A DNA stretch of 64,000 bases from Podarcis gaigeae (taxonomy: Eukaryota): NCBI GenBank assembly GCA_964106915.2, contig OZ066917.1. One strand, 5' to 3'. A program made the translations under genes and the position numbers. Below, in pieces: positions 1-64,000 of the stretch. Under the pieces are notes generated by a model that worked only from the letters and a program-made list of their open reading frames with translations, was not told the origin of the DNA and searched no databases. Within the stretch, counting starts at the first letter, position 1; each line of letters opens with the position of its first letter.

Positions 1-402
1 CATGGAACCCCATCCTGGTGTTCACACACAGGCAGCCGCGTACCATGAGCTCCCAGCACCCGGGATGGGCATGCGTGCTGGGGGGAGCATGTGTGTGTGC
101 CAGGGAATGGGTCACAAAGGGTGGAGGGTGGAGGATCTCACCCCAGCCCCCTAGCCCTCACCTCTGACACCGCCAGAGCGACCCCCACACAAGAAGAGCC
201 ACACAGTGTTGCCTGCCCACCCACACAGGAGGAGCCTGGCCACTCAACACAGTACTTGGCAGGCATGAATGAGGCACACCCACAGCAGTGCCCCCAGCAT
301 GGCCTGACACGGTGCTCCTCTCTGTTGGTTCCGCTGACTCTGGGAGAGGTATGTAACAAAGGAAATCCCCTGTGTTGCAAAAACAGACAACATTAAGCAA
401 TA

Positions 403-637
403 CAGTCATACCTCGGGTTGAAGTTGCTTCAGGTTGAGCGCTTTCGGGTTGCGCTCCACAGCGACCCGGAAGTAACAGAACATGTTACTTCCAGGTTTCG
501 CCGCTCGCGCATGTGCAGACGGTCAAAATGATGTCATGCACGGAAGCGGCAAATCGCGCATGGATGCAGGTTGCGGTCGCTTCAGGATGCGAACAGGGTT
601 CTGGAATGGATCCTGTTCATATCCAGAGGTACCACTG
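403..637. mobile_element. Tc1/mariner (pogo/Tigger-like) MITE
   Basis: TIRs CAGTCATACCTCGG ... CCAGAGGTACCACTG flanked by TA on both sides; same family recurs in the window. Confidence 0.75.
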
Positions 638-894
638 TATTGTTATTTTTTTAAAAAAATAATATCACTTTTATTAATTTTCCAATAAAAAAAACATCCA
701 ATTAATATATCCAATCATAATCCAATTAAAATAAAAAACTAAAATAAAGAAGACCAAATTATAATCCAAATTATAATTATTAATTTTTTGGAGCTCCCCA
801 TAGTCTGGACCTCTGAAGCATATCTCCACATCTCAGTCCTGCCTCTCCTAAGCAATATTGTTATTTAAGCAATAACAGGCAACACGAACATAAT

Positions 895-1463
895 TGTGCT
901 GGTCCAGGGGTGAGGTTACCGTGGGGCGAGGTCCAGGACCTGAGTTGAGGGTCGCCAGACAGTTCTTCTCGGGCAAAGCGGGGTCCACAGCGAGGAGCCG
1001 GGCAAGGACAGGAACTCTGGGGGAACAGGACTGGGTGTTGGCCGAAACAGCTCTTCAACGACGTTGCTCCCGCAACCTGGGACTGGGCTGACTGGTCTTT
1101 ATCTTCTCTGAGGCCAGGGGTGGTCCCGGCCCCCAGGAGACCCGCCTCTCCTGGCCTTAAGGCGAGCACTCCTCCTGGGAGAAACCAGTTCCCTCCGCCT
1201 CTCTGCTCTGAGCCTCTGCAGTTCAGGAGAGGCTGAAGGGTTACTGGACCCAGGGGGAGACTCACCTGTAGGCACTGAGTCCTCAACCAAACTCCGGAGC
1301 CAGAGTGAATTCACCTGGTGCCTGCTCCTGAGGATCCGGTACAGGTGCAGGCGCTTCAGAATCAAGGCCCTGCCCCAGTTCAGCCGGCCCTGGAGGTGGG
1401 GACTCCTGTGCAGGCTGGGATTCCTCCGGTTCAGCCTCTGAATCGGATTCCCAGGCCATCACA
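895..1463. mobile_element. solo LTR (Gypsy/ERV-like)
   Basis: TG...CA ends (TGTGCTGGTCC / GGCCATCACA); exact 5-bp TSD ATAAT at 890-894 and 1464-1468. Confidence 0.7.
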
Positions 1464-1479
1464 ATAATGTTCTTGTGTA

Positions 1480-2040
1480 TATAATTTTTTATTAATTTTC
1501 AACTTTTAACAATTATATAATACCATAACATAACAACCATTATATCATTTGCTCTGCCGAGCTTTCGACTTCCCTCCATCCTTTTTGTGGTTTCCTTTTG
1601 TTACATTTTATTTTGCACATTTATAACATCTCCATCCTATATTTAACGTTACTTGTCTGAAATAGAATGTTGATTCTTCTCATGAAGTGAGCCCTATCTC
1701 AGTCCTGCTAGTGTCTTTTATGTGTAGAGTGAGTCTCTAAGTATAATATAAATTGAGTCCAGTCATTCTGGAACGCTTGCTCACTCTGGTTCCAGATGTG
1801 TCCGGTCAGCTTTGCCGTTTCCGCATACTCCGTTACTTTCGCCTGCCATTCTTCTATTGTTGGTAGTTCCTGCTGTTTCCATTTTTGGGCTCGTAAAATT
1901 CTTGCTGCCGTTGTAGCATACATAAACAGTTTTTGATCTATTTTTGGTATTTCCACTCCAATCATTCCTAATAGAAATGCTTCAGGTCTCTTTGGAAAGG
2001 TGTAGCTGAACATTTTTTAAAAACTCATTATATATATTGA
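1480..2040 (-). mobile_element. L1 LINE 3' fragment (ORF2 C-terminus + 3' UTR)
   Basis: ORF 1708-2013 (FPKRPEAFLLG...[12 protein letters not shown]...LPTIEEWQ) is homologous to the L1 ORF2 end at 47957-49172; boundaries approximate. Confidence 0.8.
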
Positions 2041-2167
2041 GGCTAATAATGATCTAACAATATATATATAACCTGTAATATTTCACAATTCTTAAACAGA
2101 GAATATATGATGAAGATACAAATAATAAAATAAATCAATATTGTATGAACAAAATATGGAAGGTAAT

Positions 2168-2575
2168 TGTCAGGGAACTGCCATCGGAAGGGAAGGTGGT
2201 GGAAGGGCTCACGGAGGCTAGGAGAGACCTAGCAGCAGAGGAGGGAACCAGCAGGGGGAGAGAAGGAGCTCTGAGGGAAAGTGAGTCGGAGGGATGGCTC
2301 AGGGACACTTCTAGCGAAAACAGTGAGGAGGTTTCAGGACCTCCTATAGGGACACCCACCCCTCGCCGGAAACTGTCGCGCCGAGAGTCCAGAAGACGCG
2401 TTTCCGTTAAGGAGCTTTTATGTTGGAAGAGATTCCGCAAACGCCCACTGTCAGATTCTGCCAGCGACTGAGGGAGCCATGCTTAAGGGGCTCCGCTATA
2501 GACAGAGCTTTGCTAATCTGGGCAAACTCTGAGGGACTACGCTTTTACGCACAAGCAGCTCATCATCCCATCACA
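2168..2575. mobile_element. solo LTR (Gypsy/ERV-like)
   Basis: TGTCAGGGA ... TCCCATCACA ends; exact 5-bp TSD GTAAT at 2163-2167 and 2576-2580. Confidence 0.7.
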
Positions 2576-3566
2576 GTAATCAATCAATATCACAGAGGCA
2601 AACAAGCCTTTCAATAGTCCCAATCCTGTAATCATGCGATAATAGAAACTCCAAGCGTAGCAATTCTTGAACAGAGAATATGTAATAGATTTGCAGAAAA
2701 TAAAACTCTATCACTCTTGCATGAACAAATTTAGACAATATAGTCCATTGGTAACCTCTCTATTGGTTCCACTGACACTGGGAGAGGAACACTGCACCAG
2801 CGGTGCCTGCATTGCACCCCCTCAAAAATATGCACCCTGGACCACTGCTCCACTGCCTCCCCTACACTGTGCCCTTGCACATTGGCAGATATGTCTGTAG
2901 AAAGGACTCTGCATTGTATATGCTTCAGCAAGCACACAAAGTATAGCACCTTAAAGGCAGATGACTTATGCCTCTGGAGAAGGTGGTGGTGCATGAATAT
3001 TGCTGCATGAATTTTCACTGACAAAACCACACCACCGCCCCTTCTCCAGAGGCATAAGGCATGCTCAGTTCACACAGATTTATAAGTATGGGGAGGGGGA
3101 TGTAAATAGTGGAGGAGGGAGGAAGACCAAAAATGCAAGAGGTGAAGTCTGTGGTGTTTCTCTAAGAAGCTCAGAAGTGACTTCAGCTTGCATTGCCGTT
3201 GATCACAGAAGCACCACCAGATGGCATCAGACACTCTTCCCATCCAACGATGAGTCACTTAGCTGAAAATGACAACTAAACTCAAGCCCAAGAAAATACA
3301 ATCCTCTTCTTGGTATTATTTGTGTAGAATGGAATATGATGTGACTGCATAATAAAATATTATATAGCCAATGATTTCAGTTAAATAGGAGCCACAGTTT
3401 TATGCATTGGGTCTGACAAAAAAGAACATTGCAAGAATTGGGAGTTTGAGGACCCCCTCACAAGACTATCCTGTGAAAAGGTATGTTGAATGATGACACC
3501 ACTTTTCCCCAATGGCATTTTTCCTTTTCTTTTATGAATAAGCTGTTGCCCCCACCTGGAGATATT

Positions 3567-3806
3567 AAGGTAAAGGTAAAGGGACCCCTAACCATTAGGA
3601 AGCCGGCGTTTGTCCGCAGGCAGCTTCCGGGTCATGTGGCTGGCATGACTAAGCCGCTTCTGGCAAACCACAGAAGCGCACGGAAACTCCGTTTACCTTC
3701 CCGCCAGAGCGGTACCTATTTATCTACTTGCACTTTGACGTGCTTTTGAACTGCTAGGTTGGCAGGAGCAGGGACCGAGCAACGGGAGCTCACCCCGTCA
3801 CGGGGA
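3567..3806 (-). mobile_element. Sauria SINE (Squam1), 5'-truncated and internally deleted
   Basis: AAGGTAAAGGTAAAGGG is the reverse complement of the (ACCTTT)n tail; body matches the copies at 4313-4640 and 54380-54731. Confidence 0.85.
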
Positions 3807-4312
3807 AGCTTAGGCTAATAATGATTTTATCTCCTTTTCCTTTTATGATTAACTCTCACTCCTCTGGCTTACTGGGACATTGCTAACACCATTAAAACTA
3901 CGGATTCTAAAAGTTTTTAGAAAGTTGCTTTGAGACTTTTTCTCATATAAACCACCGACAAATAAATTAAATAAAACAGCAACCATTATAACAATCTCAT
4001 TCGGAGGCCACCCTCTGAGACACCTTTATGAGAACTGTGATTCCTCATGTTGTTTAATTATAACAGCCAGTTGAAATTCCTACATCACAGGGGGTTGGAC
4101 TAGATGACCCTTCATCTCTTCCAACTCTACAATTCTACAATATTCCACAACCGGCTGCTACCACCAAGAGCATCTTCTTCCCGGTAGTCACCTGCCTCAT
4201 TTCACTTGCCAGAAGCATCTGAAGAAGCACCTCTGAAGAGGATGTCAAGACTCAGGTAGGTATACATGGGAGAAAGTGGCTGGTCTCAAATGGTTTAGAG
4301 CTTTTAAGGTCA

Positions 4313-4640
4313 AAACCACAGAGCCTAGGACTTGCCGATCAGAAGGTCGGCAGTTCGAATCCCCGCGACGGGTTGAGCTCCCGTTGCTTGGTCCCAGCTC
4401 CTGCCAACCTAGCAGTTTGAAAGCACATCAAAGTGCAAGTAGATAAATAGGTACCGCTCCGGTGGGAAGGTAAACGGCATTTCCGTGTGCAGCACTGGTT
4501 CGCCAGAACTTAGTCATGCTGGCCACATGACCCGGAAGCTGTACGCCGGCTCCCTTGGCCAATAAAGCGAGATGAGCGCCGCAACCCCAGAGTCGGTCAC
4601 GACTGGACCTAATGGTCAGGGGTCCCTTTACCTTTACCTT
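4313..4640 (+). mobile_element. Sauria SINE (Squam1)
   Basis: tRNA-like B box GTTCGAATCC, conserved body, CCTTTACCTTTACCTT tail. Confidence 0.9.
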
Positions 4641-4854
4641 ACCAGCTTAGAACCACCCTTTGGTGTATTTTTTAAAGCATCCTAACATCTTTCCAAAAGG
4701 CAAACCAGAAGCGTTCTACCAGGTTTAGATACCAGAAAATAGGGAGCAGCCCTGGTCACTAGCAAAGGTGGGAGTGAATGAGAGTCATCTATTTATTTTT
4801 TTCTTATTATGATTCGCCAATATAACATATACACCCAAGCTTTCTCAATATTTA

Positions 4855-5712
4855 GTGAGCTGTTTTATTGTGACTGCCTCACATATTCATAGGTGGATGA
4901 ACCGCAGACAAATTACTATGTCCTTGTCTCAGCTCCTGAATTACCATTACCGAAATGTAGATCTAGAAAATTTCCACTTCCTGCCTACCTTGAGAAACAC
5001 CATGCGCCTATTTATGACCTTTAGGTCATCAACCCTCCCATCTCGACTCATGGAGATAAAGGATACCCTATGGTGGTTCCATTCTCTCCGCCCAGTGAGG
5101 GTATTTAAGGATGAAACTAGGAGGCAATTGGTCCCTTGCATAGAGTCAAAGCTAATGTGGATAAAGGAAACCAAGCTCAACACTAGAAATACTAATTGCC
5201 CAAAAGAAGAAAAGAACTCCGTAAGCCTAGAATTACAAGACCTGAAGAAGAGGCTAATGAGTATAAAGACTGAGATTTCTACCCAAAATATAAGGACAGT
5301 AGAGCCTAGAGCACAATATTTAAAGACATCCAACAGCTCTTTATCCCATCGAAAGACATCAATGCAACTCCCTGTTCCCTTTTCAAACGACACCAAATTA
5401 GATGAGGAATTTGGCGCCTCCGACATTTCTATGGCAACAACACATAAAGAACTCTATGTTGCTGACAATCTGGAGATATCCAGCACCAAATCTACATCTG
5501 GACCTTTGCCTAATGTTCCAAAAACTTACCAGAATGATCAGCCTTCTCTACTGTACTCCTGGCGAGACAGGATGGACAGATCTTCCGAATTCGAATCTGG
5601 CTCTTTGTTGGCCAGTGATCCACATTTTATAACACATACCTCATTAATACTTCCACAGCCACAGATAGAACCAACAATCCTCCAATTAACCCAGGAGGGA
5701 GAGGGGGATTGA
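4855..5712 (+). CDS. putative LINE ORF1 (possibly 5'-incomplete)
   Basis: 285-codon ORF immediately upstream of ORF2, with a coiled-coil-like segment (SLELQDLKKRLMSIK); no recognised domain. Confidence 0.45.
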   Translation: MSCFIVTASHIHRWMNRRQITMSLSQLLNYHYRNVDLENFHFLPTLRNTMRLFMTFRSSTLPSRLMEIKDTLWWFHSLRPVRVFKDETRRQLVPCIESKLMWIKETKLNTRNTNCPKEEKNSVSLELQDLKKRLMSIKTEISTQNIRTVEPRAQYLKTSNSSLSHRKTSMQLPVPFSNDTKLDEEFGASDISMATTHKELYVADNLEISSTKSTSGPLPNVPKTYQNDQPSLLYSWRDRMDRSSEFESGSLLASDPHFITHTSLILPQPQIEPTILQLTQEGEGD

Positions 5713-5718
5713 CAGTTA

Positions 5719-8700
5719 ATGAAACACCATGGGACTGTCCCCCCCACTTGGGGTGCGGTTGGTTGGGTTTTATCTTCTAGGGATACTTACCCTATCAGAC
5801 CTCCACCTCTTTCCCATACCACTTTGACCCATGAGTCCTGGCCCAAGGATGACTTGTTATTGAGGGGATGTTACCCATCTATTGGGAAGGCTAGTATGGG
5901 ATCTGGGATTTCCACAATTGAAGGGCTAGGGAGGAATGGCGGTGGGGCTAGATATCTCTATCGGCGAAGGGTTTCGAGATGCAGTGACCCTCGAACCCCT
6001 TCCAATCTACGCCCCATCCCAAGGGATGAGGGTAGGGAGAGCAAGGATTACACACCTCTGTCATTGGTGCTGTGCAATGCCAGGTCCATAGGCAACAAAA
6101 CCGCCACCATGCGTGACTTTTTTGTCTCGCAGGGGATTGACCTGGCTTGCGTGACGGAGACCTGGGTACGGGAAGGCGAAGTAGTCTCCCTACATGAGAT
6201 AAAACCCCCAGGTTTCTCTGTCCTCCATCAATCGCGGACTGTGGGTCGGGGGGGAGGAGTAGCATTGTTATTCCGGGAGGATTGCTCTTTCAGAGCTCTG
6301 CCATCACCGGCGATCTCCGGCATTGAATGTGTTGGTCTCGTGTGGGGCACCAAGGAGAGCTTGGCTGTCTGGCTGGTGTACCGACCACCCAGCACACCTA
6401 CAGCCACCCTGTCAGACCTGCTGGAGGTGGTGGCGGGCTGGGCCTTGGAGTTCCCAAACCTACTGGTTTTGGGAGACTTCAACGTCCATGCCGATGCCGC
6501 TCCCTCCTCACAGGCTCTGGACCTAGTGACTTCCATGGCAACACTAGGGCTCTCCCAGGTTGTTTTGGGCCCCACTCATCAAGCAGGCCACACGTTGGAT
6601 CTGATCTTTGGGGCTGGCATAGATGTGATCATGCTCCCTGCTGTGGAAGTGCCATGGTCTGATCACTATGCTCTGAAAGCCAAGATAGACTTCCCGCTCC
6701 TCCCCAGCTCGGGTGGCGAGCCCATTTGGGCTCGTCCGCGAAAACTGATGGAACCTGATAGATTCCGACAAGCCTTGCGGAACCCTGCTCCTCCTGGCGA
6801 CTCATTAGATGACCTTGTTGAGGACTGGAATAACCGGCTCTTGGCAGCCATTGATGAGATCGCGCCTAAGCGCCCTCTGCGACCCCGTCGAAACCGGGCC
6901 CCTTGGTTTACTGAGGAGCTCCAGAAAATGAAGTGGGATCTCAGACGACTAGAGCGAGTATGGCGACGGACTCGTGACGGAGCCTCAAGAACATCTTATA
7001 GGACGCTTATGAAAGCCTATGAGTTGGCTATGAAAGCTGCTAAGAAATCTTACTTTGCAGCTTCCATTGCATCCGCTAGCTCTCACCCGGCACAACTTTT
7101 TAAAATGATTAGGTCAATAACGTCCTTAGGAGGACAACCAAATTTAAGCACAAATTCAACCCACAGCTGTGAGGCATTCGCGAGTTTTTTTGCGGAGAAA
7201 GTCCTGTTGCTCCGCCGTGACCTCCCTACCAATTTAGATACAGTGACTGAACTGGAGGCCCCTCGACTGACTTCAGGTCCAGTGTTGGACCATTTCGATC
7301 GGATACTCCCTACTGATGTGGATAGATTCCTCCAAGTTGGTAGGCCCACCACCTGCCTCCTTGATCCGTGCCCGTCTTGGCTGATTAGGGAGTGTCCAGA
7401 TGTTGTGCGGACCCCCCTGGTTGAAATTATCAATTTGTCCCTTGACACAGGGACATTCCCAGGGGAATTGAAGGAAGCAGTGGTGTGTCCACTCTTAAAA
7501 AAAACTTCATTAGATCCCTTAGACCTATCCAATTACCGCCCAGTTTCAAATCTTCCATACCTGGGTAAGGTAATTGAGAGAGCGGTTGCTGAACAGCTTG
7601 GTAGGTTTCTGGAGGAAACATCGGCATTAGATCCATTTCAGTCCGGTTTCCGTCCTGGTTTTGGGACGGAGACGGCTCTGGTTGCCCTAACAGATGATCT
7701 CCGTAGACAACTGGATAGAGGCGGGTCAGGACTGCTGATCCTTTTAGATTTGTCAGCAGCCTTTGACATGGTCGATCATGATCTTCTGGACCACCGCCTT
7801 GCAGATGTAGGGATACAGGGCATAGCCCGTAACTGGTTGTGCTCTTTTATCTCTGATCGGGGACAGAGGGTGGCATTAGGGAGGGAAATGTCGTCGCGCC
7901 ACTCCTTGGTGTGTGGAGTGCCGCAGGGCGCAATTCTCTCCCCGATGCTTTTTAACATCTTTATGCGCCCCCTTGCCCAGATTATCCGGAGCTTTGGGCT
8001 GGGCTGTCACCAATATGCTGATGACACTCAGCTCTATCTGCTGATGGATGGCCACACTGACTCGGCCCCGAACACACTGACCAGATGCTTGGAAGCTGTG
8101 GCTGGATGGTTTCGTGGGAGCCGATTGAAACTAAATCCTTCGAAGACAGAGGTCCTATGGCTAGGTCGGGATGGCATGGGGATGAGGGACCAACTCCCTT
8201 CTCTTGCGGGGGCCCAATTAGTGCCATTGCCTTCCATTAAGAGTTTGGGTGTAATCCTTGATGCCTCCCTTTCCATGGAGGCGCAAGTTACAGCAACAGC
8301 CAAGGCGACATTTTTCCACCTTCGCCGCATCAAGCAGTTGGTACCTTACCTTTCCCGCCCCGACCTGGCCACAGTGATCCATGCGACGGTCATCTCCAGG
8401 CTTGACTACTGTAATTCGCTCTATGCGGGGCTGCCCTTGAAGCTGTCCCAGAAACTCCAGCGGGTACAGAATGCTGCAGCGAGGCTCCTCACGGGGTCTC
8501 TGCCATGGGAGCATATTCACCCAGTGCTTTTTAACCTGCACTGGCTCCCGGTGGAGTACAGGGTCAGATTTAAGGTGCTGCTTTTGACCTTTAAAGCCCT
8601 TCACGGCCTAGGACCCTCGTACCTACGTGACCGCCTCTCCTGGTATGCCCCACGGAGAGCCTCAAGGTCCATAAATAATAACACCCTAGTGGTCCCAGGC

Positions 8701-8799
8701 CCTAAAGAAGTTAGATTGGCTTCAACCAGAGCCAGGGCCTTTTCAACTCTGGCTCCGGCCTGGTGGAACGCTCTGCCTCATGAGACCAGGGCCCTGTAG
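5719..8799 (+). CDS. LINE L2 ORF2: apurinic endonuclease + reverse transcriptase
   Basis: APE motifs (LCNARS, VTETW, VYRPP, GDFN, HTLDL, SDH); RT motifs (QSGFR, LDLSAAFD, GVPQGAILSP, YADD); L2-type tail LHWLPVEYRVRFKVLLLTFKAL. Confidence 0.93.
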   Translation: MKHHGTVPPTWGAVGWVLSSRDTYPIRPPPLSHTTLTHESWPKDDLLLRGCYPSIGKASMGSGISTIEGLGRNGGGARYLYRRRVSRCSDPRTPSNLRPIPRDEGRESKDYTPLSLVLCNARSIGNKTATMRDFFVSQGIDLACVTETWVREGEVVSLHEIKPPGFSVLHQSRTVGRGGGVALLFREDCSFRALPSPAISGIECVGLVWGTKESLAVWLVYRPPSTPTATLSDLLEVVAGWALEFPNLLVLGDFNVHADAAPSSQALDLVTSMATLGLSQVVLGPTHQAGHTLDLIFGAGIDVIMLPAVEVPWSDHYALKAKIDFPLLPSSGGEPIWARPRKLMEPDRFRQALRNPAPPGDSLDDLVEDWNNRLLAAIDEIAPKRPLRPRRNRAPWFTEELQKMKWDLRRLERVWRRTRDGASRTSYRTLMKAYELAMKAAKKSYFAASIASASSHPAQLFKMIRSITSLGGQPNLSTNSTHSCEAFASFFAEKVLLLRRDLPTNLDTVTELEAPRLTSGPVLDHFDRILPTDVDRFLQVGRPTTCLLDPCPSWLIRECPDVVRTPLVEIINLSLDTGTFPGELKEAVVCPLLKKTSLDPLDLSNYRPVSNLPYLGKVIERAVAEQLGRFLEETSALDPFQSGFRPGFGTETALVALTDDLRRQLDRGGSGLLILLDLSAAFDMVDHDLLDHRLADVGIQGIARNWLCSFISDRGQRVALGREMSSRHSLVCGVPQGAILSPMLFNIFMRPLAQIIRSFGLGCHQYADDTQLYLLMDGHTDSAPNTLTRCLEAVAGWFRGSRLKLNPSKTEVLWLGRDGMGMRDQLPSLAGAQLVPLPSIKSLGVILDASLSMEAQVTATAKATFFHLRRIKQLVPYLSRPDLATVIHATVISRLDYCNSLYAGLPLKLSQKLQRVQNAAARLLTGSLPWEHIHPVLFNLHWLPVEYRVRFKVLLLTFKALHGLGPSYLRDRLSWYAPRRASRSINNNTLVVPGPKEVRLASTRARAFSTLAPAWWNALPHETRAL

Positions 8800-9079
8800 G
8801 ATCTGATTTCTTTCCACAGGGCGTGTAAGACAGAGTTGTTCCGCCTGGCCTTTGGCTTGGAGCCAATTTGATTCCCTCTCTCTCTCTCTCTCTTTCCTCT
8901 TTCTTTCTTTTCCTTCTCCTCCTGCGATGAGGCTACATTTTAATATTTTAATGTTCCATTATTTTAATGTTGTATTTTATTTTTGTTTTTAAGTTGTAAT
9001 CATTCATCTTGTTTTTATTTTTGCTTGTAAGCCACTCTGAGCCCGGCCTTGGCTAGGGAGGGCGGGGTATAAATAAAAA

Positions 9080-9125
<46 letters not shown>

Positions 9126-10262
9126 CTCATGATGTAAAAAGGTTCAACGAGTTTCCTTTTTCCCTTAATGGTCTTGAAGTATTTTGATATGTGTTTTCCA
9201 TACATGTCACCTCCCTTAACCCAGCAACAGAATTAGAACTTTATCTTCAAGCCAGTCATGTCTGTCTCACTTTTATCAGATGGACTGAGTCATTTTTCAT
9301 TTGAATTTCCACTACATTTTTAAGTGTCACAACAGCAAACTGGCCCTCGGAGCTCAGTTTCAGAATTCCAGTGGCCACAATGCATAAAATATGTAGCAAA
9401 TAAATATATTCTGTTTTTATTATTCTAGTCTATATAAACAGATTTTTCAAATAAATAATCATAATATTGGGCAACGTAGCTTAAATCCTGAAGATCCTAC
9501 TGAAGATTTTATATGAACGTAATATAGAATCCAGCAGGCAATTCTCTGTTCACACAGAAACATTCTGAGTTCACATTCTAAAAAGTCTGGTGTTGTTTGT
9601 CCAAAATATATTTCATCTGTTCAGAGGGCTTTCTTCAGGAAATGGTTCCACTACAACTTGTTCCTGAGTATAGGAATAGCTTGCACCCGTCGTGCATCCA
9701 GGACATACAGAAAGAACCTATCAACAGAGACAGATTTTACTTTAAAGATGGTGAACTAGATGGGCAGTTCAAGAACGCTGACTTTTGCATGTAAATGTGT
9801 TCTCTTCAGAAACTGCAGCAAGGAAATATCTTCTCACATTGACCATATATATTGGCTTCAAACCATTGGCAAGTATGATTACATCTAAAGATGCAAAGGA
9901 GTTTAGTTTTTCCAGCAGGGCCATCCCTACTATTACGCAGAGGACCTCGGAGAGCAGGTGCTGGTAAGAACTGGTGGCCTGCTTCAATGGTCCCCTTTAT
10001 TGGAGTTGCATGTCCTACATGGTCTACCCATCATCCCCTAAGCTAGTCTGCTGTTCCATCACCAGTTCTGAAATCAGATTCAACTGCTAGTCCAGTAGAC
10101 TTCTGTACACAGAATGGAGAAAGGGCACCTTCTAGTATTGCAGCTTAGGCTGGAAAGTTTATGAACCATTCCTGCTGTAAAGCTTGTACCAATTTTTCTC
10201 TTCCTTCTCTGTCACATCTACAGAATGTTGAAGCATTACAAACATTCTGAGGTGGCAAGTTA

Positions 10263-10331
10263 CTAGTGAACTTCATGATGGTTGCCACCTAAGGATGCTC
10301 TGTAGGACAGCAAAATCAATTGCCTCAATAT
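10263..10331 (-). CDS. CD200: CD200 probable terminal coding exon
   Basis: Acceptor TTTTATGTTCTAG, phase 0, ILRQLILLSYRASLGGNHHEVH*; a second downstream CAG acceptor is possible. Confidence 0.45.
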   Translation of the reverse strand: MLRQLILLSYRASLGGNHHEVH

Positions 10332-10557
10332 CTAGAACATAAAAGAGGCTGGATGGTAAACTTAAGAAGGCATTAAGAAGTTTGGAGGTTTTTTAAATAA
10401 AACAAACAAAAAACAAAATGCAGCAATATTTTAGAATTCAAATTCTACTTTTGCATCTTGTTTTTGAAATTCAGTTTTCTGGCTGTGTAGAAGCCTGAAA
10501 TCTTAAGTCTTCTGGATAATTTTTTTAAAAAAACTTTTTTGTACAACTTTGTCAAAT

Positions 10558-10600
<43 letters not shown>

Positions 10601-10601
10601 G

Positions 10602-10637
<36 letters not shown>

Positions 10638-11791
10638 TATTTACCATGTATAGAAGGTCTTGCTTCTCATTGGCTGGGTGTAGCCTCCTCCAGCGGTACC
10701 AGATAAAAAAGAGCAATAGACCAAGGGTAAAGATGGCCACCAAAATGCAAATTGCAATAGTGGCAGAAGTTCCTGGCAGCAGATCTTCATTTTGAACTGC
10801 AAAAATAAATAAATAAGAATTGCTACTGAAACAGCACCAGAAAAAGCAGTGGAAAATGGCTTTATGTCTATACATAATAAGCTCAGCAGATGTATACCAA
10901 TAGGGAGGAATTTCAATTCACTTAGTAGTTTAAAAACAATACATGAACCCAAACACAGCCATCCTTCAAAAATTACACTTATCTGAATTTTGCAATGTCA
11001 TTCTCCAGTCAAGCAGCATGTGCAAAGGTACATATGTTGGGGAAATGTGTGCATAAAAATGCATATATAAGTGAAAATAGCATACTAAAATACATTATTT
11101 TAGGGAAACCTGCCTTGTAAAATGTGTATATCATGCAAATGTGCATACAGACACGTGTACATTATGATACATTAGCACTAAAATGCTGTTGAAATGTCAC
11201 GAGGACTTAAAAACTGATGTAGAAAAATGTATCTCAGACTGGGAAAATGAGAAACTGAGAAACTGAGAGAAACTGAAACTGATAGATTTGTCCCTCCATT
11301 TCTTTAACTGATTCCCAAGATCTACACTGTGTGTCATGAAAGTATTCGCGTAAATAAAATGAATCCTGCGTCCAGTCACTCTTCCCTGCATGGACTTTGC
11401 TGGGAAAGCTGACCTAGCAGGAGAGCAGAGTGGCAGCGGTCCTGCGTCCGTGTGAGAAAAGGGATAAATTAGGTCCAGAGACAGTTCATTCTTATCTCTA
11501 GTAGCGTTTATTTACAAAGCAGTAAATCCATCGGAAACTTCGGCCATTTCTCTGTGCTTTCCAAAAGCACTCTCTCGCAGCTTCTGTGCTGCTGCTGTGT
11601 GTCAGCCAGAAACGAAAGCAAGTCTGCCCAGTGAGACAGACTGTGACTCACTTGTCTGCGTCAAGCTCCTCCCAGATACAGGACACCATGGAGTTTTAAC
11701 CCTGTTAGTTCCAAACTCCACAGAAAGGTGTGCATTTTGGCAGCACTATAACATCTGTGCTGTAGGCAGGTGTGGATGCTGGTCATACAAG

Positions 11792-11841
<50 letters not shown>

Positions 11842-14667
11842 ACCACTGGCATATGCACAGTATCTGAGGAAGTGCCATGGCATAAGTACCATCTTGTTTC
11901 CTAACATGTCATTTCTTTATAAACGTACAGTGGTACCTCGGGTTAAGTACTTAATTCATTCTGGAGGTCTGTTCTTAACCTGAAACTGTTCTTAACCTGA
12001 AGCACTATTTCTGGGTTAGCAGAGTCTGTAACCTGAAGCGTATGTAACCTGAAGCGTATGTAACCCGAGGTATCACTGTATGTATTTTAGATTCATCACA
12101 TTATATAAACAGCACAGCCAGAACCACAGTCAACAGCCAAGGCCATCATTTTATTTTCACTCCCCATCTTCTGTCCTGGATTTTAACACATGTAAGATAA
12201 TGATTTGTGAAGCTGCCTTTCTTTCAACCGACCAGAAAACAATGTCTCATTTTTAGCTATTCCAAAAGTGTAGTATGGTCTTCAAAATCTCTTTCATATA
12301 TCCCACCTCCAAAAAAATCCATGTTTTGTTCAGATTGTGGCATTGGTGGTGCATTTAGAAGATGCATATTCTACAGAGTGCTAAAAAATATTGGGAGTGC
12401 CAAGTAAAAGTAATGTTATAGAACTACTGATTTGGCCAAAAGCAGGACCCTCCACTCATGGGGAAACCTGTGCCCAACAATGCGGATCACAACGAGCCAC
12501 AAAATTTCAAGCACCCTGAAGAAAAGTGGCTAAAAGACTAGAGGTGATGGGCACACCCTGCAATCAAGTTGTCTTCTTCTTTTTTAATGTTCTATGCAAT
12601 CAGCTTTTTTAAAAAAGAGTAAGTAAATTAAAGCCAGAATCATCTAAATTCAAACTCACCATGTATAATCCCAGGTATAATTCCAGGTAAAGTCACCTCT
12701 TGTTCAGTGTTTAAAGATGGATGATGAACAACACAGCTTATTGTGTTGTCCCAGACATCTTTGAGGAAGACATAAGAAAAATTGCTGACAACAGTCACTG
12801 TCTGGTTTAGGTGCTGGATGACATACTGCTTTGGCTCCACCAGAAGAGGTTTGGTGACCTTCCAGGTGATCTCTGGAGCTGGCCTCCCTGTTGCTGAGCA
12901 GCTTATCTCCACCACTTTTTCTTCAAAATTGCCTGGATCCAATACACTCCTCACCGTCACTTGGGGTTGTGTTAGAGCTTTAAAACAAAAGAGCCTAGTT
13001 AAAATGTCTCTGTAACTGCTAATTAAAAACTAAGAAGCCTGAGAAAGCAGGTACATCTTTCCCTTGGTGCTGAAATGGCAAGAGGTCTTGGTGTACCCAT
13101 AAGTGGAGGTTTTGCCCCAAACAAGGCACCACCAAGGGAAGGCTGTATCTGTCATTGCCATTAGTTGTAAAAAAGAGAGAGCCCCCCTTTGCTGATCTGA
13201 GAGCATGGGAAGGGTTGATGTAGGAAACTTTGCCCTTTCAAGTACAAATGTGCTTGCTGAAAAGAAATAATATGGCATTGTTGGCCTTCCTCTAAGATCA
13301 TACGACTCTTACCATAGACCTTGAGACATGTCCTGCCTGTGATGGGTCCTATGGGAAATACATTGAAGATACACTTGTAACAGCCTTCATCCTTGAGTGT
13401 AACAGCATGGAAGGTGATAGCAGAAACCATCAGTCCACTTTGGGACATGTGGACATTTCTTTTGAATTTACTCAGTATTGTAGTGCCACCAGCCTCACTG
13501 TAAGTAGCCATGTTGGTCTCTTGTTCCCCCTGCTCCTGCTGCCAGGTGATCTGAACAACGTCGTGCTTTTTGGCCAGACGACATTGCAAAGTGACATTTT
13601 CTCCTGCTGTGATGTTCCGAAACCGCTCGTGAATCACCTGTGTTGCACCTACAAAAGAAGCCAAGACTGCTTAAATTCTTGGGAGCTCAACAAATGCTTA
13701 GAACATAAGAAAAATTCTGCAAGGTCTATCTGTTCTCACAACATCCTGTTCTCACAATGGCCAACCAGACGCCTACAGTATTTTCATAAATAGGGATGGT
13801 CAAATTTGGCAATCTCGGATTCTCATTTCTCCTATCTTAAGCTCAGTGCTTCAAATTTCCACCGCTGTTTTTTTATAGTCCTCAAGAATAGCATCTACAT
13901 TTCCGTGCAAAGTTCACATAATGTACCTGTTTCCATGCAGATTTTGCCTAATACACAATTTTTTGCAAAATAATTTCCCCAAATCCATTTTTATATTTTC
14001 TTTTCACTAATATATGCATATGTACACACACATTACCCTAGTATATGCATTTTTGTACACACTACTTGGCTGAAAAATTGCACTGCAAAATTAAACTGAT
14101 TTCCATTGCTATTCATGTCCTGTTTTGGTAAGGGCGAATATAGTAGGTCCAACTTTTAATGTGAACTAGAACTTAAATGTGAACTCTTCCATCCCCAGTA
14201 AGGGTAAAAGCAGGACTGAGCTACCTTCCACCCCACTGCACTGCTCTGCTCTCGATAAACAAAGACAGCAGTGGCTGCTGCAGGCACTTCAGCTGATGTT
14301 TCTGGGCTGAGCACCACCACCCATTCCTGCAACCACTCCCTGCATAAGCTAATGAGCAGCAGTGAAGAAGGGCTAGCTGCACTTTGAAAACAGCTGCTGT
14401 TGCAGCAACCGCTATATTACCTTAAAATACCTCCTGGAGTAATGGACAGCTGCCGTAGAGCAGCAAAACTACAAGTTTTCACTTGGAGTCCTGACCAAAA
14501 AATGTAAAAGGGGATGGTAGCATCAGACCTAGTGGGACCAACAGTTGCCCTGCCACCCCAGGCACTGACATCCCAGGGCCTGAATTAAACTAGCTTGCCA
14601 TGGTGCAGTACTCACCAGATAGCACCATCATGCAGAAAACGAAGGTGAGCCGAAACGCAGAGTACAT
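10263..14667 (-). CDS. CD200: CD200 / OX-2 membrane glycoprotein (spliced gene span)
   Basis: Exons 14667-14616 (signal peptide), 13648-13313 (IgV), 12977-12660 (IgC2), 10796-10645 (TM), probable 10331-10263 (tail); all GT-AG with matching phases; next to GCSAM as in human. Confidence 0.85.
10557..10635. repeat. compound (TTTC)n / (AATC)n microsatellite
   Basis: Visible tandem repeats in the intron just after the CD200 TM exon donor. Confidence 0.9.
10645..10796 (-). CDS. CD200: CD200 transmembrane exon
   Basis: TIAICILVAIFTLGLLLFFIW followed by YRWRR; TTTTGCAG acceptor, GTAAAT donor; phase 1 to 0. Confidence 0.82.
11332..11753. mobile_element. probable solo LTR in CD200 intron
   Basis: TGTCATG ... 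TATAACA ends; flanks ACTGTG / TCTGTG (6-bp TSD with one mismatch). Confidence 0.5.
11790..11841. repeat. (GTT)n microsatellite
   Basis: Visible perfect trinucleotide run. Confidence 0.95.
11928..12078. mobile_element. Tc1/mariner MITE (short)
   Basis: CAGTGGTACCTCGGGTT ... AACCCGAGGTATCACTG with TA flanks. Confidence 0.8.
12660..12977 (-). CDS. CD200: CD200 IgC2 domain exon
   Basis: ISCSATGRPAPEITW...ISCVVHHPSL; 318 nt, phase 1-1, AAG acceptor, GTGAGT donor. Confidence 0.9.
13313..13648 (-). CDS. CD200: CD200 IgV domain exon
   Basis: VTLQC...VVQITWQ...NMATYS...SAITFHAVTLKDEGCYKCIFNVFPIGPITGRTCLKVY, typical of OX-2; 336 nt, phase 1-1. Confidence 0.92.
14616..14667 (-). CDS. CD200: CD200 signal-peptide exon
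   Basis: AAGATG start, MYSAFRLTFVFCMMVLS, GTGAGT donor, phase 1 compatible with the IgV exon. Confidence 0.7.
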
Positions 14668-15787
14668 CTTGCCTCTGTAGTCCACTGTCCACTGATCAGT
14701 TCTGCACTGTGTATTCAGAAATATAGCTACTTCTGCTTTGGATACTCCCAAGGGGAAGTGGCTTTCATAACAGCTACACTTTGATGGTAATTGAACACAC
14801 ACACACTGGCCCATTTTAACTATAAACAAATTAAATTAATCGGTGTCAGGTCTTATCTTTTTCCATTTCAAAAGAGTCTCTGATATTTTCATATCTCAGG
14901 GCTTTGGATAGTGAGAAGAGAAACATTTCCATATTAAAGCTAAAGGAAGCTTTGCATTCCTGAATGTTATTGTCCCTGTTTGGAATGTGGGACACATTCT
15001 AGCCAGGCAAAAGCACTCAAAAAGGGCATGGCCTAGAGAGAGAGTCTTAAGTACCAAATAGAGAGGCCTGGAGTGCCATAATCGGCCTTTGGGTCTGAGA
15101 TTCCTCACACTTAAGACAGTAAATAAAACCACTGAGCACACTACAACTCTTTGACCCATGACAACACTTATTTCTCTAAATCTTCTTTCTCCCCAAATTT
15201 TGTGCTCTCAGGCAAGGCCACCACATGTGCCTATATGCACCTATTTCTTTCACCTCTTCTCCAATAGGCAGCAGGGCAGTGCTGCTTACCTGACTTCCCC
15301 ACTGTCTGTAACCAAGAAGGAGAGACAGAGGGGTGAAATGGTAAAGGAGTCAAATTTCTAGTCCCAAAAGAGCACAAGGCAGCAAACAACAAAGTAGTAG
15401 AAACAGGATAATTAAAAATAAAAAACCTATTTAAAACCTTCAAAAAGGACATCTAAAAATCACTTTTTTAAAAAATACCAACTAAAATCTTTTAATGCTA
15501 TCCTCAGGCAATGCATTGGCTCAAGACTTTAGCCCAAGGATAGCCAGGTGATAATCTCTCGATGTTCTTGGACTCCAGCACCCATCAACCGCAGCTTGCA
15601 TGGCCAATGGCCAGGGGTGATGGGAACTGTAGTTCAGCAGCATCTGGAAGGCACCATGTTGGCTACCCCTGCTTGGCCCCTTTCACCATGAGTGCTCACA
15701 TATTTAATTGTGGGGACAGATGCCCAGCCAATTAGCCTTGCAATTTCTTAGCCTTTATACGCCCAAGTTAGTGTGAGATTCTACCAG

Positions 15788-15965
15788 GGAAGGGCCATAT
15801 CTCAGGTAGAGCACCTGCTTTGTATGCAGAAGGTCTCAGGTTCAACTCCAACATTTCCAGATAGGGCTGGAAGAAAACCTTGCCTGAAGAGCAGCTTCCA
15901 GTGTAGACAGTACTGAGCTATATAGACTAATGTTCTGACTCTGTATAAGGGAGCTTCCTATGCTC
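15788..15965 (+). mobile_element. tRNA-derived SINE (Squam3-like)
   Basis: Degenerate A/B boxes (CTCAGGTAGAGC...GGTTCAACTCC) and AGCTTCCTATG tail; related copies at about 18025-18202 and 30100-30245 on the - strand. Confidence 0.6.
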
Positions 15966-16134
15966 CTACAACAGCATAAGCTCCTCGTAGGCCAGACACC
16001 AAAAGACTAGTAAGACCAAATACTGTTTATTGCACTGAATTTAATCATATTTTACCCTGAGCTTCTATGGACTCCAATGCTCAGCTGGTTCTACAGACCC
16101 AAGATGTCTCATACATAGCAGACAAGGTCAATGG

Positions 16135-16365
16135 TAGGGTTGCCATATTTCAAGGGGTAAAAATCCGGACACAAAAAGTTGTTGAGCTTTTTTAGAGCCA
16201 AGCCAGAGCCAGAACCTGAACCAGAGCTGCCCTTGCACACACCCCAAAAAATTAAAAACCAAAAATCCTGAACATTTGCTTTAAAATGTAAAATTCTCTC
16301 CAGGTGGGCATGTAGGACCCCAAAAAGAAGACATGTCCTGGAATTCCTAAACGTATGACAATCCT
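16135..16365. mobile_element. hAT-type MITE (TAGGGTTGCC family)
   Basis: TAGGGTTGCCATA ... TATGACAATCCT; 8-bp TSD GTCAATGG / GTCAATAG. Confidence 0.65.
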
Positions 16366-17146
16366 GTCAATAGTGTTACATCCATGACACAGCATTCTAA
16401 AGAAGAAACATTTTACTAATCACTTTGGCTGCATAATTCATCATGCTTCAAAACCTCATGTTGTCAGTTTACGATATGTGCTATAAAAGGAAAACACCCA
16501 GAAACCACTAGATAGCGAAAAGTATCAGTTTACCGTACACACAGTTCTTTATCATCAAGAAACCAACTTCTTCTTATTTGTTTCCTTAAAACACAGTTTT
16601 TGTAAGATGATTGTTTAAACCTTCTTCCAGGATTTATTTCTATTTTTGTGCTTGAGGACACTGGATGAAAAATGAGGAGGTGGACATCAGGCTGCTTTGC
16701 AAACGAAAGAGGAACAACATTGTGTGGTACGTTTTATGAGCAAACTTCTCTTATGCTATTTTATCACGTGGGCAAAATGTTTAGCCGGAGATAAGGTGAT
16801 GCACATTGAAAGTCAGATGATGAATCATGACAAACCCCCAAAAAGAATCCCAGCCATATCACCTCTCTCGTTACTAGAAAGCCACAATTAGCCCGTTCTG
16901 ACATATCACTTTGAAGAAGTGACATCATTTATTTCTTTGGCAGCTACACACCTACCTGTGATGTAAAAGGGGAATTTCTTTGCTGTGTCATTTTACTCTA
17001 TTGATTTTGGTTATGGAAACCATGTGAAAGAACGTTTATACCTTCTGATGGGATTTCACTCTTCTAACTTTATTGGCAGAGCAATTACTGTAACACACTC
17101 AAAAAAGGAAGGAAGGAAGGAGAAGTTGAAAACTCTCACAGAAGAG

Positions 17147-17172
17147 ATGGGGAATAAAGGAACCAAAGAAAG
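17147..17172 (+). CDS. GCSAM: GCSAM exon 1
   Basis: GAGATGG Kozak context; ATG GGG AAT AAA GGA ACC AAA GAA AG|GTATGT, phase 2. Confidence 0.65.
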
Positions 17173-20100
17173 GTATGTTTAGTGTTACTTCAAATGGGAG
17201 GGGAGTCAGGTTATCCCAGCTCCAGATTTAACCTCGGACTTCCCCAGTTCAAGCAGATAATGGATCAAACTTCTTCAATGATTTAATAAAAGCTGTACTT
17301 ATAAAATGATGTCGGGAGCCAAGGCTTCTTGTATACTTGGCATCCTATGTCTGCATGCTTTTAATCTATAATCTATAGCTATAGATATGTAGATATAGTT
17401 TTAATTCTATTAATGTTTAATTTTTTTTATTCTTTTTCTATGTTTTAACTGTTCTTATTTTATCTGTAAGCCATTCCTGCCAGGGAAAAAGGCTGGGTTA
17501 AATAATGCTTGAGGATCTCAAACCTAGATGTACAGAAGAGGGATCCTAAACCTGAAGGATTGTGATGTTCTACCATCTTAAGTCTGGACTTCCTTGGGAT
17601 GAGGCTGAGGTGTTGGGGATAAGCCCCCCATCCACTAGACGATGCTGTCCAATTTGGCTTTCATGAACTCTATGCATTTTTCTATTAATTCGTTATTTCT
17701 ATTAATTCATTATTATACGGTAGCTTCCTATGTTAAGTCGTGGGCTCTCCTCACTATACTGAAACTTTCCCTTTCCCCTATTAGCAGGACCATTTCATAT
17801 TCAGATTGGGTGTGGGCATTATTTCATATAATAACGGACACCAACACAAAGAAACAAAGACAATTCCAATGTCTTGTGTTTGCTACTGTGCCGCGAATCA
17901 CTTCACATACCCATTCATGTAAGAATATCTGTATGTAAGATCAGTTTATCTCTCTTTGACATGCCTCTGCCTTAGTAAGACACCCAGATGAAACTAGGAG
18001 TTCGAGAAATGGGTGCTAAGGGAAATAGGAAGCTGCCTTGTACTGATCCGGACCAACTAGCTCAGAATTACCTACAATGAATAGCAGTGGCCTTCCAAGA
18101 GTTTTAGGCAGAGTACTCTCCCAGCCCTTATTGGAGATGTTTGGGATTGAACCTGAAACCTTCTGCATGCAAAGCAGATGCTCTACCACTCAGCTATTGC
18201 CCTGATCTGGGAGAGGTCTTCCCATTTCAGGTAGGGAACAGATATTTAGAAGGGGAAAGCATTTACAGTACATGTACACTGTGGCTGAACTCCTTTCTCA
18301 AACAGCTTCTCTGGTTTTGATGTTGCAGCAGAAAGCCTTTGCCCTGCCTGAGGAGAAAGAAATGCTTTCACATCAGAAGTGAGTGAGTAGTTACGTCTTT
18401 AAGCCTATTGCAGAGCCTGGCTAGGGGGGCTTCTGGAGCATTGCTAGTTTGGGGCGGCATTCAATCGCACACTGGCAAAGGCAGGTTGTGCATATAAATT
18501 TGGTTTGGAGGTCTTGCACAACAAACCCATTTCCCCCCAAAGACTGGCCTTTCTCCACATGATGGGAAATTGCACAGGAAAGTGTGGATCACAACTTGCT
18601 TGACGCAACGAAGGAAACCAGAATGAAATATTGATAAACGAGCTGTGTAGAAGTGACCTCTGTCTCCAGAAAATGACAGCGCTGCCGCAGAACTTCGGGC
18701 TTTTCAGATCTACCAGAACCCCAAGATCTACAAACTAGAGCCTACCATAACTGATCAAATTAAAGGACAGGGTGCCTCTGAGCAAAGGGCTTTGCAATTT
18801 TTTCAGTATTAGAAATGAGGTGATATTTCACAAAAAAGCCCACTCCTAGTTACCATAAGCTTTTCTTATTTCTGCTGCCTAATTTAGGTGGGGAAAGGTA
18901 ATTTTGTTGTTGCTATTGAAAATCAGGAAGCCTTGCCCACTGGATCCTGATCTACCTTCTGCACACTCCTGCAGTAGGGATTTGATCAAGTGAATAGTTT
19001 GAAGATGCTTGATGTTTCCATGCAGCTGAGCAGAGCAGGATCTATGATATTTGTAGTTTCTCATGCCTACCTCAATGTCGTTGTCGTTATTTTTACACTC
19101 AAATCTTATTTCTGCTTCTTCTTCCAGTACAAGCTGAGGACGTTTCATCAGTTCATGATGAGGTACTGAAAGATTTTTCCTGTCCTCTTCAAGATTGTGC
19201 TTATTATTTATATTTATATCCTGTTTTCCCTCTGAGAAGCTCAAAGTGACAATAGTTATTTCCCTTCCCATTTTATGTTCCTAGTAAGCAAACCCCTCTT
19301 CGCAGGAAACCTGAGTATTGTAGCTTGGTAAAGGGAACGGGGTCTCCTAGCAACTTTCATTACCCTTAATGAACTACAGGATGCCTTGGGGGAAGCCATG
19401 ATTGTTTAAAGTGGAGCAATGCTGCTTTAAACATAGCACAGGTCAAGGCCGTATTGTATTTATTAATTGCTAAAAGCTGCCTCTTTTGGTGTTTACCCTA
19501 GAAGGCAAAATATAAATGCATGAGTTAAATAATTAAAAATCATATTTTAAAAAAGACAACAAATTCTTTAGGCTTACAAAATGTTGCTTCAATATCTTTT
19601 CAGTCATATATGAAAACTGGCAGATATTTGTAATACCTAAGGTCAAGATGATAAATGAGAAAGAGGCCCTGCTAGAGCATAATTGTGTTACACTAACAAG
19701 GGATTATTTATTTACTTGCGTTCTGAACTCTCTTGTCCCATTTGGTTCCTATTCTGGTATCATGTTCTGAGGCAAAGGAGTGTAAAGAGAAGTTTGGGTT
19801 TTGCATAAGGATGAGTCATAAATTCTGTGTGAACTTGATGGCCTCATACGAACTGGGAAAATTTACAATGTTCGGCAGAGGTAACCACTGAGAGAATTTT
19901 TTGTTGTTATAGGTATGGTTGAGTTATTCTGGGAGACTCATATCTCATTATGCTCAGGTGAATGCCAAGCACAAACCAACAAAATACAGTATATTTGTGA
20001 CTGAGCCCTGCTGAAATCCATGATACTGAAGTGTGGAGTTAAATACTTACAGGGACTCCAGATGTTACAGGACTCCAACTCCAGCCAGTCACCCCTGGCT

Positions 20101-20687
20101 ACTGCTCATGTATACAGTTGCTGGGAGTCCAATAATACCTCAAAAAGAGTGGCTAAATGAAGTTGGCAGTAAATAATTGATGGCACCCCCCCATCAAAAA
20201 TTTTGTGACTGGGGTAGGGGCAGTAGACTCTTCAAGGGAGGACCAAGCCAAATTATTTTGCATTAGAAACAAACAAACATGACTAAGTGTGGAAACTTGG
20301 AAAACTGAAGTTAAGATAGATAAAATGATAAACTGGGGGGGGGGGGCCAAAACTGACAGATTATCCAGTTCCTAGCTGCACTACCAATGATTGGTAACAG
20401 TATTAGGCAGAATAATTTCATTTACAGACTCCACACACAATTGAAAGCTGCATTTTTTGTGTAAAAGTTGATTTCTTTCTTCCCAGGAGAACACTGATGA
20501 CAAAGTCTCTGCAGAGCCCTCTGAAATATGCTACGCTACCCTTGACCATATTATTAGAGGAAATGACATTAAGGGACACAAAACAAGCACTACCACCATC
20601 TATGAAGATGTCATCATTATTCCGAAAAGAGTGAGCTCTTCCAGCTTCCAGTACAACAGTGACTATGATGATGTTATGAAAGATTAG
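17147..20687 (+). CDS. GCSAM: GCSAM/HGAL (germinal center-associated signaling and motility) homolog, spliced gene span
   Basis: Short first exon MGNKGTKE(R) with an N-myristoylation-type MGN start; last exon EICYATLDH...IYEDV resembles human ELCYTLINH...YYENV (recalled); lies between C3orf52 and CD200 on the opposite strand, as in human; middle exons not resolved. Confidence 0.72.
18329..18378 (+). CDS. GCSAM: candidate GCSAM internal exon
   Basis: TTGCAG acceptor, GTGAGT donor; reads (S)RKPLPCLRRKKCFHIR in phase 2, Cys/basic like the palmitoylated HGAL segment; downstream partner exon uncertain. Confidence 0.4.
20487..20687 (+). CDS. GCSAM: GCSAM terminal exon (tyrosine motifs)
   Basis: TTTCTTTCTTCCCAG acceptor; ENTDDKVSAEPSEICYATLDHII...IYEDV...DYDDVMKD*. 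Confidence 0.8.
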   Translation, partial: ENTDDKVSAEPSEICYATLDHIIRGNDIKGHKTSTTTIYEDVIIIPKRVSSSSFQYNSDYDDVMKD

Positions 20688-20819
20688 TTCTCCTCTTTGG
20701 GATAAGAAAACATTACATTTCGTAGCATAATGACGAAAATTTCATTGCCATAAATATTTCCCACTACATCAGCTATAGTGGCTCAGGTTATTTTGGGTGG
20801 TGGTGACACATGCATTGCA

Positions 20820-21390
20820 TAAGCACCTGCGCTCAGAGATCTGCACTGGTTGCCAATTTGCTACTGGGCCAAGTTCAAGGTGTTGCTATTAGTATATAAA
20901 GCCCTTAACAACTTCAGTTTACCTATGAGATTTCCTCCCCTCATATATGACCACTCAATTGCAGTGGAACTGACATGGCTGCAGGTGTCAAATGATACTT
21001 GTTCTGCATTTGTAAGAACTCGATCTTTTCATGTGGCAGCACCTCCACTTTGGAACTCCCTGTCTGTTGATATCAGGAAGGACCCCTTCATTGTACTCCT
21101 TTTTGCACCTGCTAAGAGCATTTTTGTCCAGACCAGCCTACCCAGATGTTTAGAAAGCTGGGGTGTGTTTTAATCGAATTTTGGTCTATTGTTATTTTAA
21201 CTTTTCCAGTATCTTAAATGATTGTTGTTAGTTTTATTGTGATAAAATTACTGTTTACTGTGTTAGTGATAATTTTATTTTAGCAATTTATTTATCACTA
21301 ATTATTATTGTAGTTAGTGATAATTGAGGTTTTAAAAAAATAATAATAAAGTGGTGAATAAATTTTACAAAATAGATAACAATAAACATC
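20820..21390 (+). mobile_element. old L2 LINE 3' fragment
   Basis: Degraded LHWLPICYWAKFKVLLLVYKAL...FHVAAPPLWNSL followed by an AT-rich tail; boundaries approximate. Confidence 0.7.
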
Positions 21391-21450
21391 CCTCTCATCC
21401 AAGCACGGCTGTTGTAATCATTAGGACCTTAAGACCTTCATAGTGCAGTA

Positions 21451-21690
21451 CAGTGGTACCTCGGTTTAAGAACAGCCCTGTTTATGAACTATTTGGTTTA
21501 CAAACTCCGCAAAACCAGAAGTAGTGTTCTGGTTAGCAAACTTTACCTTGGTCTACAAATGGAAGCCGAACGGTGGAAGGCACTGGTGGCGGGAGGCCCC
21601 ATTAGGGAAAGTGTGCCTCGGTTTAAGAATGGCTTTGGTTTAAGAACGGATGTCCGGAATGGATTAAGTTCATAAACTGAGGTACCACTG
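21451..21690. mobile_element. Tc1/mariner MITE
   Basis: CAGTGGTACCTCGGTTTA ... TAAACTGAGGTACCACTG with TA flanks. Confidence 0.85.
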
Positions 21691-21780
21691 TATAATCACA
21701 TCCACACAGATCCAGAGGCATCAGAGAAAGGTTCATAGGGAATAGGGTGAGAATCTAAATCAATGCCTTCAAAAGATATA

Positions 21781-22120
21781 TACCATATTTTTCGCCCTGT
21801 AGGACACACTTTTCCCCCTCCAAAAATGAAGGGGAAATGTGTGTGCATCCTATGGGGCGAATGCAGGCTTCAGGAAGCTCTCCGCAAGCCTTGGGAACTC
21901 TGCGGGAGTTCCTGTCGGGCTCCCAAGGCTTGCGGATAGCAGCCTGCATCCCGAAGCCTGGGGCGCGCTGCACAGTACGCCCCGGGCTTCATGCAGATAT
22001 CGGGCAGCCCCACAAGCTCGGGGGACAGCGGGGAGGCGGAGCACCGCCATCCCGCTGCTCCCCGACCTGGTTTGGATTCCCTGACCTGGTTTTGGGGGGG
22101 AAATAAAGAAAAATACGGTA
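21781..22120. mobile_element. Tc1/mariner (Tigger-like) MITE, second family
   Basis: TACCATATTTTT ... AAAAATACGGTA termini (TA included); GC-rich interior. Confidence 0.65.
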
Positions 22121-23829
22121 TATATATTGGGTTAGGATTTTTCCTGCTCTTTTGATTGTAAATTGTTTTACCTGGTTTTCTTGTTGCATTTTTATATTGT
22201 TATCTGGCAGTTATGGTGAATGTAGGTCATCAACAATAACAGCAGCAGCAGCAGCAGCAGCAATAAAGCTCAAGGTGATGAGTGGAAAGGAAAGAAAGCT
22301 TTGGTCAGTGTGGCTGGTGTCCACTGCCACGGTCTGTCAGTCAAAGGCTGGAACTGATCACATCCCAGATCCCAAATGGAATTGGGCTGATTTAGGTCAG
22401 TCTGGGATTTGGTTGGCTTCAGTGGACACAGCAGAGTTTTAATGCATGGGAGAGAAGTAGCCAAGTTTTATTTTATTTGACATATTTATCTGCTGCTTAA
22501 TTACCTAAGAATCTAGTAGTGTACACCAAAATTATTAAAATTTATACATTGGATGAAAGCAATCAAAAGTAATCATAAAAGCAGAAAGCTCCCTGAAAAA
22601 TGCCTGCTGAAAAAGAAAGGTATTTGTCAGGCTCCTGAAGTTGAATGGTGAGGGCCCCTGCTTAATTTTAACTGGGAGGAAGTTCCACAGAATCATGGAA
22701 ACCTATCTAAGAGTTTGCTTGCCCATGAGGGTCTGTCTCCTGGGCTTCTCCTAATTTGGGGTACTTCCTCATCTGAAATAAACTTTGAAGAAATAAAAAA
22801 AAAGGTGTTTTCTCTCCTTAAATGTCACAGTGTGGTGACTGATGATTGTGATGGGCCTTGAGATGTCACTGTAAACCACCCTGGAAATTATTCACATTGA
22901 ACAATGAGCTACAAATCTATTGAATAAAGAAACTAACACCTACTGATTCCTCTCCTGGGATCCCTTCATAAGAATTCCTTGTTGGTTTTCTTTAATACTG
23001 TGATTTGTTAATTATGGACATATCCCTGTTAAGGTGGCGCTAGTCATTCTCAGAAGGGTAGTTTCAGAAAGGAATACTGGGGAAACTCCTGTTGCCTATG
23101 ATCCATATTGTCCCTCATGATATTTAACACATACGTGAAATTTCTGGGTGAGGTCATTGGAGGTTTGAAGTTCATTGGGTTGGCTCCAACACAGCCATCC
23201 CACTTGTGCAATGAAGGTTCATTCTGCTCTCTATCCCTACAGTTCCTTGTACACCCTCATAATCTGCCCCAGAGAGAGCAGATTGGGGGGAGGCAGGAAA
23301 GGAGAGGAAGGGTAAGCCCTGTTCCATGAGTAGAGCACCAAACACACTATGTTGGATACAACCCAGGACCATCTCCTTCTCTTTCCATCTAAATCCAAGG
23401 GAGCTGTTCAAGTTCTGAATCAAACTCCAGCTATGCATGACATTAAATATGGCTTTGCATTGAAAATGTAGGGGTTTCTTTAAAAAAAAATGCAAATAGC
23501 ATAATTATCGCCATACAGCAGGTAGAGAAGAGTGATTTAACTCCTTAGCCACCTGTTGCAGTTCTGAGGAAAAACCCTCCACTGAAGCAAACATTTGTAT
23601 TGGTAGGAAATCCCCCATTGGAGCTAATGGGGCTTTTCCTACCAAAGCATTAGTGACACCAGAAGAGGGGTTTTCCTCAGGAGGAAAGAGTTAAATCCTT
23701 CCCCACATGAAAGCTCTGATACCATTAATTATCAACACCACTGATATAATTTGCATTTTGAAAAAGCCAGCACAGTAAATACAAACATGTATTTAGTGTC
23801 ATGTGAAGTCCTCAGTGTCTGATGTTATG

Positions 23830-24760
23830 GATGTGAGTGAACAAACTGAAGCTTTATCTAGGAGAGTTGGAGGTGCTTCTGGCCAGTAATAAGGCAGATC
23901 AGAGAAGAGGGGCTCAGCCTATCTTGAATAGGGTTGCACTTCCTCTGAAGACTCAGGTTTGTAGTTTGGGCGCACTCCTGGATTCAGCCCTGAAACTGGC
24001 TACCCAGCTATCAGAAGTTGCCTGGAGTCAGTGGCAAAGCTGTATGCTCCGGCACCGGGGGCGGAGAGCAGGCAAGGGAATGGCTGGTGCATATCCCGGG
24101 ATGTGATGCGCATCCTGGGGGTGTGGCACACCACCCTGTGGGGAGGGGCGCATGGCACGGTGGCATAGCACGTCACCCGTGAGGAGCGTGACGTGCGTCC
24201 TGGGGGCAATGTAAGTCACCTGTGGGGGCGTGGTACCCGGTGCAGTGGGGGGTGCATGGTGCATGTCTGGAGGGCGGCCGCGATGGTAACCCCCTCCCCG
24301 ATGGTGCCAGGGATGGTGCACTCCCCCCACCCCACCCCTGTACCTCCTCCAGTGCCTGGAGTGATTATATACAGGTATCTGCCACTGCTTCTGTTCCTCA
24401 AAATGTCAGATCTGGATTCAGTGAGACCTGCCTTAGTTACATCTCTGGGCTTGCCATTCAAGAGTGTTCAGGAACTCCAGCTGTATCAGAATATTACACT
24501 CAGACTATTGACCAAGGCCAGTGATAGGAAGCATATACCTCTCATGTCATGTTGTAGCAGCTTCAGTGACCACCAACCTGTTTACAGGCACAATTCAAAG
24601 TGCTGATTATGATCTATCAAAATTAAGATATCTAACTATTCCCTGATATGAGTTTCCCTGCATCTTAATATCTTAAAGATATTATACATTTCAACTTCTC
24701 AAGCATGTTTGGTGGGAATTTGAGTGGACCTTCTCAGCGTCAGCTCCCAGGGTTTGCAAC
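23830..24760 (+). mobile_element. old L2 fragment interrupted by a hAT element
   Basis: Degraded RT C-terminal peptides (NKLKL...LEVLL, SLGALLDSAL, GLPFKSVQELQL); boundaries approximate. Confidence 0.6.
24029..24354. mobile_element. hAT non-autonomous element
   Basis: Exact 8-bp TSD CCTGGAGT (24021-24028 and 24355-24362); imperfect TIRs CAGTGGCAAAG / CTCCTCCAGTG. Confidence 0.75.
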
Positions 24761-25840
24761 CTCTTGCCATTAGATGCAACGGAGGAGAATTCAGATTTCA
24801 GAAAACAAAACTATCCTTGTAGGGCCAATATGGTTTGCTTTGTCCCTTCACTAAACACACAGATTCTCACTCCAGGGTTTTGAAACAAGCATATTGTACT
24901 GATGACACATTTCATCCACCATAAGAGGAAAATGAAGCAACCGACATAAAAAAAATTGGTTAATTAAAAAAATAGAACTTTGTTGCTTAACATTTAAGGC
25001 ATTTTAGCACAATCATTTTATTATACAACAACTGAGCTTTTGTTTCTATTTGTGTCCCTCTAGATGTCCCTTTCATTGCACATTCATGATGATTTATGCC
25101 TCTGATGCTATTGAATCACACATGATCCTGCTTACCATACTATTTATGCCTGCACATGTTTTAGGGTGGTCATACTACTTCATTGCCAACCAGAGTTTAT
25201 CCTGTAACTTTTCATACCACACAAATGTCTGGGGTTTTTTGTCCAGATTTTGTCGCATTATAGACCCCTCCAGGCAGCAGTAATGTGGATGCAAGAATAA
25301 CAGAACAACTAATCAGAATATATCCACCACTAAAACACTCTTATAGTGTCATAACACTCCCACAATAAAACATGAATCTGGACATCTTAATACACACAGT
25401 CCAGCAGTCTGATGAGAAACTTGGAAAGACTTTCATAACTGAGAAACCAAAATGGCTTTCAGAATGATTCCTTACTAACTTTGGGTTCATGATACTAAGG
25501 AGCAGCTCAAGCTTGAATGAAGCCTTATGTGTCTATGTTCTGGAACTCTCCTTTCATCAAGCTTCAAACAACCAGATTTGGTTGTGGTCAGATAGCAGTC
25601 TAACAAACTCATATGTTCTTCTAAACGGGCATCTATAACATTGCCAGGGGCCACCATCTTATCCACTTGACTGATGCAGTCATATTCTCCTGAAGTTCTT
25701 GATTTCAGTAAGAGGACTGAAGACATGCTGGAAATGATCCATAGTTCTTTGAACAAGATGCCATTGTTTCCATATATGACCCTTCCTCTGATGACATTTT
25801 GGAGCTCCACCAGTCTGCTTACTATTCACGCTTCCTCGTA

Positions 25841-25860
25841 CTATTCGCCAGTCTGTATTT
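25841..25860 (-). CDS. C3orf52: C3orf52 terminal exon
   Basis: TTCTTGTTTCTAAAG acceptor, phase 1, QIQTGE*; AATAAA on the - strand at 25017-25022. Confidence 0.6.
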
Positions 25861-27303
25861 CTTTAGAAACAAGAATATTATTACTTTTAAAAAGAAGAAA
25901 GAAAGCCATTGCTAAAACTAATAACTGATTGGCACATCTCCCCTAATTTATCTTCTCTAATTTTCACTCATCCACAAATATACAAACATATAACCAACTG
26001 TTATATATGTGCCATACATACAAACACAAACACACACACACACCACATAACCCAACACATACACACACAGCCTATTTCTGGATCATAAAGTTATTATCTA
26101 TGCAATATTTGATCAGACATAAAGGCCACATCCACACTGTACATTTAAAGCACTATTATACCACTTAAACAGCCATGCCTTCCCTCAAAAGAATCTTAGG
26201 GCCTGCACTTGTTTGAGCAGGTTAAGCAAGTGGTTATTAACTCCACTATGTAGAACCAATGACAATACAGTCATACCTTGGAAGTCAAATGGAATCCGTT
26301 CCGGAAGTCCGTTCGACTTCCAAAATGTTCGGAAACCAAAGTGCAGCTTCTGATTGGCTGCAGGAAACTCCTGCAGCCAATCATAAGCCGTGGAAGCCCC
26401 ATTGGGCATTCGGCTTCCAAAAATAGTTTGCAAACCGGAACAGTCACTTCCGGGTTTGCGGTGTTCAGGAGCCAAAACGTTTGAGAACTAAGCTATTCAA
26501 AAACCAAGGTGTGACTGTACTGTTGTTTTATATTCTGGGAGTTATACAACAGTAAGGGAATCAGAATATTCACAGAATCTGCATATAAGGTTGCATAGAG
26601 CAAAGTTGTTCCATTGGCACAAGAATGCATGCCTGCACAACAGGTCTTCCTTTCCCTGCATCCCCACCTTCAAATTTTCTCCAGAAGCTTGGAAGACACC
26701 CCAGAACAGATTAGGGTTGGCGGAGGCACATGAGGAAAGGGAGTCCCATTGTGCAGGTGTAAGTTATTGTGCTAATCAGATAACTTCCCTGGGTATATGC
26801 TACGGGAGTGAAATATTACAGAGAGGTTCATTCACTAAATACCCTTTCTAGAAAATTCACACTTTTAAAAATAAAGAGTACAGTTCTTCATTGCATGAGG
26901 TACTTACGCGTTATTGAAAGGGAAGTTGGATCAAGCGTCATGTTTGTGCAATCAGGTATATTCAGCCCATTCATTTCTTCCTTGTCATAAATATTTTGCC
27001 TTAAAATATTCATCACAAACCCTTCACTCATTCTAGACTTCATAAACTCTTCAGTCTCAGGCGGCACTGTGAACCTTAAAAGGTAGGATGCTGAGTTGTT
27101 TTCTTTACTGTAAGAAGGAAACATTGTGGGGATGAGAAGTCATTGGGTTATACACCTATTCTTCCCCCTACTTTTGATACACTTCATGAGGTAATGTGAT
27201 AAATGCACATTTGGGAGCAAAAAACAAAGAAAGTCTGGAGTGTTCTCCTCTGCATCAAAGGAATGTAAGCTGGCAGTATAAGAATAAGAATAATAAATAA
27301 TAA

Positions 27304-27347
<44 letters not shown>

Positions 27348-30300
27348 AGAATTTAAACCCTGCCCATCTGGCTGGGTGTCCCCAGCCACTCTGGGCAACT
27401 CCCAACAGAATATTAAAAACGTGATAAAACATCAAACATTAAAAGCTTCACTGAACAGGGTTCCTTCAGGTGTCTTTTAAAAGTCAGATAGTTGTTTATT
27501 TCCTTGACATCTGATGGGAATGTTTTCCACAGGGCGGGTGCCACCACCGAAAAGGCCCTCTGCCTGGTTCCCTGTAACCTCACTGCTCACAGTGAAGGAA
27601 CCACCAGAAGGTCCTCAGCGCTGGACCTCAGTGGGCTGAATGATGGGGGTAGAGACACTCCTTCAGGTATACTGGGCCAAGGCTGTTTCATGTTGGAGTG
27701 GCTTTTTTAAAAAAAATCTCACTGGGAGTGTGTACCAACAACTTCTTAAAGCCCCAAAGCTATATTGTAGGGCTCCTGCACCCTTAATCATTGTGGAGAG
27801 GAATGAATGTAGCTTGCTGGGCAGACTGATATTGCATCTGCCATCCTTAATACAGTGGTACCTTGGGCTAAGTACTGTACTTAATTCGTTCTGGAGGTCC
27901 GTTCTTAACCTGAACTGTTTTTAACCTGAAGCACTACTTTAGCTAATGGGGCCTCCTGCTGCTGCTGCACTGACGGAGCATGATTTCTGTTCTCATCCTG
28001 AAGCAAAGTTCTTAACCTGAGGTACTATTTCTGGGTTAGCGGAGTCTGTAACCTGATGTGTACATAACGCGAAGCGTATGTAACCCGAGGTACCACTGTA
28101 CTTTAATAGCAACAGGTTAGGGCTGTCATACATCCAGATTTTCTCAGACACGTACAGGAATCACTGAGAAAAATGGCGTCCTGGCAGATTTTTGCTGAAC
28201 TGGCAAGTTGGGCTAACAAAAAAAATGAGGGGGTGTTCTCCAAAAAAGCTCAACAACTTCAACAAAAAAGTAAAAAAAAAAGCCTGCGTCCGGATTTTCA
28301 CTTTGGGGGAAATGGTAACCCTACAACAGGTGGTGAGTGCTGAACGAAGTAGAGCCAAAACAGGGCCACCAAGAAACAATTTAAAAAAAAAGTGGACTGA
28401 ACATTTTAAGAAATTGAATATGGACTGTGTTAAAATTTTCTCAACACGCTTTCCCCCCATTCAGTTTCAGGTGTTCTAAATCACATAATTGAATCCTTGA
28501 AGCTGACTCCCCTTTCCTACCTGAAGGAAACAACTTCAGCCATGATGAAATACCGTCCAAGTGCAGGTGAATGACTGTATACATCTGTAAGCTTGAGAGA
28601 GAAGACATTAATTACTGACACACTTATCTATTTATTTATTTATTTATTTATTGCATTCATGTCTTTCTAAGGAGCTCCATGTGGTGTACATGGTTCTTAT
28701 CCTCTTAGTTTATTCCCCACATCAACCTTGTAAAGTAAGTAAGGTTGGGAGACAGTGACTGGCCCAAGGTCAAGCATTGGGTTTCATGTTTTTTCATTTT
28801 GTATTTTTATGATGTGAACTGTCCTGTGATCTTTGGATGAAGGGTGGTATGCAAATTTAACAAACAAACAAACAAACAAAGGCTATGAACCCAGGTCTCT
28901 TCCAGGTCCTAGACCAACACACTAACCACTGCACCACACTGGTTCCTGATATTGCACATTGCATTGATATTGTTTAGCTATTCTTCATGACACTCCGTGA
29001 CATTATGGGCTATAACATTTCAGAAATGTCAGCTACAGAGTTACAAATTACTTTAGATTACAAATTACTTAAGTCTCCTTCTGACATTTTGCTTGCCTAA
29101 ATTACACCCTACCTTCCTTCCTTGAAGGCAAAAGTACACCTTCCTATCACTTTTATTTCCCAACTAGTTCCCAAGTAGCGATCCTTCCTGCTTTTCTAAG
29201 GGGGGAAATGTTGTCTTAACATTCTGACTAGGTTACCCAAGGGATTACTGATATGCACAATGCAAATACCACCATCAGTTAGACCAGGCTTTGTGTAGCT
29301 TAGAAGGCCCTAGTGCAATTGTCACTGCATCATATTATTCTCAGGCACATTCCTGGAAGGGATGCAGCTGACCTGTTTGGGCAATGAGAGGAGTCATTTT
29401 CTTCCACCAACAATGATCCTGGGAACGACAACACCAGAGGCACTGACTTGCACCCAAGATTAAGGGGTCCTAGTGCACGGCGCTCATGTGCATGTTGGGA
29501 GGAGGCTGAGTGTGGGTCCCAGCATGACACAGCTTCAATGGCTGGTGGCTCCTCCTCTCTTGCACTCAGGAGCCAGCCACTGAAGCTGTGCCATGCTCAG
29601 ATCAGCACTGGGCCTCCTCCATCCCCTCAACACTGAGGGGCTCCTAGCAGATATTGGGGGGGGCACAATACCTTGGCCCCATAGAGCTGGTGCCCCTGGT
29701 CAACACATCATGACATAAGAATAATGTCATTGGAATATTCTATTCAAAATAGAGAGGGATACTTTGTTTGGCTGATTGTTGCCACCCCAAGCAGCAGTAA
29801 GGATGGATGGCTCACCACAGAGCCATTCTGAACAGATTTCATTTCCCCCAGAACTGGCTCCATGTTTGTTTGTTGACGGGTGGACAAATCCACCCACTTT
29901 CACCAAGAGGGAGGGAAGTGCTTAGGGATTGGTCCTAGGGCTGCCTCCTTATTTCTTCAACCTTTTAAATATTTTGGTATGTTTAGAGCAGCTTTGTGGC
30001 TTCACAGTGTGTGTGTGTGTAAACAAACTTCCAAGAAATGACTGCACATGATAATTTCCTACCTGGAGATTGTATGGGGTGGAGGAGATGACTGTTCCAT
30101 CTTTCCCTCCTTATATTGACTGGCAGTAACTCACCAGGCTTTCAGACAGAGGGAAATTCTCTTCCCTATCTGGAGATGCCTGGGATTGAACCTGGGACTC
30201 TCCACATGCATGACAGATGCTCTGTTACTGACCTATGACCCATCTCCTAAGGATGAGGCTCTTGTGCCTTATAAGAATGGGACAGAAAATATGTTCATGT

Positions 30301-33300
30301 GTGAGATCATGTGATCATTTGAGTTAGAAAGGACCTTGAAGGTTATCCAGTCCAATATACTGCTCAATGCAGGATGAAGTGGCAGAATGAATAAATACAG
30401 GAAGAGACATAAAGGGAGTTCTGTTGCACCACCAGAAACTGTTCAGTTTGTGCAATGATGTCACTGGATACCACCATGGGACTTTAGCTGGAAAACTTAC
30501 CCTCTTACTAAGATTTTCAAAAATCAACTTAAATGCTGATTCTGAGAGCTCCAGGTCAGGATTATTACAGTGAATTTTTAATATCCCTGTGAAATTATGA
30601 AGACTGCCATTTGTTATTGATTCAGGGTCCCAGTAGTCATCTTCATCTATGTAAACTGCTAGAATAATAATAAAAAGTATTTGTAGTAACTCTCACAAGC
30701 TAGCCAATATATTTTTCATCATATAGTGATTCTAAACAACAACAACAACAACAACACCTTCCTCTCAATGAGATGAAACCCATGTCTATATTTCAATTTC
30801 ATTAAACCAAGATCAGTGGTTTGGGCTGTGGGCTGTTGCAAAATCATAGGAGATTAGAGTTGGAGGACATCTAGACAAACTTCCTGCTCAGTGCAGGAAC
30901 CTTGCAGATACAGCCCATTCCATCCCATGTACCTGTGGACAGCAGTGGATGGGCAGAGAGTAGAATGATGGCTTTATGCCCAGCCATATACCTGCATTCA
31001 AGCACAGATGAGTCTATGTGCATACAAACTGGACATGGAAAATTCAGTTCACATGATCAAGATTCTTGAAAAAGAGGCATGGAAAAACTGTGAAGCAACT
31101 AAATAAAACCAGTGACCTTGTCTTTGAAAAGTTTTCTAAGTATATGTACAGTCTGTACACATTTAGGCTCTTTCACGCTCTTCCCCTTTTACATTTTTAA
31201 TTGAAATTTCAGTGAATGTTCAATACACATGCAGATGACATGCTTACATTTACTCCCAGGGCCAAATTCAAAGCAGAAGTAATGCTAGCATACCCAGAGA
31301 CTGGTTGTGCCTCTCTTTCAAAGCATACAGACACAGCTATCTCTTGGGACCTAACTCGACACAGTGCATAGGATGAATAGTATCATGTGCTCTGTATAAA
31401 TAAAGCGGCTGTGGTGAAAGTTCAGATTGGGAACACAGTGCTCAGGAGGGGAATTTAACACTTATCCGTTTTATGTGTAATAAACATGTTTCATTCTCAG
31501 TGTTGATCTATAACCCCCCAAAGAAATAAAAGTGTGTTGAAAACTGAATAAGTCTGAAAACCATTTCTAAACCAACTATAACATGTTAAATTTTGAATGT
31601 TCTGTCAGTTTTGCCTCATAGTCAAAGCACAGGCATAGGCAAACTCGGCCCTCCAGATGTTTTGGGACTACGACTCCCATCATCCCTAGCTAACAGGACC
31701 AGTGTAGTCCCAAAACATCTGGAGGGTCGAAACATCTGTAGCCCCATTGCCCAAGATCACATAAGAAGTTCAAGGCAGAGGTGAGCCTTGATTCCAAGTC
31801 TTCAGATAAATGTCTAACTGCAGGGGCAATGCTGGTTTTAAATTCTGTGCCATTTCTAATCCACAGGAGTACCCCCTCCTCACACAGAACTATCATAGAA
31901 ACACTGTCTGTATACACACTCTACATTTAAAGCACCCCCCCTTCAATAATCCTGAGAACTGTAGTTTGCGAAGGATTCTGGAAATTGTAGCTCTGTGGCA
32001 ATAAAGTATAATTCCCAGGATTCTTGGGTATGTGTGTCCTTAAAATGTATGGTGTGTACGCTGCCATAGAAGTCCCAATCTAGATGACTACATTAAGTCC
32101 CATTGCTTTCCAGTGGGAATTCAGATTCAATCCTATACCCACTTACCTGGAAGTAAGGCCCAATGAACTCAGTAGGACTTACTTTGGTGTAGACATCATC
32201 TAAGGACTGCCCTGTAAGTCACAAGTAACTTGAGATGGATTGAGACCATGGTGGGGAGTAGTTCTCCCCACATATCTTTGATGTCATTTCATATCAGAAG
32301 AAGGGCACATACCTGAATAGAAAACTAAACTTAGAATAGTCACAAGAATCAACACCAGAAAAGCGGAAGTTAAAATCATCCACAGCTTGCATTTCCAAAA
32401 AACAGTTTCAAAACATGACTTGAAGTAGGCTGGCGTCTGTCACAATAAAAGAGTAAAAGGGGGGAAATATGTTAATAAGTTATGTGAAAGACTAAAAGCA
32501 ATCTCTAATTAAATTATTCCAACACACATGTATTAGATTTCACCTTGTAGATCAAGGTAACCAATGCCTCTAGATGTTGTTGAACTACGGCTTCCATGAT
32601 CCCTGGCCATTGCTCATGCTGGATGGGACTGACAAGAGTTGGAGTCCAACAACATCTCAGGAGCATCATTCTTCCTACTCCCAAATCTGTAACAATATTG
32701 GAAACCCCAAAAGGAGATGTTGGAGCTCGGAATTCAGCAAGTAGAAGCTGTCATACTAAGTTCCTAGCTTGAAGAGCTAACTGTTACACCTTTAGTAAAC
32801 ATCTGTGTTTGCTAAGCAGGATGTTTGCTATCACATGCATACTTGCTTAAACCAGCACCTTCTTTGTTGAGAATAAAGAGCCATAGGGTTACAACAGTTT
32901 CAGGTGTGAATAGCTGTAGCCTTTGAAATCCACGTTCTTGCGCCATAAATATGATAGTGAGCACATCACATTACAAAAAAATAGAGTTGCAACATGTGTG
33001 TGACTACCTAGGAATAAATCACATGCAGATTTAAACGTTTTATTTTAACAACTGAGAACTGCAATGAAATGTTGCAATGTTGAGTGCCTGAGTGCACTTT
33101 TCACACATTGTACTGTTGACCGTATTGTTTGCTTCCCCCACAATACTCCACTCCATCCCTCTTCTCACCAGATTCCCACCTTCCCAACATGTTAGGTCCC
33201 CCCCCAAGATTTGTTTGTATTTCAGCAAGCCTTGGGGATCACCTCAACCTGCTGATAGCAACATCTTTTTGTGTGTGTTATTGTTTGCTTTATAAGAAGC

Positions 33301-33851
33301 AACACTTTGAGAACTGAGATTGTTGTTAGCATGTTGAATTTTAATATCTGAACTTGTAAAAGTATAGGGTATATCTTTTATTTATGTGCAGATTCTCCCC
33401 CCCACTCTAAGAACTGTTAATGAATGGGGGAGAGTGATAACTCTTTTAAGGCAGCCACCTCAGAGACATTTACCTGTCCCATTGAACTTGATGGCTCTTG
33501 CTTTTGAGCAGACATACATAGGGCTTAATTGTAAACTAATCACAACCCACCTTGGTTTTACTAGTCAAAAACCATGTATACATAAGATACATAAATGTAA
33601 GACTTTTCACACACGAAATTCACACACGAAAATGCTGGTGAATTTTCACAACTTTTTTAAAAGTTGCAAACTGATGTGGAAATGTGGCAAGATTCAGATT
33701 AGAAAAATGAGGAAGTGAGAGAAACTGAAACTGGCTGATTCATGCATCGCTGCACCCCTGAAACTGATATGTTGGTAATCTTAGTGAGAAACAGGTGTTG
33801 TATCTGTTAAATGGGGGTGTTTCACACTGAATTTTCCAATTTCTCTGTGTG

Positions 33852-33894
<43 letters not shown>

Positions 33895-34097
33895 AAAACT
33901 GTTAAAGTCAAAGCTTGTCCCAAGAGAATTCTTTATTATTCTGAAACAATGCAGATTAATTGTAGTAACACACTTTTACCAAACAGAAAGTGAATAATTC
34001 AGTGGCTTACCTCATTATGGGCTTCAGGATTAAGAGGCTCATGCTCCCGTTCTTCATTGCTTAATGCTGGTAAATCAATGGTCTCATGGCCATTCAT
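25841..34097 (-). CDS. C3orf52: C3orf52 / TTMP (TPA-induced transmembrane protein), spliced gene span
   Basis: Six exons (34097-34011, 32436-32313, 30658-30501, 28591-28521, 27107-26908, 25860-25841) join in frame to 219 aa; motifs CKLWMI, VYIDED, LTDVYS.SPALGRYF, FMK..MSE and LDPTSL match TTMP as recalled. Confidence 0.9.
26268..26517. mobile_element. Tc1/mariner MITE
   Basis: CAGTCATACCTTGG ... CCAAGGTGTGACTG with TA flanks. Confidence 0.8.
26908..27107 (-). CDS. C3orf52: C3orf52 exon 5 (SEA-like domain C-part)
   Basis: KENNSASYLLRFTVPPETEEFMKSRMSEGFVMNILRQ...LDPTSLSIT; 200 nt, phase 2 to 1. Confidence 0.9.
27303..27690 (-). mobile_element. L2-derived 3' fragment with (AAAG)n tail
   Basis: CCCTGCCCATCTGGCTGGG..CCCAGCCACTCTGGG terminal motif shared with 35161-35290, 43400-43820 and 60985-61076. 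Confidence 0.7.
27853..28098. mobile_element. Tc1/mariner MITE
   Basis: CAGTGGTACCTTGGG ... CCCGAGGTACCACTG with TA flanks. Confidence 0.85.
28118..28323. mobile_element. hAT-type MITE
   Basis: TAGGGCTGTCAT ... ATGGTAACCCTA; exact 8-bp TSD CAACAGGT. Confidence 0.8.
28521..28591 (-). CDS. C3orf52: C3orf52 exon 4
   Basis: LTDVYSHSPALGRYFIMAEVVSF(S); 71 nt, phase 0 to 2. Confidence 0.9.
30501..30658 (-). CDS. C3orf52: C3orf52 exon 3
   Basis: AVYIDEDDYWDPESITNGSLHNFTGILKIHC...FENLSKR; TAGCAG (NAGNAG) acceptor, GTAAGT donor, phase 1 to 0. Confidence 0.88.
32313..32436 (-). CDS. C3orf52: C3orf52 exon 2 (transmembrane)
   Basis: TPAYFKSCFETVFWKCKLWMILTSAFLVLILVTILSLVFYS; phase 0 to 1. Confidence 0.9.
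33854..33889. repeat. (CA)n microsatellite
   Basis: Visible dinucleotide run. Confidence 0.95.
34011..34097 (-). CDS. C3orf52: C3orf52 exon 1
   Basis: MNGHETIDLPALSNEEREHEPLNPEAHNE|GTAAGC; in-frame TAA just upstream of the ATG. Confidence 0.8.
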
Positions 34098-37000
34098 TGC
34101 TTCTTATTCCCCGTGAAGAACTTTTCAACACAGCACATGTGAGCAGGAAAAACTAACGTCCTCCGCATTATCAAACCTGGGTATGTTTCTGATGATAACA
34201 CGCCAGAGCCAAAAAGTTTCTATTGTTCCCGTGTCCCATATCCTGTGCCCCTGAAACAGGACGATAGACTGGAATGCTTCAAAACAAAAACAAAAAATAG
34301 ATTTCAAGTGAGCGCTTGGAAAAATCAATACGTAAAAGTTGAGAAGTCCCAGTTTTATCAGCGTTCAGGAAATGCAAAGTCTCGTTCGAGGGTTGTGCAA
34401 AGAAAGGCTGGATTTTCCAGTTTGGTAAGCCTGCCTTCTGCAGACACAAGCAGGTAATATAACCTGAGGCAGCCCAGCCCTTGCTGGAGTGACAAATAAA
34501 AGCTCATGCTTGTACAAGAATGAAACTAGATCCTTGACAGGGATGGCCTTATTAGATATCAAAGAACGCTAGCACAAAAAACCGTGATTGTAGGTGAGAG
34601 CTGGAAAAATTCAAATTATATACAAAGCTTCTTTTGTCTGACAGTGGCTAATTGCTAGACTAATAACTACATATATCTAGATAATAATCTTGCCTAAAGG
34701 ACCCCAGGAGAACCCTGGCATTTTCAAAGAACATTCGATCATTAATTCCTTGAAGGAATTTTGTAAATATAGACTTGGACCTACTAAGCCAACTGGGAAA
34801 GAATGAAATATAATATTAAGACTGAACTCGTATGCAGACTTATTTGAGTCGCATCAAACATGATGGCACTTACAGTACCTCTGAATAAACAAATGCAGAA
34901 TTGTAACATTAGAGTACTGTTGCAAGGGTTCATAGCACAATATTCTGCATGTCTACTTAGAAGTAAGCCCCATTGACTTCAGTGGGATTTATTCCTGGGT
35001 AAGTGAGTTTATTATTGCAACTTTAGTGTCTGTTTCTTACTATTGAGATATCACACTTGGCTTCCATGGCTGTAAAGTCATGTCACCTGAGACTATAGTT
35101 ATGCATCTTCAACTTCACAGTGACTAGTTCAAGCTAAACTTAAAGCATGTCCACCCAGCAGTAAATAAATAAAATAATAATAATAATAATTTGTACCCCG
35201 CCCATCTGGCTGGGCTTCCCCAGCCACTCTGGGCGGCTTCCAACAAAGATTAAAAATACATTAAAATGTCACATATTAAAACCTTCCCTGATGTCTGTAA
35301 GTGCCATCATATTTTATGTGACTCAAATAAGTCTGCGTAGGAGTTCAGCCTTAATATTATAATCGTGCTCCAGGGGCACGGCAGTAGCAGGAGGCCATGG
35401 CATGATTTCTGTTCTCATCCTGAAGCAAAGTTCTTAATCCAAGGTAATATTTCTGGGTTAGCGGAGTCTGTAACCTGAAGCATATGTAACCTGAAGCATA
35501 TGTAACCTGAGGTACCACTGTAATCACAATAGTGCAATCAGAAATATGTATGTGATTGCACTATACCCTTCCTTTTATCTTGATCGTTTCAGGTGGCCTT
35601 TTCCAGAGGTCCTGTGAGAATGAATACGATCACCGCTCACTCGGATCACTGGTGAATTTGCAACCAGCTTTCTGAGAAACATTAGACATCCCATGGCAGG
35701 TGTAGCATTGACCTAAGTGCATTTGTGTTTGTTCTCACCATGCACTTGGTGGACCCCCCCAAAATGAACAGTGATGTTAACCAGTCCTTTCATGTAATGA
35801 ATATGAGTCACTTTTTGCTCATTTTATATTGCAATCCAAATGAGCACATTTTATTTACACAACTCATGGTAAATAGTTTCCTGCTCCCACAAAAGCCCCA
35901 GTTTGAAAATGACAACACTACTCTTTAAGCTGAATAGGAAACACGGAGTTTAAATTCTGTCATAGCCATTTAAAATAAACCCAGTAAGAAATGTCATATA
36001 CAACAGGTTTCTGTTTTGTTTTTGCTTTTTACCAAAATTAGTTTTAATTCCAATTCCTCCAAAGGGCTTAAAGTTTTACAGCTTTAAAAGCCCTGTGGGG
36101 ATCTTTGGGAACACATCTGTAGTTTCAAAACAACAGCAACCACTACCACCTGTGGAGCAAATGCAGACTTTGGAATTTGAAAGAGCTGGATAACATTTTA
36201 TTCATTACATAATTTATTTCTTTTAGATTCCTGACTGATGCTATTCTCTGAGGTTCAGACTCAGAAGGAATGAAACATGGTGTGTATAGAAAACAAATAG
36301 AACTATGACATAGTTGCTGTTGATGTGGATGTTCATGCTATTTCCTCCAGAAACTGTTACCAACTCTGGGCATTTGCAGAATGGATTGAACTAAAACACA
36401 CGCACACACAAATACAAAAAGGCATTGTTATAGGGAAATATGCTTCGTAGAAATGTGTATATTAGCTAAAAATGTACACAGTTTAAGCTGTAGCCCTATA
36501 CATACTTATCCAAGAGAACTCAATGGGATTTACTTCTGAGTAAATGTGAGTAAGATTACATTGTTGGTCCTTTTTTGCATAATATACTTAAGTCACTTTT
36601 CTGCATCCTTGGCTTTCATCTAAACAAGAAAAGTCTTGCATCTCTTCCCAGAAGATTCTCGGGCTTTGTCAGACAAATCTAGATTCTGATACAGTGGTAT
36701 TTTCACATGGAAAGCACCTTCCATGACTCAGGTTAATTACCCAAGTTCACAACACACAATATTGTGTGGGTGGGTTGTGTTCAACTAAGTTCTATTCAGA
36801 GTAGGTTCATTGAAATTCTTGTTTCTTTCAGTGGGCCCACTCTGAGTACCACTGACTTTGGCCAGAACACTGTGTGAGCGTACATGTGAGTTTATAGTAA
36901 TGAGCTGTGCAGATGTAACACTACCTAGGGCATCAAAGCTGTACTATATTGAATTAGACAAAATAGGTCAAGTTAAGCAAAAGGGGAAATTGACAAAACA

Positions 37001-40000
37001 CAAGGATATTTTAAAAAATAAAAAAAGCATTTGTCATCACATTTATTTGAGTATACATGTAAAGGAAGAATCTAAATGCATACCTTAAGTTTATGCAGTC
37101 CAGCAGCCTGAAATTCTGAATTCACTTTGAAGCTGCAATCTTTTAATGTGTGCCTGGAACCCATTATCTTTCCAACAGAATTTTCTCTTGTTTTCTTTTA
37201 ATGTTTAGTCCCTTTCACTCTCCATTGGTTCTTTCTTAACCAGACAGGGGAGAATGTGGGAATATTATGTGTTATTGCTCAGGAGGTGAAACTGCAGATG
37301 AATCATTAACTGTGCTAGTGGGTTGCTTCACTTTTCCACATAACCCGGATGTCCAGAGTTCATTCACAGTTCTTTAGCTTCAGTATAACTTAGTATATCG
37401 CTCTGTTATTTGTTTATCTGTTTATTGCTATGTTACGGCTCTACATTTTTCGTACTCACCACTTCCTGAGCAGAAGGAAGTTGCAGTGGCAGGTGTTTAC
37501 AAGGTTAATGTTGACAAGTCATGTAGTGCTCCTGTAATGCTTGATGTTGGTTATTTTATTTTATTTTAACAAGTTGAGTGTAGAGGAACAAGCAGATTCT
37601 TAGGCAGCCTGTATAACATGGTCAAGTAACCTTTGACCCTCCGAAAGCTAGAATGGATGTGAATCCAACAGTATATGGAAGACCACAGATTAGCCATACT
37701 TATTGTATAAGTACTTATTGTATAAGCCCTTTGAATTCCCTAAAGTTACTTCCATCTCAAAAAAAATCAGACTGTTTCTCTTTCATTAGCCCCATCACCA
37801 AATGAAAAACTGTTTTTTCCAACACCAACCTTGGAAGATAGGTAGGGCATGTGTTCATTTGGAAACATTGACTGTTCAACTGTTTAGAGGTGCTTTTGAA
37901 ATCACTGCTGTCCATGGGAGTTCCGGTGGCCTCCATGGTGAAGAGCACCTACCCCCAGCTTTGGCTGGTGTGTCAACTGTGTCATTTCCCAGTCAGGAAT
38001 AATGTAGTCACTGTGGCACATGTGTTGGTGTCTTTAGGTTTAGTCTATTGCAATGTGTTCTATGTGGGGCTTCCCTTTTGCCTGGGGCAGACTGTGGCTG
38101 GTGCAGAATAATGAAGCCCAGGTGGTGCATGTCACACACCATTGCTGAAGGATCTCCACTGGCTGCCTATTAAAACCAAACCACTTTAAAAATTACTAGC
38201 ATTTAAAGCAACTTTGCAACAGGGTTACCCGAAAGACCAGCAAAGACCACCCCACCTCTCACCTTCCACTCTCCAACATAGTTACAGTGCCCCCTAGGCT
38301 CCATGTCTTAAATCCACCTCTACTTGCAAAGTTGCTGAGGTGTAAGAGTGGGCAGTTGCCTCTTGGCATATTCAGTATCATTCAAAGCACACACAACCTG
38401 AAGAACTACCCACCCTTAAAGGAAAGGACAGGACTACTAGCCATGATGGCTATTCTCTGCCTCCACCATCAGAGACAGTATACTTCTAAATATAAGTTGC
38501 TGGAAACCACCAGGCAGGAGAGTGCTCTTGTACTCAGATCCTGCTTCAAGGTTTCCCGCAGTCCTTCAGTTGGTCACTGTGAGAACCATATGCTGAACTA
38601 GATGGACCTTTGTCCCGCTCCAGCAAGGCTCTTATGTTCTGAAGTGTGTGTACATTGCTTTGCATTCTGTGGTGAAAGAAAGGCAGGTTATAGATAAACA
38701 TTTACAGCCACAGTCCTCTGGTGAAGTCCTTTTGCTTTTATTTTCTCTTGCTTTGCTTCTCAATCTCCCCTGCTTTTGTGTATAAGGCTCCCAGGTCGTT
38801 TCCTCTCCAGGAACTGACCACATTCAGACCTACTTATCTTCAACAAGCTTGCTGCCTCCTATGCCTTCAAATCATGGAATATATCACACTGGCATTCTAA
38901 GAGCTACTGGTGATTTAGATTACATTTGCCAGGCCAGAAGCTGTGCTTTACATACAAAATTAAAAAGAGGGAACTTAAATACAAGGTGTCATGTGAATAG
39001 TCTCAGTGAAATGAAAGTGATTCTAAATGCTAGCAGGAAGGACATAGTTTGATTGTACAAAAGGAACTTGACAAAACAAGGATGCTGCACAGACTTTTCA
39101 CTCAAACTGATGGAACAATCTCTTTGGCTTAGCTTGTTACACAGTTAGCTAAAGGTCCTATACAATTCATTGTCTAACCTAACACTCATATTACCAGGAG
39201 TTGATGATGGGTGGGTGAATAGATGGTTAAAAAGTCCACTGAGAAGAGCAAAATAGTATCAGGAATTCTGAAAGAGTGAAGAATCTTGTGGCACCTTGAA
39301 GACCAACCATTTTACTATGGTATAAACATTTGTAGGCTAACAGCCCACTTCTTCACTGTATCAAAATGTTAGCCTAGGTAACAGGTGTAAATCCACAGTG
39401 GCTTCGGAAGAAAATGAAATGTAGGAAGAACAGACAGTGGTAACTTATTAAAATAACTCATCACTGTATTTCTGCATTTCATTTACCTTTGGCCTCACTG
39501 TTTATAATCCCTTTCTTCTTCCAACAATTAGTATCTATAGACCTGTAACTCAGGATAACACTTCATGTATCTGATGAAGTGGGATATTATCTGTGAAACT
39601 TTATACTTGTTAGCCTTTAAAATGCTGCAAGGGTTTTTGACGTTTTTACTGCAGCCAACCAACACAACCACCTTCTGGAAACTGACAGAGAAGGGAAATT
39701 GAAGCTTCATAAGTCTCTAAAAACCCATCCCCAAAATTAAAGCATCCTTTATTTTCAGCATATTTGGTATCTTCCAAAGGTCTTCATACATCTCAGAAAT
39801 GGACAATTTTTGTTGTCAGGGAAGAAGAAAGCCTGCATGCCTCTTAACAGCAAATCATCAAAAGCAAGATCAAAGCTAATGCAAAGCAGAAGCTGCATCA
39901 AAATACTTGCAGGCAGATAGTGATCAAATGTGCTACTCCATTTACCCATCCCTGTTGATGGAACACCAAGAAAATCAACAAAGACAGTGAAACAAACCTT

Positions 40001-40189
40001 GTGGTTGCGTTCATATTGCCCTTTGCAGTGGGAAACATTCACTGATTTTTGCCTGCTAAAATTTTATATACATTCCACATGCCCATACAAAATATATCTG
40101 TAATGTCTCTCCTTTATCATAGTATAAATCCTGTTTGGTTCATCAATAAGAATGTGCGCATACTTTTGGCTTTCTCCAGAACTCATCTG

Positions 40190-40348
40190 TCATTTTGTGT
40201 ATTGACGAATCCAGTCATAAAGTGTTGTGATCTTGGTGTAAACGCCAGGGCGATTCCGTCGAGCACATCCTTCACCCCAGCTGACAATGCCTGTAAGGTA
40301 CCATCTGTTTCCTCTTCCTAAACAGGCTAATGGACCCCCAGAGTCACC
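40190..40348 (-). CDS. TTSP exon 18 (catalytic Ser, stop)
   Basis: [52 protein letters not shown]; AATAAA on the - strand at 39748-39753. Confidence 0.95.
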
Positions 40349-43300
40349 CTAAAAGGAAGGACAGAAGCCTCACTTTTTGCTTCATTGCATAACTAATGCA
40401 TATTTGCAGTTAGGATTGTGATATGATACACACTTTCACATTTGTGCTGTTTTATCAATTCTTATACAGTCATTTCCAAAACCCATAAGTCACCATGTGT
40501 AATTGTGGTCTGACGATATATTGTCTATCAGGTTCACATGGTGTTAGATGATACTTGTTGCCTGATGGGTGTGACTGGTTAAATGAATGCTTGAACTCCT
40601 GTGATTAGTGTTGTTGTTAACACTGTTTGGCACAATGTGTCTGATTCCCAACTAACATACTACTGCAGTCTAGACAACATGCTTTTACAGGTACACGACT
40701 TGAGCCAGGATTGGGAAGAGAGTCACCATGAGGAAGCCTGCTTCCACATAGCCTTAGAGATCCAGGAGATTCAGTTAATATGTAGGTGTGTGTTGCATGT
40801 GCCTCAGATATTATTTTATTTTACTCCAACATCAAAGGCAGAAAGGAATGAGGTTGAGGTTGATATGGCTCAAGAAGGCATATGTCAGTACAAATTGGTA
40901 CTCATTTAGGATTCAAATGCAAGTATTCTTGAAATTAAAAGTTAAGAACATAATATTTAAAGAATCTTTAATGGACACGTCAGATAATTTTCTAGTCATG
41001 CTTGGAGTAGGCCCATTGAAATCAGTGGGACTTAAGTTAGTTGCTACTAACTTACTCCCATTGATATCATTGTGGTTACGTTTATTTAAAAAACTTCTAT
41101 CCTACCTAATTTTCAAAATAAACTCAGTGGGTCTACTCTGACTAAGTCTGGATCCAACCCAGAGATGTCTAATGTCTTTTTTTCTATGGGAATAAGAAAA
41201 CATTCCTGGAAAAAATAATTTTGAAAGGACTGATGTACAAATCAGTGTCACTTTTCACAATCATTTTCCACTTTACCTGACATGCGTCAATGCCACCATT
41301 AAGGTTCCCAGCACACAGCATCCGAGAAGTAATCAGATCGTCATAAAGCTTGTTGCAAACACTCTGATCAATTATTTTCACCTTCGCTTCTTGCAGTGTT
41401 TTTGCAAGTTCACCTACAACAACAGAAACATTGTATGGGTTAAGCATGATGGTTCTGATTGCAAAGTGAGAGGTAAAAAAAATAATAATCAAGATCTTCC
41501 TTAGATCTTTTAACTTTTCCTTGCCTATATGTTCCCAGAATAAAAAACGATTGGCACAGCACATGGTGAATTAAACTGAATAAAGGTTAATCTAATTGAA
41601 CATTTCCAAATCTAAGCATATTACCTTCCTAGTGGCTTCTTAAGTTTACTATCCTCTAAGAATAAACTAAAATTAAAGAGTTCCATCATTTGTCACTGAG
41701 GATATGTATTTATAATTGCCACAAGTGATATCCAATTGAGCTAGGCCATATACCTTAAGTTATTTATTTATTACATTCATTATACTCCACTTTTTAGCCA
41801 AGGATGGATCCCAAAGTGGCTCACATTTACAATCCACAAAAAGGTACAATATATTAGGATGCCTGGCATTTGCAATAAACATATCCAGAAATGAACATAC
41901 TATTTTCTTTTACGGCTCCCCAGCCAGTTACATAGCAGACAGTTCCATAAATTAATAGTCTACGACTGCTTGGTAAACATATGGGCTGTACCAGCTCATT
42001 GAAGAATACTGGTGACTCCATTTCCAACAGGGCAATGTCATAGTCTGAGATATATTGGTCATAATGTGGGTGAACAATGATCCTTTTGATCGATCTCATC
42101 GCTACGTGATTATCATTATTTCTGTTAATGACCTTTATACCCATATATGCTGTCCAGCCAGATGCTATAGAGTATCTGAAAAACAACAAAACGTGCAGTT
42201 TTCCATGTGCTCTTCTTATACGGGTCTCATTCATTTGAATGGGAATTGCATAATTTATTCATTTTATTATTTGTATTTATAGCTCAGCCTTCACCAAATT
42301 GCTCAGAAGGCAGGTTACTAAAAAAACCAAAATAAACCACCGCCCAAAAACTCCACATAAAACACATACAAGTTCTAATAAAATAAAACAACAAAACTAA
42401 GAAAATAACCAAAGCGGGCAACAGCACAGTTCACCAATCCAGCAGGAAGGAAGACTCCATTCAGCCCAAGGCCTAGATCTTGATTAATCATTTTTTTTAA
42501 AAAAAAACCTCAAGCTATCACAAAATACACTTTTGGGGAGGGGTCATTCCACAACCTAGGTCATAGAAGGCAAATCTTGTGGTTACTGTACGCCCCTAGT
42601 GATTATTTATCAGTAATGAATGCTTCACATTATATAATGCATACCTTATCGAATCGGAGTCCTGAAAGCAATGGGCAGCAGATACCAGCCAACTATTTGA
42701 AATAATAGATGCACCACATATATGGCCATATGTTTTTAGCTGCAAGCTGGCTTGCCAAGGCCACTTTCCATACTTTGCATCTTCACCACCAACAATTCTG
42801 GGTCTTTTTACCTGACTCCTTCCACATGCTAATAAAAAAATGAAATACATATGGAGGTTATGTATGTAAAAACAAAATACTCTACCAGTCATGCACTGCA
42901 ATCCTGAACAGACTTTCTAGGGCACAAGTCCCATTTAGTTTAACTAGATTTTCTTTGGTAAATCTGCTTAGATTTGCATTGTAGAAGTGCAATTGCACAT
43001 ACATGGACAAAAGACCTACTAAGTATATTGGGACATCTCTCTTTCATGTAAAGGGTTTGTGACAGGGTTAGGTTCCTGAAGCCTTCCAGATGTTGACTTC
43101 TTACTTCTGTCACTTCCAGCCAGCATGGTCAATGGTCAAGGATGATGGGCAGATGGCATTGAGGCAGCATGACTGATTTTGACACACTACGCCCAGAGCC
43201 TAGGGGGTGTCACAGGGCAGCACAAGTAGGATGTAGTGAATTGAGCAGAATGGAAGATGAGAGGCAGGGAGAACTAAATATTCACCTCACACAGGGCACC

Positions 43301-46300
43301 GCTTGAAGTCTGCCCCTGCAATGGGAGTGGTTGTTCAGCAACATCTGGAAACCCAGAAGTTATCCACTCCTTATTGAGGAACTAGCTTTATAAATTTTTA
43401 TTTTTTTATTTATACCCTGCCCATCTGGCTGGGTTTCCCCAGCCACCCTGGGTGGCTCCCAACAGAGGACTAAAAACAGAATAAAACTTTAAACATTAAA
43501 AACTTCCATAATCAGGGCTGCCTTCAGATGTCTTTGAAAAGTCTGATAGTTGTTTATTTCCTTGACATCTGATGGGAGGGCGTTCTGCAGGGTGGGCACC
43601 ACTACTGAGAAGGCCCTGTGCGTGGTTCCCTATAACCTCACTTCTCGCAGGGAGGGAACCGTCAGAAGGCCCTCGGCACTGGACCTCAGTGTCCGGGCTG
43701 AATGAAGGGGGTGGAGATGCTCCTTCAGGTATACTGGGCCAAGGCCGTTTAGGGCTTTAATGGTCAGCACCAACACTTTGAATTGTGCTCGGAAACATAA
43801 TGGGGGCCAATGTAGGTCTTTAAGGATAAACCCTAATTCAGAGCCATGTGTGACTTGCAGTGGATGCAACGCTCTCACACTTTGCCGATTCTTACTTCAG
43901 CAGAGAAATCACACATGTCAACATATCCCTTTGAACACATAGAGCTACTCCTTCTAATTAAATTATGAGAAATGTTATGACAACTCCTAGAGCTCCTTTC
44001 CCCCATCAATGCAGGGGATTTCTCCTGTGCCTTCAATGTATCATTGGAGCAAGGCACTGGTTTTTTATTTCAGATAAAGTTTTCCTGTTCAATTGATTTG
44101 AAATAAGGTTATTTGGTCGTGGTAGCTGGGGCTGATGGGAAATGCAGTCCAAGAACATTTCAAAGGCACTATGTTGGCTATCTCTGATGTAAGGCCTCTG
44201 TGAATGATGAGAACCTCAGTATAATGGTCAGGGAGGAGATGTAGGGAAGTACACACGTTGTGGTAGAGCTTGTGGCCTGTAGAAGAGATTGATAGCAACT
44301 GGAGTGAGACATGGTAATGGCACCCTTTCTTCTTCTCAATCTCCCTAAACTACAACCCTTAGGAATTACTATATGAGAACCTCTTCTCCTTACTGTATTG
44401 GACAGATTTTGTGCTCCAGTGTAGGCCTGGGCCATCAAGACAGAGCATAGAGCAAAGAGATAATATAGCAGCTATGTCACTGATGAAAAAGTACCATATT
44501 CCTAGATAATGGGTACCTAGGAGCTCCATGTGCACATTAGTGTGTACATAGTCCTGATCTGAAATACACAGACACATTTCAGCTCACTTCATTGTTCACT
44601 CATTATTGACTTACCACAGTTCATTTCATCAGATCCATCTGCACAGTCTCTTATGCCATCACACTCTGGGTTTTGCTTTATTGGACACTTTCCATTTAGA
44701 CATTTATATGCATGCTGTGAGCAGCTTCTATAGGCTGAAAGAATACAGTGACAGATGAGAAACATAGCAATGATGCATTTCATGGTGCTGCCTCATAGGT
44801 CATGCAGCATAATTAAAGCAATGCATTTTCTAAAAATACATAGAATCACAAAGCTGTAGAGTTGGAAGGGACAATGACAGTCATCTAGTCCAACTCCCTG
44901 CAATGCTGGAATCTTTTGCCCAACGTGGAACTGAAACGCACATTCCTGAGATTAAGAGTCTCAGGCTCTACTGACTGAGCTAAATGTATAATTTCATAGG
45001 TGTCTTGGCAATATGTTCGATAACCTAGACCAGGGCTATCCAACATGGTGCTCTCCAGATGTTGTTGAAACTTCAACTTCCATTATCTATTAGCATTGGC
45101 CATGCTGTCTGAGGTTGTCTGAAGTTGCATCTGTTTTCTATCCTTGACTTCCACATGCCAAAAGTTCCATTTTGCCACTGGAAAAGCTGTTTAATGTAAA
45201 GATATTCAGATCTGATTCTGAAACCTTGTGCCCAGTAAACAACGCACACTTCTGTGTGCGCACAGTCTGTTGTGTGGCTAAAGTGCACAGGGGAGCTAGT
45301 TTTCTTTTTAAAAAGGTTTTGGCAAGAATTTTCTGCTTGGCAATTGTTTGCCCTTACGTAAACTTTTTGAATAAGTAAAACAACAGTTCACAATGTTTAA
45401 ACTTTTCCCCATTTGCAGAACACGTTCTTCAGTATTCTTGAGATACTACTCTCAGGCAGTCACTATTTCATTGCTTTCACTGCCATGTCTAAAAGATGTT
45501 TTGTGCTTATCCTGGACAAAATGTCTTATTGTGGAGATTTAAAAAACAGACTGTTAAAAAACATCCTTGCAACATCTTTGGGTACTCATGCATTTAATAA
45601 TTTTAAAAGTATGAATATTAGTCTTCAGAAAAAGCACACAAATGGGGTTTTTTCCTGTGTGGTAGGAACAAATATAATGTATGTTTTAGACATATTGCAT
45701 TAAACAAGCATAAGATAAATCAGAAAGAGCTGTCAGGAAGGGGCAGTGCACTGCACCTGGCATCCCATCAGTGGCATTCTTAGTGCTTACTGAGAGAGGG
45801 AGGGATGCAGCAGCAGAGAGGTCAACATTGTGCAGATGCACCAGTGAGAGCACTGGATTAGCTCTGCTAGTGTGCCTGAGCTACCAACCTCACCCCTGCC
45901 TTGCTCCTCCCCCTCTTTCTCCCATAAACACTAGTGAGACCACTGATGGTAGACCAGATGGGTGGCAGCATCCCTCCCTGCCAACTGTTCCTGCAACAAA
46001 TAAGAGCATGGTGCATATCAACATAACCATGAGAAAATGATGCAAGAACGCCCTACATTGCTGGCATTTTCGTAATTCCCAGTCTAAAATTTGTTTATGT
46101 TGTTCTTACCACAATTGTCTTCCTCCTCATCACTCTCACTTTCACAGCTGCCATCTCCTTTACAAGGCCTGGAATGGTGTTTACACTTCCCATTACCACA
46201 ATTAGACTTCACGGGATTGCAGCCTAGGGAAGAATTTTATCATCAAGACTGTGGTGTTTCATTCAACAGCAGATGTCCCCAGAAAGCACATATCCACTGC

Positions 46301-49300
46301 CGTTGCTTCTTTTAAGATGAACCCTGGGAATTGTTGACAACCTTAGAATTCAGTTAGAAAGACCTAGTCCCACCTGAAACAAGTCCAAATCCTGGACTGA
46401 AAACTAGGAAGTACTATTAAACCAATATGAAATGAGAATATGTCCCAATAAAACATGGTCTTCTCATGCAGTAGACCAGAGAAATTTACTTTCTTTAGCA
46501 TCACTACTGCTTAGTTTGCTATTCAAAGTTCTTTATATGAAATGAATCTCAATTCTTGACTGAGCTGTTAAAACACTTCACAAAATGAAAGGTATTTTTA
46601 ATAAACGAATGGGTTAGGGAAGGGTCTGATGACCTGTAATGATATTCAAGCTCTATATGCTTAATGGCTCTGATTTTATTTATTTATGTCATAAAATTTA
46701 TAAACTGTTTGATTGTTTAAAACTAACCAACCAATCAACCCTGCAAGCTGTTTTCTTTTCAGCCAATACCTTACCAAGCTATATTTACAATATTCTAATT
46801 AGCTCACGATGAACTCACCACAGTTTACCTCATCACTTCCATCGGCGCAGTCTTTCCATCCATCACATCTACTGTTTAAAGAGACACATGTTTTGTCGGA
46901 ACATTTAAATTGCCTAGGACAAGCTGAAAGAATTGAAAAATATCAGACTACCATAGGTAATCATGATGACAATGAGTCACAGAGTAAAATTCTGTACTGT
47001 TATGACAGCTGAGTAGGATAAGATTTGTCCCAAACCCGCTTTGGTGACAGGGGAAAACATATTAGAATAGCTATAACCTTGTACCAGAGGACCAAAGTCA
47101 AATGGCAATGGACATACCCCAGCAGAGGCTAGAAGTTCTGGCTAATTTTGCAGCCAATAGCAGCACTCTACCAGAAGCATATAAGCACTAACAAGGTAAC
47201 TGCAATCTTACAGTATCTCAGAGTCTGAGACAAGGGATCGTGTGGTGCCTGTTGCTGGACTACAGTTCCTATAAGCCCAGCTAACATCACCAATGGTCAG
47301 GGATGGTGACAGATTTCATGAATCCCATTTCCACTGCTTCAACTAGATACAGGGCATACACATTGATAGATCCAGGTAGGAATCCCATATCTCCAAGTGA
47401 GACTACTCTGACACCATCCATCTCTTAACCCAAGCAGAAGACAGCAAGGATTTTAGCTACAAAGTGTCCCACCTTTGTCTCTGCACCTAAAATATGTTCC
47501 AGCTAGACAATGTTTGGTGGCATGACCACTGACATGGAGTCACAGAAAGGTTATGAATGCTGGTGAGGTCCCTAGTTCAGACACCTTTGTTGGTGAATGC
47601 AGAGCACTCCACTGAACTTATTGGTATGGCTGGCCAAGCATTTATTATTTATCCTTCCCTGAAGGGTATGTTAGCACAAGGAACATAACAGTCATTGGAG
47701 ACAGAGTTTCAGTGCAATTTCTTATATGGGATGGATGACTAATGACTACACTATATTTTCAAACAGGTTTGTAACCCAATACAGACTTTCGGTCTGCCAC
47801 TAGGAGAGAGGGAGGTTGGTTGGGAATGGAATAGTATCTTGTTCATAACAGCCCTTTTTAAGTCATTCATCACACTGCCCATGTCTTTCTACAGTCAACC
47901 AAACAGTCCTCCATCACCCACAGAGATACCAACCCATTGAGATCCAGTGTGGTATACTGGCAGGGCAAAAAGCCCAGAATAAAATTTAAGATATTAACTG
48001 ATGCAAAAGACAGAGGGGGGTTTGCCCTGCTGGACTTAAAACTGTACTATGAATCGGCAGCTTTCTGCTGGTTGAAAGACTGGCTACTTCTTGAGAATAC
48101 AGACATTTTGGATTTGGAAGGTTTTGATAACAGATTTGGTTGGCATGCATATATATGGTATGACAAGGTAAAAACTCATAAAGGATTTAAAAACCATATT
48201 GTCAGGAAAGCACTATACAATGTTTGGATTCGATATAAGGACTTGTTGGAAAATAAAACCCCTAGGTGGCTGTCACCAATGGAAGCAAAGGAGATGAAAA
48301 AGCTTAATATGGAATCGAAATGGCCAAAATACTGTGAAACTTTAGAGCAAGAGAGTGGAACAATCAAATTGCAGAGTTATGAAAAAATGAAGTCTAAAGT
48401 ACGAGATTGGCTTCATTACCATCAAATAATGGAAGTGTTCAAACAAGACAGGAAAATTGGCTTCCAGGTGGAGAGATCAAAACTAGAAACAGAACTGTTA
48501 GAACCCAATACTAAGAATTTGTCAAGAATGTATAACCTGCTGTTGAAATGGAATACACTAGATGAGACAGTTAAATCAGCTATGATTAAGTGGGCACAAG
48601 ACATTGGTCATGATATTATGTTTGCTGACTGGGAACAGTTATGGACCACCGGTATAAAATTTACGGCATGTAATGCCTTAAGAGAAAATATTATGAAAAT
48701 GATTTACAGGTGGTACATGACCCCAGTCAAGCTTGCAAAAATTTATCATTTGCCCAATAATAAATGTTGGAAATGTAATGAGACTGAAGGTACCTTCTAC
48801 CACCTCTGGTGGACTTGCCCGAGGATTAAGGCCTTCTGGGAAATGATTTATAACGAAATTAAGAAGGTACTTAAATGTACTTTTCATAAGAAACCAGAGG
48901 CATTTCTCCTGGGCATAGTCGGCCAAGTGGTGTCTAAGAAGGATAGGATGTTTTTTATGTATGCCACCACAGCAGCAAGGATTCTTTTAGCAAAGTATTG
49001 GAAGACACAAGAACTACCCACATTGGAAGAATGGCAGACGAAGGTGATTGACTATATGGGACTTGCGGAGATGACCGGCAGAATCCGTGACCAAGAAAAA
49101 GAGACGGTGGAAGAAGATTGGAAGAAATTTAAAGTATATCTTAAGAACTGTTGTAAAATTAAAGAGTGCTAAAATGTCAAGGGAAAAGAAAATATTGAAT
49201 TATAGCTGTAATTGATTAAGTATGAGAAGAAGCTAAAAAAGAAAATAAGTAATTAGACAATTGGTGTGAGGAGTTGTTGAAAAAATCTCAAAACAGGGAT

Positions 49301-52300
49301 GCAGAAAAGGGGAGGTAAGGGGAAGTCTGGGAAGTAAGGTTTACGAAAAAGAGGTTTGAAATTATACATGTTTATATGTTTTGTTTGTCTATGTATTGTG
49401 TGTTGTTTTGTTTTTAATCTGTGTTGGAAAACCAATAAAAAAATTAAAAAAAGAGATCCAGTGTGGTATAGTGGTTAGGGTGTTGGACCTGTAGGACCTG
49501 GGTGACCAGAGTTCAAACCCTCACGCAGCCATGAAGCTCATTGGATGACATTGACTATTTGTTTATTCACAAGCCCTCAACCCACATGTATACCAATCAT
49601 TAGGGGTAAGCATTTTTCTAGCAAACCAAAAAATCAAACATTTGTTGAACTTTCAATTGTAGTCTCAGATCTGCTGACTCCTCCTGCTTCATAATAGGGA
49701 TAGACATAGGTGTGAAGGAGGCACATTTGGGACAAGCTAGAAGAACTGTGTTCATACTCAATCAGTAAATGACCATGATAATGCTATTAATACTTCGTAC
49801 ATCTGTGTCCACTTACGGTCTGTGTGGCTGAAAGCTCTGAATTCAATATGAAAACCCCTGTGTGTGACCAGTTCATCTGAATGGAAATGGATGGCCACTG
49901 AATAGCCATATTCCTTGACCCTGCTGCCTTCCCCAATAGGTTTACAATATCTGATATGAATAAAACACAACAAAATTACAGATATATAATACATCACTAT
50001 AATAGAACTAATCAAAGAGTGTATTTGCAGTGCGATTCTATAGTGCATGCTTACGCAGATGTAAGCCTCATGGAATTTGATGGGACTCCCAGGTCAGTAA
50101 GTATAGGATTGCAACCAAGCGGAGCAACCATAAGATGGTGGTGGAGAGATTCTATAGTGGACGGTGTAGAAGTAGGGTCAATGGAAGGGAAAATAAGTAC
50201 CCCATCTCCAAGGCTGGCACAGTTCTTTCCTTGGTTTGGCGAGGCAGTGAGAAGGTGATGGAGAAACCAGGAGGTCTTTGGACCCAAGGCGTCCCTTTTT
50301 CTTCCTACTGCCTTCAGCTCACTGACAGTGGGAGAGTAATTGCAGTGGAGCTTTCTGTGGAAAGGGATGTCCATAGCATCCTATGGTCTCTCAGCCTCCA
50401 TCACAGGCGGCACAGGACTGCTCCTCTTTAATTGCATTCATCATAACTTGTCGTTTTGACAACTTCTCATGACTCAAGATTGTGTTACAGTTGTCATTTT
50501 TCAGAATTCCAGTCCAGATTAAGGACTCATCTGTGCTATACATTTAAAGCAGTTTCATGCCACTTTTATCATTCATGGCTTTCCCCAAAGTATTTTAGGA
50601 ACTGTACTTTGTTAAGGGTGCTGAGAGTTGTTAGGGGACCCCTGTTCTCCTCACAGAGCTCCATTTTTCAGAAGTAAGAGGGGGTGTCAGTTAAACCACT
50701 CAGTCAGTTGAAATTTGGTTCTATTGTGGTAGGGTTGCTTTGTGTCCTCATTTTCCAATACACATCCTCTTTTTCAGGGGCATAATTTCTGTCTGGGTAG
50801 ATTTTTTTAATTTGCCAAAATGTCTCCGGCTATACTTGATGAATGTGTCATAGACATAATGAATGGTCTTCTCTTCCCCTGCCCCCCTCAGCAATATATC
50901 ACAGCTTCTATGGCCTACATATAGTAGGGGTATTTAGTCATCATAGTGTCCTCTTTTTTGCTCTTAAAAATATGGCAACCCTACATTGTGGCAAAATGTG
51001 GTCAGTTTTTCAAATTTTATTATTCTAATTTGACTTACAACCCTTTCCTTTTTTAATTATCTATAACCAGAAACGACTCTTCACCTATGGATGTCAACAG
51101 AGTTGTTTCAAGAAAAGTAGAAGAAAAGGTTGTAGCTCACCTAATTCCATCAATTTCCAACCAATCTTTATCACATCTATTGGATCCAAGGGATGGTTCC
51201 TGAACTTGTATTACAAGAATTTTTAGCAGCAATCTATAGCCAGGCAGTGGTGCCTAAGATATAAAAAAGCATTTAAAAAAATAAAAAGCATGGGGAAGAA
51301 CATTTATTGTACTTTTAATACTTAAAAACAACCTGCCTCTTGGTCCTAAGCACATGAACAGTGCGATCCTGTCTGGTCTACTGAGATGTAAGTCCTACCA
51401 AGTTCAGTGGTACACCCAGGGAAGTGGGCATAGAAGGTATGGGAAACTTGTGCGGCCATCCAGATATTGTTGGACTACAGTTCCCATAATTCCTAAGCAC
51501 TGCTCAAGTTGGCTGGGACTGATGGAAACTGGAGTCTACGAACATCCAGTGGACCACAGGTTCACTACCGTAGATTATAGAATGGGATCCATTACACACA
51601 TACCTGGAACATACCCTCTCCCCTGTTGGTTTCTGTTGGGAGACGGATGTGATGTTACTGGTTTCTTGTTCCTTTGTTCTTCAGTTGCTCTCTGCTTTCA
51701 CAGAGAGAGCATGTATATTTCTTTTCTGTCTGCGTAGTGAGAAATAAAGCCTAGCAATGTAGCTCATATTTCTCATCCCTTCTGCTGTTTTGGATACTCT
51801 GGTGAATGGGGAATGTGCCTGGAGCCTTATCAAAGGCTCAGGTCATTAATCATTATCGGAGGAGATTCCGGAGGGCTCGACCAGAGGAGTAGCTCGGTCG
51901 TAGCGGAGATTCCGACACCCCCCCCAACTTAACATAGGCGGGATGATAACGGAAACAAACCCCCTTCTTTCAATGAGCATGAGATTGCAATGTGTTTATG
52001 TGCCCCGGTTTTCCCACTGCAAAAAGTACCATATTGGCCTGAATATAAGCCGCACCCAAATATAAGCCACACCTTTAAAATTGGAGGGGGGAAAGAAAAA
52101 AATACCCGAATATAAGCTGCTCCATTCCTCGCTGCTCCTGGGCATACTGGGCAGGGAGGTGGGAACTGCACTGTGTTGCTGGCGGCCTTTCCCCTCCCTC
52201 ATTCTCTCCCTTCCCGGCCTTGGGGGAGAGGATGGGGGACTACATGCGGGGTGGGCGCCGCTTTGCCGCGCTCCTGGCTGCATACTGTAAGATCATGAAT

Positions 52301-54184
52301 ATAAGCCACACTTTAACTTTTCATGGTCAGAATTTGGGGGAAGGGAAAAGTGAGGCTTATATTCAGGCCAATATGGTACTTTTAAGCTTTCTGCCTTGCT
52401 TACCAGGCTCTGGGAAAATCTTACGTGGGCTCGCAAAATGTAGTGATATCTCAGATGGCCCAGAGATATCCCACAAGGGCCTCCTGAGCCTGTGTGAGAT
52501 CTTCCCTGAGCCTGGTAAGAAAATCTAAGAGCTTTTAAGCTCTTCACCTTGCGTGTGTTTCATTTGTTCAGTTCCAGCTGGCCAGCTGCCAAGAGCGTAA
52601 AGCTGTGATCGCACACGTTACACGTGTGCAAGATGTGAGTTGACTGCAATAGAGAGTGCAGTAGGATCATGAATGCTACCCTAGTCTCTTCGAGGAAGAT
52701 TAGGGCACAATGTTATAACAATCCAAAATCCATATTAGGCTGATATAATGCCTATTTCTCCTCACCACACAAACGATAATCACATGTATGTAAGATCTGT
52801 CATTTCATTTAAAATTATTTCCTTCTGTTTTTCTGGTCTCCTTGTTTTAGAAGAGCTTTCTTTTTTGGGGGGGGGAATCAAGTTTTTAAAAGATTTTCAT
52901 TAAAAAGTTCTCTGTTACTTCTAAGAGTACATACTCTAATAATCCAGTGGCAGTCAATATTCGGTGGATAGTAACTTGGGTAGTATGGAGAAATTACAGT
53001 CCCATTCCAAGAGATGTATCGACCACCACATACTAAGGAGAAAATAAAACAAAACATTATTATTCTGAAGAACTGCTCATCTCTTGTTATGGAAAGCATG
53101 GGAAAAGCTCTTCTTGAAGTGAATGGAAGGTTTTTTTTCATATGCAAGTAGCTGGTCCGAGGTGGTGGAGCAAAAAAGAATTACTATAGGTGGGTAGTAT
53201 TAAATTCACCACCACCACCAAATATAGATCAGGTGTTCTGCGTGGGCAACCTGATTTTAAAAAACCTGCATCTAAGTGCACAGTTGTGGAGCTAATAGAT
53301 CATCTGGCTTTTCCCTCAGGAAAGAAAGAATGGCATAGAAATAACTCTCTCTACTCTGCTAGGCCAAAGGGGTTCTTCCTTTCTCATTGTGCAAGGGAAA
53401 ACACATACAAAGTACGATGATTCACTTATTTCCCCCTATGCATCATACAACAAATGACATTTGGAACCCCCTTCACTGACTTTCAGAAGCTGGTTGTTTT
53501 GCTGCTCAGAGAATATGCTTTCACAGTGATGAAATGTGGAGGCAGCTCAGTTTGCCACCATCCGCTTTGAGAAAAATTTGCAACAGATTTGTATACGTTT
53601 GTAATAAGAAGGGTGACAGAATTAGTATTCCCCCCAAAGCATCTTTCATCACTTGGCTCACTCTTCTAAATGCCATTGTGAACTTGAGAGAGCTACTGTC
53701 CCAAGTCACTTGAATCACGAGTCATTCAATACAGCCAAAAAGTGGATAGTTTCATGCAACCCATGTCAGTCTTAGAGAACCCTAATATTATTATAGAGTC
53801 AGGTCAAAATAATCCTTGAATCCATGTCTAACCCCATTTTAAATCCACATAAATATTTCAAATATAACACAACTACATGTGAGCCATCAAAAGTTGTTCA
53901 CAAACAATGCTTGGCATCTGGCAACTACATACCAATTTTAGGAACTGCTTGAAAATATGCATTCAATATATTGCTCTCTTTTCTTCGGTCCAATGAGAAT
54001 GTGACCAACATGACATTACTCGATGAAGTTAAACGTATAACTGGGGACGTCCAGGCCCCGGACGACCCACACCATCTGAAATACATCCAGGCAGATTACA
54101 AAGCTGATTTGGACAGCAGAAAATCTCTTCCACTACTATACGTACCACCCAAGGGGCCTTGGGACACAGGGTGCTCTATCCCAT

Positions 54185-54234
<50 letters not shown>

Positions 54235-57200
54235 CTGCTTTGTGTCTATGGAGCAAACTTTTAATTTTTATTTATATAATTTTTATTACATTTTCTAATT
54301 TACATTTCAAAATATTCATTTAAACAACCTTAAACCAATGACTTCCCTTCTTTTTCCACAGTTCATTTTGCATACCTTAAAGGTAAAGGGGCCCCTGACC
54401 ATTAGGTCCAGTCGTGGCCGACTCTGGGGTTGCGGTGCTCATCTTGCTTTATTGGCTGAGGGAGCCTGCGTACACCTTTTGGGTCATGTGGCCCGCATGA
54501 CTAAGCTGCTTCTGGCGAACCAGAGCAGCGCACGGAAACGCCGTTTACCTTCCTGCCGGAGCGGTACCTATTTATCTACTTGCACTTTGACGTGCTTTCG
54601 AACTGCTAGGTTGGCAGGAGCAGGGACCGAGCAACAGGAGCTCACCCCATTGCGGGGATTCGAACTGTGACCTTCTGATCAGCAGCTCCTAGGCTCTGTG
54701 GTTTAACCCACAGCGCCACCCGCGTCTCTTCGCATACCTTACATCCCTGCATATTTTACATAAACTAAACCATTCTGTAATCCATTGCTACATCCATCAA
54801 AACTTATTTACACTGTTGGATTTATCTTAAAGCCACCAGCATTTTTAAATGAACACAGTTTTCATCCATGTATACTGTAAACATTTTCCGGTCTTCTTTA
54901 AACATACATTCTTCTTGTTCTCTATATGTTAAAACTGCAAGCTGTGTGTATTCCATCAGTTTAAATTGGCATTCTTCTTTGGTTGGGACCTCACTCATTT
55001 TCCATTTTGAGGCTAGCATACATAAATAGTCTTTTTTGACACCTGGAAATTTATCCCCAACAAAAAGGACTCTGTTTTGTTTTTGTTTTTTGAAAGGCAC
55101 TTTTAAACATTTCCCCCCAGTTCATTATATATCATTTCCCAATACTCTTTTACAAGTCCACCACATATGATAAAATGTACCCTCAACCTCATTAGATCTC
55201 CAGCATGGAGCAAACTTTTAAAATGCTCTTACCTTGTAATGATCTTATTTTGCAGAGGGAGAAGGAAGTCATATGCGGATAGCCTGTGAGATGCACAGCT
55301 CCCAGGAGTCACGCTATGCAAGGGAACAACCACTAGTCTCACAACGTGGTCCGATGGAACTCGCAGCCTCCACTGATAAAAAGGTCTCTTAGGATTCATC
55401 AGTGTTAAGGTCCTATTATTACCAGGCTTTGCATAGAGGTCAAAGGCCACTGGTAGACAAAACCAAAATAAATCAGTGGCTGAAAAGCAGAAAAGCAGAG
55501 AAATGAATCCAGACCCTGTCGGCCCAGATCCCAGGAACCAGTTGTCTACGCCACAAAAGGCAGGCTTGTCCATCACATCAGACAAGGACTGAATACATTA
55601 TGAGACAGCTCTGTGCTATGCTCTCACCCCATGAAGTTGTCCTCCTTTGGGACAAGGCGGAGGCACAAAGGAGATGAAAAAGGATCTACACTGGGCACCT
55701 GATTAGTGGCTAGAAGACTTGAATTTCTCTGTACCAAGCCAGCACCTTTCACCAGATAATTGAATGCAAAGCAGCTCTAAGTGCATCAACTATTGGAAAA
55801 AGCAGGTGAAACACATCAGCTTAAGTAGAGCACACAGTTGGAGACAATTCCTCTTTCTTACAGCACTTTCTTAAGCACAATTGTTTAGAAATCTTACTGA
55901 GGTCTATGGGGCTTACTCCCGACTACAGCTGTATCCTTAAGGTAAATACAGAAAACATCATTTGTATAATATCTAACCCTTCCGGCATTAAAAAGATCAT
56001 TGTGAGCTTCACCATACCCATTGTGCGGATGAGGAATCATGACTGACTTGTCCACAGCTGTTGAGGCGAACAGTTTAATTGTTAGTCCACTAAGTCAAGC
56101 CAGCTCAAAATTTCTCAGATCCATAAACCATGTCAGCATATCGGTCTTCTTCTTTTTAGTTTATCCAGAGGTTAAGACCATATTGTGGCCCAGCCAGCAG
56201 GACTAAACAATTACGGTTCTTCTCACATATCATCCCATTAATTACAGTCATATTGTAGGGACAAAACAGCTCAGAACTGATCTGCTGTTATCATGCCATA
56301 ATCTTTGAGCAGCATGCTTCAAGGCACAGAAGCAATTCCCAAAAGAGAGGGAGATTTTTGTTCTTATCTTTGGTGAAGGGCTGGAGCAGAGATCAAGGCT
56401 TCTGGCCCCTTCCAGAGATCCTACTCAGATGACATCTGTGGGGGTAGGAATACATGGATGGAGGGAACAGTACTGGTCTTGCTGCCCTCATTTCCCCCAT
56501 CTGCTTGTTCACCTAAAGCTGTGGACAAAGCCTATGTGTGCTCTGTTTACTACTTCAAGATACAGGAGCTGGCCAGCAAGTGCACTCCTGATAATCTACT
56601 GCTGCCGCCGCCACCACCACTCTCTTCCACATGTCTCTAGCAAGTTCTTATACAGCCTTTATAAAATAAGCAAATAACTCCTCATACCTCACATTTTGAG
56701 AGTGCAACATTGATTTAAATTGGCCAATTATGCAACTGACAAGTGGGGCCTGTAAGAAAAATGCTGCAGTGTGGAGCTCTCCAGCCAGCCATGTCCTCTT
56801 CTAAGATAGTCCATTCCATTCCCCTTTTCCTCAGTTTTCAGTCACAAGTACACATAACTGTCAATCAGCTCAGTGCTCATTTTGGGGTTCAGTTCTCCTT
56901 ATGTCCCTTCTCTGCCTGTTGTATGATTATTATCCCTCCCTCTTATGCATGGATAGTGCTATTTTGGCAACATGGGGATCCATACACAGACTTCAGTTTG
57001 CCACTGTTATAACACCATCTACTGAGAAACTTTGAATGGATTACAGTCCCAGATTTAGAAGATTAGGAGAAGGCCCTTTGGAAATGCTTAAATAGTCTGG
57101 ATTCATTTTTATAAGCTGAAAATAGGGATGCAGAAGAAATTTGATTTTGTTTGCATTTTAACAAGGAACTACATAATTTGCATTTCTCAAACCGCAGGGT

Positions 57201-60200
57201 GAACCAAAACACAACTATCCTTCAACATTCTCCCTTTTCAAAATTTTGCAGTCCAGTTCTCCATCTGAACTCTTTCTCTCTCTGGCATCTGTTAGGGAAG
57301 CATCTATGCAAAATATCTTTATTAGTGAACATAACATACAAAAAAGGGTTTTGTAAGGGAAAATTGCTTGCATAAATATGTATATTAGTCAACACTGGAT
57401 GCAAAAATCTGTTTATTAGGATAAATTCATGTCATGCTAAAGGGCTGGTGAATTTTCATGAAGATTTCGCAAAGATTTTTTAAAGTGGCAGATTGCTGCA
57501 GAAATGTGGAGAGCTGAAATGAATAGGTCTGTCCATCTTTGCAGACAATAGTTGCAACTGACTCAGAGTGCAATACTTTTTTTTCTGCAGAAGCAGCCTT
57601 GGAATGAAAATGAGTTGCATAGGAGTGCAAAGGTGGCCTTGAGCAACCCTGTTCATTTCCATGACTCTTCAGCTGGAGATGTTCCTCTTATTCACTGAAT
57701 CCTTTAGGTTCAACTTAAGAGCAAGCGCTGATGAAACAAAAGAAAGTTGTGCTGGAGCAACATTTGAAATGGTGTGCCATTGGACAATGGGGACAAACAT
57801 AGCTCTTACCTGCTTTCCATGTCACATCATAGTCCATAGAATCTGAAACTAAAAATGATGAAGAATCCTCAAAATTAGTGGCATATGCATTCCTATGAAT
57901 TATTGGAACTTCTAAAGAATATAAAAAATAATGTTACCAAAGAGCTCCATGGTAATAACATCAAAATCCTCCTCCAAAGAATATACTTCAGCTGTGCTGT
58001 TTTCAGTTGCAGGTGCCCGTTTACTGAGTATTTGCTTTTGCTTCGTCGAAGACAGATTTTGAATAGAAAGAACCATATCTTGAGGGGCCCAAAATGTACT
58101 CCAGTAATAAGCTCGAAGGCCACTCTTTCCTTCACTGGAGGAAGATGACAAAATAAGATTGAAGAAGAGCATTGGCTTGGAGAGGGACGTCTTGTTCCTC
58201 TCTGCCTGTGCTCAAGGGTATCAGGGCAGATTTGCAGCACATGGGGAGAAGTCTGTGAGTTAAATGGGGTCACACATTCAAACTACAAGCACCAATCAAT
58301 CCATGCTCACAGAGACTTTTTTTTCTTTTTTCCTCCCTAGGGAGATTCCTGCTCACATGAAGATGGTTGTTTACTATTCAGATCCTGCACTTCACCATAA
58401 ACTAAGGGTGAAATGCAACCACTAACAATGTGGCTATGCACATCTGAAAGGAGCTGGTGAACTGGGAAGTCCTTGGTTCACATTTAACCTCAGTTGCACA
58501 ATATTTATGTGGCATTATACATGACTGTAGACCAGTTCCTGTCTATTCTGAATCTAGCGTGCTCCCACCATTGGTTTGGGAAGCTGTATAAACACCATTT
58601 TAGCCACAATCCTTAGGTATCGTGCCATTTCTCATGAAATACTATGCTCTGATATCCATCTCCCCCCTCAAACAAACAATCAAAAACAGCTTTGATCCAA
58701 ACAGAGAAAAAGAGCAACCTAGCTTCATTTTAATCTGGTAATGTGTACCCAGCCCAAGTCACTGTCTCTCAGCCTCATTCATCTCATGAGGCATAATGCT
58801 CATATTGAGGTGGGAAATGTCTTTTGAATGTGTTTAAAATGTATATTGTGTATGCAGCAAAGGCAGAAATGAGCTGCATTGAACTAAGTTTCATTGCTTT
58901 TGTATATGTTCTTTGACTTGGGCAGCAAATAGTCTTAGACCAGTGCTAACCATCCACTGACCTTCACATTCACTTCCCCTGCTTAGACTATTTCAAAAAG
59001 GCTCATGATTCATCTGAGATGGAATGGGAAGTTTATTTAGAATTCCAGCCAAAGTCTAATCTGAACTGGAATAAGACTAAATGCCTAATGAGATCCTCTA
59101 CTTAATATTATTATTTTCTGATTTTTGAAAACATGAATAGAAAAGACAACAAATGCCTACAGTCTGAAAAGGGGTTTTTGAAATTCTGGTACTTACCTAA
59201 AAGCAGTAATAACAGATGTCAAGTAATAATTCCCTAAGGCAGAAGATCCATACAATTCTGGAAACTGAGAGTTAAATGATTAGAAAACTACATATAAAGA
59301 ACAAGAAAAGGTCTGTAAAATATACAGTTTTTTAAAAGTGTTCTGAGTAACAAAAACATTTTCTTGCCATTGTTTTATGTCTAGCACAAATAAGTAGGTA
59401 GCCAGCACTGGTCGATTCATTTTTACAAGGCAGCATGATACTGATTCTTCATGAAATAGTAGTTATTGAATGACAAAAATCAGTATTGATTTAGATTATT
59501 TAAGATCTCTGTCATTTCTGGCTTCTAATCAGGTCATGGTCCACTCATGCAACCCATGCACAAAGCAGCTTTGAGGTACCTGGTGAATTCAGTTGGGAAA
59601 TGCAGGCTAACAGAGAGATGCTTTGTATTTTCAAGCCTTCTGTTAGCACGGAGCTAGAAAAGTGTATTGATCTCGCAAATAGAGTAAACTTGGGAGAGAA
59701 GTGCAAGAAAGCAAGTATTGTTGTGCTGGAAGAGGGAATTTGAAAAGAGGATTGATTTAAATATAAACTAATTGTCCAAAAATCTCCACAAAGAAATGCA
59801 CTAAGGCGGCAATCATATACAAGCTTACTAGGGGCTAAGTTGTATTTAACTCAGTGGGGACTATTTCTGAGTAGGCAGAGGATATATATGAAATATCTAC
59901 TGTGCAAAGCCAAAGAAGACACAACTCTGCTTACAGGAAATGGACCGGAGAGTGTGTTTTTCTAATTCTAGAAAGCTTAAGATAGTTCAGTTCCTAAAGC
60001 ATAACGTCAAAGTGGCACCCTTGTTCAACAGCAAAAATACAAATTGACCACTTTTTGGGTGGGTGTGAAAAGTGCTGCCCATACCAGGTTGTCTCGGCAT
60101 GCTTAGTGGGAAGACTGACATTGGTAATGGTCTTCAATTTTGATCAAGCCACCACAATCCTCCCTTTAAGGCAACTCAAAAAAAGATAGGTGCATGTCCC

Positions 60201-61034
60201 TTAACCGTGCCTCAGCAGGTCTAGTTTCATCAGCGGCATATCCCAAGTACAAAACCTATCAAATGAAATTTGAACCAAAATGTAGTCCTTTATATTTTCC
60301 ATAGGCAAACTCACACAATTCTGGACAGCTTCAGCTTGCAATATAAACGTATGCGATTTGGGGTGCATTAGGTCACTTGTGTAGGTCAAGTTAGGAATTT
60401 CTAGACTTCCACCAATGTAGATGAAAGAGAATGCAGGAGCTGAAAAGAAGGGAGGGGAAATATTAGCAAAACAAAAACAGGTTAGTTCGTGTGGGGGGGG
60501 GGAGGTTGCTTAAAAAGGCATAACTTCTGTATTAATAGGAAGACCCTTCCTTTTAATACACAACATCAAATCAAAGTCAACTACAAAATTTTATTCAAAA
60601 AATACTATCAGATGATCTTCCGTATTCAAATGGAAATCCACTTTCACTGGATTCAATTGAAGACACAACTATTGGATGACTCTGACTTTTGTCAGTGCCT
60701 GCTCATAATATTCTCAAGTGATCAAGAAGGTGTATGTAGGACTTTCTTGCACACACTATGCAAATGCTTAACTTTGAAATGTTATTGATTTTTATCTGTA
60801 TGTTTTCTAACCATTTTTTTAAAAGGTTCAAGCTAAATTCAGACCCAAGGGGCAACACTTTTAAATTATTTGGCTTTGCAGTTAGTGTAGAATTAGCAAT
60901 ATTTGCAAACCATAGATCCTGAGTACAGAGTGTTCCCCCATTGCATCAACTTTTTGCATTAGTGGAAAGCAGATTTGTTAAAGAAAAGCCACTCAGAGTG
61001 GCTGGGGCAATCCAGTCAGATGGATGGGGCTACA

Positions 61035-61076
<42 letters not shown>

Positions 61077-61743
61077 TTCAGCTCATAGATTCCTTTTTGT
61101 TGTATTGGGACCACTATCTAATGAGTTTAGGACAAAAAGACAAAAAACACAAGATTCTCATAGTGTGCCAAAACTAGTTGGTTATGAATATTTGTCATAA
61201 ACACGATACATCATTGGCAACCCGGAACTAAATAAAAACCCATTAAAAATAGTTTTGACATCAACCTGCTTGAAAAGCAATGAGGGCAACCTTTACATGC
61301 TTATAGAAATTAAAAGCTTGCAATAGTGACACTTACATAACGTATAGTACAGCACCAGCAGAATCACAGTGACAGTCAAGGAAATCACAGGTAACGTTTG
61401 TAAAAGACATCTTTTCCAGAAATGAAAATGCACTTTTTGGCCAAAAGAATGCTTTCGACTCGCAATATCTTCTTGTGAAGCCTGGCTGTGATGAAAAGGC
61501 AGACCCTGTTCAAGAAGGAAGGAAGGAAGGAAGGAAGGAAGGAATCGGCAAGCAAATCGAGGAAAATGATTCTGCCTTTGCTCAGCTGACAAGCGAATTA
61601 ATCGTTGCATTATTCATGAGCAATTTACAAGTGTGTTAGGAAACCAAATTGCAATTTCTTACCAGTCCAGAGAGAAACTGTGAGTCACAAGGAGTAGGTA
61701 TGCTGTATATAACAGAGAGGCGCCTGGATGGGAAAGACCTCAT
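40190..61743 (-). CDS. matriptase-subfamily type II transmembrane serine protease (ST14/TMPRSS7-like), 18 coding exons, 823 aa
   Basis: All 18 exons join in frame with GT-AG (2472 nt incl. stop): cytoplasmic, TM, SEA, CUB1, CUB2, 3 LDLa, activation site KRPR|IVGG, triad SAAHC / DYDIALL / GDSGG, S1 Asp (IDACQ). Confidence 0.93.
41277..41413 (-). CDS. TTSP exon 17
   Basis: [19 protein letters not shown]...[15 protein letters not shown]; phase 1 to 0. Confidence 0.95.
41901..42175 (-). CDS. TTSP exon 16 (catalytic Asp)
   Basis: [12 protein letters not shown]...DYDIALLEM...VQPICLP...CYVTGWG; phase 2 to 1. Confidence 0.95.
42645..42828 (-). CDS. TTSP exon 15 (activation site, catalytic His)
   Basis: [14 protein letters not shown]...WPWQASL...CGASII...SAAHCFQD; phase 1 to 2. 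Confidence 0.95.
43400..43820 (-). mobile_element. L2 LINE 3' fragment
   Basis: [37 protein letters not shown] plus shared 3' terminal motif. Confidence 0.8.
44615..44734 (-). CDS. TTSP exon 14 (LDLa-3)
   Basis: [36 protein letters not shown]; phase 1-1. Confidence 0.93.
44850..44985 (-). mobile_element. tRNA-Lys-derived SINE (Squam2-like)
   Basis: TAGCTCAGTCAGTAGAGCCTGAGACTCTTAATCTCAGG head with a degenerate T-arm, followed by a GAGTTGGACTAGATGAC LINE-like tail. Confidence 0.65.
46110..46223 (-). CDS. TTSP exon 13 (degenerate LDLa-2)
   Basis: [38 protein letters not shown]; six Cys, phase 1-1. Confidence 0.85.
46819..46923 (-). CDS. TTSP exon 12 (LDLa-1)
   Basis: [34 protein letters not shown]; phase 1-1. 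Confidence 0.93.
47957..49452 (+). mobile_element. young 5'-truncated L1 LINE
   Basis: Uninterrupted ORF2 C-terminus to 49172 with CCHC knuckle [14 protein letters not shown]; AATAAA at 49434, A-tail; exact 18-bp TSD GAGATCCAGTGTGGTATA (47939-47956 and 49453-49470). Confidence 0.92.
49817..49950 (-). CDS. TTSP exon 11 (CUB2 end)
   Basis: YCKPIGEG...[23 protein letters not shown]; phase 2 to 1. Confidence 0.9.
50730..50983. mobile_element. hAT-type MITE
   Basis: TAGGGTTGC ... GGCAACCCTA; TSD TATTGTGG / CATTGTGG. Confidence 0.7.
51141..51253 (-). CDS. TTSP exon 10 (CUB2 middle)
   Basis: [13 protein letters not shown]...[12 protein letters not shown]; phase 0 to 2. Confidence 0.9.
52029..52376. 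mobile_element. Tc1/mariner MITE with perfect TIRs
   Basis: CCATATTGGCCTGAATATAAGCC ... GGCTTATATTCAGGCCAATATGG (23 bp perfect) with TA flanks. Confidence 0.85.
52935..53032 (-). CDS. TTSP exon 9 (CUB2 start)
   Basis: [32 protein letters not shown]; phase 1 to 0. Confidence 0.93.
53933..54075 (-). CDS. TTSP exon 8 (CUB1 end)
   Basis: [29 protein letters not shown]...AYFQAVPKI; phase 2 to 1. Confidence 0.9.
54190..54230. repeat. (GA)n microsatellite
   Basis: Visible dinucleotide run. Confidence 0.95.
54265..55204 (-). mobile_element. 5'-truncated L1 with nested Sauria SINE
   Basis: Degraded ORF2 end ([20 protein letters not shown]); exact 17-bp TSD ATGGAGCAAACTTTTAA (54248-54264 and 55205-55221). 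Confidence 0.8.
54380..54731 (-). mobile_element. Sauria SINE (Squam1), full length
   Basis: Head ...GACGCGGGTGGCGCTGTGGGTTAAACC, B box and tail; TSD GCATACCTTA (54370-54379 and 54732-54741). Confidence 0.9.
55233..55449 (-). CDS. TTSP exon 7 (CUB1 start, divergent)
   Basis: [38 protein letters not shown]...[22 protein letters not shown]; phase 1 to 2. Confidence 0.88.
57810..57842 (-). CDS. TTSP exon 6 (33-nt linker)
   Basis: TTTCAG acceptor, CAG|GTAAGA donor; [11 protein letters not shown]; phase 1-1. Confidence 0.78.
57938..58134 (-). CDS. TTSP exon 5 (SEA C-part)
   Basis: [18 protein letters not shown]...ITMELF; 197 nt, phase 2 to 1. Confidence 0.85.
59197..59264 (-). CDS. TTSP exon 4 (SEA middle)
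   Basis: [22 protein letters not shown](S); 68 nt, phase 0 to 2. Confidence 0.87.
60315..60439 (-). CDS. TTSP exon 3 (SEA start)
   Basis: [41 protein letters not shown]; phase 1 to 0. Confidence 0.87.
60985..61076 (+). mobile_element. L2-derived 3' stub with (AAT)n tail
   Basis: AGCCACTCAGAGTGGCTGGGGCAATCCAGTCAGATGG motif then (AAT)n. Confidence 0.65.
61337..61505 (-). CDS. TTSP exon 2 (cytoplasmic + TM signal anchor)
   Basis: GLPFHHSQ...[28 protein letters not shown]; phase 0 to 1. Confidence 0.85.
61663..61743 (-). CDS. TTSP exon 1 (probable start)
   Basis: ATCATG start, [27 protein letters not shown]|GTAAGA, phase 0. Confidence 0.7.
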
Positions 61744-63040
61744 GATGATGCTTCCCTGGTTTGTTCTGCCGTTCTACATATCAAAATCCTTGAAGCAACT
61801 AGGGTTTTTGTATTTGGAACCTCAGGGGAAACAATGCCTTTCCCTCTTATTGTTGTCCTTGGTTCTCCTTTGCTATATGACTAAACAGCCTCCCGGCTAA
61901 GCACCTGTGGTTCAGGTAGTAGGTGGGAAGGAAAATAAGCCACCCTGACTGTAACTCTTTCTTTTCCAAACAGGGCAGATGGGATCAGGTTTACACAAAA
62001 GGAATCTCGGGTGAGATAGCATCTCCTTTGAAAATGGACAAATGAGACAAACCCCAATGCTATTCATGCAAAAACTTTGATAGCAGCGCTTTACAGCATG
62101 CGCACCAGCATTTCTTAAAACAAAGGGAGGGGAAAGAATATCAGCTGTAATGAGCAACTCGGACAATGACTGAAATAGCCTGAGTGAAATCAAAGGAACT
62201 TACTGACCCTTTTAAAATGCTTACATCCTTGCAACAAAACCAAGTGAACCGAGAACAGTAATTAAGAACACAGAGGGATTTTGTTACAGCATGGTTACGG
62301 TTGAGGGACGTATTTAAAAGTCTGAAAACCTTGCACACACTTTACCCTTTTGAGTAGAACTTCTTGGCTTCTTTGTTTACAGGACACTGGGGGGAGGGGT
62401 ATTTAAATGATATAGGGTTTTTTAAAAAATAAATAAAAAAAATCTGCTTCTGGAATGATGTTATTCTTAACCTCACCCCACCCCAAATAGAAAAAGAAAA
62501 TCTATCAACAATTTAGTTAAATTAAAAGCCTATTATGAACTTACAGAAACCCAAGGTTATCTAATATCTAGCATAGTTGCCCTGTGCATCTTTGGCATGC
62601 TAACATGCTTTGATGGTATGATGAGATCAGAATCGCAACATTTTACTGGCATTTGTCGGTATTCTTCACTGTGCTGTGTTGTGGACTTTCAAGCAGGAGA
62701 GGTAGTAAAGCGGTTCCTCTCTTGACGGTTTAATAGCAGGGCATTCCCCCTGAAGGTAGTGAAGGGTAATAATACACACCATAAATTTGAAACATGTTTA
62801 AAGCATATTGCTTCTCTTGGGATTTGTAGTTTACCCCTCACACAGCTACAGTTCCCAGCAACCATCGCAAACTACAGCTCCCAAGATTCTTTGGGGGTAG
62901 TCATGTCCTGTAAATATATGATGTATATGTGTAGCCCAAGTTAACTCATTTTACTTTACACCAGAGTAATAGGTGTACTTTGTCTTGTGTCCTGCTGTAG
63001 CAGGAATGTGGTTCATAAATGTGTAAAACAACCACATAAA

Positions 63041-63262
63041 GTGGTACCTCGGGTTAAGAACAATTCATTCCAGAGGTCCATTCTTAATCTGAAACTGTTC
63101 TTAATCTGAAGCGCCATTTTAGCTGATGGGGCCTCCTGCTGCCGCCACGCCGCCAGAGCACGATTTCTGTTCTCATCCTGATGCAACGTTCTTAACCCGA
63201 GGTACTATTTCTGGGTTACCGGAGTATGTAACCTGAAGCGTATGTAACCCGAGGTACCACTG
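63041..63262. mobile_element. Tc1/mariner MITE
   Basis: GTGGTACCTCGGGTTAAG ... AACCCGAGGTACCACTG then TA; same family as 11928 and 27853. Confidence 0.8.
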
Positions 63263-64000
63263 TATTAGGATCCATGTGGTCATACTTCTTCTCTGCCCTA
63301 TTTTAGAGACTCAGGATGGCTTAGATTCTATTCACACAAGACTGTAACTAGTCCAAAAAATGGCATAAATGAAACGCCAGCAAGTGGGACCTGCAACAAA
63401 ATGTCGGTGCCTTCTCCAGCCAGTAATTCTTTTCAAGCAGAGTACTCTACTTCCCATCTCCCCACTTTCTTTTCCAACTAACAATCTACATTATGTGGCT
63501 ATTGAATATGCTCCGTTATTGCTGGGCCATTTGTTTGATTTTTGCTGGCTGATGTTTTATGTTTTTTCCTTTTTTTGTGTATTTCTGTAGAACTTGGTAT
63601 TCCCCCAAGCATGCTTCTATTTTCTTCTTTCCCAGCAGCTCTTTGTTGTCTGCAAATCCTGGCAGCCCTCTGAGCTGAGGTCACTTTCTGCAGAAGTGAT
63701 ACTTCATTTATCCCGAACTGCAGCTCATCCACACTTCTGCTTGTCCTATGCCTAGAAAGCACATGTCGGTACTGTTTCCCACTTGCCCCATGCTTTCTAG
63801 GCACGGATCTGGGCTGTTTTGCCTTTGCCTCAACACTTTCCCTCAGAAAATCCACTCTTCAGTGCTAAATCATACTGAACATCAGTCCAGAGAAAACCTG
63901 ATTGATGTTCGCTCCAATTAAGAGATAAACAGCAGGTTTTCCATGGGGAATGTGGTCTGGGCAAGCAGAGGTGTGGATAAACCCTCAGAATAGTGACATG

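What the first reader, a model, noticed from the sequence alone, without database searches (positions are those of the whole stretch)
40190..61743. An intact matriptase-family protease at the TMPRSS7 locus that does not look like TMPRSS7: candidate additional matriptase
Seen: a complete 823-aa TM-SEA-CUB-CUB-LDLa x3-trypsin protein with intact triad and S1 Asp. Its protease domain (GHICGASII...[43 protein letters not shown]) matches my recollection of ST14 (GHICGASLI, RYSDPTQWTAFLG, GGVDSCQGD, SWGDGCAQRNKPGVYT) better than TMPRSS7 (SAYCGASVI, GKRDACKGD, SWGHGSGRPNFPGVYT). Yet it has three LDLa repeats, a divergent CUB1 (YDFLLPL) like TMPRSS7, and sits beside C3orf52, where human has TMPRSS7; true ST14 is on another chromosome in human. 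Inference: a separate paralog, probably tandem to TMPRSS7 (expected beyond the window end) and absent from human. The KRPR|IVGG site is compatible with matriptase-type self-activation.
Basis: partly seen in the sequence, partly recalled or inferred. Interest (0 to 1): 0.8.

Follow-up and report, generated by a model that had tools for sequence, protein, structure and literature searches.

The report
Extra matriptase-like protease beside TMPRSS7
This lizard window holds an intact, transcribed, strongly conserved membrane serine protease that is neither TMPRSS7 nor true matriptase (ST14) but a third, ancient relative sitting directly behind TMPRSS7, found from sharks to birds and not found in mammals.

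Summary
On the minus strand, 61743 to 40190, 18 GT-AG exons give an uninterrupted 825-aa type II membrane protease: TM, SEA, CUB, CUB, three LDLa repeats and a trypsin domain. The triad, S1 Asp and KRPR|IVGG site are intact.

The window is a Podarcis-like lizard. The protein is 819/825 identical to a Podarcis raffonei RefSeq model, with dN/dS 0.08. Spliced transcript contigs from four public runs confirm the last four introns.

- **Tandem TMPRSS7:** in P. raffonei a separate TMPRSS7 gene ends 4.3 kb upstream, just beyond the window. The same TMPRSS7 → this gene order occurs in ostrich, crocodile and stickleback.
- **Tree:** the gene falls in its own clade (99/96, sharks to birds). This clade is separate from TMPRSS7 (100/100) and from fish st14a/b (100/99).
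- **Not ST14:** fish st14a resembles human ST14 more than this lizard protein does.
- **Mammals:** none appears among the 120 best relatives.

Open points: deep branching among the paralogs is unresolved, and mammalian TMPRSS7, tetrapod ST14 and TMPRSS6 could not be fetched. Databases hold the gene only under misleading automatic names. I rate it a new member of a known kind, of moderate interest.

The parts
40190..61743 (-). Whole coding span of the ST14-like ('ST14L') type II transmembrane serine protease gene: 18 coding exons, 825 aa
   Evidence: all introns GT-AG, no internal stop, 819/825 identical to Podarcis raffonei XP_053242296.1 (P0278)
61663..61743 (-). Exon 1, ATG at 61743, aa 1-27 (cytoplasmic N-terminus)
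61337..61505 (-). Exon 2, aa 28-84, cytoplasmic tail and signal-anchor TM helix (about aa 61-81)
   Evidence: hydropathy maximum 2.47 over 19 residues at aa 61
60315..60439 (-). Exon 3, start of the SEA domain
   Evidence: Exon-level Pfam SEA 17.2 bits; SEA 42.8 bits on the proxy P0278
59197..59264 (-). Exon 4, SEA domain
57938..58134 (-). Exon 5, SEA domain
57810..57848 (-). Exon 6, short linker exon (39 nt)
55233..55449 (-). Exon 7, first half of CUB1 (holds YDFLLPL). An alternative in-frame acceptor at 55479 would add 10 aa
   Evidence: CUB fold by model and Foldseek
53933..54075 (-). Exon 8, second half of CUB1
52935..53032 (-). Exon 9, CUB2 part a
   Evidence: Exon-level Pfam CUB 25.7 bits
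51141..51253 (-). Exon 10, CUB2 part b
   Evidence: CUB 348-454 on the proxy
49817..49950 (-). Exon 11, CUB2 part c
46819..46923 (-). Exon 12, LDLa repeat 1
   Evidence: Pfam Ldl_recept_a 41.1 bits
46110..46223 (-). Exon 13, LDLa repeat 2 (degenerate acidic cluster)
   Evidence: Pfam 21.8 bits, below the 24.1 cut-off; six-Cys pattern present
44615..44734 (-). Exon 14, LDLa repeat 3
   Evidence: Pfam 39.1 bits; junction 44615|42828 seen in spliced contigs of 4 runs
42645..42828 (-). Exon 15, activation site KRPR|IVGG and catalytic His (AAHC)
   Evidence: Pfam Trypsin 58.8 bits; junction 42645|42175 in 4 runs
41901..42175 (-). Exon 16, catalytic Asp (DYDIAL) and Ser99. An internal alternative donor at 41992 gives a frame-shifted 708-aa isoform without the catalytic Ser
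   Evidence: Pfam Trypsin 57.8 bits; junctions 41901|41413 and 41992|41413 in contigs; isoform length
41277..41413 (-). Exon 17, S1 Asp (DACQ)
   Evidence: Pfam Trypsin 26.2 bits; junction 41277|40348 in contigs
40190..40348 (-). Exon 18, catalytic Ser (GDSGGP), SWGEGC, stop at 40192-40190
   Evidence: Pfam Trypsin 58.4 bits

Best explanation
The gene encodes a catalytically competent type II transmembrane serine protease of the matriptase subfamily. It belongs to an old, so far unnamed paralog group, here called ST14L, that lies head-to-tail directly downstream of TMPRSS7 and upstream of the C3orf52-like gene. The group is present in cartilaginous fish, ray-finned fish, coelacanth, lungfish, salamander, caecilians, reptiles and birds, so it arose before jawed vertebrates radiated. 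It has most likely been lost in mammals, where only TMPRSS7 is left at this locus. The following mechanism is inferred from the sequence. The protein is anchored by an N-terminal signal-anchor helix and displays a SEA-CUB-CUB-LDLa x3 stem. It is made as a zymogen and cut after Arg585 in K-R-P-R|IVGG. The protease domain then stays disulfide-linked to the stem and cleaves after Arg or Lys, as the S1 Asp189 implies. The dibasic P4-P3 activation motif, conserved through the clade, suits activation by itself or by another matriptase-like enzyme. Ser at position 99, where human matriptase has Phe, predicts a more open S2 pocket. An alternative donor inside exon 16 yields a 708-aa membrane form that lacks the catalytic Ser.
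For: **Shown**
- Intact 825-aa frame with GT-AG introns.
- Domain content by Pfam and by fold.
- Triad, S1 Asp and activation site present.
- 819/825 identity and dN/dS 0.08 against P. raffonei, while introns differ by 3-6%.
- Spliced contigs in four runs of three coded organisms match four predicted junctions, plus the alternative one.
- Own clade at 99/96 with a species-tree-like order, apart from TMPRSS7 (100/100), fish st14a/b (100/99) and a fish 'ST14/zmp' group (100/100).
- A TMPRSS7 gene directly upstream in lizard, ostrich, crocodile and stickleback.
- Fused public gene models in a rattlesnake, a goby and a mosquitofish join TMPRSS7-type and ST14L-type halves in that order.
- Bits to human ST14: sea bass st14a 326, carp ST14/zmp 303, stickleback ST14L 280, this protein 266, lizard TMPRSS7 234.
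- No mammal in the best 120 hits.

**Inferred**
- Zymogen activation, P1 specificity, the S2 pocket and the loss in mammals.
Against: - No mammalian TMPRSS7, tetrapod ST14 or TMPRSS6 sequence could be fetched, so these anchors are missing from the tree. The upstream gene's identity as TMPRSS7 rests on RefSeq names in eight sauropsids, on an Atlas cluster name and on my recollection of the human sequence.
- The order of branching among the paralog groups is unresolved. A tree with ST14L and TMPRSS7 as sisters is not rejected (AU p = 0.43).
- The TMPRSS7 gene was seen in a sister species, not in this genome, because it lies beyond the window.
- Absence from mammals rests on a ranked hit list, not on a genome search.
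- The laid runs are only guessed to be RNA, and their tissue is unknown.
- No activity data exist.
Confidence: 0.88

Rival explanations
1. It is simply the lizard ortholog of TMPRSS7 (matriptase-3), and it looks ST14-like only because mammalian TMPRSS7 evolved fast. This was my own starting guess.
For: It lies directly upstream of the C3orf52-like gene, where human has TMPRSS7 (my knowledge). It has three LDLa repeats. Some automatic names in birds and snakes say 'TMPRSS7-like'. One UniProt bird fragment named TMPRSS7 (P0380) falls in this clade.
Against: A separate gene that RefSeq names TMPRSS7 lies immediately upstream in the same orientation in lizard, ostrich and crocodile. The same species carry both genes on one contig, for example Pogona P0074/P0430 and Hemicordylus P0157/P0443. 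The two clades are separated with 99-100 support. Protease identity is only 44-48%.
Confidence: 0.02
2. It is the true ST14 (matriptase-1) ortholog of sauropsids, sitting at another chromosomal place than in mammals.
For: ST14 is the best solved-structure match. Most automatic names say 'suppressor of tumorigenicity 14 protein homolog' or '-like'. No sauropsid ST14 from another locus was fetched for comparison.
Against: Teleosts and the coelacanth carry a member of this clade as well as separate ST14-type genes. Teleost st14a (326 bits) and the carp ST14/zmp type (303) resemble human ST14 more than teleost ST14L (280) or this lizard protein (266) do, although a lizard is closer kin to human. 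The lizard protein has three LDLa repeats, not four.
Confidence: 0.05
3. It is a decaying or non-functional duplicate, transcribed but not a working protease.
For: An alternative isoform lacks the catalytic Ser. LDLa2 is degenerate. The SEA motif reads TSVIT where matriptase has GSVIA (the matriptase motif is from my knowledge).
Against: The frame is intact and all catalytic residues are present. dN/dS is 0.08. The protease domain is identical in two species whose introns differ by 3-6%. Protease-domain identity from shark to lizard is 64%. The canonical junctions are seen in transcripts.
Confidence: 0.04

Closest known systems
Matriptase / ST14 (human, PDB 1eaw and others; fish st14a, st14b)
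   Same: Type II membrane anchor, SEA, two CUB domains, LDLa repeats and a trypsin-like domain. It is the best solved match: 266 bits and 113/239 identical residues in the protease domain. Both share the DACQGDSGGP S1 region, SWGxGCA and a basic P4/P3 activation site.
   Different: It is a separate clade from fish st14a/b and less like human ST14 than fish st14a is. It has three LDLa repeats in lizards against four. It has Ser99, Tyr97 and Gln96 where human matriptase has Phe99, Phe97 and Asp96 (alignment). It sits at a different locus, next to TMPRSS7.
Matriptase-3 / TMPRSS7
   Same: Same domain order with three LDLa repeats, immediate tandem neighbour in the same orientation, and shared short motifs such as ITSRMLCAG and LTGIVSWG.
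   Different: Only 44-48% identical in the protease domain. There is no BLAST-detectable similarity in the SEA or CUB2 regions. The activation site is non-basic at P4/P3 in TMPRSS7 (ALHR or HVHR|I[IV]GG). TMPRSS7 has Tyr at position 99. The clades are separate.
Matriptase-2 / TMPRSS6 (PDB 9nrc)
   Same: Same architecture. It is the best structural match for the CUB1 model (TM 0.66) and the second-best solved family for the protease domain (231 bits).
   Different: It scores lower than ST14. No TMPRSS6 sequence was available for the tree.
RefSeq and UniProt automatic models: 'suppressor of tumorigenicity 14 protein homolog' or '-like' (e.g. Podarcis raffonei XP_053242296.1, Gallus, Chrysemys, Crocodylus, Callorhinchus) and some 'TMPRSS7-like'
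   Same: These are the orthologs of this gene, 99.3% identical in P. raffonei.
   Different: They carry borrowed names that hide the fact that they form a distinct paralog group. Some public models fuse the gene with TMPRSS7 (P0160, P0155, P0422).

Membership tests
Type II transmembrane serine proteases, matriptase subfamily | N-terminal signal-anchor helix with no signal peptide | tested here: met
   Hydropathy maximum 2.47 over 19 residues at aa 61-81, encoded in exon 2
Type II transmembrane serine proteases, matriptase subfamily | SEA domain after the membrane anchor | tested here: met
   Pfam PF01390 at 42.8 bits on the 99.3%-identical proxy; 17.2 bits on one exon alone
Type II transmembrane serine proteases, matriptase subfamily | Two CUB domains | tested here: met
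   CUB2: Pfam 52.4 bits. CUB1: not seen by Pfam, but the model matches the TMPRSS6 stem and classical CUB domains with E down to 1.5e-6. The model is of moderate confidence (pLDDT 67)
Type II transmembrane serine proteases, matriptase subfamily | Three or four LDL-receptor class A repeats | tested here: met
   Three single-exon repeats at 41.1, 21.8 and 39.1 bits; three six-Cys patterns
Type II transmembrane serine proteases, matriptase subfamily | C-terminal S1 protease domain with His-Asp-Ser triad, S1 Asp189 and an R|IVGG activation site | tested here: met
   Trypsin profile 1-220 at 230 bits; AAHC, DYDIAL, GDSGGP, DACQ and RIVGG present
Type II transmembrane serine proteases, matriptase subfamily | Proteolytic activity and zymogen conversion | not testable with these tools
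   Needs recombinant protein
TMPRSS7 (matriptase-3) orthologs | Groups with TMPRSS7 in a gene tree | tested here: not met
   Separate clades at 99/96 and 100/100. Mammalian TMPRSS7 itself could not be included
TMPRSS7 (matriptase-3) orthologs | Is the only matriptase-type gene at the locus | tested here: not met
   A second gene, named TMPRSS7 by RefSeq, lies directly upstream in four species
ST14 (matriptase-1) orthologs | Groups with ST14 and is more like human ST14 than more distant species' ST14 is | tested here: not met
   Clade separate from fish st14a/b; 266 bits against 326 for sea bass st14a
ST14 (matriptase-1) orthologs | Four LDLa repeats | tested here: not met
   Three in lizard, turtle, crocodile, lungfish and sharks; four in ray-finned members of the clade
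ST14 (matriptase-1) orthologs | Synteny with the mammalian ST14 locus | not tested
   The window shows TMPRSS7-locus neighbours instead (the C3orf52-like gene and CD200). No ST14-locus data were at hand
ST14L clade (unnamed; TMPRSS7-adjacent ST14-like genes of non-mammalian vertebrates) | Falls in the clade and lies head-to-tail downstream of TMPRSS7 | tested here: met
   For this genome the upstream gene lies beyond the window
ST14L clade (unnamed; TMPRSS7-adjacent ST14-like genes of non-mammalian vertebrates) | K-[KR]-x-[RK]|IVGGE activation motif and Ser99 | tested here: met
   16 of 16 clade members inspected carry the K-[KR]-x-[RK]|IVGG core. The residue after GG is E in 13 of 16 (K in Microcaecilia, S in Esox and Gasterosteus). 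Ser99 is present in all 15 members in which the DYD region could be read

The most novel reading that the evidence does not exclude
ST14L is a fifth, functionally distinct member of the vertebrate matriptase subfamily. On this reading it is an autonomous self-activating membrane protease with its own conserved dibasic activation motif and an open S2 pocket (Ser99). A conserved, catalytically dead membrane isoform acts as a built-in regulator. The TMPRSS7-ST14L pair would be the ancestral tandem from which the other matriptases derive. Mammals lost ST14L, so matriptase biology worked out in mouse and human lacks one player that fish, reptiles and birds still use.
Probability: 0.25. Interest if true: 0.65.

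Novelty: new member of a known kind. Interest (0 to 1): 0.5.

Why it matters
The matriptase subfamily is usually listed with four members: ST14, TMPRSS6, TMPRSS7 and TMPRSS9. A fifth, ancient and strongly constrained member that mammals lack has three consequences.

- **Model organisms:** it changes how chicken, lizard, zebrafish and other non-mammalian models should be read, because redundancy with ST14 is possible.
- **Annotation:** it explains a persistent muddle in which the same gene is called ST14, ST14-like, ST14 homolog or TMPRSS7-like, and is sometimes fused to TMPRSS7.
- **Evolution:** it gives a clean case of lineage-specific loss at a well-defined locus, between TMPRSS7 and C3orf52, that can be dated by looking for exon relics in monotremes and marsupials.

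It is not a new kind of system. Architecture and chemistry are those of a known family.

Tried and rejected
1. **My first reading** (a plain TMPRSS7 ortholog, 70% prior) was rejected.
2. **Equating the clade with zebrafish-type 'zmp:0000001114'** was rejected. Carp, tetra and goby proteins of that name fall in a different fish clade, the gar protein in a third, and only the pufferfish one in ST14L. The name is not a reliable guide.
3. **Fetching mammalian TMPRSS7, tetrapod ST14 and TMPRSS6** failed.
   - The exon search of representatives was swamped by multi-protease proteins.
   - The full-length search filled its 120 rows with clade members.
   - The two part or region searches were flooded by TMPRSS9.
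4. **Three look-ups of encoding contigs** failed because the proteins were not the longest isoforms.
5. **Literature:** I found no open paper on this paralog. The term search for the zmp number returned noise. The original matriptase-3 paper is not held.
6. **The C3orf52-like region:** tblastn of the ST14L stem against it gave nothing (best E 0.33). Pfam finds no family there.
7. **The Atlas look-alike search** gave only phylum-level taxa and could not settle presence in mammals.
8. **A tandem-duplication origin** (ST14L sister to TMPRSS7) is neither supported nor rejected.

Full report
**What is in the window**

I read open frames and splice signals. I then laid a near-identical RefSeq protein returned by the tools on the window (P0278, Podarcis raffonei XP_053242296.1, 825 aa). 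Together these define 18 coding exons, and every intron is GT-AG. With the exon-7 acceptor at 55449 the frame is 825 aa with no internal stop. An in-frame acceptor 30 nt upstream, at 55479, would give 835 aa.

Exon by exon, by reference, Pfam finds these domains:
- SEA.
- CUB.
- Three LDLa repeats at 41.1, 21.8 and 39.1 bits. The middle one is under the 24.1-bit cut-off but has all six cysteines.
- Four exons that tile the trypsin profile from position 1 to 220.

Pfam does not see CUB1. I modelled it from an alignment of 29 clade members. The model has pLDDT 67 and nine strands. It matches the TMPRSS6 ectodomain (TM 0.66) and then classical CUB domains. The signal anchor, RIVGG, AAHC, DYDIAL, DACQGDSGGP and SWGEGC are all present.

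**How the spliced model was handled**

The joined spliced protein was never typed or sent to any search or folding tool. Searches used single exons by reference, or P0278. P0278 differs from the window's product at 6 of 825 positions and is identical over the whole protease domain. Exons were joined only inside local scripts that read window.fa, to count frame, identity and substitutions. A human TMPRSS9 protein appeared in one hit list and was not used.

**Whose genome, and is the gene alive?**

Window DNA is 94-97% identical to Podarcis raffonei chromosome CM049753.1 over this locus, so the window comes from a closely related lacertid lizard. Between the two species the coding sequence has 20 synonymous and 6 non-synonymous differences, giving dN/dS 0.08.

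Contigs of four public runs, from three coded organisms and four studies, skip exactly the predicted introns. The junctions are 44615|42828, 42645|42175, 41901|41413 and 41277|40348, each with CT..AC ends on the plus strand. The runs' RNA label is a guess, but intron-less contigs can only come from spliced transcripts. Their tissue is unknown.

Two runs also show a junction from an internal donor at 41992 to exon 17. This shifts the frame and gives a 708-aa product ending shortly after the catalytic Asp, without the catalytic Ser. RefSeq lists 708-aa 'isoform X2' models in two Podarcis species. Similarly truncated isoforms exist in Pogona and two geckos.

**What it is not, and what lies beside it**

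I began with the view that this was simply the lizard TMPRSS7. The nearest proteins argue otherwise. More than a hundred 90%-identity clusters from squamates, turtles, crocodilians, birds, a salamander, caecilians, lungfish, coelacanth, sharks, rays, a chimaera and many ray-finned fish are its close kin. Almost all carry automatic names such as 'suppressor of tumorigenicity 14 protein homolog' or '-like', and a few are called 'TMPRSS7-like'. No mammal is among the best 120, although fish at 43-50% identity are.

The decisive result came from the P. raffonei locus. A second gene of 806 aa, with SEA, CUB, LDLa and trypsin domains, ends 4.3 kb upstream of the ATG in the same orientation. A Pfam-less gene of 219 aa starts about 8 kb downstream.
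- The upstream gene's four protease exons are only 39-53% identical to the window's protein.
- They are 75-98% identical to RefSeq 'transmembrane protease serine 7' of Salvator and Pogona, and 66-88% identical to that of Alligator.
- The same order, TMPRSS7 then this gene then a small Pfam-less gene, is seen in ostrich and saltwater crocodile.
- In stickleback a TMPRSS7-clade gene also sits directly upstream.
- Three public gene models are fusions of the two neighbours in that order: rattlesnake P0160, goby P0155 and mosquitofish P0422.

In the window itself the 2.3 kb upstream of the ATG holds no TMPRSS7 exon. This is as expected if the gene ends about 4.3 kb away, beyond position 64000.

**Tree**

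I built a careful ML tree of 55 protease domains, rooted on the TMPRSS9 domains.
- The window's proxy falls in a clade of 23 rows with 99/96 support. Its internal order follows the species tree: chondrichthyans, then ray-finned fish, then lungfish, coelacanth, amphibians and sauropsids.
- TMPRSS7 forms its own clade at 100/100. It holds nine sauropsid proteins plus the first halves of the two fish fusions.
- Fish st14a/b form another clade (100/99).
- A further fish group labelled 'ST14' or 'zmp:0000001114' is separate (100/100).
- A gar-specific pair is sister to the window's clade with weak support (83/83).

A quick tree of 72 rows gave the same groups. The order of branching among these groups is not resolved. 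Forcing this clade and TMPRSS7 together costs only 1.5 log-likelihood units (AU p = 0.43). So I cannot say whether the gene is an old tandem copy of TMPRSS7 or the genome-duplication twin of ST14. Either way it is older than jawed vertebrates' radiation, and it is not nested in TMPRSS7.

**Why it is not ST14 proper**

Against the solved human matriptase domain (1eaw_A), the scores are as follows.

| Protease domain | Bits to human ST14 |
|---|---|
| Sea bass st14a | 326 |
| Carp ST14/zmp type | 303 |
| Stickleback member of this clade | 280 |
| The window's own domain | 266 (113 of 239 identical) |
| Lizard TMPRSS7 | 234 |

An ortholog in a lizard should resemble the human protein more than a fish ortholog does. 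Here it resembles it less. The coelacanth pair points the same way, but weakly (285 against 276).

So is the conclusion that it is a separate paralog. The stem tells the same story:
- CUB2 aligns with the fish ST14 type at 38% identity and not at all with TMPRSS7.
- CUB1 is about equally far from both, at 24-29%.
- LDLa number is three in sharks, lobe-finned fish and tetrapods of this clade, and four in its ray-finned members.

**How it probably works**

The chemistry follows from established knowledge of S1 proteases. A zymogen is cut before IVGG. The new N-terminus forms the oxyanion hole. Asp189 sets Arg/Lys specificity. A cysteine before the cleavage site keeps the domain tied to the stem.

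Two features are particular to this clade.
- The activation site reads K-[KR]-x-[RK]|IVGG in all 16 members inspected, followed by E in 13 of them. It is KRPR in this lizard, and P1 is Lys in fishes. TMPRSS7 has non-basic P4 and P3 there.
- Position 99 is Ser in all 15 members in which that region could be read. Human matriptase has Phe (alignment) and TMPRSS7 has Tyr.

From the published matriptase structure and substrate profiling, as I know them, basic P4/P3 residues suit a matriptase-type enzyme, and Phe99 narrows S2. So self- or cross-activation and a wider P2 tolerance are reasonable inferences, including tolerance of the Pro in its own site. Both remain untested. The Ser-less 708-aa isoform could be a decoy or merely a by-product.

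**Neighbours**

The downstream gene starts near 34096 on the minus strand. It has a TM exon at 32439-32287 and no Pfam family. I take it for C3orf52 from its position and my memory of the human protein.

An Ig V-type exon at 13161-13664 best matches the OX-2/CD200 structure 4bfi_B. This fits the human order TMPRSS7, C3orf52 ... CD200, which I know from memory. BLAST-level search finds no similarity, which does not exclude a distant relationship.

**Novelty and limits**

Open literature searches found no description of this paralog. A 2026 paper that samples the family lists only TMPRSS6, 7, 9, ST14 and CORIN among the relatives (PMC13762310). Databases hold the gene, but under borrowed names.

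The missing pieces are:
- mammalian TMPRSS7, tetrapod ST14 and TMPRSS6 in the tree;
- a direct look at mammalian genomes;
- the stretch just beyond this window;
- any biochemical test.

**Verdict**

This is a new member of a known kind, of moderate interest (0.5).

Noticed in passing
window 41992 (minus strand, inside exon 16): An alternative donor joined to exon 17 in contigs of two runs gives a frame-shifted 708-aa isoform that keeps His and Asp but lacks the catalytic Ser. RefSeq lists 708-aa isoforms in two Podarcis species and truncated ones in Pogona, Euleptes and Sphaerodactylus, so the event may be conserved in squamates.
   Followed up: partly
window about 34096 down to about 26890, minus strand (TM exon 32439-32287; further exons in 30692-30327 and 27139-26891): A C3orf52-like type II TM gene of about 219 aa with no Pfam family. 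It has no BLAST-level similarity to the ST14L stem (best E 0.33). The name rests on position and recollection.
   Followed up: partly
window 12640-13664, minus strand: Two Ig-domain exons (V-set, then C2-set). The V exon best matches the solved OX-2/CD200 structure 4bfi_B (71 bits), so CD200 lies about 20 kb beyond the C3orf52-like gene.
   Followed up: partly
window 5719-8799, plus strand: An uninterrupted 1026-aa ORF that looks like a non-LTR (LINE) endonuclease and reverse transcriptase by eye. It was not run against any library.
   Followed up: no
window 43114-43893 (intron between exons 14 and 15): An interspersed repeat. Transcript contigs pile up to word depths of tens of thousands, with many variant letters and loose ends, as for a SINE-like family expressed from many loci.
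   Followed up: no
P0160 (Crotalus adamanteus 'TMPRSS7', 882 aa), P0155 (Knipowitschia, 1720 aa), P0422 (Gambusia, 1530 aa), P0511 (Anas, named 'Transgelin 3'): These public gene models are fusions or mislabels. The first three join a TMPRSS7-type part to an ST14L-type part. The duck TMPRSS7 carries the name of its other neighbour.
   Followed up: partly
P0014 (Atractosteus, 1138 aa), P0204 (Amia calva, 945 aa), P0265 (Lepisosteus 'zmp:0000001114'): Gar and bowfin models have a further protease domain fused behind the ST14L part. With the Lepisosteus protein it forms a tight group, weakly sister to ST14L (83/83). This suggests a third tandem paralog in holosteans.
   Followed up: partly
P0380 (Ficedula albicollis U3JV07, named 'Transmembrane serine protease 7'): This UniProt fragment named TMPRSS7 falls inside the ST14L clade next to zebra finch, which shows how the two neighbours are confused in name projection.
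   Followed up: yes
one search hit list: No frog appears among the best 120 relatives, although a salamander and two caecilians do. This may reflect a second loss in anurans or only the ranking.
   Followed up: no
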